Below, piece after piece: positions 1 through 64,000 of a stretch of 64,000 nucleotides of DNA (its first letter is position 1; each line of letters opens with the position of its first letter). The notes under the pieces are model-generated. The model saw only the letters and a list, made by a program, of their open reading frames with translations, did no database searches and was not told where the DNA came from. This DNA is from an uncultured Planctomycetia bacterium (GTDB taxonomy: Bacteria > Omnitrophota > Gorgyraeia > B26-G9): positions 3,964 to 67,963 of the forward strand of contig CAYTGV010000011.1 in assembly GCA_964437495.1 (NCBI GenBank), written 5' to 3'. The translations under genes and the position numbers were made by a program.

Positions 1-571
1 ATATATCATCTACAACAATTATTCCATTATCTGCAAGTATTTCCTTTGTGATATTTAAATCCTGCAGGCAGCCTTTATAAGAATGATCCCCATCAACATG
101 AATCAGATCAAACCTCATATCTCCCACCAAGGTCTTAATATCTGTAATCTTCTGGCTGTCAGCATTAATTAGTTTAAACTTATCTGTTACTGATTTAATA
201 TTTCCAAATGCAATGCGCTCAGAGCCATTTTCATAGCTTTGATTATCAATGCCTATGGCAGCAATAAAAGTCTTTGCATCCTGAGCTCCTTTGACAAGAC
301 TTATCAAAGAATAACCGTACCTTACCCCTATCTCCAATATGTTTTTAGCTGCAAAATACCTGCCGTAAGAATAATAATAGTTATAATAGTCATCCATCCC
401 TGAGTTATTATAAGCCGTTAATCCGGTATCTCCTTCAATCAGATAATCCTTTATTTGAGGGAAGCTGTTTTCAATGAATTTACCATCTATTATATTTTTA
501 ATACAGTTATATCTCAGATTCATCAATTGAAGCTGTCCAAGACTACATAACTTTTTAAGCTTTTTTTTCAT
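1..571 (-). CDS. Class I SAM-dependent (O-)methyltransferase, partial; the C-terminus runs off the window start
   Basis: Manual translation of the minus strand from ATG at 569-571 is open to position 1 (MKKKLKKL...LEIGVRYGYS...DLIHVDGDHSYKG...IIVVDD). It has a LEIGxxxGYS motif I and a DxDxxxY motif typical of family-3 class I O-methyltransferases. It is absent from the ORF track only because it is partial. Confidence 0.6.
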   Translation of the reverse strand, partial: MKKKLKKLCSLGQLQLMNLRYNCIKNIIDGKFIENSFPQIKDYLIEGDTGLTAYNNSGMDDYYNYYYSYGRYFAAKNILEIGVRYGYSLISLVKGAQDAKTFIAAIGIDNQSYENGSERIAFGNIKSVTDKFKLINADSQKITDIKTLVGDMRFDLIHVDGDHSYKGCLQDLNITKEILADNGIIVVDDI

Positions 572-611
572 TAAAATTCCCTTTTTGGGTTCGAATCTTT
601 TTTTGTTAAAA

Positions 612-694
612 TGGGCGAGAAGGGATTCGAACCCTTACGACCGTTAAGCCAATGGATTTTAAGTCCATCGTGTATGCCATTCCACCACTCGCCC
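612..694 (-). tRNA. tRNA-Leu (anticodon UAA), with long variable arm
   Basis: The reverse complement reads GGGCGAGTGGTGGAATGGC...GGACTTAAAATCC...GGTTCGAATCCCTTCTCGCCCA. It has a 7-bp acceptor stem, a T-arm GGTTCGAATCC, an anticodon loop CTTAAAA and a long variable arm. CCA is not encoded. Confidence 0.85.
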
Positions 695-747
695 AAATTA
701 TCAAAATTTTATTATACCACAAAGCACCAGATCATTACTTAACTTTT

Positions 748-822
748 TTGGAGGCGGCGAGCGGATTCGAACCGCTGAATAGAGGTTTTGCAGACCTCTG
801 CCTTCCCACTTGGCTACGCCGC
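748..822 (-). tRNA. tRNA-Cys (anticodon GCA)
   Basis: The reverse complement reads GGCGGCGTAGCCAAGTGGGAAGGCAGAGGTCTGCAAAACCTC...GCGGTTCGAATCCGCTCGCCGCCTCCA. The anticodon loop is CTGCAAA, the discriminator is U, and CCA is encoded. Confidence 0.85.
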
Positions 823-914
823 CAAAACTTTATTAAAAATCAAGCACTTAAGAAGAAACAATTCCTAAGTGCTCAATTTAATGTAAAATTCAATTTAAAA
901 ATTCAAAGCTACTA

Positions 915-1373
915 TCAACCTCCCGGAATATATTCGACATGTCCATCTACAGAAAGCTTGTTTCGGCCCCCAGAATGAACAACTGTTGTATCCTCAACCA
1001 TAAAAGTACTTGAGACAGCTGTTATTGCCGGCTGAGTATATGTAAAATCTCCGCCAGAGGGGAGTCCGCCTAAATCACCTACTTGAGTACCTGTACTTGG
1101 ACAGATAAAAACTTTCAGATTGTCAATATAACTATCTTCCAGATTATCCTCATCATAAAGAATATCCAAATCAACAGGATAAGCATCATTATAATCAAGC
1201 CTGTATAATGCGATCGCTAGACCTATTTGCTTTAAGTTGTTCATACAGCTAGTTCTACGGCCCTGTTCCCTGGCCTTTCCCAATGCAGGCAGAAGAAATC
1301 CCGCTAAGATAACAATTATTGCAATTACTACAAGTAATTCAACAAGGGTAAAACCCTTTCTTTTTCTCAACAC
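915..1373 (-). CDS. Prepilin-type N-terminal cleavage/methylation domain protein with a C-terminal H-X9-DG motif (DUF1559-like pseudopilin)
   Basis: The N-terminus [26 protein letters not shown] is a class III signal/pilin-like helix. The C-terminus [16 protein letters not shown] fits H-X9-DG. Confidence 0.8.
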
Positions 1374-1376
1374 AAC

Positions 1377-2054
1377 TTACCTCCTTTTTTTGGGTTGCTT
1401 TAAAATATAACATAACTTATCCGCCCTGTCAAGAATAATTCTAGCCAGCCTTTCCTTACTGGTTTTAGCATGCTTTTGAACACCTTCCCTGTCAATCAAA
1501 AATGCCGTAACTTGTCTTTTACCAAAAGGAAGACTCTTTTTCGAATGCATATTTGCCACAATCAGGTCAAGATTCTTGCTTTTGAGCTTTTTAAGGCCGT
1601 TTTCAATCAGATTTTCTGTTTCCAGTGCAAAGCCAATAAGCACCTTATTTTTCTTTTTCCTACCCAACCCCTTCAAGATATCCGGATTTCTCACAAGCTT
1701 TATTTCCGGCACTCCTTTTTCCTTTTTAATCTTTCGATTAATTACCTTGGCAGGACGAAAATCAGCTACAGCCGCAGTACATATAATTATGTCAGCCCAG
1801 TCAAAGAATCTATCCGAGCAGTTCTTAAGCTCTCGAGCGCTGTTAAAACTAACTGTCTTTACCCCTGGGGGAGGTTTCAAATGAGTTGGCCCAGAAAGCA
1901 GTACCACATCATTACCGCGTCTTTTTGCACTCTGGGCAAGAAGATAGCCAATAGTACCTGTTGAAGAATTGGAAATAAAACGGATCGGATCAATAAATTC
2001 TCGGGTAGGTCCAGCTGTAATAAGAATATTGTGTTTTATCTGCCTTTTTTTCAT
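1377..2054 (-). CDS. coaB: Phosphopantothenate-cysteine ligase (CoaB domain), encoded separately from CoaC
   Basis: NILITAGPTREFIDPIRFISNSSTGTIGYLLA is a CoaB signature. Its ATG overlaps the TGA of the upstream coaC (ATGA). Confidence 0.8.
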   Translation of the reverse strand: MKKRQIKHNILITAGPTREFIDPIRFISNSSTGTIGYLLAQSAKRRGNDVVLLSGPTHLKPPPGVKTVSFNSARELKNCSDRFFDWADIIICTAAVADFRPAKVINRKIKKEKGVPEIKLVRNPDILKGLGRKKKNKVLIGFALETENLIENGLKKLKSKNLDLIVANMHSKKSLPFGKRQVTAFLIDREGVQKHAKTSKERLARIILDRADKLCYILKQPKKRR

Positions 2055-2593
2055 TTAAGCAATTCTTCGATTTTCTTGGCAATAGTCTCTACTTCAGCTA
2101 AATGTCCAACACCTTCTCTTCCGCAGGCAAGATCCCCTTTAATCGGCTCAACAATCTTATAGCCAAAACTCTTAAGCCTTAACAGATTGTCCTTTACTGT
2201 CGGATGAGCGTACATATTATCATTCATCGCTGGAGCAATGACCACCTTAGCTTTTGTGGCGGTAATCACACAACTTATTATATCATCGCAAAGACCATGA
2301 GCAAGTTTAGCTATAAAATTAGCTGTTGCCGGAACAACTGCGATCAGATCCAGACTATCAGCTAGGGCAATATGCTCAGGCTCCCACGACATTTCATCTG
2401 AGAACATCTCCATGGAAACCGGCCTTGCGGTCAATGTCCGGAAAGTAAGCGGCGTTACGAATTTTCCCGCATTGCTCGTCAACGCAGCTCTAAGGCCATA
2501 ACCTTTTTTTCTTAAAACCCTGATAAGCTCACAAGCCTTATAGGCGCTAATACCTCCTGTAACTCCTATAAGTATCTCTTTGTTTTTTTTCAT
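2051..2593 (-). CDS. coaC: Phosphopantothenoylcysteine decarboxylase (CoaC flavoprotein)
   Basis: ILIGVTGGISAYKACELIRVLRKKGY is an FMN-binding HFCD-family motif, and PAMNDNMY is also present. Confidence 0.8.
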   Translation of the reverse strand: MKKNKEILIGVTGGISAYKACELIRVLRKKGYGLRAALTSNAGKFVTPLTFRTLTARPVSMEMFSDEMSWEPEHIALADSLDLIAVVPATANFIAKLAHGLCDDIISCVITATKAKVVIAPAMNDNMYAHPTVKDNLLRLKSFGYKIVEPIKGDLACGREGVGHLAEVETIAKKIEELLK

Positions 2594-2598
2594 GCCTT

Positions 2599-2793
2599 TT
2601 ATTCTTCTATGCTAAATTCTATCTTGCCTTCTGAAATTTCTTCCAGAGCTATTGTAGAAAGTTTTTTGTTTACTGGATCAACCTTAGCTTTATAGCCTTC
2701 AGTCAGTTCCGCAGTTCTCTGTGAAGCCAGTATTACCAGTTTAAAGATACTTCCGGTCTGTTTTACAAGATCCTCTATCGGTATTTCAGTCAT
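2599..2793 (-). CDS. rpoZ: DNA-directed RNA polymerase subunit omega
   Basis: A 64-aa protein with the conserved KLVILASQRTAEL core, sitting in the gmk-rpoZ synteny. Confidence 0.8.
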   Translation of the reverse strand: MTEIPIEDLVKQTGSIFKLVILASQRTAELTEGYKAKVDPVNKKLSTIALEEISEGKIEFSIEE

Positions 2794-2805
2794 CAGATTC
2801 TCCTT

Positions 2806-3387
2806 CTAGGTTTTGCCTCGTTTGCATCTTGAAGCAATAAATATTGCCTTCAATTCTTCAAATGCTGTTTTCATATCATCATTAATCACTTCATAATCAT
2901 AATATTTCAGAAACGTCAGTTCTTTTTTTGCGATTTTTAACCTATTATTTATCGCCTTGACACTATCCGTTTTTCTTTTCTGAAGCCGCTTACGCAGATC
3001 TTTAATTGACGGAGGCACGATGAAAATAAAAATACATGCCCTCTTTATGTTCTTTCTAATCTGCATTGCCCCCTGGACATCAATAGTGAGCACTACATCC
3101 TTATTTTTATTTAAATTAATCTCTACAAATTTTCTGGGAGTTCCATAATACTCATCAAAAACTTTTGCATATTCAATAAACTCATTAGCTTTTATTCTCT
3201 CTTTGAATTCTTCTACTGTTACAAAAAAATAATCAACACCTTCCTTTTCACCTGGCCTCTTTTGGCGTGTTGTCATAGACACAGACCTCACTACTCCCCG
3301 AACACGCTTTATAATCTTTTCACAAAGAGTAGTTTTGCCTGCACCAGACGGAGCTGAAACAACAAATAATCTGCCTTTCTTATTCAT
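2806..3387 (-). CDS. gmk: Guanylate kinase
   Basis: GRLFVVSAPSGAGKTTL is a P-loop, and the length is typical of Gmk (193 aa). Confidence 0.9.
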   Translation of the reverse strand: MNKKGRLFVVSAPSGAGKTTLCEKIIKRVRGVVRSVSMTTRQKRPGEKEGVDYFFVTVEEFKERIKANEFIEYAKVFDEYYGTPRKFVEINLNKNKDVVLTIDVQGAMQIRKNIKRACIFIFIVPPSIKDLRKRLQKRKTDSVKAINNRLKIAKKELTFLKYYDYEVINDDMKTAFEELKAIFIASRCKRGKT

Positions 3388-3634
3388 TCCTGTCTTCTAT
3401 CCTTTGTGTTACAGTTTCAGGCTGAATACTTGAAAGAATAACATGATTGCTATCAGTAATAATTACCGCACGCGTGCTACGGCCGTTAGTAACATCAATA
3501 AGCTTGTTTTGACGTCTAGCCTCTTCTTTAAGCCTCTTAACCGGAGCAACATCAGCATTAACTACGGCGATGATACGTTTAAGTACAACAACATTATTAA
3601 AACCTACATTTACAAGATATCTATTACTCAGCAT
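3380..3634 (-). CDS. DUF370 / RemA-like small regulator
   Basis: An 84-aa protein between the yicC-family gene and gmk, as in the Bacillus yloC-remA-gmk-rpoZ cluster, with an NRYLVNVGFNN-type motif. Confidence 0.6.
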   Translation of the reverse strand: MLSNRYLVNVGFNNVVVLKRIIAVVNADVAPVKRLKEEARRQNKLIDVTNGRSTRAVIITDSNHVILSSIQPETVTQRIEDRNE

Positions 3635-4512
3635 TATTCTATGTTTTGCACCTGTTCTCTTATCTTTTCAACTTCACCTTTAACAAAAATCACTTCTTTA
3701 GAAATCTGAAAATCCGATGATTTTGCTCCCACGGTATTTATTTCTCTATGCAGCTCCTGCGCAATAAAATCAAGCATCTTCCCAACTTCATTTGAACTTT
3801 TTAATGTGCCTTTAAAGTTAACAAGATGCGCCGATATTCGAGTCAGCTCTTCGGAAATATCACAGTTTCTGGCAAAAAGAGCAACCTCTGAATCTATCCG
3901 TTCACGTCGCATTCCGTTCTTATCTTTATTCAGTCTGACTTTTCTTTTAAGCTTTTGCTTATATCGGTTTATTTCCCTAGGAAGAAAACCCTTAATTTTA
4001 ACTACAGATTTGCCGATATTCTTAAGGCGAAGCAATAGATCCCGACAAAGAGCATTCCCCTCATTTTGTCTCATTTTAACAAGGTTACTAAGTGCTTTAT
4101 TAAGAGCACTTAGCGTTGAACGTAATAAGACCTTTTTGTTTTCCTTTTTTGGTTCACTGATAATTACATCAGGAAAAGACATAAGCTGATTCAGGGTTAT
4201 ATCATCTTTGAGATTGAATTTCTTCTTTGCACTTTTTAAAAGAGCATAGTAGCGTTTTAATTTCTTTTCGTCGAGTTTAATATCCAGCGACTTGTCATAA
4301 GTCGTCTCAAAATTAACCCAAAGGTATAATTTCCCTCGCTTAATTTTCTTCCTTATTTCCTTCTTTATCTGCTCCTCTATAGGCTGCAGATTCTGAGGCA
4401 GTTTCAAGCTAAGCTCAGAAAACTTATGATTAAATGTTTTCAGCTCAACACTTATACGCGCGTCTTTAAAGTTGACCACGCCTTTACCAAAACCAGTCAT
4501 GCTTTTGATCAT
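3634..4512 (-). CDS. yicC: YicC/YloC family stress-induced protein (endoribonuclease-like)
   Basis: The N-terminus MIKSMTGFGKG and the ~290-aa length match the YicC family, and the synteny fits. Confidence 0.8.
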   Translation of the reverse strand: MIKSMTGFGKGVVNFKDARISVELKTFNHKFSELSLKLPQNLQPIEEQIKKEIRKKIKRGKLYLWVNFETTYDKSLDIKLDEKKLKRYYALLKSAKKKFNLKDDITLNQLMSFPDVIISEPKKENKKVLLRSTLSALNKALSNLVKMRQNEGNALCRDLLLRLKNIGKSVVKIKGFLPREINRYKQKLKRKVRLNKDKNGMRRERIDSEVALFARNCDISEELTRISAHLVNFKGTLKSSNEVGKMLDFIAQELHREINTVGAKSSDFQISKEVIFVKGEVEKIREQVQNIE

Positions 4513-4755
4513 TCATTCTCCTCTTAAGTTAAACATTAAGTTTACTGTAATTAACTGAAAATGTCAATATCTGGGCAAAAGCTTTATTTATATCAGCTTT
4601 ATCAAAAACAGTAAAAGTCCTCTGAATAAATATTTAAAATATATTCAAAACTCTTTTAAGAACCACTAAATTTAAATAGAGCACTTTCTAACTCCCCGCA
4701 CCCATAGCAATAATTGCCCTTGAAATAAATAAATTTTTTTATTTTTCCAAGTGAT

Positions 4756-5928
4756 TTACTTTTTTTCCGCTGGAATCAAAAAAACCAGAGGCAATCCCAG
4801 AAAAGAACACATCCCGGAAATAAAGAAGGCCTTTTCCAAACCAAATACATCGGAAATATACCCAAAAAACAACACAATAACAGAGCCAAAAAGAAAATTT
4901 ATGGTCATATATATCCCATTAGCAACCGAGGGATATTTAAAATTATTTTCCTGAATCAATGCCAATACAACAGGAGTACTGGAAAAAGAAACCAAACCTA
5001 ATAATATCACTACAGGAATAAGTGCGGATTTAATTCCCAGCAAAAAAAGTATCATGACCAAGGGAGAGCAGAAACTGATAATAAGCAGCAGCCGCCTTCT
5101 TCCGATTATGTCTGATATTACTCCGGTGATCAACACACCTATTATTGCCGCGGCCTGTAATATAGAAAGCGCCCCACCCGCCATCCACAAACTATATCCC
5201 TTAGAAGTCAAATATGTAGGTAAAAAGGCAGCTATTACTGATGCGGTAAATGATTTAATCAAAATAATTCCCACAAGAGCACTAATCAGAAATTTACCTT
5301 GACTAAGCGTTTTTGCGATTGTTTTTTTGAAATTATATTTTTTCGAACTATGACTGGGGATATTTTCATCTTTTAGCTTTAGTAATAAAATTATCGATAC
5401 TATTATACCCAAAGGCATCAATCTGTATATCCCCTCAAAACCCCAAAAACTTATTGCACCAACAACAATAATCGGCCCTATCGTTCTTGAGATCTCCCCG
5501 CCAATCTGAAAACAACTCATGCTCAAGCCAAGTTTTTGATCAGAAATTCTCTTAAGGATAACCGGTGCCGGTACATGAAAAAAAGAAGAACTCAATCCGG
5601 CAACAAGCAGCAAGATTGCAAGGCTTAAATAATTAGGGGCTTTTCCAATAAGTGACATCGCAATCGCGGTAATTGCCGGAGCTAGAGCAACAAAATACTT
5701 TAGCCCCCACACATCGGCAACATGGCCGATAAACGGATTAAATATGCTGGGTATCCGCAAAAGCACTCGAAGAAAAGCCGCAAAAGTATAAGTCAATGCG
5801 AACTTTTCAATTAAAAGAGGCAGAACCGGGGAAAGAAAACTAGTATAAATATCATGGATCAAATGCCCAAATGAAAGCAAATAGACCTTTATTTTTTTTG
5901 GTGTAAATAATTCAGTCAAATTCCTCAT
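4756..5928 (-). CDS. MFS transporter
   Basis: A 390-aa protein with roughly 12 predicted TM segments and an MFS-like GRRRLLL loop motif. Confidence 0.7.
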   Translation of the reverse strand: MRNLTELFTPKKIKVYLLSFGHLIHDIYTSFLSPVLPLLIEKFALTYTFAAFLRVLLRIPSIFNPFIGHVADVWGLKYFVALAPAITAIAMSLIGKAPNYLSLAILLLVAGLSSSFFHVPAPVILKRISDQKLGLSMSCFQIGGEISRTIGPIIVVGAISFWGFEGIYRLMPLGIIVSIILLLKLKDENIPSHSSKKYNFKKTIAKTLSQGKFLISALVGIILIKSFTASVIAAFLPTYLTSKGYSLWMAGGALSILQAAAIIGVLITGVISDIIGRRRLLLIISFCSPLVMILFLLGIKSALIPVVILLGLVSFSSTPVVLALIQENNFKYPSVANGIYMTINFLFGSVIVLFFGYISDVFGLEKAFFISGMCSFLGLPLVFLIPAEKK

Positions 5929-6062
5929 CTAAATTCATAACCTTTTTGAAATTGTTTTAAGCCTCAAGGGTTGAAATATAAAAATACCGTACTTTCAATA
6001 AATCCTTGGATTAAAGTATTGTGTTTTAAAAATTACTCTGTGACACAGGAAACGCTCTTTGA

Positions 6063-7055
6063 TTAATTGAAATTTTCCAATCTTTTCATAATCCCTTTTT
6101 CTTTTTCAATTATCATTCCCCTTCTAAAACTACTACTTGCCGCTGATTCCTTAATTTTTAATATCCGCCCAGAGTCTTTTACACTCATTCCTATTTTTTT
6201 CACTGCTAAATAAATAAAAACACTGCGAGCCTCTCTAACCTCCTTGGTCTTCATTTCTATCAAAGCTTCTTGCTCAACTTTATATATCTTGCTGATTTTG
6301 CGAAGCAATTCATTCGAATCCTTAAATTCTTTCGGCTCTAGTTCTTCTTGCTTACATCGTTCTAATATATCCGCTGCAAAATCCCCACTGCCTAAAATCC
6401 TTTCATCGCTAACTTGCAGATCTTCCTTGCGTATTTTCAATGCTTCTCCCCATCCTCCCACGCTTCGAATTAATCCACCGCCAAGTAAATGTTTATCTTC
6501 ATTACCTAAGCCTTCTTGTAAATATTCCTCATATGCTTTTAGCGCTGTTGATTTTTTTCTGCCGAAATATTCTAATACCTCTTTGCTATTGATCGCACTC
6601 TCTTCCTGCCTAGCCATAATTTCTCTATGCCCTGTCCACGCATATTCTTTTAGTTTTGATAAAGTAATAATATTAGCTTTCACAGGATTTAAATGTATAT
6701 ACCTGACCAGGGGTAAATAATATTCATCAGCTTCTATGACTATTGATTTATATCTATTTTGAAACAGGTATCCACTGCGCTTATTTCGTTTATTATAATT
6801 TATCGCATATCCGGTGAGTAATTTCCGCATAAAAACAGAAAGACTGGTCTGGCCAGTTTGGTAAAGCAAATGAAAATGATTATCCATAATACACCAAGCA
6901 TGGATTTGCAACCTTGATTCTTTTTGGATATCTTTCAGGCGAGATAAAAAATCCTGTTTATCTGTTTCTTTATGAAATATTTTCAGGCCTTCTATCCCCC
7001 GGCCCATTACATGATGATAACATCCCGGATAATCTAATCGTGCTTGTCTTGGCAT
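6063..7055 (-). CDS. IS200/IS605-like HUH transposase (RAYT/TnpA-like N-terminal domain) with a long C-terminal extension
   Basis: YHHVMGRGI and NHFHLLYQT (an HUH motif) with a downstream catalytic Tyr region (YIHLNPVKA). The 330-aa length suggests a fused C-terminal helix-turn-helix-type domain. Confidence 0.65.
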   Translation of the reverse strand: MPRQARLDYPGCYHHVMGRGIEGLKIFHKETDKQDFLSRLKDIQKESRLQIHAWCIMDNHFHLLYQTGQTSLSVFMRKLLTGYAINYNKRNKRSGYLFQNRYKSIVIEADEYYLPLVRYIHLNPVKANIITLSKLKEYAWTGHREIMARQEESAINSKEVLEYFGRKKSTALKAYEEYLQEGLGNEDKHLLGGGLIRSVGGWGEALKIRKEDLQVSDERILGSGDFAADILERCKQEELEPKEFKDSNELLRKISKIYKVEQEALIEMKTKEVREARSVFIYLAVKKIGMSVKDSGRILKIKESAASSSFRRGMIIEKEKGIMKRLENFN

Positions 7056-7094
7056 GTTTTATTTTTATCACACATTGCTTCCTTTGTCAACTTT

Positions 7095-7230
7095 TCAATT
7101 AATCAAACAACGTCCCCTTCAGCTCCTTTTTAATCAAACAACGTCCCCTTCAGCTCCTTTTGGTATTGTGTCCCCTTATTTCACACCACTACTTCCTCAA
7201 TTAATCAAACAACCTCCCTTTTAGTCTTAC
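7095..7230. repeat. Tandem direct repeats (AATCAAACAACGTCCCCTTCAGCTCCTTTT, two full copies and one divergent) immediately upstream of the transposase start
   Basis: Direct reading: ...aattaatcaaacaacgtccccttcagctccttttt aatcaaacaacgtccccttcagctccttttgg ... aattaatcaaacaacctcccttttag. Confidence 0.7.
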
Positions 7231-7376
7231 TTTTTAAAAGTCCTTTTGCCCTCTGGCCTTCAACAAACAAATGAAAACATAGCTAAAAACCACAACAAAA
7301 AAAATACTGTTAAGACACGCAAAAACAGGAATGCCTTTTTCTCCAAAAATACTTGCCAAGTTAATGAAATAAAAAA

Positions 7377-7640
7377 TTATAATAAAAAAACAGTTCCCAA
7401 AGCATTTTTTAGCTTTGCATTTACTTTATTGGTTTTCAATAAAACTAATAAAAATACATACAAACTAAATTCGACACCTCTTTTAAAAATCAGAATTTCA
7501 AAGTTAACATCTGTGGGTAAAAATATTTCACCGACAATATATTTCATGGAAATAAGCATTATACATAATGGGATTATAACCTGCACCAACCTTATTACAA
7601 ACAAAAACTTAACAATAGTCACTACACGTTTAACAATCAT
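7377..7640 (-). CDS. Small membrane protein; candidate immunity protein for the orphan RHS toxin tip
   Basis: An 87-aa hydrophobic protein with the RBS AAGGAGAG upstream, lying directly downstream of the orphan RHS C-terminal module. Confidence 0.4.
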   Translation of the reverse strand: MIVKRVVTIVKFLFVIRLVQVIIPLCIMLISMKYIVGEIFLPTDVNFEILIFKRGVEFSLYVFLLVLLKTNKVNAKLKNALGTVFLL

Positions 7641-7715
7641 GTTCTCTCCTTGGCTCTATTTCATTTAAAATCAATTACAAATCGATTACTACTCAATTTC
7701 CTGTTCTACTAATGG

Positions 7716-8459
7716 TTAAAATGCCACTGCTGCACCTAGGCAATGTTTGGCTACTTTTGCTTTTGGTTGACAATAATTCATACATCTGTCTCTCCACATT
7801 TGAAATTGAGTAAAATAATTCTCATTATACTGTCCATTCTTATTACATTTACGTGGCTCAGGTATTTCATGACAACATGAATTCCAAGCAGAAACAGCTT
7901 TAAAACATTTGTAAATAGCAAAACCAGATATTGCTAATCCCGCATAAACAATTAGGCCAACCCCTGAAATTTCTCCTTTAGGGTCACTTTTATTAACCGG
8001 ATTCCCCTCGACATACCCATAAAGATTAATCCCCCCAGCTACACCAATCGGATCCCGACTAATAAACCTCCCAACATCCGCATCATACCACCTAGCCCTA
8101 TAGTAATACAGGTTTGTATCACTATCTAACCAGCGCCCGGTGAACAGTATCTCATTTTCCAAAGAGCCTGTGCTGCTTTTTATTTTACCATAGACATCAT
8201 ATCCATACGTAGCTATTTTATTCCTAAAGCCGTCCGTTACCGCAACCACGCTTTGCAGGGCGTCCTGATGATAGTAATACGCTGATGAATAATCATCAAT
8301 AGCACATAATACCTCATCAATCTGCGGACCGTATATGATTTCCTTTATAAAGCCGTTTGACCCGTCATATTCAGCTATGCAATGGATACCATCGTAGATG
8401 TAGTATCGAGTATTGGGTATTGCGGATTGCGAGGCTAGATTCTTTTTAAAGCCCAGCAT
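7716..8459 (-). CDS. Orphan RHS C-terminal module (RHS core end DPxGL plus an alternative toxin tip)
   Basis: Residues 1-165 are nearly identical to the core region of the 9289..10584 ORF (YDGIHCIAEY...RARWY...DPIG...NLYGYV..NPVNKSDPKG), then the sequence diverges into a Cys-containing tip. Nucleotides 8163-8440 are near-identical to 9780-10057. Confidence 0.8.
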   Translation of the reverse strand: MLGFKKNLASQSAIPNTRYYIYDGIHCIAEYDGSNGFIKEIIYGPQIDEVLCAIDDYSSAYYYHQDALQSVVAVTDGFRNKIATYGYDVYGKIKSSTGSLENEILFTGRWLDSDTNLYYYRARWYDADVGRFISRDPIGVAGGINLYGYVEGNPVNKSDPKGEISGVGLIVYAGLAISGFAIYKCFKAVSAWNSCCHEIPEPRKCNKNGQYNENYFTQFQMWRDRCMNYCQPKAKVAKHCLGAAVAF

Positions 8460-8563
8460 GCCGTCTTCATAATAAGTGTATTCTATATTCTTGCCCAGGC
8501 TTGAGCCTGCTTTTATTAATCTGTTTTCAGAGTCCCAGGAATAATTCCAGGTGGTACCTTTTA

Positions 8564-8610
8564 AATTAAATAACCCAATTCTGACCCACGCGGTCAGAAT
8601 TGGGTTTTAT
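8564..8610 (-). terminator. Rho-independent terminator downstream of the 8698..9279 gene
   Basis: A perfect 13-bp stem cccaattctgacc/ggtcagaattggg, followed on the minus strand by a T-rich tract (tatttaattt). Confidence 0.6.
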
Positions 8611-8697
8611 GTAATCACTATGTGCTAGCCTTATTTTCTCTCTGTCAACTGTTTTCTGATTTTCTAGGCCTGACCACTTATTTCTCCCTAGTTTTCC

Positions 8698-9279
8698 CTA
8701 CTTTTCTTTATTTAAAGTCATTCCAGTGTTTTTTGACTGCTGTAAAGCAAAAATTATTTCTTTTTTTATTTTCGTACTAATATCCGTTTTAAGAAAAAAT
8801 TCTAGCAAATCAATCTCCTCTTTGTTTAGCAATCTTTTCTTAGCTGTTTTTAACGTCCTTATAATCAAGAACTCTCTGTTCTTATAGTCAGTTCTGGTAT
8901 TAACTGTGTTTTCATGCAATACCTTGTTTGCTTTATACGAAGCATAAATTTGAAAAACAGGCACAAGTAAACTAACAACTAAAACAAAAACAAACAATCT
9001 CATTCTTTCTTTTGCATCTGTTTCTCGCAAAAGTTTTTCAGACGGAAGCTTAATTATATTAAAATATGCTACTTCTACTCCACATAAAAATACCCCCCAA
9101 GAAAGAGCAATCCCATCAATTTTTTTAACATAAAAAAGCAATATGAACATACCCCAAACACACATTAAATGTATTAGTAACCGAAATTTTGTAATATTTT
9201 TGCTTTTCACAGTTTTATTAGAGATATAAAACGAATATATTAATAACAAAAATATCATTAAGAACATTACCTCCTCCAT
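8698..9279 (-). CDS. Membrane protein (about 4 TM plus a soluble tail); candidate immunity protein for the primary RHS toxin
   Basis: It starts 10 nt downstream of the RHS stop and has no recognisable domain. Its position is the classic one for an immunity gene. Confidence 0.45.
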   Translation of the reverse strand: MEEVMFLMIFLLLIYSFYISNKTVKSKNITKFRLLIHLMCVWGMFILLFYVKKIDGIALSWGVFLCGVEVAYFNIIKLPSEKLLRETDAKERMRLFVFVLVVSLLVPVFQIYASYKANKVLHENTVNTRTDYKNREFLIIRTLKTAKKRLLNKEEIDLLEFFLKTDISTKIKKEIIFALQQSKNTGMTLNKEK

Positions 9280-9288
9280 TTCTTAAAA

Positions 9289-10584
9289 TTAATCGCAACA
9301 ATTATCCAAAATAGGTTGACAACCTTCTAAAAGGCTTTGATACCACTCCAAATAAGATTTAATGCAAATCAACTCAGCTATAGCAAAAGAACTCGTGCAA
9401 GCTTTCCAGCAAATTTGACAGGAAATCTTATTAACACCACAAATTAAACCACAGGAAACACTGCAAACAAAATATTGTTTTGCCCCCCAAACTCCACAGT
9501 CATTAACTAAGCCCTTAGATAACTGTATCCCTGCTTGCGCTACGCAAATTTTATAACGCTTTAAGCATCCCGCTGTATACATCCCCTTTAGTCCTTTAGG
9601 GTCACTCTTATTAACCGGCCCGTTTCCCACATACCCATACAAATTAATCCCCCCATCGATACCTATCGGATCCCTTGAGATGAATCTGCCCGTACTGGGT
9701 TCGTACCACCTAGCCCTATAGTAATACAGCCCTGTATCTGAGTCTAACCATCTTCCCGTATACAGTATCTCATTTTCCAAAGAGCCTGTGTTGCTTTTTA
9801 TTTTACCATAGACATCATATCCATACGTAGCTATTTTATTCCTAAAGCCGTCCGTTACCGCAACCACGCTTTGCAGGGCGTCCTGATGATAGTAATACGC
9901 TGATGAATAATCATCAATAGCACATAATACCTCATCAATCTGCGGACCGTATATGATTTCCTTTATAAAGCCGTTTGACCCGTCATATTCAGCTATGCAA
10001 TGGATACCATCGTAGATGTAGTATCTAGTATCAGACGAAGATAGATTCTTTTTAAAGCCCAGCATGCCGTCTTCATAATAAGCATATGATATGTTTTTCC
10101 CCAAACTAGACGCCGCTTTTATTAATCTGTTTTCAGAGTCCCAGGAATAAGTCCAGGTGGTACCCCTTACAGAATTGCTAATCAGGTTTCCGTCTAAATC
10201 ATAATCATATACCGCGCTTGCCGTCGAATCCAATGTGATGTTCAGGCTTGTCTGCGTGATATTGCCGGCATAGTCAGCTGCCTCTAAAGTTATTTCATTT
10301 ACCCCAAAATCAAGCGCCAGGTCGTCTATAGTAAATGTATTGCCGCTGATGGTCGCTATATGATTATTCACAAAAACTGTATCAATATTAGCGTCATCCA
10401 ATATCCCTGAAAGAGATATAATATTGCCGCCTCCATAAATCGAGCTCTCTGAGCGATCCAGCTGATTTAACGTGTTAAACTGGGATGTGATAAATTCTGT
10501 ATTCAGGCTGAAATTAGTTCTATTTCCCAATCGATCAAAGGTATAAGCCTGAGTTGTCCCTTCAGGATAGCTGACATTTATCAG
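9289..10584 (-). CDS. RHS protein, C-terminal part (YD repeats, RHS core, Cys-rich toxin tip); in frame with 10585..13692 across a single TAG
   Basis: Reading the minus strand through TAG at 10585-10587 continues with LINVSYPEGTTQAYTFDRLGNRTNFSL (YD-repeat sequence). The track ORF starts at a TTG with no RBS. It contains the DPIGIDGGINLYGYVGNGPVNKSDPKGL core end and a roughly 95-aa Cys-rich tip. Confidence 0.75.
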   Translation of the reverse strand: MINVSYPEGTTQAYTFDRLGNRTNFSLNTEFITSQFNTLNQLDRSESSIYGGGNIISLSGILDDANIDTVFVNNHIATISGNTFTIDDLALDFGVNEITLEAADYAGNITQTSLNITLDSTASAVYDYDLDGNLISNSVRGTTWTYSWDSENRLIKAASSLGKNISYAYYEDGMLGFKKNLSSSDTRYYIYDGIHCIAEYDGSNGFIKEIIYGPQIDEVLCAIDDYSSAYYYHQDALQSVVAVTDGFRNKIATYGYDVYGKIKSNTGSLENEILYTGRWLDSDTGLYYYRARWYEPSTGRFISRDPIGIDGGINLYGYVGNGPVNKSDPKGLKGMYTAGCLKRYKICVAQAGIQLSKGLVNDCGVWGAKQYFVCSVSCGLICGVNKISCQICWKACTSSFAIAELICIKSYLEWYQSLLEGCQPILDNCCD

Positions 10585-13500
10585 CTAATTAATATTGTCA
10601 TAGCTATAGCTATGTATTCCCTGGCTATCAATTCTCTGCGTCCTGTTGCTATTTTTGTCATAGGCATAGTTAATCGTTGATACGCTGCCCGGTAAGCCCG
10701 GCTCTCCGGCAGCAATGCTTAGCAGCCTGTCAGCTTCATCATAAGTATAGGCAGTCTCTATATCATTCGGGTATTTCAAGCCAATCCGTCTGCCTTTATT
10801 ATCGTATGTGAAAGTAAATGCCTTAAGAGTTCCAGCTGTTTCAAAGGATATGTTGGATACCTGATTAAGATTGTTATAAGTATAATTAACCATTGTACCG
10901 GATGGATAGGTCATCTTTTTGCGATTGCCTAGAGCATCATATTCATACAAGACATGCAAATTACCAGGATAGCCAATATTAATAACCCTGCCTAAATCAT
11001 CATATACATATGTCCTTAGGCCCATAAGATCGGTTATTTGAGCAAGATTCCCTTGTTCATCATATTCGTATAAAATCTTTTGTTCGCCTGGCAAGGTTTT
11101 TTGAGTAAGCCTATTTAAGCCGTCATAACTGAAATTTGTATCCAGAGCACGAGAATTCGTCTTTTTAATTATATTACCGTTATTATCATATTCATAGAGC
11201 TCATACAAACCCATTGAATCAGTAGTTTTTATCAATCTGCTTTTGGAGTCATATTCAAACTGGGTTACATTAGCGTTGCCGTCAGTTATTGAAATACGGT
11301 TTCCAAGCACATCATATCTAAATATTGTCTGCGCCCCTAACACGTCGGCAATATTAATAAGCCTATTGTTTTTATCATATTGATAAGAAGTTGAATTAGC
11401 TTTAGGGTCTTTTACCTGTATTTTATTACCGCCTGCGTCATAACTTATCTCTATTTTTTCCGCTAGATGGTTAGATACCGCGGTTAATCTATTGGCCGCG
11501 TCATAGCTGTAATTTGTTTCATGGTTCAGCTTATCGATTTCTGTAATTATATTCCCGTTTGCATCGTAAACATATTCTATTGATTTACTATTCGCATCAG
11601 TCTCTAATATCTTTCTGCCTAGAGGATCATAGTCATATCTTGTAATATTGCCCAGCGCGTCGGTAATGCTTGATATATTATCACCGGAGCCGCATAGGAC
11701 ACAACCGGAAGTTGCGTCATAGGCATAAATAGTTTCATTCCCTAAGGGGTCTATAGTTTTTACCCTGCGGTTTCTCATGTCATATTCGTAATTCCATGTT
11801 CCATTAAGTTTATGTTCTGCAATAAGCCTGCCCATGGCATTATAATCATAGGTGATATCTATACCCTCAGGTAAATGTACTGCAATCCTACGGTTCATAG
11901 CGTCATAATCATAAGCGGTAATATTATTATTCGCGTCTTTATAGGAAATCATATTGCCATTTGCGTCATAGGTAAACTCTTCAGTATCTCCTGAGGAAAA
12001 TGTTTTAGAAAGCATCATCCCCAGTTTATTAAATTGATATGAAATAGTATTGCCAAGAGAATCAGTCTCACCTATAAGATTGCCAATACTGTCATAAGTA
12101 TACTGCCAGGTATTTCCCTGCGCGTCAGTTTTGGAAGCCATGGTTCCATTTTCATCATAACTAAAAGAACTGCTGTTTCCATTCGCGTCTGTTCTTGAGA
12201 CCATATTGCCAAACTGATCATAACTATAGCTAACCTTATTGCCAACAGGACAGGTTTCACTTTTTATCGAACCGCCCTCTATTTTCCTTGTCCAGGTATT
12301 GCCATTTTTGTCGATCTTAACTGACCATTTTGTATAATTCTCACCTTCAGCAGAAAGAATCCATTCTGTAGAATTACCCAATGGGTCAATTTCCTTCTGC
12401 AAACGGTTAAATTCATCATATACATAATTCCATTCATTACTATTTTCATCGATTACTTTAATCCGATTGCGATTGTCATCGTAAAAAAACTGCTTACTTT
12501 TCCCGTCAACGTATATCGCTTTATTTAACAACATTCTTGAATACTCATACACCGTGGTATTGCCGACTTTGTCAATATAAGTAGTCATTCCCAGGGTTTC
12601 ATCTGTGCTAAATCGCATAGTACCGCCTTCAGGATCAACCACTGACTCTACTCTAAGATTCCAATTCCATTCAGGGAAATGAATAGCAGATTCAAATGGC
12701 TTATTAAAATTATAAACAGTGGTATTGCCGCGTTTATCTGTAACATTAAAACTCTTCAGCAGCAAGTTCTCAGGTGTTTCTTCAAAAATAAAATCATAAT
12801 ACTGGCTATTGCCCACTGGATCTGTGACTTTATTTAAACTCGCCTGATAACCTTTATAAAGATTAAACTCAAGGTCATAATCATAACTTACAAATCTATT
12901 CGCGCTATCCTGTATTGATCCAATTAAGTAAATATTATCATGTCCGTTGTAGTATTCCTGCCAGTTGATTTGAATATATCTACCAGTTTCCGGCTCTATG
13001 ACTTTTACCGGTTTTTTTACTAATCCGCCTAATAAGTTGTCTTGAAATTCCCCGTATTCAAAATCTATCCTATTGCCATAACGGTCCACAATATATTGAA
13101 TATGATATATCCCCGTCTCAGCAGGCAAATCCGATGCTTCAAAAACATACTTTGAGCCAAATCTTAGCTGCCAAATAAAAGTACTGTCTACTTTGGTCAA
13201 ACCAGTAGTGCCACATTCAGGCCGGATATAAATATCACCAATCTTGATAAAATTGATCAGCTCCCCGTTTTCAGAAGTTAGCGTTGCTCCAACTTCTGTT
13301 TCTTCAAGACGCATTTCAACATTTGTCACCCAGCCTCTACCCAGGCTGCCTGATCGGCTTGATTGAGAAGAAAAAGATCTTTTGAAATTCAAGTATGTAA
13401 TGCCGGTCTTCTTGCCATTACCGCTTAATTCAAGATCGACTTCAGGAATAAATATTTTACCTCCTGTTATAGATACAGGATCTTGTATGTCAGAATTATC

Positions 13501-13692
13501 CTCCTCTTTATCATTATCCTCATCAGGAGGAGGCTTAAGCATTTCATCTCCATTTGGGCAAATCCCATTATCATCAGGACCATCAGCAGGTGTCTGACTG
13601 GCACAAATAGGTTCAATCAATAACAGATCGCCGGCAAAAAAAATAAAAGAAAATAACAAAATTAAAACAATAAAAAGTCTTCTTTTTCTCAT
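10585..13692 (-). CDS. RHS/YD-repeat protein, N-terminal part with signal peptide
   Basis: A 1035-aa protein with a signal peptide (MRKRRLFIVLILLFSFIFFAG) and dozens of YD repeats (xYxYDxxGNxxS). It ends at an in-frame TAG followed by more YD repeats. Confidence 0.85.
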   Translation of the reverse strand: MRKRRLFIVLILLFSFIFFAGDLLLIEPICASQTPADGPDDNGICPNGDEMLKPPPDEDNDKEEDNSDIQDPVSITGGKIFIPEVDLELSGNGKKTGITYLNFKRSFSSQSSRSGSLGRGWVTNVEMRLEETEVGATLTSENGELINFIKIGDIYIRPECGTTGLTKVDSTFIWQLRFGSKYVFEASDLPAETGIYHIQYIVDRYGNRIDFEYGEFQDNLLGGLVKKPVKVIEPETGRYIQINWQEYYNGHDNIYLIGSIQDSANRFVSYDYDLEFNLYKGYQASLNKVTDPVGNSQYYDFIFEETPENLLLKSFNVTDKRGNTTVYNFNKPFESAIHFPEWNWNLRVESVVDPEGGTMRFSTDETLGMTTYIDKVGNTTVYEYSRMLLNKAIYVDGKSKQFFYDDNRNRIKVIDENSNEWNYVYDEFNRLQKEIDPLGNSTEWILSAEGENYTKWSVKIDKNGNTWTRKIEGGSIKSETCPVGNKVSYSYDQFGNMVSRTDANGNSSSFSYDENGTMASKTDAQGNTWQYTYDSIGNLIGETDSLGNTISYQFNKLGMMLSKTFSSGDTEEFTYDANGNMISYKDANNNITAYDYDAMNRRIAVHLPEGIDITYDYNAMGRLIAEHKLNGTWNYEYDMRNRRVKTIDPLGNETIYAYDATSGCVLCGSGDNISSITDALGNITRYDYDPLGRKILETDANSKSIEYVYDANGNIITEIDKLNHETNYSYDAANRLTAVSNHLAEKIEISYDAGGNKIQVKDPKANSTSYQYDKNNRLINIADVLGAQTIFRYDVLGNRISITDGNANVTQFEYDSKSRLIKTTDSMGLYELYEYDNNGNIIKKTNSRALDTNFSYDGLNRLTQKTLPGEQKILYEYDEQGNLAQITDLMGLRTYVYDDLGRVINIGYPGNLHVLYEYDALGNRKKMTYPSGTMVNYTYNNLNQVSNISFETAGTLKAFTFTYDNKGRRIGLKYPNDIETAYTYDEADRLLSIAAGEPGLPGSVSTINYAYDKNSNRTQRIDSQGIHSYSYDNIN

Positions 13693-13693
13693 T

Positions 13694-14941
13694 TTATATT
13701 TTCCTTCCTTTTGAATCTAAAAGACTCGTCAATGTTTCTATGCTTTTTAACGCTATTTCCGCATCCACTTTAAATTTCGTCTCCGGATATCTGGATAACA
13801 AAGACTTATAAGTACTTATTGCTGATTGATAATCCGCTTGATCAACCTGCAGCCTGCCCAGATAAAACAATCCCTCTTCCCGCATTTCCTCCATACGCAT
13901 CACTTCTCTAAACTGCTTTTCCGCTTCTTTAAACATATCATAGTTTCGATAGATCTCACCAAGCTGAAGCTTTAACTCAGGCACCATTTCACCCTCAGCG
14001 ATCGCTTTTTTCGCGTAATTAATAGCCTGCATTTTATCTTTCTTTTTTCTTAGACACTGCAACGCTTTAACTTTATTTCCAACTTTAAGAAAATAATTAT
14101 GCGCTTTATCAAAGGCCCTTAGAGAAAAACACATATCACCCAGCGAATCATGATCATTTGCTTCTTTGAAATATTTAGCAGCCAATGCATAGTTTCCTTT
14201 TTTAAAATAAACCTTTCCTATCCCGCTTTTATTATTAGCTTGCTTGAAATATTTCAAAGCCAAATTATATTGTCCGCGGTTTAATGCCAATAAAGCCAGA
14301 CCGTCCACATCATTTTCTTCTTGAAAATATTTACGTGCTTTCTTAAATTGCCCCTCATTCAAAGCCACAAGTCCTAAACCGGAGTAATCCTTATTTCTAT
14401 TAAAATAATACTTGGCTTTCTGCCTATCTCCTTTATTGAAATAAGCCAGCCCTAATCCGGAGTAATCATTAGCCCTATCAAATATCTGAATTGCCTTGCG
14501 ATGCTGGCCCATTCCCATATAAGCATGTCCTGAAGCTGTGAATTCATTGCCATTTTTAAATTCTTCCAAAGCCTCCTTAAATCGATGCTGTGAGCATAAA
14601 ACTAATCCCACTCCAGCGTGATCATTTTCCTCTTTGAAATTTTTCAAAGCTTTCGCAAAGTCTCTTTTCTGAAGATAGACAAGCCCTAGGCCTTTTTTGT
14701 CTCCTATCTGCCTAAATCTTTCTTCAGCTTCACCATACATACGGCGCTTTAGAAAAAGCAGGCCTAAACCGCTTTTATTATTTGCTAAAGAAAATGCGTT
14801 TATTGCTTTATCATAATTACGCATTTTTAAATATCTATACCCCATGGCTGAATGCCCATGATCAAATGCCAGTAAAAATACTGTTGTGCCCAGTACTAAC
14901 ATCAAGGTTGACTTCCATAAAAATTCTTTGCGTACCTTCAT
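13694..14941 (-). CDS. Secreted protein with about ten 25-28 aa repeats (GLGLxxxxxxxxxAxxxFxxxND); TPR/Sel1-like
   Basis: An N-terminal hydrophobic segment and a repeated DYSGLGL...KA.KYF motif. It lies between the GT2 gene and the RHS gene on the same strand, with 1-nt spacing to the RHS gene. Confidence 0.5.
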   Translation of the reverse strand: MKVRKEFLWKSTLMLVLGTTVFLLAFDHGHSAMGYRYLKMRNYDKAINAFSLANNKSGLGLLFLKRRMYGEAEERFRQIGDKKGLGLVYLQKRDFAKALKNFKEENDHAGVGLVLCSQHRFKEALEEFKNGNEFTASGHAYMGMGQHRKAIQIFDRANDYSGLGLAYFNKGDRQKAKYYFNRNKDYSGLGLVALNEGQFKKARKYFQEENDVDGLALLALNRGQYNLALKYFKQANNKSGIGKVYFKKGNYALAAKYFKEANDHDSLGDMCFSLRAFDKAHNYFLKVGNKVKALQCLRKKKDKMQAINYAKKAIAEGEMVPELKLQLGEIYRNYDMFKEAEKQFREVMRMEEMREEGLFYLGRLQVDQADYQSAISTYKSLLSRYPETKFKVDAEIALKSIETLTSLLDSKGRKI

Positions 14942-14984
14942 AACTTTCTCCTTTTCAACTTTTCGAATATTAGCAGAATAATCA

Positions 14985-16673
14985 TCATAGATTTCGTAAA
15001 ATCGTAATACCTATAAAAAACATGATTGCAACAGTTAAGGCAAAAGGCACTGGTACTAAAGCTTTAACTATCTTCTTATCCCCCCAGGATATAACTAAAA
15101 GTGTAAGTACAAAAGCAGTACCTAATGAAACAAGCCAAAGATTATATGTAGCCAAAGCGAAAATAATCAAAAATATACCAACAAACATTTCACTTAGAAG
15201 CCAATACAGATTATTCTCTTTCTCATTTATATTATTGGTAACAGGAAAGTAGGTCTTTCCGGTGATCACATAAAGCATGATTTCCTTAGCAGAATCAAGC
15301 AAAATAGATAAATGCAAAAAAGATGACATAGCTACATAACGCAGCATTCGGGCGCGTTTATTCCACATATCAATTATCGCGGGAATTAAAGGAAAAAATA
15401 TAACCAAAAACATTACTAAATAAAAATCAAACACCCAAAACACATTATATCTGGTTTTCAAAATGACCTGTGCCAAATTATCATAAAATAACGGCGGTAC
15501 AAGAAATAAAGGCCCTCGCACCTGAGAAGCCGTATAATAAAAAGGCATAATAAAACTTGCCACACAAACTAGCATCAAAAACGGAATTGCCTGCAGCAAG
15601 GCAAACGCGGAAATAAAGATATCCGCTTTTTCAAACCAGGGCACACATTTTGCCCTAAGAATTTGCGGATAGAACTCAGTTAAATACTGGTAAGTACCTC
15701 TAACCCATTTTCTATTACGTTTGCGGAATTTTTCAATGTTTTGAGGAAATTCCTCACCACAAACCGTATCTTCATCTATAATACCGTAATATCCTATTCT
15801 GCGAGCTTCAGATGAAAAAGCAAGGTCCTCTGTAACAACCTCGGGGATACCACCTAACGCCTCAATTACAGACCGCTTTAATACAGCTCCATGCCCGTAC
15901 CACATCACAAAACCAAATTTATTTTTTAATGACATATAATGGCGCCAATGGATATCAACCATTGACTTCATCGTCCGCCCAAAAGATCCTTTTTGATCTT
16001 CAATCGCAGCCTGAACAGCCTGAACAAAAGCTATTTTCGGGCTTAATTGAAACTTAGGAATAAGCTTAATGAGAAAATCAACCGGAAGTTCTGTATCGGA
16101 GTCATTAACCGCGATATACTCAAAACGTTTTTCAACTTTATTTAATGCGTCGTTTATATTCCCTGCTTTAAAACCACGCTGCTTATTTCTCCTTAATACA
16201 CTAATAATTGATCGATTATGCGCTTGGAATAAATCGATTTTTTCTTTAATTTCTTTATTATCACTGTCATCGCAAATAAACACATGAAAATCCTCGTATT
16301 TCTGTCCAATACAGGTCAAACACGCTTTTTCATTAAAATCATTCCTGGTCATATAAAGAATCGCAACCGCTGGTAAAGACGCACGAAAAGTTTTTTTGCT
16401 TTCTATTGGCGTATGCAAAAAATATGAAAAAAATATATGAACAGAATGATAAAGCCCGTACAGCCACATCATATTAATCCCTAAAACAAAGATCACAACT
16501 GAAGCTTTAGCAATGAGCGGCTCATCGCCTATAAGTAATGCCAAGAGAATAGGATTAAAGTATAAGGCAATTAAAAACCAGCAAAATAAGATAGACAGAA
16601 TTAATAAGTCATTCTTATCTATATCTCCGTTCTCCGTAAACCTAATTGTCTTTAATACACGTTTAATATTCAT
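14985..16673 (-). CDS. Membrane-bound family 2 glycosyltransferase (processive beta-glycan synthase-like)
   Basis: N- and C-terminal TM segments flank a cytoplasmic GT-A domain with DxD (NDSDTE), a TED motif and RKWVRG (QxxRW-like). Confidence 0.7.
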   Translation of the reverse strand: MNIKRVLKTIRFTENGDIDKNDLLILSILFCWFLIALYFNPILLALLIGDEPLIAKASVVIFVLGINMMWLYGLYHSVHIFFSYFLHTPIESKKTFRASLPAVAILYMTRNDFNEKACLTCIGQKYEDFHVFICDDSDNKEIKEKIDLFQAHNRSIISVLRRNKQRGFKAGNINDALNKVEKRFEYIAVNDSDTELPVDFLIKLIPKFQLSPKIAFVQAVQAAIEDQKGSFGRTMKSMVDIHWRHYMSLKNKFGFVMWYGHGAVLKRSVIEALGGIPEVVTEDLAFSSEARRIGYYGIIDEDTVCGEEFPQNIEKFRKRNRKWVRGTYQYLTEFYPQILRAKCVPWFEKADIFISAFALLQAIPFLMLVCVASFIMPFYYTASQVRGPLFLVPPLFYDNLAQVILKTRYNVFWVFDFYLVMFLVIFFPLIPAIIDMWNKRARMLRYVAMSSFLHLSILLDSAKEIMLYVITGKTYFPVTNNINEKENNLYWLLSEMFVGIFLIIFALATYNLWLVSLGTAFVLTLLVISWGDKKIVKALVPVPFALTVAIMFFIGITILRNL

Positions 16674-16674
16674 A

Positions 16675-17373
16675 TCAGTTTGTTTTTCCTGTTACCACCG
16701 AGCCATCAAATGGAGAAAGAGTGAAAATTCCCGGCGCTTCTGTATCAAGAATAATCTGCGCGCTTTCAACCTGCTCTTCCTGTGTAACCTTATGCCTGAA
16801 TTTTACATATATTGTTTTTCCTCCGTCTTCATTTGATATATAAAAAATTATTGTTGGAGCATATCCCTGCCACTGGCAATTCGTAAACATGGGATCTTCG
16901 CTAACAGCTATCTCGTAAGACGTATTAGAATCAATTTCCAGAGTAATTTTATTATTGCTTGTATACTTTCCTTCTTTTATGGTGAAAGCGTTTTCGTAAC
17001 TCGATATAACGGTTATCCTTTTATACCCAGTTGCTAAAATCTTTTTCTTCCCTTTTTTACTTTTTCTGAACACCTTTACCTTAAGCCTTTGCTTTTCTGA
17101 TAATCCATCCACAAACACATTAAAAGCATATCTTCCTTTTGCTATTTTCATCAAAGATACTGCCCTGCCAGACTTCGGAAAAGAAGCCTTAATAATAAGT
17201 GACTTATTTTTAACCCATTTTCCATTCTTTGTAAGCTCTACATTAAATACAGCCTCTTCTCCGACCACATAGGTTTCCTTATTTGATGTTACTTTTACCA
17301 TCCAATCCGCGGCCTGTACTGCCTGCACTTGAATCAAAAATAACAATAGGAATAAACTCATTATTTTCTTCAC
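16675..17373 (-). CDS. Secreted hypothetical protein (signal peptide)
   Basis: MKKIMSLFLLLFLIQVQAVQA is a signal peptide. No recognisable catalytic motif. Confidence 0.5.
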   Translation of the reverse strand: MKKIMSLFLLLFLIQVQAVQAADWMVKVTSNKETYVVGEEAVFNVELTKNGKWVKNKSLIIKASFPKSGRAVSLMKIAKGRYAFNVFVDGLSEKQRLKVKVFRKSKKGKKKILATGYKRITVISSYENAFTIKEGKYTSNNKITLEIDSNTSYEIAVSEDPMFTNCQWQGYAPTIIFYISNEDGGKTIYVKFRHKVTQEEQVESAQIILDTEAPGIFTLSPFDGSVVTGKTN

Positions 17374-17404
17374 AGTCCCTCCTTAATTTTACCTGAAAAA
17401 TAAA

Positions 17405-17432
17405 AAAAACAGCCTTTGGGCTGCTTAAACTG
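17405..17432 (-). terminator. Rho-independent terminator after pyrF
   Basis: The minus strand reads aagcagcccaaaggctg followed by tttttttt. Confidence 0.5.
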
Positions 17433-17638
17433 TTTTTATAATATTTTTTTAATAGAGTATTGTATTTTATAACTCATAGAATACTCTCACTTTACTCAAA
17501 GCACTAAAATCAGTTAAATATTCAAATACCATGTGTATAAAAATATACCCTATTTTTTTGATTCTGTAAAGAGCCAGCATAGCCATGAAAAGTTTCTTGC
17601 CTATATCACCTTATCTCACAAGCACTTGCAAAATCGGC

Positions 17639-18355
17639 TTAGGTGGGATTATCTAGCTCAGCAAGAATATCCTTTGCTGATTGCAGCGGGTCACTGTGGG
17701 ATATTATGGGTCTGCCGACAACAATATAATCTGCTCCCCATAGGGCCGCATCTGTTGGCGTAACTATACGTTTTTGATCATCAACTGAGGCGCTTTTGGG
17801 TCTAACTCCAGGAACAACTAAAATAAAATCCCTGCCGATAACCCGGCGCAATAATTTAATTTCCTTGCCGGAGCAAACCACACCGTCAAGCTTAGCGGAT
17901 TTACAAAGTTTTGCCAGATGAATAACCTCATTCTTAACGCTTCTGATAACACCAACCCTGTTGAGCTGCTGACGGTCCATACTAGTCAGCACAGTCACGC
18001 CCAAAACAATTGGCTTTTTCTTTAAATCCTGAGCTTCTTTATTTACTTCCTGCATTAAAGTAGAAAGCATCACATTTCCACCAATAGCATGCACATTGAA
18101 CATAAACACACCAAGCCGCATAGAACTTACTGCCGCTTTAGCCACTGTATTGGGAATATCATGAAATTTAAGATCAAGAAAAACATCTCTTTTATAGCTA
18201 TGTACCATTTCAACAACGCTTGGACCGCAGGCCGTAAATAGCTGCATGCCGATTTTAAAATATTTTACAGCTGGCGATAATTTTTTTACTAAAACTTCAG
18301 CATCATTGATCCCCGGCACATCCAAAGCTACTATCAATTCTGTTTTCTTTTTCAT
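17639..18355 (-). CDS. pyrF: Orotidine 5'-phosphate decarboxylase
   Basis: ELIVALDVP...KFHDIPNTV are conserved OMPdecase motifs. Confidence 0.9.
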   Translation of the reverse strand: MKKKTELIVALDVPGINDAEVLVKKLSPAVKYFKIGMQLFTACGPSVVEMVHSYKRDVFLDLKFHDIPNTVAKAAVSSMRLGVFMFNVHAIGGNVMLSTLMQEVNKEAQDLKKKPIVLGVTVLTSMDRQQLNRVGVIRSVKNEVIHLAKLCKSAKLDGVVCSGKEIKLLRRVIGRDFILVVPGVRPKSASVDDQKRIVTPTDAALWGADYIVVGRPIISHSDPLQSAKDILAELDNPT

Positions 18356-18365
18356 TATTTATCCT

Positions 18366-19310
18366 TTAGACTTTAAACAATCCAATAAGCGTATTAATTT
18401 TTTTTATTTTCTTTTTTTTGCAGTAATTTCTAATCCCCTCTATTACCTGCATGGAAACTCCCGGATTCACAAAGTTAGCAGTACCCACACTAATCGCTGT
18501 TGCTCCGGCAATCATAAATTCAATCGCATCATCAGCATTCATTATTCCCCCCATGCCGATAATCGGGATATTTACAGCAGTAGCCACATCATATGTCATC
18601 TTGACAGCTATCGGTTTTATTGCCGGGCCACTCAACCCCCCGCTCACATTTGCTAAGCAAGGCCTGCATGTATTAATATCAATCGCCATAGCCGAAAAAG
18701 TGTTTACCAGACTTAAGACATCCGCCCCTGCCGATTCAGCTGCAATTGCAATTTCGGTGATATCCGTGACATTCGGGCTTAACTTTGCAATAAGCACTGT
18801 ATTGGTTTTTTTCGCAACCGTATTTACAAGCGTATACGTATCACCTGCAACTTGTGCAAAAATCCTTGCCTTGGTTTTGTCCGTTTTATTTAATTTCGCG
18901 TATTTTATATTAGGACATGAAAGATTCAGCTCGATTGCCTCAACGCCTGCATCTTCTAATTTATTTACGCAGTAAATAAACTCATCACTTGAGTTGGCGC
19001 TGACACTTACAATTATCTTTGTACCGATTTTTTTCAATTTCGGAAGTTTAACTTTTAAAAAATTATCCAGGCCTTCGTTTTGCAATCCTATAGCATTTAA
19101 CATTCCTGATGATGTTTCTGCCAGGCGCGGCATTGCATTGCCAAGCCTGGGCTCCTTTGTGATCGTTTTAGTGATGATCGCCCCCAAATCACTTAATTTC
19201 ACCAGGTCCTTGAACTCCTCAGCATAACCAAATGTTCCTGAGGCTACAGTCACCGGATTTTTCAGTTTTAATTTTCCTAATTTTACACTTAAATCCATAT
19301 TGTCATCCAT
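18366..19310 (-). CDS. pyrD: Dihydroorotate dehydrogenase catalytic subunit (class 1B)
   Basis: NPVTVASGTFGY and IIGMGGI are motifs of the TIM-barrel DHODH, and it is adjacent to pyrK. Confidence 0.9.
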   Translation of the reverse strand: MDDNMDLSVKLGKLKLKNPVTVASGTFGYAEEFKDLVKLSDLGAIITKTITKEPRLGNAMPRLAETSSGMLNAIGLQNEGLDNFLKVKLPKLKKIGTKIIVSVSANSSDEFIYCVNKLEDAGVEAIELNLSCPNIKYAKLNKTDKTKARIFAQVAGDTYTLVNTVAKKTNTVLIAKLSPNVTDITEIAIAAESAGADVLSLVNTFSAMAIDINTCRPCLANVSGGLSGPAIKPIAVKMTYDVATAVNIPIIGMGGIMNADDAIEFMIAGATAISVGTANFVNPGVSMQVIEGIRNYCKKKKIKKINTLIGLFKV

Positions 19311-19666
19311 TATTTAAAAAATATTAACTTTAGGCTTATTAAAAGCAAAAAAATCCCAAACATCCTCTTAAGCATAAGCGGCGAGATACGCCCAACAAGT
19401 AGTGAGCCGAGATATCCCCCAAAGAAAAAACCTACAGCTATAAGAGCAGCCGGCAGGATTTTTACATGCCCCTGATTATAATAATTCCAGGCAGCCAGCA
19501 ATCCAATAGGCGGAATCATCGCTGCCAAAGTAGTTCCCTGTGCCTGATGCTGTGTGAACCCAGCGAGAAAAACCAGGCAGGGTATCATTATTACCGCCCC
19601 GCCTATTCCGAAAAAACCGCCGCATATTCCAGACGCAAGACCGATCAGCACAAAACCTGCGTTCAT
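19310..19666 (-). CDS. Half-size TSUP (TauE/SafE, DUF81) family 4-TM membrane protein
   Basis: A 118-aa protein with a GGFFGIGGAVIMIP motif. Canonical TSUPs are 8-TM proteins of about 250 aa. Confidence 0.6.
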   Translation of the reverse strand: MNAGFVLIGLASGICGGFFGIGGAVIMIPCLVFLAGFTQHQAQGTTLAAMIPPIGLLAAWNYYNQGHVKILPAALIAVGFFFGGYLGSLLVGRISPLMLKRMFGIFLLLISLKLIFFK

Positions 19667-19669
19667 AGC

Positions 19670-20494
19670 TTATTCCTCCCAAACTACTTCATTAATATCA
19701 AAAACCGGACCGTCTTTACAGATACGTTTATAAACTATTTCTTTAGCATCTCCAATAGAAGAACTTCTTGTTTTCACAACACATCCAAGACACGCGCCTA
19801 ATCCGCAGCCCATCATCCCATCCAAGGAAACTTGGCCTTTTAGATCATACTTTGAAGCCACATCACGCAAGGCCTTTAACATCGGCTTTGGCCCGCAGGC
19901 AAAAATATAGGGTTTAGGTTTTAGTGATTGGGACTTGGATAGATATTGTTTAAGCATATCAGATACATAACCTTTAAACCCCAGGGATCCATCATCAGTA
20001 GATATCTTTATACCACAACCGAGGTTTTTCAGTTCATCGATACAAACAAGTTCTGTTTTTTTATCAGTACCGACAAAAACAGTAATCCTTCTTTTTTTAT
20101 TTAAAAGATACTTAGCTAAGAACACAAAAGGCGCAATGCCCATGCCACCTGCAACAAAAATAAGCGGATCTATCGAATTTTTAAAATATTTGAGCTCAAA
20201 GCCATTGCCTAAAGGCCCCAAGACATCCACTGTTTCTCCCACTGCCATCTCTTTAAGTAAAGAAGTTCCCTTGCCGACAACCTTATATACAATACCCACA
20301 TTAGTTTTATTTACTATCCGGTTTACGCTCAGAGGCCTGCGTAGCAGCGGATCTGTAATACCAAGAAGACTCAAATGAAGAAACTGTCCAGGTACAATCA
20401 ATCTTGTCAATTTTGGGATTTTTAGCTCCAGATAATACACAGACGGAGTAAGTTTTTGATTTTTAACTATCTTTGCTTTTAGATCATATATCAT
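19670..20494 (-). CDS. pyrK: Dihydroorotate dehydrogenase electron-transfer subunit
   Basis: An FAD/NAD-binding ferredoxin-reductase fold (RPLSV, GGMGIAP) with a C-terminal Cys cluster (CGLGACLGC). Confidence 0.85.
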   Translation of the reverse strand: MIYDLKAKIVKNQKLTPSVYYLELKIPKLTRLIVPGQFLHLSLLGITDPLLRRPLSVNRIVNKTNVGIVYKVVGKGTSLLKEMAVGETVDVLGPLGNGFELKYFKNSIDPLIFVAGGMGIAPFVFLAKYLLNKKRRITVFVGTDKKTELVCIDELKNLGCGIKISTDDGSLGFKGYVSDMLKQYLSKSQSLKPKPYIFACGPKPMLKALRDVASKYDLKGQVSLDGMMGCGLGACLGCVVKTRSSSIGDAKEIVYKRICKDGPVFDINEVVWEE

Positions 20495-20585
20495 TAAATG
20501 CTCCGCATTGAGTATCGGGTATTGGGCAATAATTAAGCGTTATTTGATATATTTGCATTTATTAACAGTTCTTTTTACTTTTTAC

Positions 20586-21416
20586 TTATTGTTGGCATTT
20601 AGGGCAGAAATAAGTGCCCCTGCCTCCTAGTTTAATTCTCTGAATACTTTTTTTGCAAACTAGACATGGCTCGCCTTTTCGTCCGTAAACATAAAAATTA
20701 TCAGAGAATGTTCCCTTATTACCATGTCCGTCTCGGTAATTATTAAAAGAAGAACCACGGCATTTTATTGCTTTTCTAAGCAGCGCTTTAATATTTTTAA
20801 ATAATAATTTTACTTGCCCGGCACTCAAATCGCAGGCGCTTCTTGCCGGATCTATTTTGGAAATAAATAATACCTCTGCCGCATAAATATTGCCGATACC
20901 CGCAATAAACCTCTGATCAAGTAAAAGAGGCTTAATCTTTGCCGAGCGCCCGCAAATATCCTTGATAAAATTATTCAGCTTAAAATCTTTACTTAAAGGC
21001 TCAGGACCCATATTTTTAACCACATTCAAGTCCTGGATATTCCGAACCACCCTAAGTTCCCCCAAGGTTCTTTGATCATTGTAACATAAATAAAATCCGT
21101 TTGATAATTTAAAACTTACCCGGCTTTTCGAATCATTCCCTCCATATACCAGCTGTCCAGTCATACGCAAGTGTACACTTAAATAATAAACATCTCTTTG
21201 AGCTGTAAGGATCTCAATAGCAAGCAGCTTGCCTCTTCTGATTATCTTCCTGATTTTGGAGCCTTTTAAAAGTGATCTGAACTTTTTCAAACAAGGCTCT
21301 TTTACAACACTCGTTCTATGAATAGTGACATCAATTATCTTTTTATTTAAAATCACTTTTTCTAAATCACTTTTTATCGTCTCTACTTCCGGTAATTCAG
21401 GCAAATCATTCTCCAA
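20586..21416 (-). CDS. mutM: Formamidopyrimidine-DNA glycosylase (Fpg/Nei family)
   Basis: An N-terminal PELPEVE (catalytic Pro2/Glu3) and a C-terminal zinc finger (CxxC...CxxC). Confidence 0.85.
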   Translation of the reverse strand: MENDLPELPEVETIKSDLEKVILNKKIIDVTIHRTSVVKEPCLKKFRSLLKGSKIRKIIRRGKLLAIEILTAQRDVYYLSVHLRMTGQLVYGGNDSKSRVSFKLSNGFYLCYNDQRTLGELRVVRNIQDLNVVKNMGPEPLSKDFKLNNFIKDICGRSAKIKPLLLDQRFIAGIGNIYAAEVLFISKIDPARSACDLSAGQVKLLFKNIKALLRKAIKCRGSSFNNYRDGHGNKGTFSDNFYVYGRKGEPCLVCKKSIQRIKLGGRGTYFCPKCQQ

Positions 21417-21466
21417 GTTAAAAATAAAAATAGTTTTCGCAATCCTAAGACAAAACTAAGTTATGT

Positions 21467-21868
21467 TCAACCTTTAATTATTTTAACATATACTTTTCTT
21501 GCACGCGGACCGTCGAATTCGCAAAAATAAATTCCCTGCCAGGTGCCGAACACCAAATTGCCAGCCTCAATAATTATACTTTGGGAAAACCCCATAATAG
21601 ACGCCTTGATATGGGCAGCGGAATTTCCCTCAGCATGCGCATATGCATCGACATGGGGAACGATCTTATCCAGCTCTTTTAAAATATCCCCTCTAACGTT
21701 TGGGTCGGCATTTTCATTAATAATTATGCCTGCTGTAGTATGCGGCACAAATACCGTGCAGATACCGCTAATAATTCCACTTTTAGAAATTATAGCCCTT
21801 ATGACCTTTGTTATATCTATAAACTCTGCCAACTTAGATGTCTTTACTGAAAATGTTTCCATACTCAA
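21467..21868 (-). CDS. YjbQ/UPF0047 family (secondary thiamine-phosphate synthase-like)
   Basis: GICTVFVPHTTAGIIINENADPNVRGD is characteristic of YjbQ. Confidence 0.8.
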   Translation of the reverse strand: MSMETFSVKTSKLAEFIDITKVIRAIISKSGIISGICTVFVPHTTAGIIINENADPNVRGDILKELDKIVPHVDAYAHAEGNSAAHIKASIMGFSQSIIIEAGNLVFGTWQGIYFCEFDGPRARKVYVKIIKG

Positions 21869-22335
21869 ACCTTTAATCCTAAAATTTTAACTATCTTCTT
21901 CTGCACATCTTTAACAGATTTTGCTTTTACTATCCCAGGGATATCCCATGTATTTAAGCCGACAATTGGTTTTTTTTCGCTTAAGGCAAAACCGATCTCG
22001 GACAGCGTTCCTTCTTTTCCGGCAAAGGCGATCACCAGATCAGATGCCCCGGCAACAAGAGTGTTGCGCGTATACCCCAGGCCGGTTGCAATAGGAATAT
22101 CAATATACGGATTCGCATCCTGCTTACTCTTCCCCGGAAGTATACCTACAGTTAAGCCTCCCGCGTCTTTTGCCCCGCTTGCGGCAGCCTCCATGACCCC
22201 ACCCAATCCTCCGCAAACCAGCACAGCATTAAGCTCGGCTATCATTTTACCTGCATCATATGCGAGCTTTGCGGTCTTTTTATCAGCCTTGTGGCCTCCG
22301 ATAACTGATATTAATATCTTTTTTCTACTTCCCAT
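21865..22335 (-). CDS. TIGR00725/LOG-family Rossmann-fold protein
   Basis: KILISVIGG...VLVCGGLGGVMEAAASGA...GILPG. Confidence 0.7.
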   Translation of the reverse strand: MGSRKKILISVIGGHKADKKTAKLAYDAGKMIAELNAVLVCGGLGGVMEAAASGAKDAGGLTVGILPGKSKQDANPYIDIPIATGLGYTRNTLVAGASDLVIAFAGKEGTLSEIGFALSEKKPIVGLNTWDIPGIVKAKSVKDVQKKIVKILGLKV

Positions 22336-22341
22336 TCAGCT

Positions 22342-22836
22342 TTACCTTGCCTTTGATATTATATCTTTTATACACGATTTGACTTTGCCCTCATCTGCAG
22401 CATCATTTTGCTGAATAAGAAATTGTTTGACCTCTTGGGCGCCTTTGAGCACAGAACTCTGCGCCATTTCTTTCATACAATGCTCCTTGCCAACTCCGCT
22501 GCCGTAAGTTGCAAAAACAATAATCTCTTTGGACTTAAAATCACCGCATTTATTAATAAATGTTCTTAACGCAGGCGCCATTCCTAATGCCCAGACAGGA
22601 GTTCCTAAAGCAATCAAGTCATAACCTTTGATATCCAAGGTTATATCTTCCTTGATCTGCGCCTGTTTTTTCTTCAAAGATCTCAGACATTGTCTAACAA
22701 AAGAAGCAGACTCATCCAAAGCAACAAGTTCAATCAAATCGACCTGATAATTGGCTGCAAGTTCCTGCTGTAAAACTGCAGCTACTTTTCTTGTATTGCC
22801 GGAATATGAATAGAAAAATACTGCTGCCCTTTTCAT
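22342..22836 (-). CDS. Flavodoxin-like protein
   Basis: The N-terminus AAVFFYSYSGNTRKVA is a flavodoxin FMN-binding loop. Confidence 0.7.
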   Translation of the reverse strand: MKRAAVFFYSYSGNTRKVAAVLQQELAANYQVDLIELVALDESASFVRQCLRSLKKKQAQIKEDITLDIKGYDLIALGTPVWALGMAPALRTFINKCGDFKSKEIIVFATYGSGVGKEHCMKEMAQSSVLKGAQEVKQFLIQQNDAADEGKVKSCIKDIISKAR

Positions 22837-22876
22837 AGCTTATATCCCCTAATTATTTTTTTCTTCTTTGTGTTTT

Positions 22877-24169
22877 TTAAAAAAAACTTAATTGCTTTTC
22901 ATTATCCGCTAATTCTGCTGGTTTTTTATTTTTAGCCTTTTTGGACTTCTCAGGATCAACTCTTGCCTTTTTTGGTTTACCAAAAATACTTACTGTCCCA
23001 TACTGTCCATCAAAGCCTGGATTAATCACACATTCATTGCGACGAACTTTTAAAATACCTTCTGCTATTTTCTCAGGCAGGGCACTAAAAAGCTCTTTTC
23101 CTTTTTTATGCATTAAAATATCAAATTCTGTTCCTAACTTTGATAAGGCATCATCATAGGCTTTAGCAACTCTTTTTGAGGTTTTCCCAACATCTAAAGC
23201 ATCTGATATGATTTCATCAAGCGGTATAAGATTCTTAAACGGAATAGCCCCCTTAGGGATAAAACCCTCTTTTCTATCTGCAAGAGCATCGACCCGGTTC
23301 ATAACACCTACAGTCACCGGTCGCATACATTCCGGACACAGGCCATTGTTTTTCTTCGTCTCGGCAGGTGAAAATCTTACTTTACACTTGCGATGTCCGT
23401 CAAAATGGTATTTGCCTTCTTCCGGAAAAAATTCAATTGTGTACAAAAACTTTTTATTATCTTTTTTCTTTAATACATCCATTATCTCGAAATATGACAA
23501 TTCACAATCAAAGACATTAGCTTCCCTGCCTATTTTTTGCGGAGAATGACAATCTGAATTAGAGATTAAGGTATATTTATCCAATGCGCTAAGCCGCCAA
23601 TTCATTGCCGGATCAGAGGATAATCCTGTTTCTAAGGCATAGATATTCTTTGCCTGTTCTTCAAAGCAATCTTCTAATAGATCAAACCCTGATTTTGAGC
23701 CAAATAAGCTAAACCAGGGAGTCCAGATATGTGCCGGAACTAACATACAGTTGGGATCAATATCAAAAACAATTCTTGCAAGCTTTGCCGCATCAAGACC
23801 AAGGATTGGTCTGCCATCCGAGTGAAGATTGCCGATCTTAGACAGAGCCTTATTTATTTTATCAACTGTTTTAAAGCTTGGTGCAAAAATGAGGTTGTGG
23901 ATTCTATAACATCTGTTGTTTTTAGAATAAATACTGCTAACCTCAGCAGTAAGCATAAAATGCACATCATTGTATTTAAATAATCCGTTACCTGCAGATT
24001 CAAGCATGGATTTCAGATGCTCAAGCCAGAGAGGATGCGTAAAATCTCCTGTACCGAGCAGATCAATTCCTTTTATCTTTGCCCATTTACTTAAATTAGG
24101 CAAATCCATATGCGGAGAAGTCCCCCTGCTGTACTTGGAATGAATATGGAGATCTGCAATAAATTTCAT
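22877..24169 (-). CDS. PHP-domain nuclease with a zinc ribbon, EndoQ-like
   Basis: The N-terminus MKFIADLHIHSKYSRG is a PHP metal-binding HxH. An internal HRKCKVRF...CPEC forms a Zn finger. The 430-aa length and architecture match endonuclease Q. Confidence 0.55.
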   Translation of the reverse strand: MKFIADLHIHSKYSRGTSPHMDLPNLSKWAKIKGIDLLGTGDFTHPLWLEHLKSMLESAGNGLFKYNDVHFMLTAEVSSIYSKNNRCYRIHNLIFAPSFKTVDKINKALSKIGNLHSDGRPILGLDAAKLARIVFDIDPNCMLVPAHIWTPWFSLFGSKSGFDLLEDCFEEQAKNIYALETGLSSDPAMNWRLSALDKYTLISNSDCHSPQKIGREANVFDCELSYFEIMDVLKKKDNKKFLYTIEFFPEEGKYHFDGHRKCKVRFSPAETKKNNGLCPECMRPVTVGVMNRVDALADRKEGFIPKGAIPFKNLIPLDEIISDALDVGKTSKRVAKAYDDALSKLGTEFDILMHKKGKELFSALPEKIAEGILKVRRNECVINPGFDGQYGTVSIFGKPKKARVDPEKSKKAKNKKPAELADNEKQLSFF

Positions 24170-24211
24170 AAAAACCTATTCTAAGTCTTCTCTTTTAAGA
24201 CCTGCGTTCAA

Positions 24212-25487
24212 TTAAGCAGCAAAGACTTTTTTACCACCCACTATTGTAAGAACTACGCGGCCTTTTAAGGTCTTCCCGATAAAGGGGGAATTTTTTGATT
24301 TTGAAAGAATATTGTGCAAGGATACTTTCCACTCTTGGTTTGGATCAAATATAGTAATATCCGCCTCGCCACCGACTGAGATATACCCTTTATCAATATT
24401 TATTATTTTACAAGGATTATAAGACATCTTTTCCATCAATTGGTTCAAAGAAAGTATTCCCTTTTCAACAAGATTGGTTATGCCAAGAGCCAGTGCGGTC
24501 TCAAATCCAATAATACCAAAAGGAGCGCAATCAAACTCTACATCCTTTTCTGCTTGGGCATGAGGAGCATGGTCTGTAGCGATACAATCTATAGTCCCGT
24601 CTTTTAAACCATCATGGATAGCTTTAAGATCATCAATATCACGCAAAGGCGGATTTACTTTTGCATTTGTATCATAATCAACAAGTGACTCAACCGTAAG
24701 GCTGAAATGATGCGGCGTACATTCACAGGTTACATTTACTTTACTTTTCTTTGCATCTCTGATCAAATTCACTGATTCCCGGCAACTGACATGCGCAATA
24801 TGCAAATGCGCTCCTGTATAACGCGCAAGCTCAATATCCCGGCCGATCATACTTATCTCTGCAACACGCGTAATCCCCTTAAGGCCTAACTTTGTTGACA
24901 TATAGCATTCATGCATTACACCGCCGGCTGAAAGCTCTGTATCCTCACTATGCGCTATTACCGGAAGATCAAGCATACCTGCATACTCTAAAGCCCGGCG
25001 CATTATTTCTGAATTGCTTACCGGGTTTCCATCATCTGAAATAGCCACAACTCCCACATCCTTGAGGTCACTTATTTCAGATAATTCCACGCCTTTAGAG
25101 CCTTTGGTTATCGCTCCAATAACAAGCACATTTATCAATCCTGCTTTTTTGCTCTGAGCGAGTATAAACTCTACAACTCCCTGATTATCTATAACCGGCT
25201 TTGTATTTGGCATACAGCATACAGTTGTGAAACCTCCGGCTGCAGCTGCACGACTGCCGCTTAAAACAGTTTCCTTATATTCAAATCCCGGCTCACGTAA
25301 ATGAGCATGCACATCAACAAATCCAGGCGTTGCTACTAATCCCTTAGCATCAAAGACATCCGCGTCATTATCTTTTATATTATTATCTATTTTCGCGATT
25401 TTGTTACCTTCGATAAGAATATCGAGTATATCATCTGTCTTTGATTTCGGATCGATAACCCTTGCATTTTTTATAAGCAATTTCATA

Positions 25488-25507
<20 letters not shown>
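24212..25507 (-). CDS. pyrC: Dihydroorotase
   Basis: [10 protein letters not shown] and DHAPH are metal-binding motifs. The protein is 431 aa. Confidence 0.9.
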
Positions 25508-26992
<1,485 letters not shown>

Positions 26993-27090
26993 TTATAAAC
27001 TCCTTATCAATTAATAAAAAAAACCTACCCTTTTGATGGATTTCTCACACAAAATAAGCAGGTTTTGAATTTCATTTTATTCTCCTTACT

Positions 27091-27104
27091 AGCCTCTCAG
27101 GACT
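27091..27104 (-). promoter_or_regulatory. PyrR-binding RNA motif in the pyrR leader
   Basis: The minus strand reads AGUCCUGAGAGGCU, matching the PyrR-binding loop consensus ARUCCNGNGAGGYU. It lies about 100 nt upstream of the pyrR start. Confidence 0.65.
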
Positions 27105-27237
27105 AATTTAAAGGTTTATTTCATAAAAATATATCACATAAGATATCCTTTGTCAAGTAGAATCAATGAATATCTATAGTTTCAATCTATTTCTCACGCA
27201 ATCATTAATAACAACTTTTCCTCATATTGATGGAGAT

Positions 27238-29298
27238 TTATCTGTTTTTTTCATTGCCTGATAAAACCAGCACCCTCATTACCTCTCTCAGCATCTCTTT
27301 TTCTTTATCCTTCATTCCTTTACGTTTATAAAATCCAGCCAGATTATAGTAGGCTTCCAGGTACTCGCCATTAAGTTCTATGGCTTTTAAATAACACTTA
27401 TTGGCATCATCAAATCTCTCGAGTTTTTCATAAACTACGCCAAGATGATTAAAGGCCGGAGAAAAGGAATCATCAATAGTCACTGCCTTTTGCAATATTT
27501 CAAGAGCCTCGACAAATTGTTTTTTTGCTATATAAGCTGCTCCCATATTTGTCATTGTCGCCACGTCTTCAGGGTCAATCTCCAGGGCTTTGCTATAATA
27601 TTGCATTGCTGCGTCAATTTTATTCCCTCTAGCAAGAGCAATCCCAATATTTGAATATGCCGCCGAATCATCCGGATCTATCTCGATCGTTTCCTGGAAT
27701 TTAGCAATTGCTTTATCATATTGCCTGCCCTCTAAATATAAAACCCCCTGATTATATACTGCATCCAGGTTGGCAGGATCCAGCTTCTGAGCGCTAATGA
27801 ATGATTTCAATGCCTTTTGCGTCTGCCCCTTATAGCTGAAGGCATTGCCCAGATTAAACAGCCAGCGTGATTTATTATCCTCATCGACATCAAATAATCT
27901 TGAGTTAACAAAAACAAACATCATAAATAAAAATATCAAAGACAAAGAAAATATCTTATAATTTTTGCGTTTTATTTTCCCAAACAACCAGACTATAGCA
28001 TATGAGGCAAATATGATAAAAATCGGGACAACCGCTATGCGATAGCGGCTGACTACAAAAAAAATGATCATGAGTAAAAACTGCGATAAAATAAACAGAT
28101 TAAGCAATATTACCGATTTATCTTTTTTAAAAGACACGGCTATCCCAAGCAGCGCCAAAGGACAGATGATCCCAAAGGGGAACGAAATAAATCCTCTGGA
28201 AAAAACAAGCATCTGAAGTAAAGGCGACCATATCTTAAAGAAATAAATACTCTGATTCTCTGGGATCTCATAAGCATTAAAAAAGTAATAGCATTTCCGC
28301 ACAAGCAGCTTAACCCATGTGAGGGGATTACTTACCACAAACTGAACAGCTCTAGAGGTCCAAAAATCAGAGACCTCAGACGGCTTCATTTTTCTGCCCT
28401 GAATCCTCTCAGCCACCTTGATCGAAGATACCCATACATTATCTTTCCATCCGCGATAGGAATAATCCCTTGATGGAGGTATCGCTGTCTTACCGTCAGC
28501 ATGTGCATTATTTCCTATATAAAGATTTATTCCCCCGGTTGAAGAAAGCAGCACAAAGTCCCCGCCTTGCATAACATTGCGCAAGGCAAAAGGGGTAAGA
28601 ATCAGCACTACGCCGATTGTAGTAATAACCAGGGTTAAGAATCTTCCATATTTAAAGATCTTAGATCCAATAGAGTGTTTTTTGTTGTAAATATATATCC
28701 AGATAAGCATTAAAGGAAAGAATAAAATAGCATTGGCACTTATCTGCAGAGCTAAACTAAAAATCACACCGCAGCCAAGCCATTTAGACATCTTAGGCTT
28801 ATCTATGGTATAAAGCAGTGCTAAAAGCAGTCCGATATTAAAAAATAAACTCAGACCTACATTCAGCAACTGTGCGTCAAAATAAATAAATACACCGTAT
28901 ACACTGCATATACACGCAGAAATTATCCCGACATTTCGGCTAAAAACCTTTTTCCCCAGACAATAGACTAAAATACAGTTAAAGGCACCAAGAAACATTT
29001 GAACAACTCTGGCAGCTGTAAATCCGCTGCCCAAAAATTTAAAAATAATTGCCAAAAAATATACATATAAAGGCACACGCGGGGTTACAACCCCCTTGAT
29101 CATCCAGTCTCCAGCTGCTATACGCTTAGCAAACAAATAGTGCGAAAGCGCGTCTATTACCGGGCTATCATAAAAAGGATTCTGCTTAAACTGATACAAA
29201 TATATAAGTCTAAGGAAAAAAGCCAGTAAAAAAATAGCCCCAATCCAGAGAATATCCTTAAATCTTTCATTGTTCTTAGTCTTATCTATTAAGTTCAT
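27238..29298 (-). CDS. GT39/ArnT-like membrane glycosyltransferase fused to C-terminal TPR repeats
   Basis: About 11 TM helices in the N-terminal 450 aa are followed by 5-6 TPR repeats (AxxYxxxGxAY pattern). Confidence 0.7.
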   Translation of the reverse strand: MNLIDKTKNNERFKDILWIGAIFLLAFFLRLIYLYQFKQNPFYDSPVIDALSHYLFAKRIAAGDWMIKGVVTPRVPLYVYFLAIIFKFLGSGFTAARVVQMFLGAFNCILVYCLGKKVFSRNVGIISACICSVYGVFIYFDAQLLNVGLSLFFNIGLLLALLYTIDKPKMSKWLGCGVIFSLALQISANAILFFPLMLIWIYIYNKKHSIGSKIFKYGRFLTLVITTIGVVLILTPFALRNVMQGGDFVLLSSTGGINLYIGNNAHADGKTAIPPSRDYSYRGWKDNVWVSSIKVAERIQGRKMKPSEVSDFWTSRAVQFVVSNPLTWVKLLVRKCYYFFNAYEIPENQSIYFFKIWSPLLQMLVFSRGFISFPFGIICPLALLGIAVSFKKDKSVILLNLFILSQFLLMIIFFVVSRYRIAVVPIFIIFASYAIVWLFGKIKRKNYKIFSLSLIFLFMMFVFVNSRLFDVDEDNKSRWLFNLGNAFSYKGQTQKALKSFISAQKLDPANLDAVYNQGVLYLEGRQYDKAIAKFQETIEIDPDDSAAYSNIGIALARGNKIDAAMQYYSKALEIDPEDVATMTNMGAAYIAKKQFVEALEILQKAVTIDDSFSPAFNHLGVVYEKLERFDDANKCYLKAIELNGEYLEAYYNLAGFYKRKGMKDKEKEMLREVMRVLVLSGNEKNR

Positions 29299-30791
29299 AT
29301 TTTCAATTCCGGCTTAATAAATTTATTTAAAATTACCCTGATAATAAATAGCGGCTTCTTAAATATAAATCTATTATAAATCTTGAAGAATTTAAATGGA
29401 TTTCTTAAAATTAATTTCAAATTGTATTTCCAATACCATTTCCTGCGTAAATCCTCAAGAAATCTCTGGTCGAAGTTTTCTGTCTTAAAACTGGACTTAA
29501 AATAATCGAGAAAAGTGGGATTGCCACTCAAATACCCCTTTTCAACACACTGTCTATAGAGCTCTGTTCCGGGAAGAGGATTAGCCAGAAAAAGTGATAC
29601 GCGGTCCAGACGGATCTTTTCCATAAACCTGAGTGTATTATAAATACTTTGTTTTGTTTCCTGGGGAAAGCCTATAATAAAAAAACCGTAAGTATTAATG
29701 CCCAGGCTTGAAATCATCCTTGCCGTCTGCATGGTTTTATTAAGATCTATCGGCTTTTTAATAATATCCCTAAGCGTATTTTGATCTCCGCTTTCAATGG
29801 CCAGAGTGATTTCATAACAACCGCTTTCTTTCATTAATTCCACCAACTCCTGGTCTAATGTCTGAGCGGCAATGCCGTTTGGCGTATTCCAGGTGAAGTC
29901 AAATTTTCTATTAATCATGCCTTGAAATATTTTTTTTGTCCTTTCCCTGTCCAAGGTAAGATTATCATCAAAAAACTTAAGTTCTCTAATACCCAATGCT
30001 TTAAGCTTCTCCATTTCATCAAGTACATTTTCCACAGTTCTCATTCGATACTTTCTGCCCCAGTAAACTGATGAACTGCAAAAAGTACATTCATAGGGAC
30101 AGCCTCGAGAGGTTATTAGGCTCATTGAAGGGCTTTGTCTACTGATCAATCCCATCGGCAGATCTATTTTGAAATACTTTTCAAGCTTAAACATTTCACG
30201 CGCTGGAATAGGGATATCATCTATATCGGCAATAAAGCTCTTTTTAGGATTAACCTTTATCTGGCCATTACTTTTAAAAGCAAGCCCTTCAATATTTTCA
30301 AAGGAACTCCCTTGTTTTAAACTATCCAACAAGATCTTTAATGTCCTCTCCCCTTCGCTTAAAACAATAAAATCAAGCCCTTTACAGCTATCCATACACT
30401 CCTGCGCCAGAAAGCTTGGATGAGTACCGCCAATAACAGTTATAATATCTTCAGAAACTACTTTTATGCTTTTGCAAATTTCAGCCACGATCTCAAACTG
30501 ACTGGAATACAGGCACGAAATACCAACAACATCTGGAGAAAATTCTCTTATTCTGTTTATTATCTGGGGAACACTGAGTCCGTAACACCTAAAGCCGTCA
30601 TGTATAGTACGCTCAAACTCATAACCTTCAAGCGCTGCATCCAGCAATTTAATATCATAATCATTGCGCAAATATGCCCCCAGATAACCTATCCCCAGCG
30701 GAGGCATTATCTGTTTCGGGCTCTCCAGAGAAAAGGCAACTGGAGGGAATATAAGCATTACTTTTTTAATTTTTCTATGTGCCTGTATCAT
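29295..30791 (-). CDS. B12-binding domain radical SAM protein (class B)
   Basis: A CxxxCxxC motif (SRGCPYECTFCSS) preceded by a cobalamin-binding Rossmann region. It overlaps its paralog by 4 nt. Confidence 0.8.
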   Translation of the reverse strand: MIQAHRKIKKVMLIFPPVAFSLESPKQIMPPLGIGYLGAYLRNDYDIKLLDAALEGYEFERTIHDGFRCYGLSVPQIINRIREFSPDVVGISCLYSSQFEIVAEICKSIKVVSEDIITVIGGTHPSFLAQECMDSCKGLDFIVLSEGERTLKILLDSLKQGSSFENIEGLAFKSNGQIKVNPKKSFIADIDDIPIPAREMFKLEKYFKIDLPMGLISRQSPSMSLITSRGCPYECTFCSSSVYWGRKYRMRTVENVLDEMEKLKALGIRELKFFDDNLTLDRERTKKIFQGMINRKFDFTWNTPNGIAAQTLDQELVELMKESGCYEITLAIESGDQNTLRDIIKKPIDLNKTMQTARMISSLGINTYGFFIIGFPQETKQSIYNTLRFMEKIRLDRVSLFLANPLPGTELYRQCVEKGYLSGNPTFLDYFKSSFKTENFDQRFLEDLRRKWYWKYNLKLILRNPFKFFKIYNRFIFKKPLFIIRVILNKFIKPELKI

Positions 30792-32284
30792 CTGTTTATT
30801 ATTCTCATTATATCTACCCAGATCATCTGAAAACTCCTTACGGGATGCCTGAGAATAATGCCTAAGTATTTCTTAAAAAAACGCACAGGATGACGAAACA
30901 TCTGTCCGATATTATAAAAAACAAATTGATAGATCACCATTTTTTCTATCTCTTTTGAGCTAAAATCTTCAGTATCAATATGAGCCAGGCCATATTCAAT
31001 ATTTTCAAAATCGAAATCATCTTTTATGTACCCTTTTTTAATACAGGTTTCATATAATTCAGATCCAGGCGTAGGATTAGCCATAAAGAACCAGGCGCTA
31101 TCCAAGTCCATTTCCCAGGCAAAATCAAAAGTTCTTTTGATCTGTTCCTTTGTTTCTCCGGGGAAACCTGAAATAAAAAAGGAATTCACCTGTAGGCGAA
31201 TTTGCTTCATTTTCATTACCAGCTTTTTTGCCTTTTCCAGGTTCAGGGGCTTTTTTATAATTTTATTAAGGACCTCCTGATCCCCGCTCTCAAAAGCAAC
31301 TGTTAATTCATAGCAACCGCTTCTTTTCATTAATACAAGCATCCGTTCATCAAGTGTCCATATGGCAATGCCATTCGGGGTACTCCATTGTATATCTAGA
31401 TTTCTTTCGATAAGCCCTTTAAATATTCTTTCAGCTCTTGCTTTATCCTGTGTCAGATTATCATCAATAAACTGTATCTCTTTAAAATTATATTTACGAA
31501 CTAAAAACTCTATCTCATCAAGCACATTGCCGCTTGAACGCATACGGTATTGCCTGCCCCAGTAATTTTTAGAAGAGCAAAAAACACAGTTTGCCACACA
31601 GCCTCGACTTGTAAGCACGGGAGCGATCTTTCTGCTTTTCGAGGTTATAGAAAAAGGTATATTTTTTTTAGCATAAAAATCAAGCGGAAACAGCTCTAGA
31701 GCAGGAAAAGGCAGCTCATCCAGATTTTCAATATATTCAGTTTTAGGATTTATTTTAAAAAAACCGTTTTCGCGATAAGCCAGACCGTTTATAGATTTGG
31801 GATCTTCCCCAAGATTTATTTTAACAAGCAGGTCTTTGAATGACCTTTCCCCTTCGCTCAAAACTATAAAGTCGATTTCTTTATGATCTCTCATTATACG
31901 ATCAGCTAGAAATGTGGGATGTGTGCCTCCGGTTACCGTAATGATACTTTTATTCAGCTTTTTGATCATCGCACACAGCTGCAAAACTTCCGGAAAGTGA
32001 AACGAGGAAATACAGGTAATGCCTACAACATCTGGAGAAAATTCTTTGATCTTATCTAAAATTTCATCCGGCTTCAGGCCAAAATATTCCCATTTACTGT
32101 TTTTTGGAGCATAATTTTTAAATGCAGCCCGGCCGTCAACTACCTTAACCTGAAAATCATCTTTGAGGACAGCAGCAAGATAAGCCAATCCCATCGGGAG
32201 CTCACATCTTTGAAAATGACCTTTCAATACCTTGCCAGGTGGAAAAACAAGCATTACTTTTTTTATCTTCCTTGATAATGACAC
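30788..32284 (-). CDS. B12-binding domain radical SAM protein (class B), tandem paralog
   Basis: SRGCVANCVFCSS. Its N-terminus KIKKVMLVFPP is nearly identical to the downstream paralog. Confidence 0.8.
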   Translation of the reverse strand: MSLSRKIKKVMLVFPPGKVLKGHFQRCELPMGLAYLAAVLKDDFQVKVVDGRAAFKNYAPKNSKWEYFGLKPDEILDKIKEFSPDVVGITCISSFHFPEVLQLCAMIKKLNKSIITVTGGTHPTFLADRIMRDHKEIDFIVLSEGERSFKDLLVKINLGEDPKSINGLAYRENGFFKINPKTEYIENLDELPFPALELFPLDFYAKKNIPFSITSKSRKIAPVLTSRGCVANCVFCSSKNYWGRQYRMRSSGNVLDEIEFLVRKYNFKEIQFIDDNLTQDKARAERIFKGLIERNLDIQWSTPNGIAIWTLDERMLVLMKRSGCYELTVAFESGDQEVLNKIIKKPLNLEKAKKLVMKMKQIRLQVNSFFISGFPGETKEQIKRTFDFAWEMDLDSAWFFMANPTPGSELYETCIKKGYIKDDFDFENIEYGLAHIDTEDFSSKEIEKMVIYQFVFYNIGQMFRHPVRFFKKYLGIILRHPVRSFQMIWVDIMRIINR

Positions 32285-32410
32285 TAAATACCCCTTTTAT
32301 TTTTATTGAATTATTATATAATTTTAACACATAAATTCACTTCTTACAAACACAAACATACATGATTTGACATGCCTGCGCATAAATGTTAGACTAAGTA
32401 TTAATTAATT

Positions 32411-33829
32411 ATGAATATTGCACTAATTCGTCCCCCAAAAATAAGCGGCGCTTTTGAGGAATTTTTTATCCAAGAGCCAATTAATCTAGTTTATCTTGCC
32501 ACATATCTTAGAGCTCGAGGATATAATGGCATAATCATTGATTTTGAAGTCGAGCCATTCAACGAATACTATCTCTCCTCTATTTTAGCTAAGCATTCCA
32601 TTGGACTTGTCGGGATCACAGCCATGACTCCGACTATTAATAATGCCCACGAAGTCGCTCTCTTGGTCAAAAAATACCGCAAAGATATCCCCGTAGTTGT
32701 TGGCGGGCCTCATGTATCGGCAATACCTGAGATTTCAATGCGTGAATTTCCGGCATTTAATTATTGTGTTATTGGCGAAGGTGAAAATCCTTTACTTGAT
32801 TTATGCGATAAAATATCAAATCAGGCTCCGGTTATTAATATTAAAGGACTTGCCGGAAGAAATAACAAGGAAATTTTCGTAAACACCCCATTGGATTATA
32901 TTCAAGACCTGGACACTCTGCCAATGCCTGATCGAAGTCTTTTAAAGCGTGATCTATACTCCCACGCATACGCAGCTGGAATAAACAAAGGAAAAAAAAG
33001 AGCCACAGTTGTCTTTACCTCACGCGGCTGCTCACAGAAATGCTCTTTTTGCGCCGTAGAGAAAACCACCGGAGATATTGTTAGATTTAGGAGTACAGCT
33101 AATGTAATCGCTGAGCTGAAGGACTGCCGTGATAGATTTGGATATAATCATATTACTTTTGAAGACACAAACCTGACATTAAATCGCAAAAGATTCATTG
33201 ATATCTGCCAGGGGCTTAAGGCCTTGAATCTAACCTGGGATTGCCAAACCAAAGTCAGCATGGTTGATGAAGATTTGATCAGAATAATGAAACATTGCGG
33301 CTGTCTGAAAATAGCCTACGGGGTAGAATCAGGAAGCCCTAAGATCCTTAAGCTTATAAAAAAGAATATCACTATTGAGCAGATCAAAAAAGCATTTAAG
33401 CTCACGCATAAGGCTAAAATAATTGCCTGTGCTTTCTTTATTCTCGGATCTCACCCAGAGGAAAATGCCGATGATATTGCCCTAACAGAAAAAATCATAC
33501 ATATTATCATGCCTGATGTTTTCCAGCTTGGGATAATATGTCCATATCCGGGCACAGAGACTTTTCGGATTATGAAAAAAGAGGGTTTGATAACTGATAT
33601 TGATTGGAAAAAATTCAACTTCATGCACGCAAGCCAGCCATGGGGAACCAAATATTTAAGCTCAAGAGATTTGATTAGATTTCAAAAGAGAATTTACCTG
33701 CGATATATTTTTAGTCCGGCTTTTCTATGGTCCTTATTACTAAAAATGCTTAATCCGACCCAGGCAAAAGATATAATCAAACTTGGTTTTTATATGCTTA
33801 AATATCTAATCATCGAAAAACGCCGCTGA
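32411..33829 (+). CDS. B12-binding domain radical SAM protein (class B)
   Basis: SRGCSQKCSFCAV, with the N-terminal B12-binding region. Confidence 0.8.
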   Translation: MNIALIRPPKISGAFEEFFIQEPINLVYLATYLRARGYNGIIIDFEVEPFNEYYLSSILAKHSIGLVGITAMTPTINNAHEVALLVKKYRKDIPVVVGGPHVSAIPEISMREFPAFNYCVIGEGENPLLDLCDKISNQAPVINIKGLAGRNNKEIFVNTPLDYIQDLDTLPMPDRSLLKRDLYSHAYAAGINKGKKRATVVFTSRGCSQKCSFCAVEKTTGDIVRFRSTANVIAELKDCRDRFGYNHITFEDTNLTLNRKRFIDICQGLKALNLTWDCQTKVSMVDEDLIRIMKHCGCLKIAYGVESGSPKILKLIKKNITIEQIKKAFKLTHKAKIIACAFFILGSHPEENADDIALTEKIIHIIMPDVFQLGIICPYPGTETFRIMKKEGLITDIDWKKFNFMHASQPWGTKYLSSRDLIRFQKRIYLRYIFSPAFLWSLLLKMLNPTQAKDIIKLGFYMLKYLIIEKRR

Positions 33830-34574
33830 GCTTGGCATGTAATTCCTTGCCGATAAGCTGCAAATAACCTTGAATTGTCTCTTTGATATTCATTTTACTC
33901 TTACCCGTACGCAGATCAAAACGCAGATCAATAGGAACCTCTTCTAATTTTATCCCCAACGGCTTTAACTTTATAAGTATTTCCGCCATACAGGAAAAAC
34001 CCTTCTGCATAAGAAATCTGTCCTTGTAAAAATCAAGTGCTCTTTTTAAAACAAATATTTTATAAGCCCGAAAAAATGTTGTATAATCTCTTGCCCCTTT
34101 TATGGGAAAAATCAAGCGCAACATTGCATTAATGCCATCACTTAAAAAAGCGCGCATAAAAGGCAGGTTAACACATTTGCTGTTCTTATGATAACGAGAA
34201 GCTATCGCTACATCATTGCCTTCATCCAGAGCATCAATAAGCAGGTTAAATGTCTGGGCTTTATGTGTTTGGTCACAGTCCATGGATATCATGATATCAT
34301 CATTTTCAGAATGCCGGCAGATCCATTCTATTCCCTGGCGGAAAACCGCGTCCACTCCCCTATTTTCATCAAAAGATAAAATTTGAAGAGGAAATAAATC
34401 CCGAACAGATTCAAGCACCTTTAGGGTATTATCAATGCTGCCGTCATTGACAACCAAGACGCGGTATAACACCTTACGGCTATCAAGAACCTGTCTAATC
34501 TCATCCAATATCGCTTTAACATTTTTCTCTTCATTATAAGCCGGAAGTAGAACAAAAATCATGTGCAGCACCAT
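33810..34574 (-). CDS. Family 2 glycosyltransferase (dolichyl/polyprenyl-phosphate sugar synthase-like)
   Basis: An N-terminal LLPAYNEE...VVNDGSID...MDCD pattern of DPM/GtrB-type GT2 enzymes. Confidence 0.75.
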   Translation of the reverse strand: MVLHMIFVLLPAYNEEKNVKAILDEIRQVLDSRKVLYRVLVVNDGSIDNTLKVLESVRDLFPLQILSFDENRGVDAVFRQGIEWICRHSENDDIMISMDCDQTHKAQTFNLLIDALDEGNDVAIASRYHKNSKCVNLPFMRAFLSDGINAMLRLIFPIKGARDYTTFFRAYKIFVLKRALDFYKDRFLMQKGFSCMAEILIKLKPLGIKLEEVPIDLRFDLRTGKSKMNIKETIQGYLQLIGKELHAKLSGVFR

Positions 34575-34644
34575 CCCTTTTTTGCTTTTTTCTTGTTTAT
34601 GTAAAATGAAAGAACCTGATTATACCGATTGAAAACCATTTAAC

Positions 34645-35550
34645 TTAATTAAGCATGTCCCCATTTTTTTTAATTAGCTCAATTGTATTCAAAAGCTTAA
34701 ATTCAGATTTCAGTTTTTTTATCATATATTCACAGATATTTTTTCTTTTTTCTAAACTTTTGAATAAGGGCAGCTTTAAATCATATTTATTTATATCCAC
34801 AAGATCCATCCCATGGAATACATAGTTTAAAGTCATTTGTCTTTTCTTAAACGCTCTTATCCCCCAATCGAAAAGCCATTTCCCGCAGATAAAAACATAA
34901 GTACTGTGCATAGGCAGTCGCAGACCAGGCAGAACACTTATTGGTATTTCATACAATTTACCATCACCTTCTTTTGCCATATTTTTTACATTCGGCTTAT
35001 ATGGGCAAAGCGGCGCGTTCGCAAATCTAATATTGCTGCCGGCGATATCTACCGGTTTGCCTCCTAAAACAGAATGCGCACAGTTCAGAGCTAAAGAATT
35101 GATAAAAGAAGGCAATACAGAGCTGTCATAGGTATATCCCAAATCCTCAAGTATTTTCAGGACCCGCTCATTTATACTAAAAGTCGGAGCTCTAAACCCC
35201 TCTACTTTTTTGCCGCTAATACGCTCTAATATATCATGGCTGTTTTTGATCTCATCAATAAGGCTTGCCTCTTCCAAATCTTTAAAATTAAGCGGATGAC
35301 TCATGCTGTGGTTGGCGATTTCATGCCCCTGGTCCGCAATCTGCTTGATGATCTTTGCATGTTCAGGCACAAGCGCGTCAGAGCCGATCACAAAAAACGT
35401 GGCCTTAATGTCATTCCTTGCAAAAATATCCAGGAAACGCTGAACTCCCTGACTGTAAACAGGATCAGGGGTATTTTCCACAGGGGTCTGATTCAAATAT
35501 CTCCGATAGGTCCACAAGCTGTCCAAATCAACCTGTATAGTCGATATCAT
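34645..35550 (-). CDS. Polysaccharide deacetylase (CE4) family protein
   Basis: TFFVIG...HSMSHP are NodB-type motifs. Confidence 0.7.
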   Translation of the reverse strand: MISTIQVDLDSLWTYRRYLNQTPVENTPDPVYSQGVQRFLDIFARNDIKATFFVIGSDALVPEHAKIIKQIADQGHEIANHSMSHPLNFKDLEEASLIDEIKNSHDILERISGKKVEGFRAPTFSINERVLKILEDLGYTYDSSVLPSFINSLALNCAHSVLGGKPVDIAGSNIRFANAPLCPYKPNVKNMAKEGDGKLYEIPISVLPGLRLPMHSTYVFICGKWLFDWGIRAFKKRQMTLNYVFHGMDLVDINKYDLKLPLFKSLEKRKNICEYMIKKLKSEFKLLNTIELIKKNGDMLN

Positions 35551-36803
35551 CGGTTGCCCCTTTCTATAATCTTTTTAAAAACAAGCTCTGCCTTCAAAGC
35601 CTGGGTATTGATTGTTTTAAGTAAATGCCGCTCATACATTGCCTCCGGCATATAAAATCCTTCGGCATTTTCTTTAAAAGAAACAACCTTATCAATAAAA
35701 AAATTACTCAGCACCGGCTCAATAAATTTGTCCTGAAAAAACTTTTTTTCAACAATCTGAGTCGGATCAAAATCCGCGTCAATATTATTTAATACCCTAA
35801 GGCAATCATCAAAGATTATCTCCTGGTCCTGTTCGTTTATACTATTAGCGCGCCGGTAGACAGGATAATATACAACATTCTCACCACTAAGCGCCGATGT
35901 ATCAATAATTACTCTGCTCATGGCGTCCCCTTGCTGATTAATAAATAACCAGTATCCAGGCCGAAGAGGTCTTCTAAGTTTTAAAACATAGCAGCCCACG
36001 TTTAAATAATCTGTTTGAGGTATATTCAGCTCATTCTTTAGCTCATCATCGCATAATTGCCCGATCTCTTTTAATGAGCTACAGCCAATAACACAATCAA
36101 ATTCCGCAAAAGATGTATTATCATACAACAACCATTTATTATCGGACTTATGTACGATTCTATTAATCGTCCTGCCTAACATTATCTTTGCACCTGTGCT
36201 GCGGATTCTATTAATCAAGGCCTTTACAATCGCCTCTATCCCGCCGTTTAAAACACCTATTTCATTGTGTTTTCCTTCATTTATCCTTGCCCAAAGATAA
36301 CTGGCGCTAACATCATCATAGTTTTGAAATTTAAATTTCAACATCCCCTTAAAATAACGCTCAAACACATTCTTTGTACAATTATCCTCGACCCAGGAAG
36401 ATGCGCTATGTTTATTAAACTGAACCCCTTGTTTTGCAATACTTGCCTTGGACAAAAAAACAGCCAATTTAATCTTCTCAATAATATTTACTCCCGGCAG
36501 AGAGAACAGGCTTAGAGGCCGGCTCATATCGAAAAACTGACCATTGATAATACTTGCCTGTTTTGCCTTTTTCCACTTAAGGCTATTTCCCAATCCTAGC
36601 TCATTAATAACCCTGATTATTTCTAAATCCCTTTTTGAAAAAAAGTGATTATATCTTTCGATCTGCACTTTATCTAAACTGGCAGAAGAACACAGTCCTC
36701 CCGCATAATCCTGCTTTTCAAAAACACTGACTTCAAACCTGGGTGAAAGCCTGTAAGCACACATCAATCCGCTTATGCCAGCGCCTATTATAGCGATCCT
36801 CAT
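35547..36803 (-). CDS. FAD-dependent oxidoreductase (amine oxidase/phytoene desaturase-like)
   Basis: The N-terminus MRIAIIGAGISGLMCAY is a GxGxxG dinucleotide-binding fold. Confidence 0.7.
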   Translation of the reverse strand: MRIAIIGAGISGLMCAYRLSPRFEVSVFEKQDYAGGLCSSASLDKVQIERYNHFFSKRDLEIIRVINELGLGNSLKWKKAKQASIINGQFFDMSRPLSLFSLPGVNIIEKIKLAVFLSKASIAKQGVQFNKHSASSWVEDNCTKNVFERYFKGMLKFKFQNYDDVSASYLWARINEGKHNEIGVLNGGIEAIVKALINRIRSTGAKIMLGRTINRIVHKSDNKWLLYDNTSFAEFDCVIGCSSLKEIGQLCDDELKNELNIPQTDYLNVGCYVLKLRRPLRPGYWLFINQQGDAMSRVIIDTSALSGENVVYYPVYRRANSINEQDQEIIFDDCLRVLNNIDADFDPTQIVEKKFFQDKFIEPVLSNFFIDKVVSFKENAEGFYMPEAMYERHLLKTINTQALKAELVFKKIIERGNR

Positions 36804-38200
36804 GATTTAACTCTTCCTTTTAATTGATCCCTGCAAATAGACCAGAATATCCGCACAGCAACCCGCAGTCTGCTTAGAGAGTTTATCCTAAGCAGCCTCT
36901 TCCAGATATATCCAGGACGAAAATAAAAAACACGCATTGCAATATTGCGCAGCTGCCATATTCTGGCTTTACTTATAAACTCACTTTCAATAACAGGAAA
37001 CTCCGTACGATCAAATTTATAAATATTTTTAAGTTCCGGATCTTTTTTTTCAAGATCCGTCCTTATCTGGCTGCCGAAATCAGGAACAAAAACAGAAAAT
37101 GCGGCATAATCGCAATTCAGATCACAGGCAAAATCAATGGTCATTTTAATGCTCGCCTCATCTTCCTGGGGCAACCCGATAATAAAAAAACCTATTGTTT
37201 CTAAGCCCTCTCTTTGACATAATCCGAATGCATTGCGTATGGTTTTAGCATCAATACACTTAGAAAGTGCGGCAAGCACCTTTTCATTCTGCGACTCCAC
37301 TCCAAATTGAATAGTATGGCATCCTGCATTTTTCATAACCCGGGCCAGTTCCGCGTCAAAGCAATCAACCCTGCTCAGGCAATCCCAGCTAAGATCCAGT
37401 CCCTCTTTGATCATCGCCCTGCAGATATTCAGGCAATGGCCTTTATCAGCAGTAAAAGTAAAATCAGGAAAGTGAACCTCCTTTATCCCCAATTTCTTTA
37501 TTGCCTTTAGCTCAATCATTAAATTATCTATATCTCTTTTCTGATAAGGGATTGAGGCACTTGAGCAGAATTTACAGTTAAAAGGACATCCGCTTGAGAT
37601 CAGCACACAAGTGAGGGGTGATTTTCTTGCCTGAGGCAGACGGTATTTATCAAGCGGAAATAATTCATGCCTAGCAATCGGATAGGAAAAAAAATCTCTT
37701 TGACTCTCCGAAGATAACGGAGTTTGAATAAGCTCCCCGGCCTTATGCCATATACCTTCTAAAGGGCCGCCCTTTCCTTTAATATACTCGACTACCCCGC
37801 TTTTAGTATAATCTACAATAATCGCGTCTATAAACCAAAATTCTCTTAGATATTTCGGGGTATCATGACGGAGAAACCCTCCGTTAAGAATGATTTTTAC
37901 ATTACATTCTTTTTTTAATTTTTCAAATAAAAGAAAATCCTCATCTTTACTTGCTGATGAGGTTAATGCGCAAACAGCCCTAAATGCTGATTTTTTTACA
38001 ATTTGCAAAACTTGATCTGCTGAAATATTATCAGCAATAGCATCGATTACCTCAATTTTGAAATGGCTGCTTAGGATGCCGCTTAAAACAAGCAGATCAA
38101 TCGCCGGCCAATAATAATCAGCCTTGGCAGATGAACTGCAATATTGGTCCCTAAGATACTTATTTTCCCCTGGCGGATTTAAAAGCAATATTTTATTCAT
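36800..38200 (-). CDS. B12-binding domain radical SAM protein (class B)
   Basis: SSGCPFNCKFCSS. This is the fourth paralog in the cluster. Confidence 0.8.
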   Translation of the reverse strand: MNKILLLNPPGENKYLRDQYCSSSAKADYYWPAIDLLVLSGILSSHFKIEVIDAIADNISADQVLQIVKKSAFRAVCALTSSASKDEDFLLFEKLKKECNVKIILNGGFLRHDTPKYLREFWFIDAIIVDYTKSGVVEYIKGKGGPLEGIWHKAGELIQTPLSSESQRDFFSYPIARHELFPLDKYRLPQARKSPLTCVLISSGCPFNCKFCSSASIPYQKRDIDNLMIELKAIKKLGIKEVHFPDFTFTADKGHCLNICRAMIKEGLDLSWDCLSRVDCFDAELARVMKNAGCHTIQFGVESQNEKVLAALSKCIDAKTIRNAFGLCQREGLETIGFFIIGLPQEDEASIKMTIDFACDLNCDYAAFSVFVPDFGSQIRTDLEKKDPELKNIYKFDRTEFPVIESEFISKARIWQLRNIAMRVFYFRPGYIWKRLLRINSLSRLRVAVRIFWSICRDQLKGRVKS

Positions 38201-38716
38201 TATCGTATGAGTATAACATAAGCAGACTTAGGGAGCAAATCACCTTCTAAAAATCCGACAGGCAATTCCCCTTCGCTAAAGCTATGGAGAACAGATAGAC
38301 GGTCACTTGCTTCGCTCCTTGAGACGAAGGACGAAAAAGCTTAAACAAGTAATAATCATTACTTTCAAAAACTAGTGTCCAGAAAACAATCTACAGCGGA
38401 TGGGAAAACTATTATTGCGGATTTAATCAGTTCTTGTTACATGGATGTTATAATCAACTGATTACCTCGGAGTTTTACAGAGATGTAAAATAAGAATGCC
38501 CCCGGATCATCTTCGAAGCTCAATGTGGCGAGCCTCGCCATGCTTTTTGGCGGGAGTAAAAAAAATTTTATATACGCACTCGTATAGGCATCATTGATTG
38601 TTTTCAAAAGCATTTTTTCACTCCGAACTTCCCTTAAAAACATAATTGATTACACATAAATCTACTTGAAGAGTTTAGCTTCTTGCTTTAATAGTTAAGT
38701 TAAGCTATAATCATTT

Positions 38717-40189
38717 TTGGAGGAAATAATGGCTTTTAAACAGAGATTATTACAAAAACAAGTTCAGAAAATGATCATGTCGATGAAAATGCAGCAGTCG
38801 ATGCAGATTCTACAGCTGCCTATTGTCGAGATCAACCAGTTGATCGCCAATGAATTGGCAATAAATCCGGTGCTTGAGGATTCTTTAGTAGCCTCAAACA
38901 AAGAAGTTAATGATTCGCAGAAAATAAGTCCTGAAGAACAGCAAGCCAAGGAAAACAAGGCCATTGATAATTCATTAAATGATACCCCGCGCATCCGAGA
39001 AGAAAAAAATATTAAATTCGAAGCAGACTGGCTGGAGCATGATAATATCTGGTTTTCAGATTTTTTTGATAAAAGCAAGGTAAATGCTTCTATTGATAGG
39101 CATAATTTTCAGGAAACTCTAATTACAAAATCATCGACTTTACCTGAGGAGCTGATGCGGCAATACCGAATGATGAATCTCAATGAAGAGCATATTGAGA
39201 TCGCTGAACAAATAATCGGCAATATTGCTGAAAACGGATATCTTACTGCCAGCATTGAAGAGATCTCTGCTTCCTCCGGGTTTCCCGAGGAATTGATAAA
39301 AAACGTGCTGAAAAAGGTGCAATCTCTGGAACCAGCAGGAATTGCTGCGCGTGATCTCAAAGAATGCCTTATCTTACAGCTAAAGCGTCAGAACAAAGAA
39401 GATTCAAATGAGGCAATAATAATTAAGAACTTCCTAAACGAGCTTGCCGCAAAAAAATACATACTAATCAGCAAAGCACTTAAGATTTCCTTACCTCAAG
39501 TTAAAAAATATGCCAAAAATATAAGCAATCTGGATCCTAAGCCATGCCGTAATTATGCCGCAGGCGCACTATGCATTGTACCTGATGTCATCTTAGAGAA
39601 GGCACCAGGCGGGTATGAAATTATCATCAACGCTAAAAACCTGCCTCAGCTGTCAATATCTCAGGTGTATAGGAAAATTCTTAAAGACAAAAACTGCCCG
39701 GAAGAAGCAATGAAATTCATTAAAGAGAAGCTGAAAAACGCGGAAAGTCTTATCAGCGGATTAAGTCAGCGCAATCAGACTTTAGAGCGAGTAACAAAAT
39801 GCATTATTTCATATCAGGGAGAATTTATTGAAAACGGAATATTTAACTTAAAACCACTGAAGCTAAAAGAGATAGCGGAAAAATTAGAAGTCCACCCTTC
39901 TACTATCAGCCGCACTGTGGCTAATAAATATATCCAGACCCCCTACGGCACATTTGCCCTGAAAAATTTCTTTTCTCAGGCAATTGTATCTGAGAGCGGA
40001 ACGCTTTCAAATCAAAAAGTCAAAGCAACTCTTGAAGAATTAATCAAAACAGAACCCGAGAATAAGCCGTACAGTGATCAGGAAATCGAAAATATCCTAA
40101 AATCCAAAGGAATGAACATCTCAAGAAGAACGGTAACAAAATACCGTAACGCGTTAAAAATCCCCCCCGCCCACTTACGGAGAAAATAA
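38717..40189 (+). CDS. rpoN: RNA polymerase sigma-54 factor
   Basis: A Gln-rich region I, an HTH, and a C-terminal RpoN box (RRTVTKYR). Confidence 0.9.
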   Translation: MEEIMAFKQRLLQKQVQKMIMSMKMQQSMQILQLPIVEINQLIANELAINPVLEDSLVASNKEVNDSQKISPEEQQAKENKAIDNSLNDTPRIREEKNIKFEADWLEHDNIWFSDFFDKSKVNASIDRHNFQETLITKSSTLPEELMRQYRMMNLNEEHIEIAEQIIGNIAENGYLTASIEEISASSGFPEELIKNVLKKVQSLEPAGIAARDLKECLILQLKRQNKEDSNEAIIIKNFLNELAAKKYILISKALKISLPQVKKYAKNISNLDPKPCRNYAAGALCIVPDVILEKAPGGYEIIINAKNLPQLSISQVYRKILKDKNCPEEAMKFIKEKLKNAESLISGLSQRNQTLERVTKCIISYQGEFIENGIFNLKPLKLKEIAEKLEVHPSTISRTVANKYIQTPYGTFALKNFFSQAIVSESGTLSNQKVKATLEELIKTEPENKPYSDQEIENILKSKGMNISRRTVTKYRNALKIPPAHLRRK

Positions 40190-41434
40190 ATTCCAATAAC
40201 CAATATTACTTGACCACGAAACCTTTATTTTATCTGAGTTGATGTCAGCGATCTTTTTTTTGTTCTGACCGCTGCAATCCATAACCCACAGCTGCGACTT
40301 ATTATCTTTCTCCTCAAGCGGAAGGACAAAGCTAAGCAATTCTCCATTATTTATCCATACCGGATGCTGCGCCGCACTAAGCACCTTTATTTCTTCACTG
40401 CCATCAGCATTCATAATTGTAATACCATCTAAAATAAACGCGATCCTATTATCCTGCGACCAGTCAAGCAATCCTGTTTTAGCATCATCAAAAGACATCT
40501 TGCGTAATTCTGATGAGTAAATATCTCCGATCCAGACATTTTCAGTACCGGTAAAAGCAATTTTCGTCCCGCCCGGAGACCAGGCAAAGTTCTCTTTACA
40601 TTTGAGTTCATCTGTAGTCAATTTTTTCATATCTTTACCGTCATTATTCATAATCCAGATTTGACCTGCTCTTAAAAAAGCCAAATACAATCCATCCGGA
40701 GACCAGCTTAAATGCTTAATTTTAGTAAGCTCATAAAAAGCCGTCAATTGAGTAATTACCTCGGTTTCTAAGTCTAGGATATAAACATTATCACTGCCTG
40801 CTGAATTTGAACCGATAAAAGCAATTTTTTTTGAAAGAGTATTGCAAGCAGGCTTCGTAGCTTTATAGGTTTCCTCATCATAAGAAAGCTTTTCCTTATT
40901 CTTGCCGCTTGTATCAATTTTCCAGATACTTCCCTCAAAATCATATATTATAGTTTTATTATCCGCAGACCAGACCGGATTATCTCCTTTAACGCCTAGC
41001 TCCTGAACATTAGCATTAATACTGACAATATTGATATCGCCTCCAGGTGAGACAAATACACCTTCGGCCGGGGTATTAAAATAAGTCAGAGAAATAGGAA
41101 TACCTTTAATTGTTTTAAGCTCAGGATTAAAGCTTATGAAATAAGAAGTAGAAGGCAGCAAAGATTTATGCGGTGAAAAAACAAGTGTATTATCCTGCCA
41201 CTTAAAACCTCCCGAGACAACCGGGAAAATATGAAAATTCTTTTCCACAGACTTTTTATCCATAGCGCAGTTAAAGGTGATCGATATTTTAGTCTGAGTA
41301 TCGACATCAACCGCACCGTAAGCAGGTTCGATTTTTTCAATCTCTGGTATTGCCCGCTGGGCAAAACATGCGCTTAGGGGCAGACAAATAGATATAGTTA
41401 AAAATAATATAAGTGTTTTATGACTAAACTTCAT
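40175..41434 (-). CDS. TolB-like periplasmic beta-propeller protein with an N-terminal Ig-like domain
   Basis: A signal peptide and multiple PD40/WD40-like segments (SWSPDG..LAF). It converges on rpoN with a 15-nt overlap. Confidence 0.6.
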   Translation of the reverse strand: MKFSHKTLILFLTISICLPLSACFAQRAIPEIEKIEPAYGAVDVDTQTKISITFNCAMDKKSVEKNFHIFPVVSGGFKWQDNTLVFSPHKSLLPSTSYFISFNPELKTIKGIPISLTYFNTPAEGVFVSPGGDINIVSINANVQELGVKGDNPVWSADNKTIIYDFEGSIWKIDTSGKNKEKLSYDEETYKATKPACNTLSKKIAFIGSNSAGSDNVYILDLETEVITQLTAFYELTKIKHLSWSPDGLYLAFLRAGQIWIMNNDGKDMKKLTTDELKCKENFAWSPGGTKIAFTGTENVWIGDIYSSELRKMSFDDAKTGLLDWSQDNRIAFILDGITIMNADGSEEIKVLSAAQHPVWINNGELLSFVLPLEEKDNKSQLWVMDCSGQNKKKIADINSDKIKVSWSSNIGYWNLFSP

Positions 41435-41490
41435 TAAGTCTCCTAATAAAAAATACGTTTCGAGGATTCAGGCACATAATATTCATATTG

Positions 41491-42915
41491 TCATTTTATT
41501 TTACGTACCTGCATTATATTTGAAGAACAAAGAAGGTTATCTTTACTAAGCACAAAAACTACGTTGTCATCTTTTTTAACCATTCCGTTCTTTTTGGCAA
41601 TCTTAATAGTTTCAGTCAAAGTCTGCTCAATATTAGAAAAACTTTTAACAAGCATCGGATATATGCCCCAGATCATTATCAGCTTTCTAAATACGCCTTT
41701 ATCCCGGGTGATCGCCAACACCATACACTGGGGGCGTCGCCGGCTGAGCATTGTGATTGCCCGCACATTGTCTGCATTCACTATTATTGCTTTGGCATAT
41801 ATGCTGTCTGCTAAAGTAACTGCCGCCGTAGCAAAAGAATCAATAAGATCCTCATTTTTGTCTGTAATAAACTTTATATCCCTAGGCAAGCGCTTTAAAT
41901 GCTCTTCGCTTTTTTTCGCGATTTCTACCATGATCTTAATTGTTTTTAAAGGAAATTTCCCGATTGCTGTTTCCTCTGAAAGCATCAAGGCATCGCTTCC
42001 GTCTATAACCGCATTAGCGATATCACTTACTTCAGCTCTTGTCGGCTGAGGATTAGTGACCATTGATTCAAGGATCTGAGTCGCAGTAATAACCGGCCGG
42101 CCCAAAGCATTGCATTTTTTGATGATTTCTTTCTGCAAAAAAGGCACTTCCTTAAGATCCGCCTCAATGCCTAGATCTCCCCTGGCGACCATTACCGCAT
42201 CGCTTGAGGCAATAATAGAATCCATATTCTTGATCGCAACTTTGCGTTCAAATTTAGCAATAACCGAAACTGCCTTGCCTTTTTTCTTAATATATTTTTT
42301 AACTTTCAGGATATCCGCTACGCTCTGCACAAAAGAAACCGCGACAAAATCAACCTCCGCCGCTAATCCGTAATCAAGGAATTTCAGATCACGCGGTGTA
42401 ACAGGGCTTAGGGAAAGCATGCGATCAGGACAGCTTACGCCTTTTTTAGGATATATCCTGCCCCCTGAGATAACCGAACATATTACTTCTTCTTTTGTCT
42501 TAGACTCAACCTTGAGCGTCAACAACCCATCATTGAGATAAACCGTATCTTTTTTCTTCAACCCTCTGACAAAGGCAGGATGATTTACTGATACGCCTTC
42601 ACTTGTTCCAATTATTTTCCTGGTAGTTAAAAAGAAAAAGCTTCCCTCAGTCAACTCGACATAATCTTCTTTTAATTCACCAATACGAATTTTAGGACCC
42701 GGTAAATCCTGCATTATCGCCACAGGCATATTCAATCGCTCCGCTATGCCTCTAAGCATCTTTATCTGCTTTACATGAACCTCAGGACTGCCATGAGAAA
42801 AATTAAACCTGGCTACATCCATGCCTGAGAGTATCATATTTTTTAATATCTTCGGGTCACTACAGGCAGGGCCTATTGTGCAAATAACCTTTGTATTATT
42901 CCAGTACTGCTTCAT
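41491..42915 (-). CDS. pyk: Pyruvate kinase
   Basis: TKVICTIGPA, MVARGDLG and other conserved motifs. The protein is 474 aa. Confidence 0.9.
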   Translation of the reverse strand: MKQYWNNTKVICTIGPACSDPKILKNMILSGMDVARFNFSHGSPEVHVKQIKMLRGIAERLNMPVAIMQDLPGPKIRIGELKEDYVELTEGSFFFLTTRKIIGTSEGVSVNHPAFVRGLKKKDTVYLNDGLLTLKVESKTKEEVICSVISGGRIYPKKGVSCPDRMLSLSPVTPRDLKFLDYGLAAEVDFVAVSFVQSVADILKVKKYIKKKGKAVSVIAKFERKVAIKNMDSIIASSDAVMVARGDLGIEADLKEVPFLQKEIIKKCNALGRPVITATQILESMVTNPQPTRAEVSDIANAVIDGSDALMLSEETAIGKFPLKTIKIMVEIAKKSEEHLKRLPRDIKFITDKNEDLIDSFATAAVTLADSIYAKAIIVNADNVRAITMLSRRRPQCMVLAITRDKGVFRKLIMIWGIYPMLVKSFSNIEQTLTETIKIAKKNGMVKKDDNVVFVLSKDNLLCSSNIMQVRKIK

Positions 42916-43274
42916 ACTTTTCCTTTTGTGTTACGCCAATGCGCATATGCAAAGTCAAGAATTCTCTGTTTGTCTTCTTGATCAATATCAAGGATTCTGA
43001 TGCCAGCATCATAGTTATAAGTCCACCCCTGTTCCCCATCTTTAATCCATACAGCTTCGCCCTTGGCAAAGACGGGTATGATACTTCCCGGAATCCAGAT
43101 TTCAATTTTCATTATTGCGCCGAGGTCTACCTTGCGATTAATACAGGCCTTAAGCCCTTCGCGGCTGAAATTAGTGAGCATAATCAGCCCTTTTTTACCC
43201 TCTTCGGTCTGAAAGGTTCCTTCAAGGAAAGCTCCAAGACGCATAAATCTTCTTTTATCTTCTGCAGAACTCAT
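42912..43274 (-). CDS. PilZ domain protein
   Basis: The c-di-GMP-binding motifs RRFMR and NFSREGL (RxxxR ... N/DxSxxG) are present. Confidence 0.7.
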   Translation of the reverse strand: MSSAEDKRRFMRLGAFLEGTFQTEEGKKGLIMLTNFSREGLKACINRKVDLGAIMKIEIWIPGSIIPVFAKGEAVWIKDGEQGWTYNYDAGIRILDIDQEDKQRILDFAYAHWRNTKGKV

Positions 43275-43499
43275 CTTTTGTCTCCTGGTTATCAGTCCAT
43301 GAATATAAGTAAATGATTAACCCCTATTGTATCATAAGACTGGATAATTTCAAGGAATAGAGAAAGTGGAGAGTTTGGGCAGGAAAAAGACACAAGACAC
43401 AGGTCACAAGTCACAAGTTTCAATTTGACCAACAATCTATTCTCTCCCCTTTTGGAATTTTTAGCTAAATTTCTTTGGTTTAGGTTTGAGTGTAGTTAT

Positions 43500-43830
43500 G
43501 GGGCGATGCCTGCCCCCGATGAAACGTCCCCCAGCCTTCATTTCCTTTTGTCGTCTAAAGGAAACGAAGCAAAGGCCCCGACTAAAAGCATGCGGGATAA
43601 ATTCAACCATGCAACTTACCTCAAAAAAAATCTGTAAGTTACGGTTTCATTTTAAAACTCGCCCCCAAAGAAACCGCGATGATTTTCTAATGGTTTACTC
43701 ACTGCGACTTCATCCCGCAAAAGGCGGGATTCGCCGCCAATTCGGCAGTCCTGCCTCATGGCGTTCCGCCGTCCTGGCTGCATCTTCGTTCCTAAACCAA
43801 AGAAAAGTCTATCGCTCATTTCAAAGGGGG
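43500..43830 (-). ncRNA. Copy A of a repeated ~230-330 nt structured-RNA-like element (unknown class). It is inverted relative to copies B and C and flanked by GTCACAAG-type direct repeats
   Basis: The reverse complement aligns with copies B and C. The shared 3' block is gcuggggga-cg-N-aucgggggcaggcaucgcccc, and the hairpin cuucguuucc/ggaaaugaag matches B. ORFs 43425..43637 and 43486..43836 overlap it and are judged spurious. Confidence 0.5.
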
Positions 43831-43956
43831 ATTTGAAAAACCGAAAAAAGTCACCAAGTCACAAGGTCACATGTCACAACTTAAAAATAGAACCATCCCT
43901 TTTTTTTCTTTTTTTAAAAATAAAAAATAATAAAGAAGCTCATTGATATAATATTA

Positions 43957-44052
43957 ACTAAAAACTAGTCGCTGTCCCTAGTTTCAAGTTCGAGATCACC
44001 TACTGGGGTGAACTTCTTCGCGCGCTCCCACCAGTTAGGTGGAATGAGTTGT
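43957..44052 (-). repeat. attC-like site (distal-most; R' end degenerate)
   Basis: acctactggggtgaacttcttcgcgcgctcccaccagttaggt is an imperfect palindrome homologous to the site at 48644..48718. It has ...gagttGTTATAAg at the ORF-proximal end. Confidence 0.55.
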
Positions 44053-44990
44053 TATAAGTTTAAATTTTCTATTTGCTCAATAGGCACGCCGTTTATTTTC
44101 CAAACAGGCTCTAATGCGTCAATTAAACCACAGTTAAAGTTTATAGAGCCGTTTTTTTCAAAATGCAAATTTATGCAGTCAGTTCCTTTATCCGTTCTTG
44201 AATAGGTTGCTTTTGAACCGTTTGAAAAATGAACACTGAAACCGTATAATCCTTTTTCCTCATTATTTAATAATTCTAGTATCTCATATTGAGGCCATTT
44301 ATGAAATTTTTTAGCTTTGCCACAAAAATTAAGGTATTCTTTATGCCACGATATTAATGCTCCATAAAAATTAAAGCAATTAGATATTAGTACGCTTATT
44401 TCTTCAAGTGGTATTTGTTGTGCAGGGCCTCCTTCAGTCCATCTATAATACTCAGAGGAAAATATATAATCTGAATGGAAAAAAGAATTTCTGACCTTGT
44501 TATTAAAAAAAGAATCAAAATATTCTATCAACAAAGTTTCTTTTGTTTTTGTTGCAAGTTCTTTTATATAATCTATTTTTCGCTTAGCACTTGGAGGAAT
44601 ATAGCCAAGTATTTGTTTTTTATTAGATCGTGATAAATGACCAAAGGGTCTAATATGATAATGTTCGCCAGCAATAATTCTTAATATATTAGTGAGTAAT
44701 TCGTGAGGAGCTGTCATTTCAATTGCTTGACAATATATTAATAAACCGATCCTCCAATGACCGTTTTTCGAAGGAGCATCTTTCGCTTTTTTCAAAAGCC
44801 AATTGTAATCTTCAAATGATTTTTGCGATTCTTCGAAAGAATCCCAGTCAGCGTCTTGGCACCCACCAACTCTCAAAAGAGAACATATTGTGTCAAAAGC
44901 ATTTTTTTCAAAAGCTTTGCGTGCTAACGAACAAAAATATTCGAAAAATTTTTCTTTTTCTATGAATTTCAATTCTTTTAAATCATTCAT
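44052..44990 (-). CDS. Cassette ORF, hypothetical protein (312 aa)
   Basis: Long ORF with attC-like sites on both sides. No recognisable motif. Confidence 0.6.
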   Translation of the reverse strand: MNDLKELKFIEKEKFFEYFCSLARKAFEKNAFDTICSLLRVGGCQDADWDSFEESQKSFEDYNWLLKKAKDAPSKNGHWRIGLLIYCQAIEMTAPHELLTNILRIIAGEHYHIRPFGHLSRSNKKQILGYIPPSAKRKIDYIKELATKTKETLLIEYFDSFFNNKVRNSFFHSDYIFSSEYYRWTEGGPAQQIPLEEISVLISNCFNFYGALISWHKEYLNFCGKAKKFHKWPQYEILELLNNEEKGLYGFSVHFSNGSKATYSRTDKGTDCINLHFEKNGSINFNCGLIDALEPVWKINGVPIEQIENLNL

Positions 44991-44998
44991 TTTTTTAC

Positions 44999-45124
44999 TT
45001 ATAACGTTTGAGCTCAGGCAACTTAGCTAATAGCCAATAGTCGATGGCTAATAGTTATCTTGCTTCATGTTTTTTACTATTGACCATCAGCTATGAGCCA
45101 TAGGCCATTCTGTTTGCTTGAAGC
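44999..45124 (-). repeat. attC-like site, family 1 (...GTTTGAGCTCAGGCAACTTAGCTRATAGCCAATAGTCGATGGCTAATAG...GACCATYAGCTAT...)
   Basis: TTATAAC at one end and GTTATAC at the other. The internal inverted repeat is ctaatagccaatagt / actattgaccatcag. Further copies lie at 51892..52003, 52290..52390, 53085..53265, 54868..55002, 55705..55870 and 56440..56590, with a partial copy at 50085..50250. Confidence 0.6.
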
Positions 45125-45130
45125 GAATTG

Positions 45131-45586
45131 TTATACTTTCTTATTATAATATAATCTAAATTTCTCAATAACTAAAATATATATTTGAGAGGGTTTCATC
45201 CCCTTGGTAATTGCAGAATCATAATCTTTGGGTGTTTTTATGTCCATAATTTTACCATCATTAAATTTTTCATGCCATTTTGATTTTTCACTTACTATTA
45301 TAGATTTATTTGAGTCTTCATACTGATCTGATGTGATATCAATAATAACACTATCCAGAACAATCCATTCATGCGAAGAACCATTATACATAGCGCCACA
45401 AAATCTTTTTGGCTTTAATCCGAACTCATTTTTTAGGCAATTTCCTAAAAATAATGTAGCCCAGCTACAACAACCACTAGGAAAATGCGGAAGAAAGCCA
45501 GGAGCATTATCTAGATTTATATTTTCAATAGACTTTCTGAATAATTGTGCTATTTTTAATAATTCTTTTTTATTAATTTTTTTCAT
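45131..45586 (-). CDS. Cassette ORF, hypothetical protein (151 aa)
   Basis: ORF with GTTATAC, then ctgaataa, then ATG upstream. Confidence 0.55.
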   Translation of the reverse strand: MKKINKKELLKIAQLFRKSIENINLDNAPGFLPHFPSGCCSWATLFLGNCLKNEFGLKPKRFCGAMYNGSSHEWIVLDSVIIDITSDQYEDSNKSIIVSEKSKWHEKFNDGKIMDIKTPKDYDSAITKGMKPSQIYILVIEKFRLYYNKKV

Positions 45587-45589
45587 TTA

Positions 45590-45678
45590 TTCAGAGTATA
45601 ACATCGACATCACCCGCCGGTAGACGCGACGCAAAGCGGCACGGGTAACGGTCCGGGGAATGAAGTCATTATATGTTT
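45590..45678 (-). repeat. attC-like site, short GC-rich family
   Basis: gtataacatcgacatcacccgccggtagacgcgacgcaaagcggcacgggtaacggtccgggg is an imperfect palindrome with a TATAAC end. Confidence 0.45.
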
Positions 45679-46689
45679 TTATCCCAACTTTAGTATTTTT
45701 ATATTTGAAAGTTTAGCTGGTCCACATTCATTAAAAAATCCAAATCTTAAATCTCTTTCAAATTCTGCAAAAAGATCTTTTCCATTACCACTATCATCTT
45801 GAATTATTAACTTTGCACCATCAACATAAAAATCAAATATTTTACTTGCAACATCAATCTTAACTTCAATAGCAAAAGAGTTTTTAACTTTTACTAATTT
45901 TTCGGGGACACAATTCAAAATTTTTGGCCAATAAAATTTTTGAGTGCAATGCAAAACACTATTTGGGGTTCCCGGAGCACCACGATTATCAAGTCGTAAC
46001 ATTTTAAAGTTGCCATCATCGACATAGTTAAAAACAAAATTAACTAAAGAATCTTTAGGTAACGATAAATCAAAAGCTAAATGCAAAAAAGTGCTAATCT
46101 TGTTTTTGAATATTAAAAAAGAATGAACTCTCGTTCTATCAATATTAAGATTCAGAACAAGATTAGAATCATAGTCTGGATTTCCAGCTAATTTATTTAA
46201 TATAAATTTCTCAATAATTATATTCTTCGATAGTGCGCTAAGTGTAGCATTAAGCAATCCCAGAGCCATCTGAGCATGCCCAAGATCAATGGGCCACCCC
46301 TTTTTTGCCTGTTTTTGAGGATGAATAAAATTTCTATAATCTTTAAATAGATTATAAATCAGCTTAAATTCATCTATTTCGGGAAGCAAGTCAACATCCT
46401 TTAAAAGAATATATAATTCGCTAATTGTAAGACTGTTAAATTTCTTTAATTTTTGATTAACTCCTTCTTTTGGGTATTTAGGAGAATTTTTTAATTCAGT
46501 TTTATAAATATCAGCTAAATATATAAAAATCCCTTCAATTGTGCTAATTGATAAAAAAATAGTACTATAATTAGCATTAACTATAAAAACTCTTTCTAAT
46601 TCTTGAAGTCTTCCACGCAATACAGCTCTTAACTCAACATCATTTATAAAATTAAGTTCTTGCTTTGTGATTTCAGTTTTGTATTCCAT
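45679..46689 (-). CDS. Cassette ORF, hypothetical protein (336 aa) with a DYRNFIHPQK motif (possible HEPN-like Rx4-6H)
   Basis: It shares the motif DYRNF[IV]HP.K with the unrelated cassette protein 46860..47684. Confidence 0.55.
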   Translation of the reverse strand: MEYKTEITKQELNFINDVELRAVLRGRLQELERVFIVNANYSTIFLSISTIEGIFIYLADIYKTELKNSPKYPKEGVNQKLKKFNSLTISELYILLKDVDLLPEIDEFKLIYNLFKDYRNFIHPQKQAKKGWPIDLGHAQMALGLLNATLSALSKNIIIEKFILNKLAGNPDYDSNLVLNLNIDRTRVHSFLIFKNKISTFLHLAFDLSLPKDSLVNFVFNYVDDGNFKMLRLDNRGAPGTPNSVLHCTQKFYWPKILNCVPEKLVKVKNSFAIEVKIDVASKIFDFYVDGAKLIIQDDSGNGKDLFAEFERDLRFGFFNECGPAKLSNIKILKLG

Positions 46690-46705
46690 TTAATTCCTTG
46701 TTTTC

Positions 46706-46882
46706 ATATAACGTTTGAACTCAGCTACTAAGTTGAGCTCCACCTGTCCCGCCGTTTTGTGGCGAGATTTGCGCTTGCCTCGCCAGGCTTTTTGGCGGGC
46801 GCACCCTCCAGCCTGAGAGATTTTTTAAATTCCTCAGGTTCTCGCACTCTTTAAGAGGGTTACCTGTAGTGATTTGTTAGTC
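46706..46882 (-). repeat. attC-like site, family 2 (GC-rich palindromic core ...cccgccgttttgtggcgag...ctcgccaggctttttggcgggcg...)
   Basis: CATATAAC-GTTTGAACTCAGC at one end and gatttGTTAGtc at the other. A related site lies at 48079..48191. Confidence 0.55.
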
Positions 46883-47684
46883 TACTTTTTTTTGTTAAAT
46901 TTTTTTCAAAATAATTACAAATACTATCCAGAGCCCCTTTAGCCATGAATGCTTCTGGTTCATCACATGAATGTTCTTCCTTTATTTCTTTTTTGGGATG
47001 AACGAAATTGCGATAGTCACGAAGAACCTGATCAATTGTATTCGCTTTTTTATCTGGCAGGATTGAAATATCAGTTGCAACTTCAATCAAATCTTTTAAC
47101 ACCCATTCATCTTTCAAAATATCTTTTACTTTTTTATGCTTATCTCTAGGTGCTTTTAAGCTAGCCATAGCTTTTTTTCTAATTTTACTTTTTGAACACA
47201 ATAAATCATATAATATTGCTTCTAAAATACTTCCTGCAATAATAACACAGCTTTTCCATGCTCTGCTAGGCAGTAAAATCACAGATAATTCCTTATAGTC
47301 TCTTTCAACTATATTGCGCAATTTTTTGTCCGAAATATAAGGAAAACAACGCTGTTCAGCAAAACTACCTTCACCCCCATAATTTTCAAGGATGTCGATT
47401 AATTTCTGTATTGTTGAATAAAGGTCTAAGCCAGGGTAAAGGAGAGGAAGAGTAAGAATAGAGTCTGATGTTTTTTTAGTATATCTTCTTATAACCACTC
47501 TTATACTTACAAACTCATATTGCCATTTGGGAAGAAAATCTCTAGGATCAAGGCGATTGATTTCTTCAGTAAGAGCTGTAAGTAATTCATGTACGTTTGC
47601 AGTTGTTTCATCATTCCTTTTTTTTTGCAAAGTTAAAGATTTCCTCTGTATCTCTGTACATAGTTTTTTTAAATAGCCAACCAT
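46860..47684 (-). CDS. Cassette ORF, hypothetical protein (274 aa) with a RDYRNFVHPKK motif (possible HEPN-like)
   Basis: The motif is shared with 45679..46689. The start is preceded by GTTAGAC. Confidence 0.55.
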   Translation of the reverse strand: MVGYLKKLCTEIQRKSLTLQKKRNDETTANVHELLTALTEEINRLDPRDFLPKWQYEFVSIRVVIRRYTKKTSDSILTLPLLYPGLDLYSTIQKLIDILENYGGEGSFAEQRCFPYISDKKLRNIVERDYKELSVILLPSRAWKSCVIIAGSILEAILYDLLCSKSKIRKKAMASLKAPRDKHKKVKDILKDEWVLKDLIEVATDISILPDKKANTIDQVLRDYRNFVHPKKEIKEEHSCDEPEAFMAKGALDSICNYFEKNLTKKSRLTNHYR

Positions 47685-47701
47685 ATTAATATTATTCCTT
47701 T

Positions 47702-47893
47702 GTCTAACAGGTTAATATACGAACTTCGCATTTTAAATACAGCGTAGAGCGTCTAATTTATCCCGCCGTTCTTTAGCGGGAGCGCTTAGCGAATTCAAAC
47801 TACCCCCTCATCCCTAAACCCTATTCCCTGCGTTTCTATCCCCTTTTCGCGCACATGCACCTACCGCGCACGCACCTACGAGGTGAATTTTAA
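47702..47893 (-). repeat. attC-like site, family X (long; contains atacagcgtatagcgtctaatttatcccgccgttctttggcgggagcgcttagcgaat)
   Basis: Three copies (47702..47893, 49374..49560, 58740..58985) share more than 85% identity over about 120 nt, including the hairpin cccgcc-gttcttt-ggcggg. The R'-like ends GTTAGAC/GTTAGAT abut the downstream ORF starts. Confidence 0.55.
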
Positions 47894-48058
47894 TTATTTA
47901 TCTTTATCTACTGTATTTATATCGCAAGGAACTACAGCTCCACATTTAGGACATTTAGTAGGGATGCCCTTAATCTGAATATGCAAACCTTCTTCATGTT
48001 GAATAGGGGATTCAAATCTATTATTGCATTCGGGACAAGACAAGTATCTCTTAGACAT
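47894..48058 (-). CDS. Cassette ORF, 54-aa zinc-ribbon protein (absent from the ORF track; below the length cutoff)
   Basis: The minus strand reads ggaggaacta ATG and encodes MSKRYLSCPECNNRFESPIQHEEGLHIQIKGIPTKCPKCGAVVPCDINTVDKDK*. It has two CPxC pairs and a strong RBS, and sits exactly between two attC-like sites. Confidence 0.6.
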   Translation of the reverse strand: MSKRYLSCPECNNRFESPIQHEEGLHIQIKGIPTKCPKCGAVVPCDINTVDKDK

Positions 48059-48195
48059 TAGTTCCTCCTTTATTGCTGTATAACATTTGAGCTCAGCTAC
48101 TGGCTTGAACTACTTTTGCGCACACCCTCCAGCCTAAGAAATCTCAGGTTCTCGCCCTCTTTCGAGGGTTAGCTGAAGTAATTTGTTATCTGTTT

Positions 48196-48630
48196 TTATT
48201 CTTTTTCTTCTAGAACTTTTTGCACAACACCTTCAGATATTACTATTTCTTCTCCTGTAACACTGATAAATTGAAAGGTTTTAGTATTAATCAATATAGT
48301 TTCTATTGCCAATGGGAGTGTCCTGGTAAGACATATAACCTTATCTTTTGTCCCAGTTGGAAGGCCAGAGTAAATATATGAGATTGTATATTTATCATTA
48401 ATTTTGTCTAATTTGGTTTGGTCGGAAGGATTTGTTTGTTCGATTATGCGTGCTAGTTGAAATGTTTCATTTATTTTTATTCTATGCACGAATAAGTTTG
48501 GATTTTTCTCTGGAATTATTTCCCCATTTTTATATATACCAACATTTTGCTCAGTTAAAACTAATGTTTCTGTAGCTAAGGCGTTAGAGCATATAAAAAG
48601 AAAACCAAGTAATAAAATTAGTTTTTTCAT
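48196..48630 (-). CDS. Cassette ORF, secreted or lipoprotein (144 aa)
   Basis: The signal peptide is MKKLILLLGFLFICSNALA. GTTATATG, then aaaggaaa, then ATG lie upstream. Confidence 0.6.
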   Translation of the reverse strand: MKKLILLLGFLFICSNALATETLVLTEQNVGIYKNGEIIPEKNPNLFVHRIKINETFQLARIIEQTNPSDQTKLDKINDKYTISYIYSGLPTGTKDKVICLTRTLPLAIETILINTKTFQFISVTGEEIVISEGVVQKVLEEKE

Positions 48631-48643
48631 TTATTTTCCTTTC

Positions 48644-48718
48644 ATATAACATTCAAACTCACCTACTGGGGTGAACTTCTTTGCACGCTCCCACCAGTTA
48701 GGTGAAAGAGTTGTTAGA
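48644..48718 (-). repeat. attC-like site (short palindrome acctactggggtgaac...cccaccagttaggt)
   Basis: CATATAAC and GTTAGAG ends. It is homologous to the site at 43957..44052. Confidence 0.55.
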
Positions 48719-48720
48719 GA

Positions 48721-49374
48721 TTATTTGTCGAAATTTATTTTAATATTTTTATAACCCAGCTTTTCGAATATATTACACAAACTTGAAAATGCTTGTCTAT
48801 CATTATGTATTAAATGAGGTCCTACATCAAGAAAAGCTCTACTAATCATATAATAAAAATCGCTGCCAAACAATAAGAGCTCTTTCATAACTGCATGACT
48901 AGGCAAGGAATTTCGTTTAGCTTGGTATTCTGCATGAGCAATTACTTTGTTTCGGACATAATCGTATTGTGAAAAACAAATCTTATGTTTTGAATAAAAG
49001 TTTTTGCAGATAACTTCTAGTGTTTCAATGTAATTATCTTTCTCACTATTGTTCTCATATTTTTCTATAAATTCATTAACGTATTCATAATATTTTGGTT
49101 GAACATCATTGCTTTTTATAAAGTTTAAAATTGCGGGAATGGAGTTCAGTTGATAATCTTTTTCTGGTTCAAAAATTTTACAAATATTAATTACGCAAGA
49201 CTCTAAAAGAACCATCTGAATGTGAACAAAAAATCTTTTTCCTATTCCAATAGTGTTTATATTGTCTGCGTTTAAGCCGAGTAGCTTTTCTGAATCAATG
49301 CTTTGCTTAAGTGAAAAAAGTATTTTTGCTAATTCTTTATTTCTCTCATCTAATTTTTTCATCATTTTTTTCAT
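48721..49374 (-). CDS. Cassette ORF, hypothetical protein (217 aa) with a possible HEPN-type Rx4-6H motif (RNKVIAH)
   Basis: ORF with GTTAGATGaaaaaa then ATG upstream. The motif assignment is tentative. Confidence 0.5.
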   Translation of the reverse strand: MKKMMKKLDERNKELAKILFSLKQSIDSEKLLGLNADNINTIGIGKRFFVHIQMVLLESCVINICKIFEPEKDYQLNSIPAILNFIKSNDVQPKYYEYVNEFIEKYENNSEKDNYIETLEVICKNFYSKHKICFSQYDYVRNKVIAHAEYQAKRNSLPSHAVMKELLLFGSDFYYMISRAFLDVGPHLIHNDRQAFSSLCNIFEKLGYKNIKINFDK

Positions 49375-49582
49375 CTAACATTTAATATACGCAATTCGCA
49401 TTTTAAATACAGCGTATAGCGTTTAATTTATCCCGCCGTTCTTTGGCGGGAGCGTTTAGCGAATAACAAATCCAAAACTACCCCCTCATCCCTAACCGCT
49501 GCTTTTAACTAGTAATTCATAATTCACGTGTGCCCTTTAGGGTTTAACTCATAACTATGTTTCCCTATTCTCTGCTTTTCTG

Positions 49583-49814
49583 TCTCCCCTTTGAAACCAA
49601 GCATTATGTTTTTCTTTAAGTTAGGCGTTTGGGCGAAGACAGGATGTCGAAGCGCCGTAAGGCAGGATTGCCTTTTCGGCGGTTTACCCATGAGACTAAC
49701 TTATTAGAAAAACAATGCTGTTTCTCAGGGGCGGTTTTCCTTTGCTTCGTTTCCTTTAGACGCCAAAAGGAAATGAAGGCTGGGGGACGCTTTATCTGGG
49801 GCAGGCATCGCCCC
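49583..49814 (+). ncRNA. Copy B of the repeated structured-RNA-like element, embedded inside a composite attC region
   Basis: It aligns with copy C. The helix gcgccg...cggcg (B) versus gugccg...cggca (C) shows a compensatory change. The hairpin cuucguuucc/ggaaaugaag (with a G.U pair on this strand) versus cauacuuucu/agaaaguaug in C also shows compensatory changes. The conserved 3' end is gcugggggacgc..aucgggggcaggcaucgcccc. The overlapping 72-aa ORF 49629..49847 is judged spurious. Confidence 0.5.
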
Positions 49815-50256
49815 TTAATCCCACATAAATCCCCTGCCGCTTTCTAAAAATAAAAAAAGACAATCCCCTCAATCTCTTGAGAAAATCGCCTTAAAATTAA
49901 ACTTTTTGTATGCACTCATTAATTCTACTCCTTTGTAGCCTTATGAGTTTGTCAAAACCATATTAATTTAGGTTACATCTTTCTCTTACACAAGTCAATG
50001 AAAAATCAAACAGGGAAAACTGCCCCATTTTAATGAACTTTTATGTTTTTTCTCTCCACTTTTAATATATTCTATATAGTCGATAACCAATAGTCTATGG
50101 CTAATAGTTATTTTATCTTTAATCTGCTTCTTCACTCATCACTAATAATTCATAATTTGTAACTATTTGGACCATTAGCTATGAGCTATAAGCCATTTCA
50201 TTTGCCTGCCTGTCCCGCCGCTTTTTGGCGGGGAAGCGATTTGTTAGGGGTTTTAT

Positions 50257-50622
50257 CTATAGATCATTACGTAAATTTGTTAGTTTTCTTTCTAAAACTG
50301 CAAGTTCTCGTAATGTATTCTCTTTAAGTTCAGTGTTTTTATTATCAACCTCACTAAAATCTATGTTTTTATAAGTATTTCTCAGGAAAATGAATTTTTC
50401 CAGCCAAACATTTAAATCCTGCCGTTCGGTTTCTTCACCCTCATTTATAAATATTTCCATACCATCAGTCAATTCTTTCCAGTAAACCTTTACTATTGAA
50501 AACACAGCATCTGGACTTTCGTCTTCATTAATATCAAGGCGAGTTGTCCATAACATAACTTCATTTAATTCAATTATGTCTAACAAAGAATCAACTACTT
50601 CCTTAATAATATCTCTACTCAT
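50257..50622 (-). CDS. Cassette ORF, hypothetical protein (121 aa)
   Basis: RBS AAGGAG. A TTGACA-N16-TAAAAT promoter-like sequence lies about 60 nt upstream on the minus strand. Confidence 0.55.
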   Translation of the reverse strand: MSRDIIKEVVDSLLDIIELNEVMLWTTRLDINEDESPDAVFSIVKVYWKELTDGMEIFINEGEETERQDLNVWLEKFIFLRNTYKNIDFSEVDNKNTELKENTLRELAVLERKLTNLRNDL

Positions 50623-50944
50623 AATTACTCCTTACCAATTTTATTCACACCTGATTTACTGTAATAAATTGTGCACCTTTAGGTAGACTAGGCATTCAAA
50701 TTTCACAACCTGAATGTCAGACCTTGATTTTAGACATTTTTTGTCAATTGTCAAGGTTTGCCCCCAGGTAATTTAGCCGATGGCTAATAGTTATTTTATT
50801 TTTAATCTGCTTGTTCACTTATAACTAATAATTCACTTGTGCCCTTTAGGGTCTTTGGGCTATTAGCTATGCCTGTCCGCTGTGCTTTGTAGCGAAAGCC
50901 ATTAGCCATTCTGATTGCCTGAAGCGATTTGTTATAATCTTAAT

Positions 50945-51310
50945 TTATTCAATAGTTTTTTTAAGTTTTTTATCTAATTCTTCTATTTTTTTGTTCATTT
51001 TAATAAGCAAAAAGAACACTGCAGCCATGATGCCAAAGAAAAGCCCCATCAAAAACCAAAGAGCACTTCGCTTGCGCAATCCTTCCTTTTTAGCTAATGA
51101 TGACAACCAAATTCCTATTGCAAGATGGGCTAATATTGAGGATACAAAAAGAATAATCGAAAGGCTTTGAGTTTGCATGGTTATTGTTTGTACAATTTGT
51201 GGCCCATATAATATTTTAACAATAAGATTTCCTCCAGCAGAAGCTAATCCAAGAACAAAGCTCAAAACCAAGATTATAAATAAAGATTTTTCTAATTTTA
51301 TTTCATTCAT
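50945..51310 (-). CDS. Cassette ORF, small 3-TM membrane protein (121 aa)
   Basis: Hydrophobic segments are present, with an attC-like palindrome immediately downstream of the start side. Confidence 0.5.
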   Translation of the reverse strand: MNEIKLEKSLFIILVLSFVLGLASAGGNLIVKILYGPQIVQTITMQTQSLSIILFVSSILAHLAIGIWLSSLAKKEGLRKRSALWFLMGLFFGIMAAVFFLLIKMNKKIEELDKKLKKTIE

Positions 51311-51328
51311 TTTATTCTCCTTTTTTAG

Positions 51329-51397
51329 TTATAACTTTCAAGCTCACCTGCCGAAAACGCGCAACGTTTTTCGGTCAGGTGGAGCGTTTTGTTAGAT
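51329..51397 (-). repeat. attC-like site (near-perfect palindrome cacctgccgaaaacg-cgcaa-cgtttttcggtcaggtg)
   Basis: GTTATAAC and GTTAGAT ends flank a 15-bp stem. Confidence 0.6.
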
Positions 51398-51410
51398 GTT
51401 TTTATTTTAA

Positions 51411-51869
51411 CTATTCTTTGCTGTTTTTTAAATCTTTCTCAATGATATTTAGAATTCTTTTTTCGCTCCGGCCAAAATTTGGCATTTTAATAAAAAATCG
51501 TATTGTTCGATCTATACTTATTTCTGTTTGATTTTCACCTAGAGATTTTATTGTGAAAATACTTTCTTCCCCACCAATTTGATAATACCGTGCTTCAAAC
51601 TTCAATTTTTTGTTTGGAATATATTCTTCAGTTTCAATCCAATAAAGAGTTCCTTTGTCTAAAAAATCTGGACCCCATACTTCCGGATGTTCTTTAATAC
51701 AGGAGGTGACATCAATCTTAAATTTTTCGGCGAGGTAACCTGTAACCTCCGAAAAGGAATAATCGATAATTTTAATACTTGGTACTTTTGTAGGTTTCGC
51801 CAATGTAAAAATAAGGATAAAGGTAAAGATAGTTAAATATCCGAATAGTATTTTTTTAGATTTGCTCAT
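51411..51869 (-). CDS. Cassette ORF, secreted protein (152 aa)
   Basis: An N-terminal signal-anchor is present and CTCAAACGTTAGATG lies upstream. Confidence 0.55.
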   Translation of the reverse strand: MSKSKKILFGYLTIFTFILIFTLAKPTKVPSIKIIDYSFSEVTGYLAEKFKIDVTSCIKEHPEVWGPDFLDKGTLYWIETEEYIPNKKLKFEARYYQIGGEESIFTIKSLGENQTEISIDRTIRFFIKMPNFGRSEKRILNIIEKDLKNSKE

Positions 51870-52006
51870 ATTAGTTCTTTCTTATTTTATCATCTAACGT
51901 TTGAGCTCAGGCAACTTAGCTGATAGCCAATAGTATATGGCTAATAGTATTTTGCTCTATGTTTTTTACTAATGACCATTAGCTATAAGCTATAAGCCAT
52001 AAGCCA

Positions 52007-52285
52007 TTATGATTTTATTATCGTCCATATTCCTATAATAATAACCCCCAGGCCTGCTATCCAGGATAGCAGTTTAGGATTAACATATTTTAAAATAACA
52101 TTTCCTAGCAATACGGCTATTCCTGAAGCTACAACAAGAGCTAATGCTGCTGCCAAAAATACAATTATTTTATTATTTTCTTTATTGGTTGCAAAAAGAA
52201 GCGTAGCTAATTGAGTTTTATCACCCATTTCAGCAAATAAAACTGTTATAAATATTGTTAAGAATATTTTTAGGGTCATTTTCAT
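52007..52285 (-). CDS. Cassette ORF, half-size UPF0016 (GDT1/TMEM165/MneA-like) membrane protein
   Basis: A single E-x-G-D-K-[TS] motif (AEMGDKTQLAT) in a 92-aa, 3-TM protein. Confidence 0.6.
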   Translation of the reverse strand: MKMTLKIFLTIFITVLFAEMGDKTQLATLLFATNKENNKIIVFLAAALALVVASGIAVLLGNVILKYVNPKLLSWIAGLGVIIIGIWTIIKS

Positions 52286-52392
52286 CTTTCCTTATAACGT
52301 TGTTTAGCTAATAGCCAACAGTCGATGGCTAATAGTATTTTGCTCTATGTTTTTTTACTATTGACCATTTTAAAATGTCACCGTCCCCTTTT

Positions 52393-52869
52393 TTATATCT
52401 CTCCTTTAAGCTGTTTTTGTTCTACCAAAAATCGATTTAACAGATTAGCAAATCCATGCGCATCTTTTTGACTAAAAGGAGATGGGCCTTTAGTCGGCAT
52501 ACCGTTATCGCGCATCTCTTGCATTAGATTGCGCATTGATAAATAAGATTTAATATTATCCTCGCTGAATAAATTTCCCCGATGATCCATAGCATAAGCT
52601 TTTTTAGTAATAACACTATCCGCCAAAGGAATATCTGCAGTTATAACCACATCACCTTCTTTGACCATTTCCACAATTCGCTCATCAGCCTCATCAGGTC
52701 CTGCCTCAACTATAAGATAAGTTATAAACTCTGATTTACCAATATTGATCCGTTTGTTTGATACAACAACACTCGGGAGAGAAAATCGTTTAATCGCTCT
52801 AAATAAAATTTCCTTTATCCGATTAGGAAAAGCATCGCCATCAAGGTATAGAGTCATCTTCATTAACAT
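52393..52869 (-). CDS. Cassette ORF, YaiI/UPF0178 (DUF188) family protein
   Basis: LYLDGDAFPNRIKEIL...GDVVITADIPLA...MRNLMQEMRDNG parallels E. coli YaiI (IWVDADACPNVIKEIL...GDLVITADIPLA). Confidence 0.7.
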   Translation of the reverse strand: MLMKMTLYLDGDAFPNRIKEILFRAIKRFSLPSVVVSNKRINIGKSEFITYLIVEAGPDEADERIVEMVKEGDVVITADIPLADSVITKKAYAMDHRGNLFSEDNIKSYLSMRNLMQEMRDNGMPTKGPSPFSQKDAHGFANLLNRFLVEQKQLKGEI

Positions 52870-53054
52870 ATCTGTTTAACCCTTCCGACAGCGCCGTCAA
52901 TCAATCTAACTTTTATCCCATGCGAATGCACAGAAGAATTTGTCAATATATCCTGAACAATCCCCTCGGTTAACTTACCGCTTTTTTGATCTTGTTTTAA
53001 TACTATTTTAACCTTCAAGCCTTGCTTTATATTTACTCTTTCATTTCCACTCAA
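52863..53054 (-). CDS. Cassette ORF, YwbE (DUF2196) family small protein
   Basis: A 63-aa protein with VKIVLKQDQKSGKLTEGIVQDILTNS...HGIKVRL, matching the YwbE signature. It shares a cassette with the YaiI gene and overlaps it by 7 nt. Confidence 0.6.
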   Translation of the reverse strand: MSGNERVNIKQGLKVKIVLKQDQKSGKLTEGIVQDILTNSSVHSHGIKVRLIDGAVGRVKQIC

Positions 53055-53270
53055 AATAATAATAGTTTCCTTTCTAAAACATTAAAATAAACCATGACAT
53101 CTCAGGCAATTTAGCTGATGGCTAATGGTCGATAGTCAATTGCTAACAGATATTGCAATTTTGTTTTTTGTTTATTGTTTTTCACTATTAGCCATTAGCT
53201 ATGCCTGTCCGCTGTGCTTTGTGGCGGAAGCTATTGACCATTGTAAAATGTCACTCTCCCCTTTTATCTC

Positions 53271-54749
53271 TTAGAATTTTCTGTAGAAAAATATGCATAT
53301 CTTCTTTAGCAGGGCATTATTCATCTTATTCATTATCCAAGTTTCCGCGATACGCTTAGATAAAAACCCCATAGTCGGAAATGAATGTGCCAGAAAAAGA
53401 ATATTAAGCAAGTTGATCTTTTTTTGAATTATAAGTGCCCATTCATTTATCATTTCACCTGAGCCCTCACCGATAATACTCACCCCATATACTTTTCCCA
53501 AAGGGCTGGCAAAAACCTTTATAAAACCAACCGCGATATTCTCCGCGATCGCAGCACCGTAATCCTCGTATTTAACAATAAGCGTTTCATACTTTATTCC
53601 TTTAGCTTTAAGTTCTTTTTCCATCATACCCACATAAGAAACCTGCGGTTCAGTAAAAGCTGTCCAGGGTATCACATAATTTCTGTATTGAAACAGCGAA
53701 AAAGGGCTAACAGCATTCATTATCGAAAACATTCCCTGATGCATTGCCACATGTGAAAGCATTATACCGCCATTACAATCTCCCACTGCATAAATATTCT
53801 TATTGCTTGTCCTGTATTTTGCATCAACCTTGATACCGTTCTTATCATATCCAACCCCGGCATTTTCAAGTTTTAAAGCATGAAGATCAATATTTCTCCC
53901 CGAACAGAGCAATAATTTTTCAGATTTTATACAAAGCCCGTCATCAGTGCGCAAAACAATCTGCCCCTCCTGATTGTTTACGCTGATAATCTTTTTTAAG
54001 TTGTAAACATCAATTCCTTCCTTTTTAAAGACTTCTTCAAGTACATTCCCAGCTTGTTTATCGCCAAAAGGTATAAGATGTTCATCCATTTGCACAATAC
54101 TACACTTAGTCCCAAGCCGAGTAAACGCCTGAGCCATCTCACAGCCCATAACACTGCCGCCGATTATAGTCATACTTTTAGGAGCTTCCTTTAAATCAAA
54201 AATATTTAGATTGGTTAGAAAATCTATATCAGAAATACCTTTTATTGGCGGAATTTGAGGCTCTGTGCCAACAGCAATAAAGATTCTCTGAGCAGTTAAA
54301 GTATCATCTCCCACTTTAACAGTATGCGCGTCTATAAAACTGGCATCTCCTTTTTCTAATATAAGCTTAACCTTATCAAACATTTTTATTGTCTTTTTAT
54401 TACATATGAAATCAAGATATTCAGCTATTTCTTTAGAAGGAAATTTTACTCGCAAATCCGGCTCTTTAATCACTCCTATTTGGCTGAGTTTTGAAAGCGA
54501 ATGCCTTAGCTTAGCGATTCTGAGCAGTGCTTTGCTAGGTATGCATCCTACATTCATACACTCTCCGCCAATTTTATTTTTTTCAATAGCGCATACTTTT
54601 AATCCCATTTCCGCGCCCATAATAGAAACAGCCATCCCGGCAGGTCCTAACCCAATACAGATTAGATCAAAATCATATTTCATGTATTCTCCTTGATCTT
54701 CCTTTTTCCAAACAACACTCTTGCATTCATTAAACCCGCAATTACTCAA
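53271..54749 (-). CDS. Cassette ORF, pyridine nucleotide-disulfide oxidoreductase (dihydrolipoamide dehydrogenase/mercuric reductase family)
   Basis: A redox-active disulfide GGECMNVGCIPSK, FAD- and NAD-binding GxGxxG motifs, and an extended hydrophobic C-terminal tail. Confidence 0.75.
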   Translation of the reverse strand: MSNCGFNECKSVVWKKEDQGEYMKYDFDLICIGLGPAGMAVSIMGAEMGLKVCAIEKNKIGGECMNVGCIPSKALLRIAKLRHSLSKLSQIGVIKEPDLRVKFPSKEIAEYLDFICNKKTIKMFDKVKLILEKGDASFIDAHTVKVGDDTLTAQRIFIAVGTEPQIPPIKGISDIDFLTNLNIFDLKEAPKSMTIIGGSVMGCEMAQAFTRLGTKCSIVQMDEHLIPFGDKQAGNVLEEVFKKEGIDVYNLKKIISVNNQEGQIVLRTDDGLCIKSEKLLLCSGRNIDLHALKLENAGVGYDKNGIKVDAKYRTSNKNIYAVGDCNGGIMLSHVAMHQGMFSIMNAVSPFSLFQYRNYVIPWTAFTEPQVSYVGMMEKELKAKGIKYETLIVKYEDYGAAIAENIAVGFIKVFASPLGKVYGVSIIGEGSGEMINEWALIIQKKINLLNILFLAHSFPTMGFLSKRIAETWIMNKMNNALLKKICIFFYRKF

Positions 54750-55019
54750 ACCAATATATACATGTCTCTTGCAGATCTTTTGTCAATGCAATACTATTTT
54801 TGTCTCAGTCAGGTGTAAATTCTGCTTTTTCAGTAATGTTTGACTTTTTTTATCCCCTTTTTCACTATATGACGTTTGAGCTGCCAGTTTAGCTAACTGC
54901 CAATAGTCGATGGCTAATAGTGGTTTGCTCTATATTTTTTTACTATTTACCATTAGCTATAAACCATGAGCCATTATATTTACCTAAAGTAATTTGTTAG
55001 ATGTTTATATATTTTAAAA

Positions 55020-55364
55020 TTAATCTTCTACAAAAATTGTTTTCTTTATCGGATTAGGTGCTTTTACTACCAAAAACTTCAATGGATTTTGACTTTCATT
55101 GTACCAACAATGCACAATATCTTTCGGACTATCTATTAAAGTATTTTTTGAAACTTTTTGTTTTTCTTCTCCGATCTCAACAATTCCTTCTCCTTCCAGT
55201 ACATAAAAGACAACATCAACAGGTGTTATGTGACGCTTTAATGATTGACCTGGAATTAGCGTGATTACTGTAATCATGACTGCTTCTTTATTGTATAGAT
55301 TTCTAACGTCCACGTTGTGCGCATTATTCATTATTTGAGTTTCATCTAATTTTTTTATTATCAT
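55020..55364 (-). CDS. Cassette ORF, cupin-domain protein
   Basis: A 114-aa protein with a cupin-like G(x)5HxH-type segment (LIPGQSLKRHITPVDV...). Confidence 0.45.
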   Translation of the reverse strand: MIIKKLDETQIMNNAHNVDVRNLYNKEAVMITVITLIPGQSLKRHITPVDVVFYVLEGEGIVEIGEEKQKVSKNTLIDSPKDIVHCWYNESQNPLKFLVVKAPNPIKKTIFVED

Positions 55365-55422
55365 TTTATCTCCATTGTTATTATTAATAATTTTAATTCT
55401 TTTATTACCGATTAAAAAGCAC

Positions 55423-55680
55423 TCAACCCACCATCTTCATAATCCCCACATAAGCACCAAAACCAATACCCCAGGAAATTGCTACCCAAAAGATTAGTTT
55501 TGTTTCGGCTAGAATATCTTTCCAATATTCCCCTCTACACATTGAAAAAATATTTGGGATGAGCCAAAATTTTATACAACGCAAAAATTCTTCTTTGTCT
55601 CCGAAAAAGGGTTTCCATAGAAGATAGGCTAGGCCGACTCCTACTATAGTTCCCACACTCTTACTAATAATAGCTATCAT
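55423..55680 (-). CDS. Cassette ORF, small membrane protein (85 aa)
   Basis: Two hydrophobic helices, in the same cassette as the cupin gene. Confidence 0.4.
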   Translation of the reverse strand: MIAIISKSVGTIVGVGLAYLLWKPFFGDKEEFLRCIKFWLIPNIFSMCRGEYWKDILAETKLIFWVAISWGIGFGAYVGIMKMVG

Positions 55681-56000
55681 ATACTCTCCGTTTCATGGAT
55701 TCCTATAACATTTGAGCTCAGGCAACTTAGCTGATAGCCAATAGTCGATGGCTGATAGTTATGTTGCTCTATGTTTTTTACTATTCACCATTAGCTATGC
55801 CTATCCGCTGTGATTTGTAGCGGAAGCCATTAGCTATACGCTATTGACCATTTTAAAATGTCGCTGTCCCCTTTAATACACGTTTGATTTTATATATAAC
55901 GTTTAAGCTCAGGCAAAAATCAGCGCATAGAAAATTCAGACATAGTAATCGCTGTCTCTTTTCCCCTCACTAAATCAAGAACAGTTCAGTCTAATCTCTT

Positions 56001-56414
56001 TTATTGTTTTTTCTCTCTTAAATATAAAACTAACACACAAACTCCATGGATTACAAAAGCCGGTGCAAATAAAAGGCCTATAAAGTATCCATTAGTGCTT
56101 ATTCCGGAAGCAAATGCCCAGATGTATATTGCTGATACACCTAAACTAGCAATCGCATCTACCAATTTATAATTATCTTTCTTATAGTATAAAGGCAAAG
56201 CGCCTAATGCTGCATAAATAGCTCCGTTAAAAATCAGAGTTATCGTTTCCTTCTGGGATATGCCAAGTTTAAAAATATTTTGTATCCCAAATAATAAGCC
56301 CAAAAAACCTAAAAGAAGTAAAGGAAAATGGTAGTACATAGCAATATTGGGATTGAATTTCTCAAGAACATGTCCGAGAGTTCTATTTTCATTTGTAGTT
56401 TTGTTTTCTTCCAT
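56001..56414 (-). CDS. Cassette ORF, 4-TM membrane protein (137 aa)
   Basis: Hydrophobic profile only. Confidence 0.5.
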   Translation of the reverse strand: MEENKTTNENRTLGHVLEKFNPNIAMYYHFPLLLLGFLGLLFGIQNIFKLGISQKETITLIFNGAIYAALGALPLYYKKDNYKLVDAIASLGVSAIYIWAFASGISTNGYFIGLLFAPAFVIHGVCVLVLYLREKKQ

Positions 56415-56607
56415 GTCTTACTCTCCATTTTCTTTATATAACGTTTGAGCTCAGGCAAATTAGCTGATAGCCAATAGTCGATGGCTAATAGTTATTTTAT
56501 TTTTAAACTGCTTCTTCACTCATAACTAATAATTCATGTGTGCCCTTTAGGGTATAACTCATAACTATGTTTACCTATCCCCTGCTTTTCTCTCACCCTT
56601 TTAAAAC

Positions 56608-56637
56608 ATAATATGCCATTTCCATGAATTTTGTCAA
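56608..56637 (-). promoter_or_regulatory. Near-consensus sigma-70 promoter (TTGACA-N18-TATTAT) reading into the downstream cassettes
   Basis: The minus strand reads TTGACAaaattcatggaaatggcaTATTAT. An almost identical copy lies at 60182..60211. Confidence 0.55.
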
Positions 56638-56728
56638 TTTTATATTATTTTTGTCTTTTTATCCCCTTTTGGAATTTTTAGCTATATTTCATTGTTTTAG
56701 GGGAATGGATGGAGTAGAGGCGAAGGAA

Positions 56729-58561
56729 TTAAATGCTTTGGTCAATTTTTGTTTTGTTTTGAACCTGAAAAATTTTTATCCCAGCGGCAAGAAATGAAAT
56801 TGAGGCGAGATTTGCTAGGTTTTTGCTGTTTAGCTCTTCTTGCACCCATTCTGTTTGATTAACAGAGGATCCTAAAAAAGTATGTAAAAGTCTAGCGGAA
56901 ATAGAACGTTCTTTGGCTTGGGTTGTAAAATTAGGAGATTTAGCAAGAGAAATGACTTTTATTTTTTCTTGGATAGATAAGTCATTATAGAAATTATTTA
57001 TAACCTGTAGTAATTGTTCAAATCTCTGATTGCTGGTTGTGTATGCAGGCAATTCGGCTTTTCTTGATAGAAACGGCTCTTTAGTTCCTAAGAAATCTTG
57101 ATCTACATCTAAAATTATATCTTGATCTTCATCTGCAAGTTTTTTAAGTTTTATTGCATCCTTGGGAGATACTAAATGAACCTCTACTTTTCTTACATTA
57201 GTGAATTTTGCATTTTCGCCTTCCCATTCTTCTTTGATATACCCTTTTTCATAACTTCCAAAAACGTTGTTTCCATCTAAAGATACAGAAACAAAAGTAT
57301 CTTTGCCTCTAAACATTGCTTTTCCAATAAGAATTTCATATTTTTTGTTATATTCTGGAACGTAGTCTACGTTGCTGGATTCATTTGCTTCTTCAGGGAC
57401 AACCCAAATTATTTTATCGATTATCCCAGCATAAACAGCTGGAATAATGAAACCATCGATGTCAGATTTTTGGGTAATGCGTCCTAACATTTCATTATTA
57501 AAATTTCCGTTCAAAAAAGCATCTAAAAAATCATTATTTAATCTGTAAGAAGCTAAATCTCGATGGGCATCAAAGTGAAATAAGGTTCTTTTTTTTGTTT
57601 TAGGACCTAACTCCTTCATCCAAGCATATAATGCCCAATAATGAGCATAGCCTATATAAACCGGAATATCGGTAGAAGTAATTGCTCTGGGTTTAGAGAT
57701 ATTGTTAAAAAGATCTAGCTCATAAAAAAAATCAGCATTCTCAAACTGATCTTGGATTACTGAATATGTGTTTTGATCAAAAATCAATGGGTATGTGCCT
57801 GCATCAAACCAAGTTACATATTTTTCTTTATTATCTTTATTGGCATATAATTCAAAAATTTTGTTTGCACGGCTTAATCTAGAAAACATGATGTCTAAAT
57901 ATGATATTAAATCTGTTTCACCTTTAATTGTTAAAGATTCTTTTAATTTCATAAAATGCATTTGCTGTTCATTATAAATTTTTGATGCCATTAACCAATC
58001 ACTACTATTCAAAGAATTGAGGAATAATTTCCAAATGGGATCATTTGTATCAAGGGTGATATCCGCATTTTTTAATAAAGAGTTTAAATGATTACCTACT
58101 GTCATTTTAGAATATCGAAGCTTATCTATAAATTTTTTTTCTTCTTGTTTTTTGAGAATTAATTCAGGATTAGCTTTTTTTACATATAATCCTGCATTGG
58201 CAATGCCTGGAGGAACTAAGGCATAAGTTATGGCGGCTCCAGTTAATATTCCCAAACCTTTGATAAATTTTCTTCTTCCAATAGAGATGTCTGAGTTTGC
58301 ATTTTTTGAATCATCAGAAATAATAAATCTTTTGATAAATGATTTTATATATTCAGCAAATTTTTTATTTTGGGGAGTTTTAGCTATCTCTATTGTATCT
58401 TTAAAGTATTCTTTTAAGTTTATATTGTTTAATTGTAAATGCGGGGCAAGGTGATTATTAAGTTCTATACAATAAGCCAAATCACCCAGAAGAAACATAT
58501 TAATTAAGAATAAAATGCAAAGTTGTTTCATTAGTTTATTTATTCTAATCTTAAGTTTCAT
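56729..58561 (-). CDS. Cassette ORF, large hypothetical protein (610 aa) with an internal twin-arginine-like segment (RRKFIKGLGILTGAA)
   Basis: Long ORF. The true start may be internal. No catalytic motif recognised. Confidence 0.55.
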   Translation of the reverse strand: MKLKIRINKLMKQLCILFLINMFLLGDLAYCIELNNHLAPHLQLNNINLKEYFKDTIEIAKTPQNKKFAEYIKSFIKRFIISDDSKNANSDISIGRRKFIKGLGILTGAAITYALVPPGIANAGLYVKKANPELILKKQEEKKFIDKLRYSKMTVGNHLNSLLKNADITLDTNDPIWKLFLNSLNSSDWLMASKIYNEQQMHFMKLKESLTIKGETDLISYLDIMFSRLSRANKIFELYANKDNKEKYVTWFDAGTYPLIFDQNTYSVIQDQFENADFFYELDLFNNISKPRAITSTDIPVYIGYAHYWALYAWMKELGPKTKKRTLFHFDAHRDLASYRLNNDFLDAFLNGNFNNEMLGRITQKSDIDGFIIPAVYAGIIDKIIWVVPEEANESSNVDYVPEYNKKYEILIGKAMFRGKDTFVSVSLDGNNVFGSYEKGYIKEEWEGENAKFTNVRKVEVHLVSPKDAIKLKKLADEDQDIILDVDQDFLGTKEPFLSRKAELPAYTTSNQRFEQLLQVINNFYNDLSIQEKIKVISLAKSPNFTTQAKERSISARLLHTFLGSSVNQTEWVQEELNSKNLANLASISFLAAGIKIFQVQNKTKIDQSI

Positions 58562-58992
58562 AAGTAATCAGTTTTCCTATTAACTAAATTATAAGTATCA
58601 ATTAAATTATACCTTATAACGTAGATATTATACAAATTAGTTAGCGTAATTTATTGATTTAATTGTTAGCTAAAACTATAGCTGGAAAGGCAATAAAAAT
58701 TAAGATTAGTAAATATTTATTTATGATTTATTTTCTTAAAATAACAATTAATATACATAGTATGTGTTAAATACAGCGTATAGCGTCTAATTTATCCCGC
58801 CGTTCTTTGGCGGGAGCGCTTAGCAAATCCAAAACTATCCCCTCATCCCTAACCGCTGCTTTTAACTCGTAATTCATAATTCACGTGTGCCCTTTAGGGT
58901 ATTTGGGCCATTAGCTATGCCTGTCCGCTGTGCTTTGTAGCGAAAGCCATTATGTTTGCCTGTAGCGAATTGTTAAAAATGTTTTAAAATAG

Positions 58993-60039
58993 TTAATTTT
59001 TATTTTCTATCAAATTTTTTAATTCTTTAGCAAGTAAAGACTGTCCCAATTTATTTAAATGACAATAATCAAGAAAAAATTTCTGTGTGTTCGCAGGGTT
59101 GTTATTAACTTGTTTTAGGAAATAATCATCCAGATTTAAAATATTTAAGTTATCTAACCCTATTAAGTTTTGTTTAATCATCGATTGAAGTTGCGGAGTA
59201 ATGAGAAATCTTCTTTTTATCCAATTTTTTTCGATTATATCTCTAGTGATATTAATATCTTTCGGCATTTCTATATTCAATTGGTCGTATTTTTTCATAT
59301 GGTTCCAATTGTGTGTATAGTTTATTGGGGGAATAACATAAATAAAATTTGTTTGAGGGTTATCATTTATTATACTTCTTAGTTCTCTTAGTCTCATTTT
59401 ATAAAATGAATTTTGCAATGAAATATAGAATTTGTTTAAATAAGGCCAAGAATCTTTCCCTCCACCTTTTATTATCGCAAAGGGAAATCGATGAGGATGC
59501 TTTGATTGGCATATTTTGTCGTATAAAGTATTTATTGTATTATGAGTTGTGTGTGAAAAAAAACTGATTTGAGAAAAGATTTTGGGTAAAAAGTATCGAA
59601 TGAGAAAAACTGCACAATTAGAATGTTCACTACGGTTTAGTAGTTCTAAATATTCATTATTACCAGAAAAAATAACGCAATTTTCAATATCATTTGTTCT
59701 TAAGGAGTTATATAAATAGTAATTTATTTCTGAGAGAGGAATCCCAATGTTTGAATCATTAATGATGGTACTTTTGGGGAAATAACTTGCTAGCAATTCA
59801 GAATATCTATCGTTAATATTTTCTAACCCCGCTCCTTTTGAAGCTGAGCCTCCAAGACAAAGAATATCAATCTTCTTACCAAAATCATGCACCTCAGGCA
59901 ATTTAAAAGATACTTCTCTTAGTACATAAAATCTTTTCCCCCGCCCTATAGTAATCCGAGTTATTAACTCAACAGCGCTTAGAATAATAATGAGGGTAAA
60001 AAATACAACATATAGTTTGTGGAGAATATTTTTTTTCAA
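58993..60039 (-). CDS. Cassette ORF, membrane-anchored hypothetical protein (348 aa), possibly SGNH/GDSL-like
   Basis: An N-terminal TM helix. ILCLGGSASKG weakly resembles GDS(L) block I. Confidence 0.45.
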   Translation of the reverse strand: MKKNILHKLYVVFFTLIIILSAVELITRITIGRGKRFYVLREVSFKLPEVHDFGKKIDILCLGGSASKGAGLENINDRYSELLASYFPKSTIINDSNIGIPLSEINYYLYNSLRTNDIENCVIFSGNNEYLELLNRSEHSNCAVFLIRYFLPKIFSQISFFSHTTHNTINTLYDKICQSKHPHRFPFAIIKGGGKDSWPYLNKFYISLQNSFYKMRLRELRSIINDNPQTNFIYVIPPINYTHNWNHMKKYDQLNIEMPKDINITRDIIEKNWIKRRFLITPQLQSMIKQNLIGLDNLNILNLDDYFLKQVNNNPANTQKFFLDYCHLNKLGQSLLAKELKNLIENKN

Positions 60040-60181
60040 GATTTTAATTTCTTATTTTTAACAATTAATATACATAGTATGTGTTTGCTTGAAGGTATTC
60101 TTAATCTTGCCCTGAATATGGTTAAAATTGCCTACTTTAACTTTAATATTTATCTATTTTATCAATAATATCATATTATCC

Positions 60182-60211
60182 ATAATATGTCATTTCTATG
60201 AATTTTGTCAA
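60182..60211 (-). promoter_or_regulatory. Near-consensus sigma-70 promoter (TTGACA-N18-TATTAT) at the proximal end of the cassette array, Pc-like
   Basis: The minus strand reads TTGACAaaattcatagaaatgacaTATTAT, reading towards the first cassette (58993..60039). Confidence 0.55.
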
Positions 60212-60233
60212 TTTTATATTATTTTTGTCTTTT

Positions 60234-60497
60234 TCTCCCCTTTTGGAATTTTAGCTATATTTCTTTTTTTTAGGGGGATGGACGAAAACAGGATGTTGGA
60301 GTGCCGTAAGGCAAGACTGCCTTTTCGGCAATGGATTTTCGAGACTTCAGACTCGGAAATTCATCCAGACACCTAAACCATTAGAAATATGCAAAAATTC
60401 CTTAGGGGTGGGTTTTCTTTGCATACTTTCTTTTAGCCACCGAAAGAAAGTATGGCTGGGGGACGCAACATCGGGGGCAGGCATCGCCCCCCCCCCC
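60234..60497 (+). ncRNA. Copy C of the repeated structured-RNA-like element, at the proximal boundary of the array; it ends in an 11-nt C tract
   Basis: See copy B. It has compensatory hairpins relative to A and B and a conserved 3' block. ORFs 60128..60376 and 60347..60556 overlap it and are judged spurious. Confidence 0.5.
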
Positions 60498-60721
60498 TTA
60501 CTATAAAATGAGTTAACGGAAATGGTGGGCAGCCTAAGACGCTTAGGCGCGAGCATCGCCCTTTTCCTTTTTACTTGCGTTTCTAAACGCTGATCGCTAA
60601 CCCTAATTGCTCTTTGCTATCAACCGCCAAGCTGAGAAAGCATCTGTTGTGCTTTCCGCCCCATTGGCGAATCCGGCGCAACACTTATCATCTTCCTCAA
60701 CTGTTCAATTGCTTTTGACTG

Positions 60722-61066
60722 CTATCCTGAATTGAAATATATTCCTCCAAGATTCCAAAGGGCATCGAGATTTTTTGGAGACAATCCAAGAGACTTTTCA
60801 AGTGCTGGCTTTGCTTTGGAGGACTGGTTTCGCTCTGCATAGTAACTCCCAAGATTAGACCAGGCCATAGCATCTTTATCATCCAATTCAACGGCCCGTT
60901 TAAAGTTTTGCTCAGCTTCAACACTTTTCCCTTGTTTTAGAAAAGCAACTCCCTTGTTTGTGTAAGCAGCTGATGTCGGCTTTATTTCTAGAGCCTGATT
61001 TAATGTCTCAATCGCAAGATCATAATTTCCCTGCACCCCATAAGCAAAGCCTAAAGATTCAAGCAC
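60722..61066 (-). CDS. TPR repeat protein
   Basis: LGFAYGVQGNYDLAIETLNQALEIKP is a canonical TPR motif. The gene is in frame with 61091..61528 across a TGA and continues in frame for about 33 codons after a TAG. Confidence 0.6.
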   Translation of the reverse strand: MLESLGFAYGVQGNYDLAIETLNQALEIKPTSAAYTNKGVAFLKQGKSVEAEQNFKRAVELDDKDAMAWSNLGSYYAERNQSSKAKPALEKSLGLSPKNLDALWNLGGIYFNSG

Positions 61067-61090
61067 AACATTATTGTTTCCATCAACAGA

Positions 61091-61528
61091 TCAAGCTTGT
61101 TCAAAATATTCTCTAAACTTCGAAATATTGCTATCCCCTTTTGGTGAATGCAGCATGCCATTAAGCATAAGAATATTTATATTGTCCGGCTGATTTTCTA
61201 AAAGATTTTCAGCCCATAATTCAACATCCCTCATTGCCTGTTTATCAGAGTAGGGAAAATCATATTCACTTAGCATCTGGTTCGTATGATCACCCAAAAC
61301 AATAGCAGCCATGTCAGCAACATATTGCACAGATGCATTCCCCGCATCCTGAGCCACAAGCTCTCTCGCTCTATTTAGCGCGGATTGCCAATCCCCGTTT
61401 TTAATCAGCTCGACAACTCCCGTTAACGGCTCGACAACGCCTTTCTCTTCTTGCGCATAAAGAGACTGCATTGTTCCAAAACAAAACAATCCCAAGATAA
61501 AAATTACCACATAAATTCTATTCATCAT
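61091..61528 (-). CDS. Secreted hypothetical protein (signal peptide)
   Basis: MMNRIYVVIFILGLFCFGTMQSLYA is a signal peptide. Confidence 0.5.
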   Translation of the reverse strand: MMNRIYVVIFILGLFCFGTMQSLYAQEEKGVVEPLTGVVELIKNGDWQSALNRARELVAQDAGNASVQYVADMAAIVLGDHTNQMLSEYDFPYSDKQAMRDVELWAENLLENQPDNINILMLNGMLHSPKGDSNISKFREYFEQA

Positions 61529-61562
61529 ATAATTTCCTCTTCCTTGTCATATAACCCCACAA

Positions 61563-62234
61563 CTACTTATCAATTTTTAAACCTTGTAAATAAAAGGCAT
61601 CCATTGAAACACAATGCGCTATGGGCTGTTTTTTGCCATTATGAGTAATACCCTCCAGCTTAAAACGCACACCAGATACGATGATCGTATCTCCTTCCTT
61701 TATCTGTTTTGAAATTTCCTTGATCGTATTCCTAGCCGGCAGTATTCCTATGGGAAATTTAGCTGAATTTAAGTGCTTTACATCAGCGATTATCTGCCGT
61801 GCCGCTGACTTGTCCCCTTTCACCTCTATTCTTCCGCCTCCGACATTCAGACTTTTTATTGCCCTGATAGCGCTCTGATCTTTTGCCGAAACAATTTCTA
61901 ATGTCCTTGAGTAGGCATCATCAGGTGAGGGTTTATGCTCAGAGTTATAACTTAGCATATTTGTAAGAAAAACAGTATATTTTTCATTTCTGAGCATTGT
62001 TTTCTTTTCATATGTGTAAACATATGCGCCACGGGATAATTTTATGCTGTTTTTCGAAGTAGGTATAGCGATATCAGTTGAGAGATTATTCAAATCAATC
62101 CCCTCATCTGGAGCAAAACTATCCGCTGCCTCTTCAGAGTACCTATCCTTATCCTGTGTAGGCGCATTATAACATGAGGCCAAAACGCCAACAAACATAA
62201 ATATAGACATAATATAAACTATCTTATTGCCCAC
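61563..62234 (-). CDS. Lipoprotein, hypothetical
   Basis: MSIFMFVGVLASC is lipobox-like. No domain assigned. Confidence 0.45.
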   Translation of the reverse strand: MGNKIVYIMSIFMFVGVLASCYNAPTQDKDRYSEEAADSFAPDEGIDLNNLSTDIAIPTSKNSIKLSRGAYVYTYEKKTMLRNEKYTVFLTNMLSYNSEHKPSPDDAYSRTLEIVSAKDQSAIRAIKSLNVGGGRIEVKGDKSAARQIIADVKHLNSAKFPIGILPARNTIKEISKQIKEGDTIIVSGVRFKLEGITHNGKKQPIAHCVSMDAFYLQGLKIDK

Positions 62235-62350
62235 ACTGCTGTCTCCCTTTCTTTTTTAAACATTCTCGCATCACTGTTTTTTCCAGCTTCCACAACCATA
62301 AACCAGTATCCTTCTATATAACTTTTTCCTAATCTACACTCCCTGTTTCT

Positions 62351-62788
62351 CTACATCTCAAGCCTGTTCAATGCCCGATATCCAAAACCCATGGAAATAA
62401 AAATAGTAGCCGTGCTGAAAACACAGACAAAAACAGAGGCCCCAATTATCAGCATATTGAAAAATTCCTGGCTGATCTGCTCTGTAACTAATAGGTGAAA
62501 CGGCAGGCCCAGAGCCATAACATCTACCGCAATATAAAAAAGGCATAAGACAAGCGCCAGCGTACCACCGAAACCGGAAACTATCTGAGCTGGATTATCC
62601 TCTTTAAAATTAGGGAAAAGCACTCCCAATCCAATGCACAGACTCGTAAGCGTTAAACACATTAAGATCACCACCAGCGAAGACAAAAACATCAAAGTCG
62701 CGGAAACATTGAGCATGAAATTTGAGGGAGTTATTAAGAGCAGGCTGATGCACAAAGCCCATGGGTGAGTTATTAAAATATATTCCAA
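62351..62788 (-). CDS. Membrane protein (4 TM), possibly the C-terminal part of a frameshifted gene that also includes 62610..62963
   Basis: Two overlapping minus-strand ORFs in different frames, both hydrophobic. Confidence 0.35.
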   Translation of the reverse strand: MEYILITHPWALCISLLLITPSNFMLNVSATLMFLSSLVVILMCLTLTSLCIGLGVLFPNFKEDNPAQIVSGFGGTLALVLCLFYIAVDVMALGLPFHLLVTEQISQEFFNMLIIGASVFVCVFSTATIFISMGFGYRALNRLEM

Positions 62789-63053
62789 GCCATTGATCAG
62801 ATATGAGCGTATTTTTAGACAAGAATGGTCTATAAGCCGTGAGTCTGTTCTTTGTTATTACCTGGCTAAAGATAAGCCAGCCCATCATCACTATCCAAAA
62901 GACACTGATAAGTATTATTGACGCTTTTTTAAGCTTTCTATTATCATCCATGAATTCACTCAAATATAAAACAAAGTTTATTTACACACAAAGCAAAGAC
63001 TTTATCTGCCCTTGAATACATAGTCTCAAGTTGAGATATAACTAAAGCAAACT

Positions 63054-63368
63054 TTAGAATTCTTCAAGATCATTTTTTGATATAATGCGCAGAAATTTCA
63101 CACCCATATCAAATTTACTATTTTTGCTATCTTTGGCTTTTTTAAGCCAAACCACCTCACCCTGAGCATAATAGGGATTCGGGGACCTTGGAACATTGAC
63201 TTCAATATTTAATTTTGATCCAATATCCAGGCGCATACCAGTAGTAATCCGCAATCCTCCGGCGGAAATATTTTCAGCCTGTGTCACCTCAATATTTTTA
63301 GCATCCTGCGCTCTCTGCCGTAAAGCAATCGACTCTTGCAAACGACTTGATTTTCTTTTCTCCTGCAA
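63054..63368 (-). CDS. PilZ domain protein
   Basis: RLQESIALRQR ... NISAGGL matches the PilZ RxxxR / DxSxxG motifs. Confidence 0.6.
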   Translation of the reverse strand: MQEKRKSSRLQESIALRQRAQDAKNIEVTQAENISAGGLRITTGMRLDIGSKLNIEVNVPRSPNPYYAQGEVVWLKKAKDSKNSKFDMGVKFLRIISKNDLEEF

Positions 63369-63402
63369 AATACATTCCTCCTTTCAAGAATAACTTTATA
63401 TA

Positions 63403-63969
63403 TTAAATTTTACTTTGATATACAATTTTTGTCAAAGGCATATAGGTCATTGTTACCGCCTCCAACACTGGCATTTCCTGATAGTCACTTGCTGCATTGC
63501 TATATCCTGAATAAATATAGGCTCGATACTCAATATTCGGATTTGTTCCGCCGCTTATCGGACCGCCGGAAACTTCAAAAGCACTGCCTGGATGTAGAGC
63601 CCCAGGACCAGGGATAGCAGAAAAATTCTCTCCAGCTGAAAAATTTGTAGTTAAGAATATCTTTTCGTCAGTGGCCAGGGCATTTTCAGAAAGAAATGCC
63701 TCAGCTGATATTGTCCCCCACTCAATATTATTCACAGTAAAAGTGTTCGAAGAATAAACGCCCTGCTCTGGGATAATACGCATATTATCTAAATCAAACA
63801 GGTTTCCCATACCAACAACTTTAATTGTTCTGTTCTGCCAGTCTTTTAAAGGCTCTATACCTGTATCAATATCAAGTGGCGTCAGTCCCGGCGCATAGAT
63901 AGTTGCATCAAGATCTCTCTGGTTCTTAGACTTTAGCCGAATCGTTTTATCGGAATAATAATTAGTCAT
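63403..63969 (-). CDS. Hypothetical protein
   Basis: ORF only. Confidence 0.4.
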   Translation of the reverse strand: MTNYYSDKTIRLKSKNQRDLDATIYAPGLTPLDIDTGIEPLKDWQNRTIKVVGMGNLFDLDNMRIIPEQGVYSSNTFTVNNIEWGTISAEAFLSENALATDEKIFLTTNFSAGENFSAIPGPGALHPGSAFEVSGGPISGGTNPNIEYRAYIYSGYSNAASDYQEMPVLEAVTMTYMPLTKIVYQSKI

Positions 63970-64000
63970 GAGAAAATGTTTTGTTCCGGCAACCGGCGGA

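Follow-up and report, generated by a model that had tools for sequence, protein, structure and literature searches.

An integrase-less integron cassette array, probably of the CALIN type, in an Omnitrophota genome

The usual integron gene cassette consists of one promoterless ORF followed by its attC site, and all cassettes share a single orientation. Here we asked whether a 16-kb block of minus-strand genes, found within a 64,000-nt stretch of contig (the window), is such an array deprived of its integrase or whether the repeats between its genes are of another kind. We favour, with a probability of roughly 85%, the view that this Omnitrophota genome carries a chromosomal array of integron cassettes with no integrase close by (CALIN). 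The host had been proposed from the sequence, and pyruvate kinase agrees with it: among its 32 closest homologues (48-78% identity), the named matches are Omnitrophota or Omnitrophica, plus one 'PVC group bacterium'.

Counting ORFs from 54 aa upwards, the array region (43,982-60,211; Table 1) has 19, which run from 44,052 to 60,039, share the minus strand and are separated by attC recombination sites; the sequence-only reading was right about the single strand but had counted about 17 ORFs. The GC content is 0.29-0.355 in the array versus 0.38-0.41 in the flanks, a contrast that marks its composition as foreign. On the upstream side, 11.8 kb carry the repeat RE-X, gene remnants and housekeeping genes (PilZ, epimerase, tRNA-binding protein, SurE, Ogg), and 43 kb of housekeeping genes lie downstream. 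As expected from the earlier description, GTTRRRY-type ends (GTTATAA, GTTATAT, GTTAGAT, GTTATAC, GTTAGAC) are located about 10-25 nt before an RBS and ATG, which is the gene-cassette layout. Exceptions to it are one ORF-less unit, at least three cassette-associated promoters and two two-gene cassettes, recognised because the spacer 55365-55422 and the overlap 52863-52869 have no site. The cargo had been called correctly as DUF188/YaiI with DUF2196/YwbE, half-size GDT1/UPF0016, a cupin, a pyridine-nucleotide-disulphide oxidoreductase and HEPN_AbiU2. A PADLOC search with 10 cargo proteins returned no defence-system match.

Table 1. Features of the array and its borders, listed in the direction of the cassettes (R1 and R2, covariance models).
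Feature	Position	Strand	Remarks
RE-X copy A	60226..60500	-	at usual intI position, upstream of array promoter
Pc-like promoter, TTGACA-N18-TATTAT	60182..60211	-	into array; 11/12 consensus match
attI-type core S0 (CACATACTATGTATATTAATTGTTA), subtype ii	60059..60085	-	just before first cassette; near-identical to L131/L132/L126 attI
ORF, 348 aa	58993..60039	-	no family match
attC 5' half, R''-L'' TTTAACAATTCGCTACAGGCAAAC	58954..58977	-	no matching 3' half
attI-type site X1 (family X), core subtype ii	58742..58830	-	core 58742-58768
ORF, 610 aa, UPF0489 domain	56729..58561	-	
RE-X 3' module with second TTGACA-N18-TATTAT promoter	56608..56715	-	promoter 56637-56608
attC 3' half, L'-R' GCCTGAGCTCAAACGTTATA	56436..56497	-	R1 18.2 bits, R2 11.4 bits
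ORF, 137 aa, membrane-like	56001..56414	-	no family
Two attC 3' halves	55702..55919	-	55893-55919 and 55702-55750; enclose ORF-less cassette-sized segment
Two-gene cassette: 85-aa membrane ORF and Cupin_2 protein	55020..55680	-	site between them absent
Long family-1 attC	54865..55002	-	complete; R' mutated (GTCATAT)
ORF, pyridine nucleotide-disulphide oxidoreductase	53271..54749	-	
Degenerate attC remnant	53092..53270	-	L' truncated after GCCTGAG
Two-gene cassette: DUF2196 (YwbE) and DUF188 (YaiI)	52393..53054	-	ORFs overlap
Degenerate attC	52290..52392	-	L' deleted, R' GTTATAA kept
ORF, half-size GDT1/UPF0016	52007..52285	-	
Family-1 attC	51891..51988	-	no recognisable R''-L''; R1 17.1 bits
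ORF, 152 aa, signal-peptide-like	51411..51869	-	no family
Short attC, 69 nt	51329..51397	-	complete; R2 37.3 bits, R1 23.3 bits; fold
ORF, 121 aa, membrane	50945..51310	-	no family above cutoff
attC, R''-L'' intact, R' decayed	50727..50936	-	overlaps internal promoter 50754-50727
ORF, 121 aa	50257..50622	-	no family
attC truncated in 3' half	50065..50248	-	
RE-X copy B	49573..49829	-	inside array
attI-type site X2 (family X), core subtype i (ATGCGAATTGCGTATATTAAATGTTAGAT)	49373..49465	-	core 49373-49401
ORF, HEPN_AbiU2	48721..49374	-	
attC, 76 nt, GC-rich family	48644..48719	-	complete; R2 19.9 bits, R1 11.2 bits; fold
ORF, 144 aa, secreted-like	48196..48630	-	
attC, 114 nt	48078..48191	-	complete; R1 18.6 bits, R2 18.2 bits; fold
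ORF, 54 aa, zinc-ribbon-like	47894..48058	-	
attI-type site X3 (family X), core subtype i	47702..47795	-	core 47702-47731
ORF, 274 aa, R-N-F-V-H motif	46860..47684	-	no family; stop inside next attC
Long attC, 177 nt	46706..46882	-	complete; 22.0 bits in both models
ORF, 336 aa	45679..46689	-	no family
attC, R'' TATAAT, R' GTTATAC	45596..45675	-	complete; found by eye, missed by both models
ORF, 151 aa	45131..45586	-	no family
Family-1 attC, 138 nt	44999..45136	-	complete; best match, R1 38.7 bits, E 1e-8; R2 32.0 bits; arms fold
Last ORF, 312 aa, R-N-S-F-F-H motif	44052..44990	-	
Terminal attC, R' decayed	43982..44057	-	array end; counted as complete; R2 18.5 bits, R1 15.5 bits
RE-X copy C	43485..43840	+	inverted relative to A and B; just past last attC

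Complementary R'' (RYYYAAC) and R' (GTTRRRY) ends are present between the ORFs, as in the pairs ATCTAAC...GTTATAA (51329-51397), CTCTAAC...GTTATAT (48644-48719) and TATAAC...GTTATAA (44999-45136), and about half of the spacers display only one end or a mutated end. Altogether, complete sites number about 8 and partial ones about 9, and at least three sequence families are represented. The claim that every ORF is followed by an inverted-repeat element was thus too broad: full sites occupy only about 8 of about 18 spacers, the remainder holding 5' or 3' halves or degenerate copies, and two spacers having none. Similarly, family 1 had been said to occur at least eight times, but its 3' 96 nt are found in 6 copies and its full length in only 1-2. 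The spacers also carry repeat families in which several modules (D2, D4, D10-D14) have no clear attC role.

The bottom-strand R'-L' motif TAACRTTYRARCTCA occurs in 9 copies (at most one mismatch), all on the plus strand and within 45,002-56,453, when 0.15 would be expected by chance. Home-made attC finders, based on an R''/R' regular expression and arm duplex energy, were dropped because they either retrieved sites no more often than in shuffled sequence or were too strict, and were replaced by two covariance models used as surrogates for IntegronFinder's attC model. R1 was seeded with 22 attC sites from non-Omnitrophota genomes, themselves found via a motif taken from the window, and R2 was built on 119 sites from 28 non-Omnitrophota loci. 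Outside the window, R1 detects unrelated Xanthomonas-type sites, seven sites next to intI in the Omnitrophota locus L053 and, across 100 loci, 218 sites. When all 64 kb were scanned on both strands with filters off, the 9 best R1 matches were all on the minus strand, at ORF ends and within 43,982-56,497 (noise begins at 9.7 bits), and R2 returned the same six complete sites at 18-37 bits (best match off the cassette strand, 14.9 bits). With these surrogates the proposed covariance-model check was positive, with all 9 and 6 matches in the array and on the cassette strand, the models recognising only 6-9 of the roughly 18 spacers.

Folding of the plus (bottom) strand with DNA parameters predicted single hairpins for the short sites, closed by TAACA/TGTTA, in which the spacer stays unpaired and bases bulge out of the L'' arm. 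In 51329-51397 the bulged bases of the L'' (3') arm are a T and a G, and 48644-48719 and 48078-48191 have one bulge each. The long sites (138-177 nt) do not form one hairpin at minimum free energy and fold in this way only when their arms are taken alone; the proposed fold check was positive for the short sites. The short palindrome 51329..51397, already singled out by the sequence-only reading, is a complete attC according to both models and its fold.

The R''-L'' and L'-R' boxes of these sites recur in sites adjoining true integron integrases, including those of Omnitrophota MAGs. The L'-R' motif is present in more than 117 genome stretches; among the loci fetched for it, a full-length IntI homologue lies near nine and a partial match near six more. 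The 5' half, which was outside the search pattern, still matches (TAACAAWTCGCTTCARGCAA in the window versus TAACMATTCGCTNCAGGC elsewhere). The same attC type was found in at least seven Omnitrophota MAGs among GTDB species representatives, and in two of these, TIGR02249 integron integrases adjoin the arrays; the integrases of loci L025 and L053 belong to TIGR02249 (408 and 388 bits versus a cutoff of 265). NCBI also labels many proteins 'integron integrase [Candidatus Omnitrophota bacterium]'. An array of this kind had been thought unusual for the phylum. These matches indicate the opposite: there is nothing unusual about integrons in Omnitrophota, since both annotated integron integrases and complete integrons exist in public MAGs. 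Mixed attC types, too, are expected inside a CALIN.

The sequence-only reading saw no attI and considered 'family X' (47712, 49382, 58746) as a further attC family, but the attI-type core TATATTAW-N2-3-GTTA is present in 4 copies, all on the minus strand, versus 0.15 expected. These cores match the attI located about 170 nt from the intI ATG in Omnitrophota loci chosen by IntI protein homology alone, and L025 and L053 have the same cores near intI. Because the cores of family X, in two subtypes, and of the first site match integrase-linked Omnitrophota attI, we consider them attI-type and not attC. Upstream of the first cassette, as in a complete integron, stand the putative attI core (60059-60085) and a predicted strong promoter (60211-60182), the latter in the layout seen between intI and attI in L129/L131/L132. 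Promoters are consensus matches here, and their overall count is not enriched (84 versus 76.5 expected). Probable starting points of transcription are the Pc-like promoter, its internal copy (56637-56608) and promoters borne by cassettes, e.g. 50754-50727.

The absence of intI was confirmed, as neither the 64-kb window nor the further 7.9 kb covered by L001 showed a tyrosine recombinase or a remnant of one. A tblastn search with IntI1, XerC and two Omnitrophota IntI gave nothing better than E = 0.33, Pfam detected no integrase among the flanking ORFs, tblastn and Pfam detected none in the sister loci, and a search for an intI pseudogene or deletion scar was negative. The IntI1 and XerC queries were judged usable because IntI1 matched TIGR02249-type proteins in the loci at 43-59% identity. 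A CALIN is a cluster of attC sites lacking an integron-integrase, with at least 2 attC, gaps of at most 4 kb and no intI nearby (PMC4889954). The array has 6-9 sites by covariance model, gaps below 4 kb except for 51397-55703, which is bridged by manually identified sites, and none of the adjacent TIGR02249 intI of a complete integron. As the search over 64 kb and a further 7.9 kb revealed no tyrosine recombinase, it is classified as a CALIN. The core of the original proposal, an integrase-less integron-type array with heterogeneous attC sites, is thus supported by the covariance models, by homology to integrase-linked sites and by the folds. The CALIN type is already well known, and this array is a good example of it, not a surprise.

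RE-X is a structured non-coding repeat of 260-345 nt with covariation support, and it recurs at other integrase-less arrays. The order RE-X, promoter, attI core also heads the integrase-less arrays L126/L123 (sister contigs from the same metagenomes) and that of MAG JAZDHG01 (L095), and the arrangement of copy C is seen in L067 as well. Copy C is flanked by short GTCACAAG repeats and is the only copy with inverted terminal modules; no consistent duplication was seen. RE-X has no Rfam 15 match at E <= 1 (43300-44000, 60100-60700), the whole window at gathering threshold gives two tRNAs only and nothing for attC sites or RE-X, and RE-X is absent from viral contigs. Five candidate identities (group II intron fragment, IS110/IS1111 bridge RNA, IS200/IS605 end, c-di-GMP riboswitch and intI relic) were rejected for want of support, there being no Rfam match, no associated ORF and no tblastn similarity to IntI. 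RE-X may have a role outside the CALIN account. It would be a long shot to regard it as a structured RNA of a new type, or as an element acting as single-stranded DNA, peculiar to the integrase-less arrays of an Omnitrophota lineage, with RE-X/promoter/attI units as dispersed intI-less acquisition platforms served in trans; on that reading RE-X might serve in regulation or in recombination that splits and joins arrays. RE-X is the sole element here that might alter thinking on integrons.

The alternative that survives best, although we find it doubtful, is an active 'satellite' platform, in which dispersed intI-less RE-X/promoter/attI units are loaded and unloaded in trans by a single integrase encoded elsewhere in the genome. 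The intact promoter and attI core (60211-60059), their conserved order behind RE-X in L126/L123 and L095, attI cores nearly identical to those adjoining real intI genes and six to eight attC sites that are still canonical all speak for it, as does the report that half of the published CALINs are in replicons also encoding IntI (PMC4889954). However, no intI was found from the window's samples, the three closest IntI homologues traced being from other samples; about half of the sites have decayed; and two attI subtypes would require two cognate integrases or one tolerant enzyme. Moreover, array content is the same in all assemblies: the window is identical to a JGI assembly and two ENA assemblies wherever they overlap, a search for strain variation or an empty site found only contigs 100% identical to the window among those with the flanking genes, and no records of two window proteins were found. 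No strain differences in cassette content were thus seen in the assemblies compared, which counts against the CALIN reading too, and these particular cassettes are at most presumed mobile.

It is very improbable that the array belongs to a complete integron and that its intI was missed just beyond the examined sequence. Contig ends often create spurious CALINs in draft assemblies (PMC9024848), but here the upstream end, with promoter and attI (60211-60059), is inside the window, no integrase is encoded in the 11.8 kb upstream or among the 43 kb of housekeeping genes downstream, and the intI of complete Omnitrophota integrons begins about 170 nt away from the core of attI. Harder still to credit are MITE- or REP-type intergenic repeats with coincidental attC-like ends. 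The modules D2, D4 and D10-D14, RE-X and the GTCACAAG repeats around copy C would fit them, but model matches and motif copies all sit at ORF ends, on a single strand within a single 16-kb block, with no copy in the other 48 kb, and the sites are homologous to sites adjoining TIGR02249 integrases; the terminal inverted repeats with target-site duplication and dispersed copies of MITEs are not what the attC sites show. Finally, an assembly chimera of repeat-rich metagenomic reads, suggested by other assemblies that break at RE-X or in the array (L002 ends at window 60,461, L128 at 44,387), is as hard to credit, given that the array is 100% identical in the JGI (65.5-kb contig) and an independent ENA (62-kb contig) assembly and that the identical pyruvate kinase protein P0121 also comes from an NCBI source.

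Under the CALIN reading, an integron integrase from the clade that other Omnitrophota MAGs encode would have inserted the cassettes singly and, from established integron biology, would have joined the folded attC bottom strand to attI with a G|TT crossover. At its upstream end the array still has the platform's promoter (60211-60182) and attI core (60059-60085); intI was presumably lost, RE-X and a truncated TPR gene now occupying its position. Three internal attI-type sites of two subtypes, the RE-X copies and shared spacer modules suggest at least two source platforms, from which the array may have been pieced together via repeat recombination or events involving attI. Roughly one attC site in two is reduced to a half or mutated, a decay that would be expected without ongoing integrase activity; cassettes with intact predicted sites could still be excised if an integrase were made elsewhere in the genome. 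The locus therefore offers a well-bounded example of integron decay in a poorly known phylum, with intI gone, promoter and attI kept, and attI-type sites of two subtypes pointing to joined pieces of different platforms. As one attC type and one IntI clade are common to many Omnitrophota MAGs, their cassette pool could be mined with existing tools.

Among known systems, delta-attI-type cassettes also have attI-derived sites inside an array, bounding cassettes in place of attC; they belong to clinical integrons of classes 1 and 2, which have an integrase, and their IntI1-mediated recombination was shown experimentally (PMC12901181), whereas the present case involves putative sites of an environmental IntI clade and no local integrase. 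The Vibrio cholerae superintegron (VCR of about 120-130 nt) resembles the array in its chromosomal location, long attC and small cargo that is unknown, toxin-like or HEPN, but the array has no intI, far fewer cassettes, several attC families and many degraded sites. As in 25/30 sedentary integrons (PMC5371416), the inferred template of the leading strand is the one that carries the attC bottom strands. The array does not combine more than about 19 highly similar attC with a resident intI as a sedentary chromosomal integron does. With CALINs it shares at least 2 attC in the same orientation, no intI nearby and no recognisable pseudogene (95% of CALINs; PMC4889954, PMC9024848), a cargo that is mostly unknown and not resistance genes, and intermediate attC similarity. 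It is larger than most, more than 10 attC being found in only 6.6% of CALINs (PMC4889954, PMC9024848), keeps a promoter and attI-type site with three more internal attI-type sites, and is bracketed by RE-X, which is not described for CALINs. Complete Omnitrophota integrons (L053 = JBAZJG010000006, L025 = JAHITY010000128, L129, L131, L132) differ in having, some 170 nt from attI, a divergent TIGR02249 intI at the place taken by RE-X in the window, and by sites of 68-105 nt, versus up to 177 nt and many decayed in the window; they have in common with it the attC type ATCTAACRATTCGCTNCAGGCAATC...CTCTGCCTGAGCTCAAAYGTTA, the attI cores and the promoter-attI-first-cassette layout.

Between 44,052 and 60,039, 19 ORFs (at least 54 aa, fitting a non-overlapping gene model) all lie on the minus strand, with several repeat families in the spacers between them, and GC content is 0.29–0.355 inside the array block versus 0.38–0.41 on both sides. 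Along the minus strand, a ...YTAACAA... box lies close to the end of most ORFs, and ...GTTATAx or GTTAGAx precedes the next ORF, followed by 10–25 nt, an RBS and ATG; this is the cassette-like layout described in the sequence-only reading. The bottom-strand form of the attC 3' end, TAACRTTYRARCTCA, occurs nine times, always on the plus strand and within 45,002–56,453, with 0.15 copies expected by chance. The pattern of repeats and ORFs is real and far above chance. At 55702–55919, two attC 3' halves are separated by about 190 nt that contain no ORF, which makes an ORF-less unit of cassette size. GC skew is negative on the plus strand throughout 1–64000 and roughly 60 out of 70 genes run along the minus strand, which would place the attC bottom strands on the leading-strand template, presumably a stable orientation; 25 of 30 sedentary chromosomal integrons are arranged in this way (PMC5371416). 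In the whole window, Rfam and ARAGORN match only tRNA-Leu(TAA) and tRNA-Cys(GCA), on the minus strand at 611–823; these have no relation to the array.

An 18-nt motif taken from the commonest window site, TAACRTTTGAGCTCAGGC, served as query against a set with one genome for each GTDB species. More than 117 stretches from many phyla matched. They include well-known integron hosts (Stutzerimonas stutzeri, Xanthomonas, Nitrosomonas, Acinetobacter), some 20 stretches belonging to seven Omnitrophota MAGs, and one Bathyarchaeia MAG. Within nine of the retrieved loci (at most 8 kb) lies a full-length IntI homologue with 43–59% identity to IntI1; six others have a partial match. In the matched genomes the motif is part of 61–105-nt sites whose 5' halves, absent from the search pattern, read TAACMATTCGCTNCAGGC, the same as TAACAAWTCGCTTCARGCAA in the window. 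From 22 such sites of non-Omnitrophota genomes we built the covariance model R1, which, like R2, is a surrogate and not IntegronFinder's own attC model. When the whole window was scanned on both strands with filters off, the nine best R1 matches (38.7–11.2 bits) all fell at ORF ends on the minus strand, between 43,982 and 56,497, and noise elsewhere in the window started from 9.7 bits down. R1 also recovers seven sites beside the integrase of the Omnitrophota locus L053, and 218 sites in 100 comparison loci, unrelated 58–60-nt Xanthomonas sites among them. For the broader R2 the model was rebuilt on 119 sites drawn from 28 non-Omnitrophota loci, and it returned the same six complete window sites at 18–37 bits; the covariance check proposed earlier, run with these surrogates, gave significant matches that were all on the cassette strand inside the array. 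A 64-nt attC, GCMTAACMATTCGCTGCAGGCGCGACGGCCCTGACGGGCCGCGGCCTGAGCTCAAACGTTAGRY, is near-identical across phyla (L005, L013, L015, L035, L071, e.g. L071:778-841, and about 60 other loci), its hosts being Pseudomonadota, Nitrospirota, Acidobacteriota, Gemmatimonadota, Verrucomicrobiota, Phycisphaerae, BRC1 and a Bathyarchaeia MAG, which suggests that this cassette type or site has spread very widely.

In DNA-parameter folds, the plus (bottom) strands of the short attC sites are predicted to form single hairpins closed by TAACA/TGTTA, in which the spacer is unpaired and the L'' arm carries bulged bases; at 51329–51397 these are one T and one G. For the long sites (138–177 nt), this geometry appears only if the arms are folded by themselves; the bottom-strand structure with extrahelical bases, named earlier as a check, was recovered for the short sites and for the long ones only as isolated arms. 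About eight sites therefore carry the features that define attC. The array contains true attC sites; in the remaining spacers there are 5' halves, 3' halves or boxes with mutations, and many attC sites are decayed.

Four cargo proteins share an R-N-x3-5-H motif and may be HEPN-type nucleases or abortive-infection cassettes; only the one at 48721–49374 has a Pfam HEPN match (AbiU2), and PADLOC gave no match for any of the four.

No integrase was found by tblastn, with IntI1, XerC and two IntI proteins from Omnitrophota as queries, in the window, in sister loci or in L001. L001 is an independent ENA contig; it matches the window identically and reaches 7.9 kb beyond position 64,000. The earlier remark that no intI lies on either side thus holds for the window and these 7.9 kb. 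Downstream of the array are PilZ, pyruvate kinase and sigma-54 genes; upstream are a TPR fragment, two unknown ORFs, a C-terminal ABC_tran_2 fragment, PilZ and then housekeeping genes. The TPR remnant (60665–61066), at the array's upstream end, has a stop near 60,725, and the ABC_tran_2 fragment (62351–62788) matches only positions 405–542 of the 542-position profile; together they point to a past rearrangement or deletion at the upstream array boundary. Cassette layout and lack of a local integrase are established for this array.

Of the adjacent pyruvate kinase's 32 closest homologues (48–78% identity), those with names are Omnitrophota/Omnitrophica plus one 'PVC group bacterium'. JGI Ga0307992_1000065 is the source contig, and the identical pyruvate kinase, P0121, also occurs in an NCBI source. 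L025 and L053, loci of two Omnitrophota MAGs, encode genuine integron integrases, which score 408 and 388 bits against TIGR02249 (cutoff 265). Searching with the L025 IntI gave 7,969 proteins at E <= 1e-60, and NCBI already names many of them 'integron integrase [Candidatus Omnitrophota bacterium]'. No paper on integrons of Omnitrophota came up among the papers searched. Such integrons are plainly present and annotated, so the argument that the array is unusual for this host fails. Integrases of this clade (L025:1085-2351, L053:~3250-4529; P0002-P0011) have 424–448 aa and an N terminus about 100 aa longer than that of IntI1 (337 aa).

Between intI and the first cassette, L025 and L053 carry ...ACTACGTATATTAATTGTTATAGG or ...CGAATTCGTATATTATATGTTATAAC. 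The pattern TATATTAW-N2-3-GTTA has four window copies, each just ahead of a cassette start (0.15 expected), and among all comparison loci it occurs only in Omnitrophota-type ones. In L129-L133, selected by IntI protein homology alone, a TTGACA-type promoter, the attI core and the first-cassette ATG follow one another reading away from intI, about 170 nt from its start codon. The window cores match this intI-linked layout, and the array head thus keeps a Pc-like promoter and an attI core, contrary to the claim that no attI is visible; three further attI-type sites are internal to the array. These three, previously taken for an attC family (family X), have cores that match attI between intI and first cassette. 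Judged by sequence, they are true attI sites, and the array is a composite of two attI subtypes.

Coordinates of attI-type sites, promoter, RE-X copies and R-N-x3-5-H proteins
Feature	Position or locus	Strand	Remark
TATATTAW-N2-3-GTTA (S0, X1, X2, X3)	60059, 58742, 49376, 47705	minus	pattern search
attI core subtype ATGCGnAyTrCGTATATTAAwTGTTA	L025, L129, window X2 and X3
attI core subtype CACATAsTATGTATATTAATTGTTr	L131, L132, L126, window S0 and X1
Pc-like promoter	60211-60182		11/12 consensus match
RE-X copy A	60226-60500	minus
RE-X copy B	49573-49829	minus
RE-X copy C	43485-43840	plus	inverted vs A and B
RE-X 3' module, isolated	56652-56715	minus
RE-X 3' module, isolated	43440-43484
RE-X elsewhere	L067:4000-4347; L095:3-177; L122-L126
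R-N-x3-5-H protein	44052-44990		RNSFFH
R-N-x3-5-H protein	45679-46689		RNFIHP
R-N-x3-5-H protein	46860-47684		RNFVHP
R-N-x3-5-H protein	48721-49374		RNKVIAH

RE-X is a GC-rich non-coding repeat of 260–345 nt with three window copies; it lacks a conserved ORF and matches nothing in Rfam at E <= 1. Outside the window it has homologues only in L122-L126, which are sister contigs from the same metagenomes, and in the Omnitrophota MAGs JAZDHG01 and JAHITE01; these homologues adjoin integrase-less arrays in unrelated chromosomal contexts. Every copy found lies beside an integrase-less cassette array of a single Omnitrophota lineage, and the integrase-linked loci examined have none. A six-helix structure over eight sequences is 92.2% paired versus 84.4% in shuffles, with 18 compensatory-change pairs versus 8.7 +/- 1.9 in shuffles (0/500) and at most five in slid controls; a conserved G.U pair faintly hints that, for copies A and B, the strand that folds is antisense to the cassettes. 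The order RE-X, promoter, attI core, cassette is seen at copy A, in L126/L123 and in L095 (JAZDHG01), and RE-X thus occupies the place that intI has in complete integrons. Short GTCACAAG-like tandem repeats flank copy C (43380–43420 and 43845–43885); they may be the trace of a microsatellite into which it inserted, or of a long duplication. The array would gain significance only if RE-X proves functional.

We propose that the cassettes were inserted by an IntI of the Omnitrophota clade and that intI was later lost or displaced, so that a truncated TPR gene now lies at the junction together with RE-X. Array segments would have been joined via repeat-mediated or attI-involving recombination, and transcription would start from the Pc-like promoter and internal promoters.

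Altogether, the array is a CALIN in the published sense (an attC cluster lacking an integron integrase), a known kind of element. Large CALINs are a known minority, with over 10 attC sites in 6.6%, and 95% of CALINs lack an intI pseudogene close by (PMC4889954; PMC9024848). The delta-attI-type cassettes of mobile integrons offer a precedent for internal attI-derived sites (PMC12901181).
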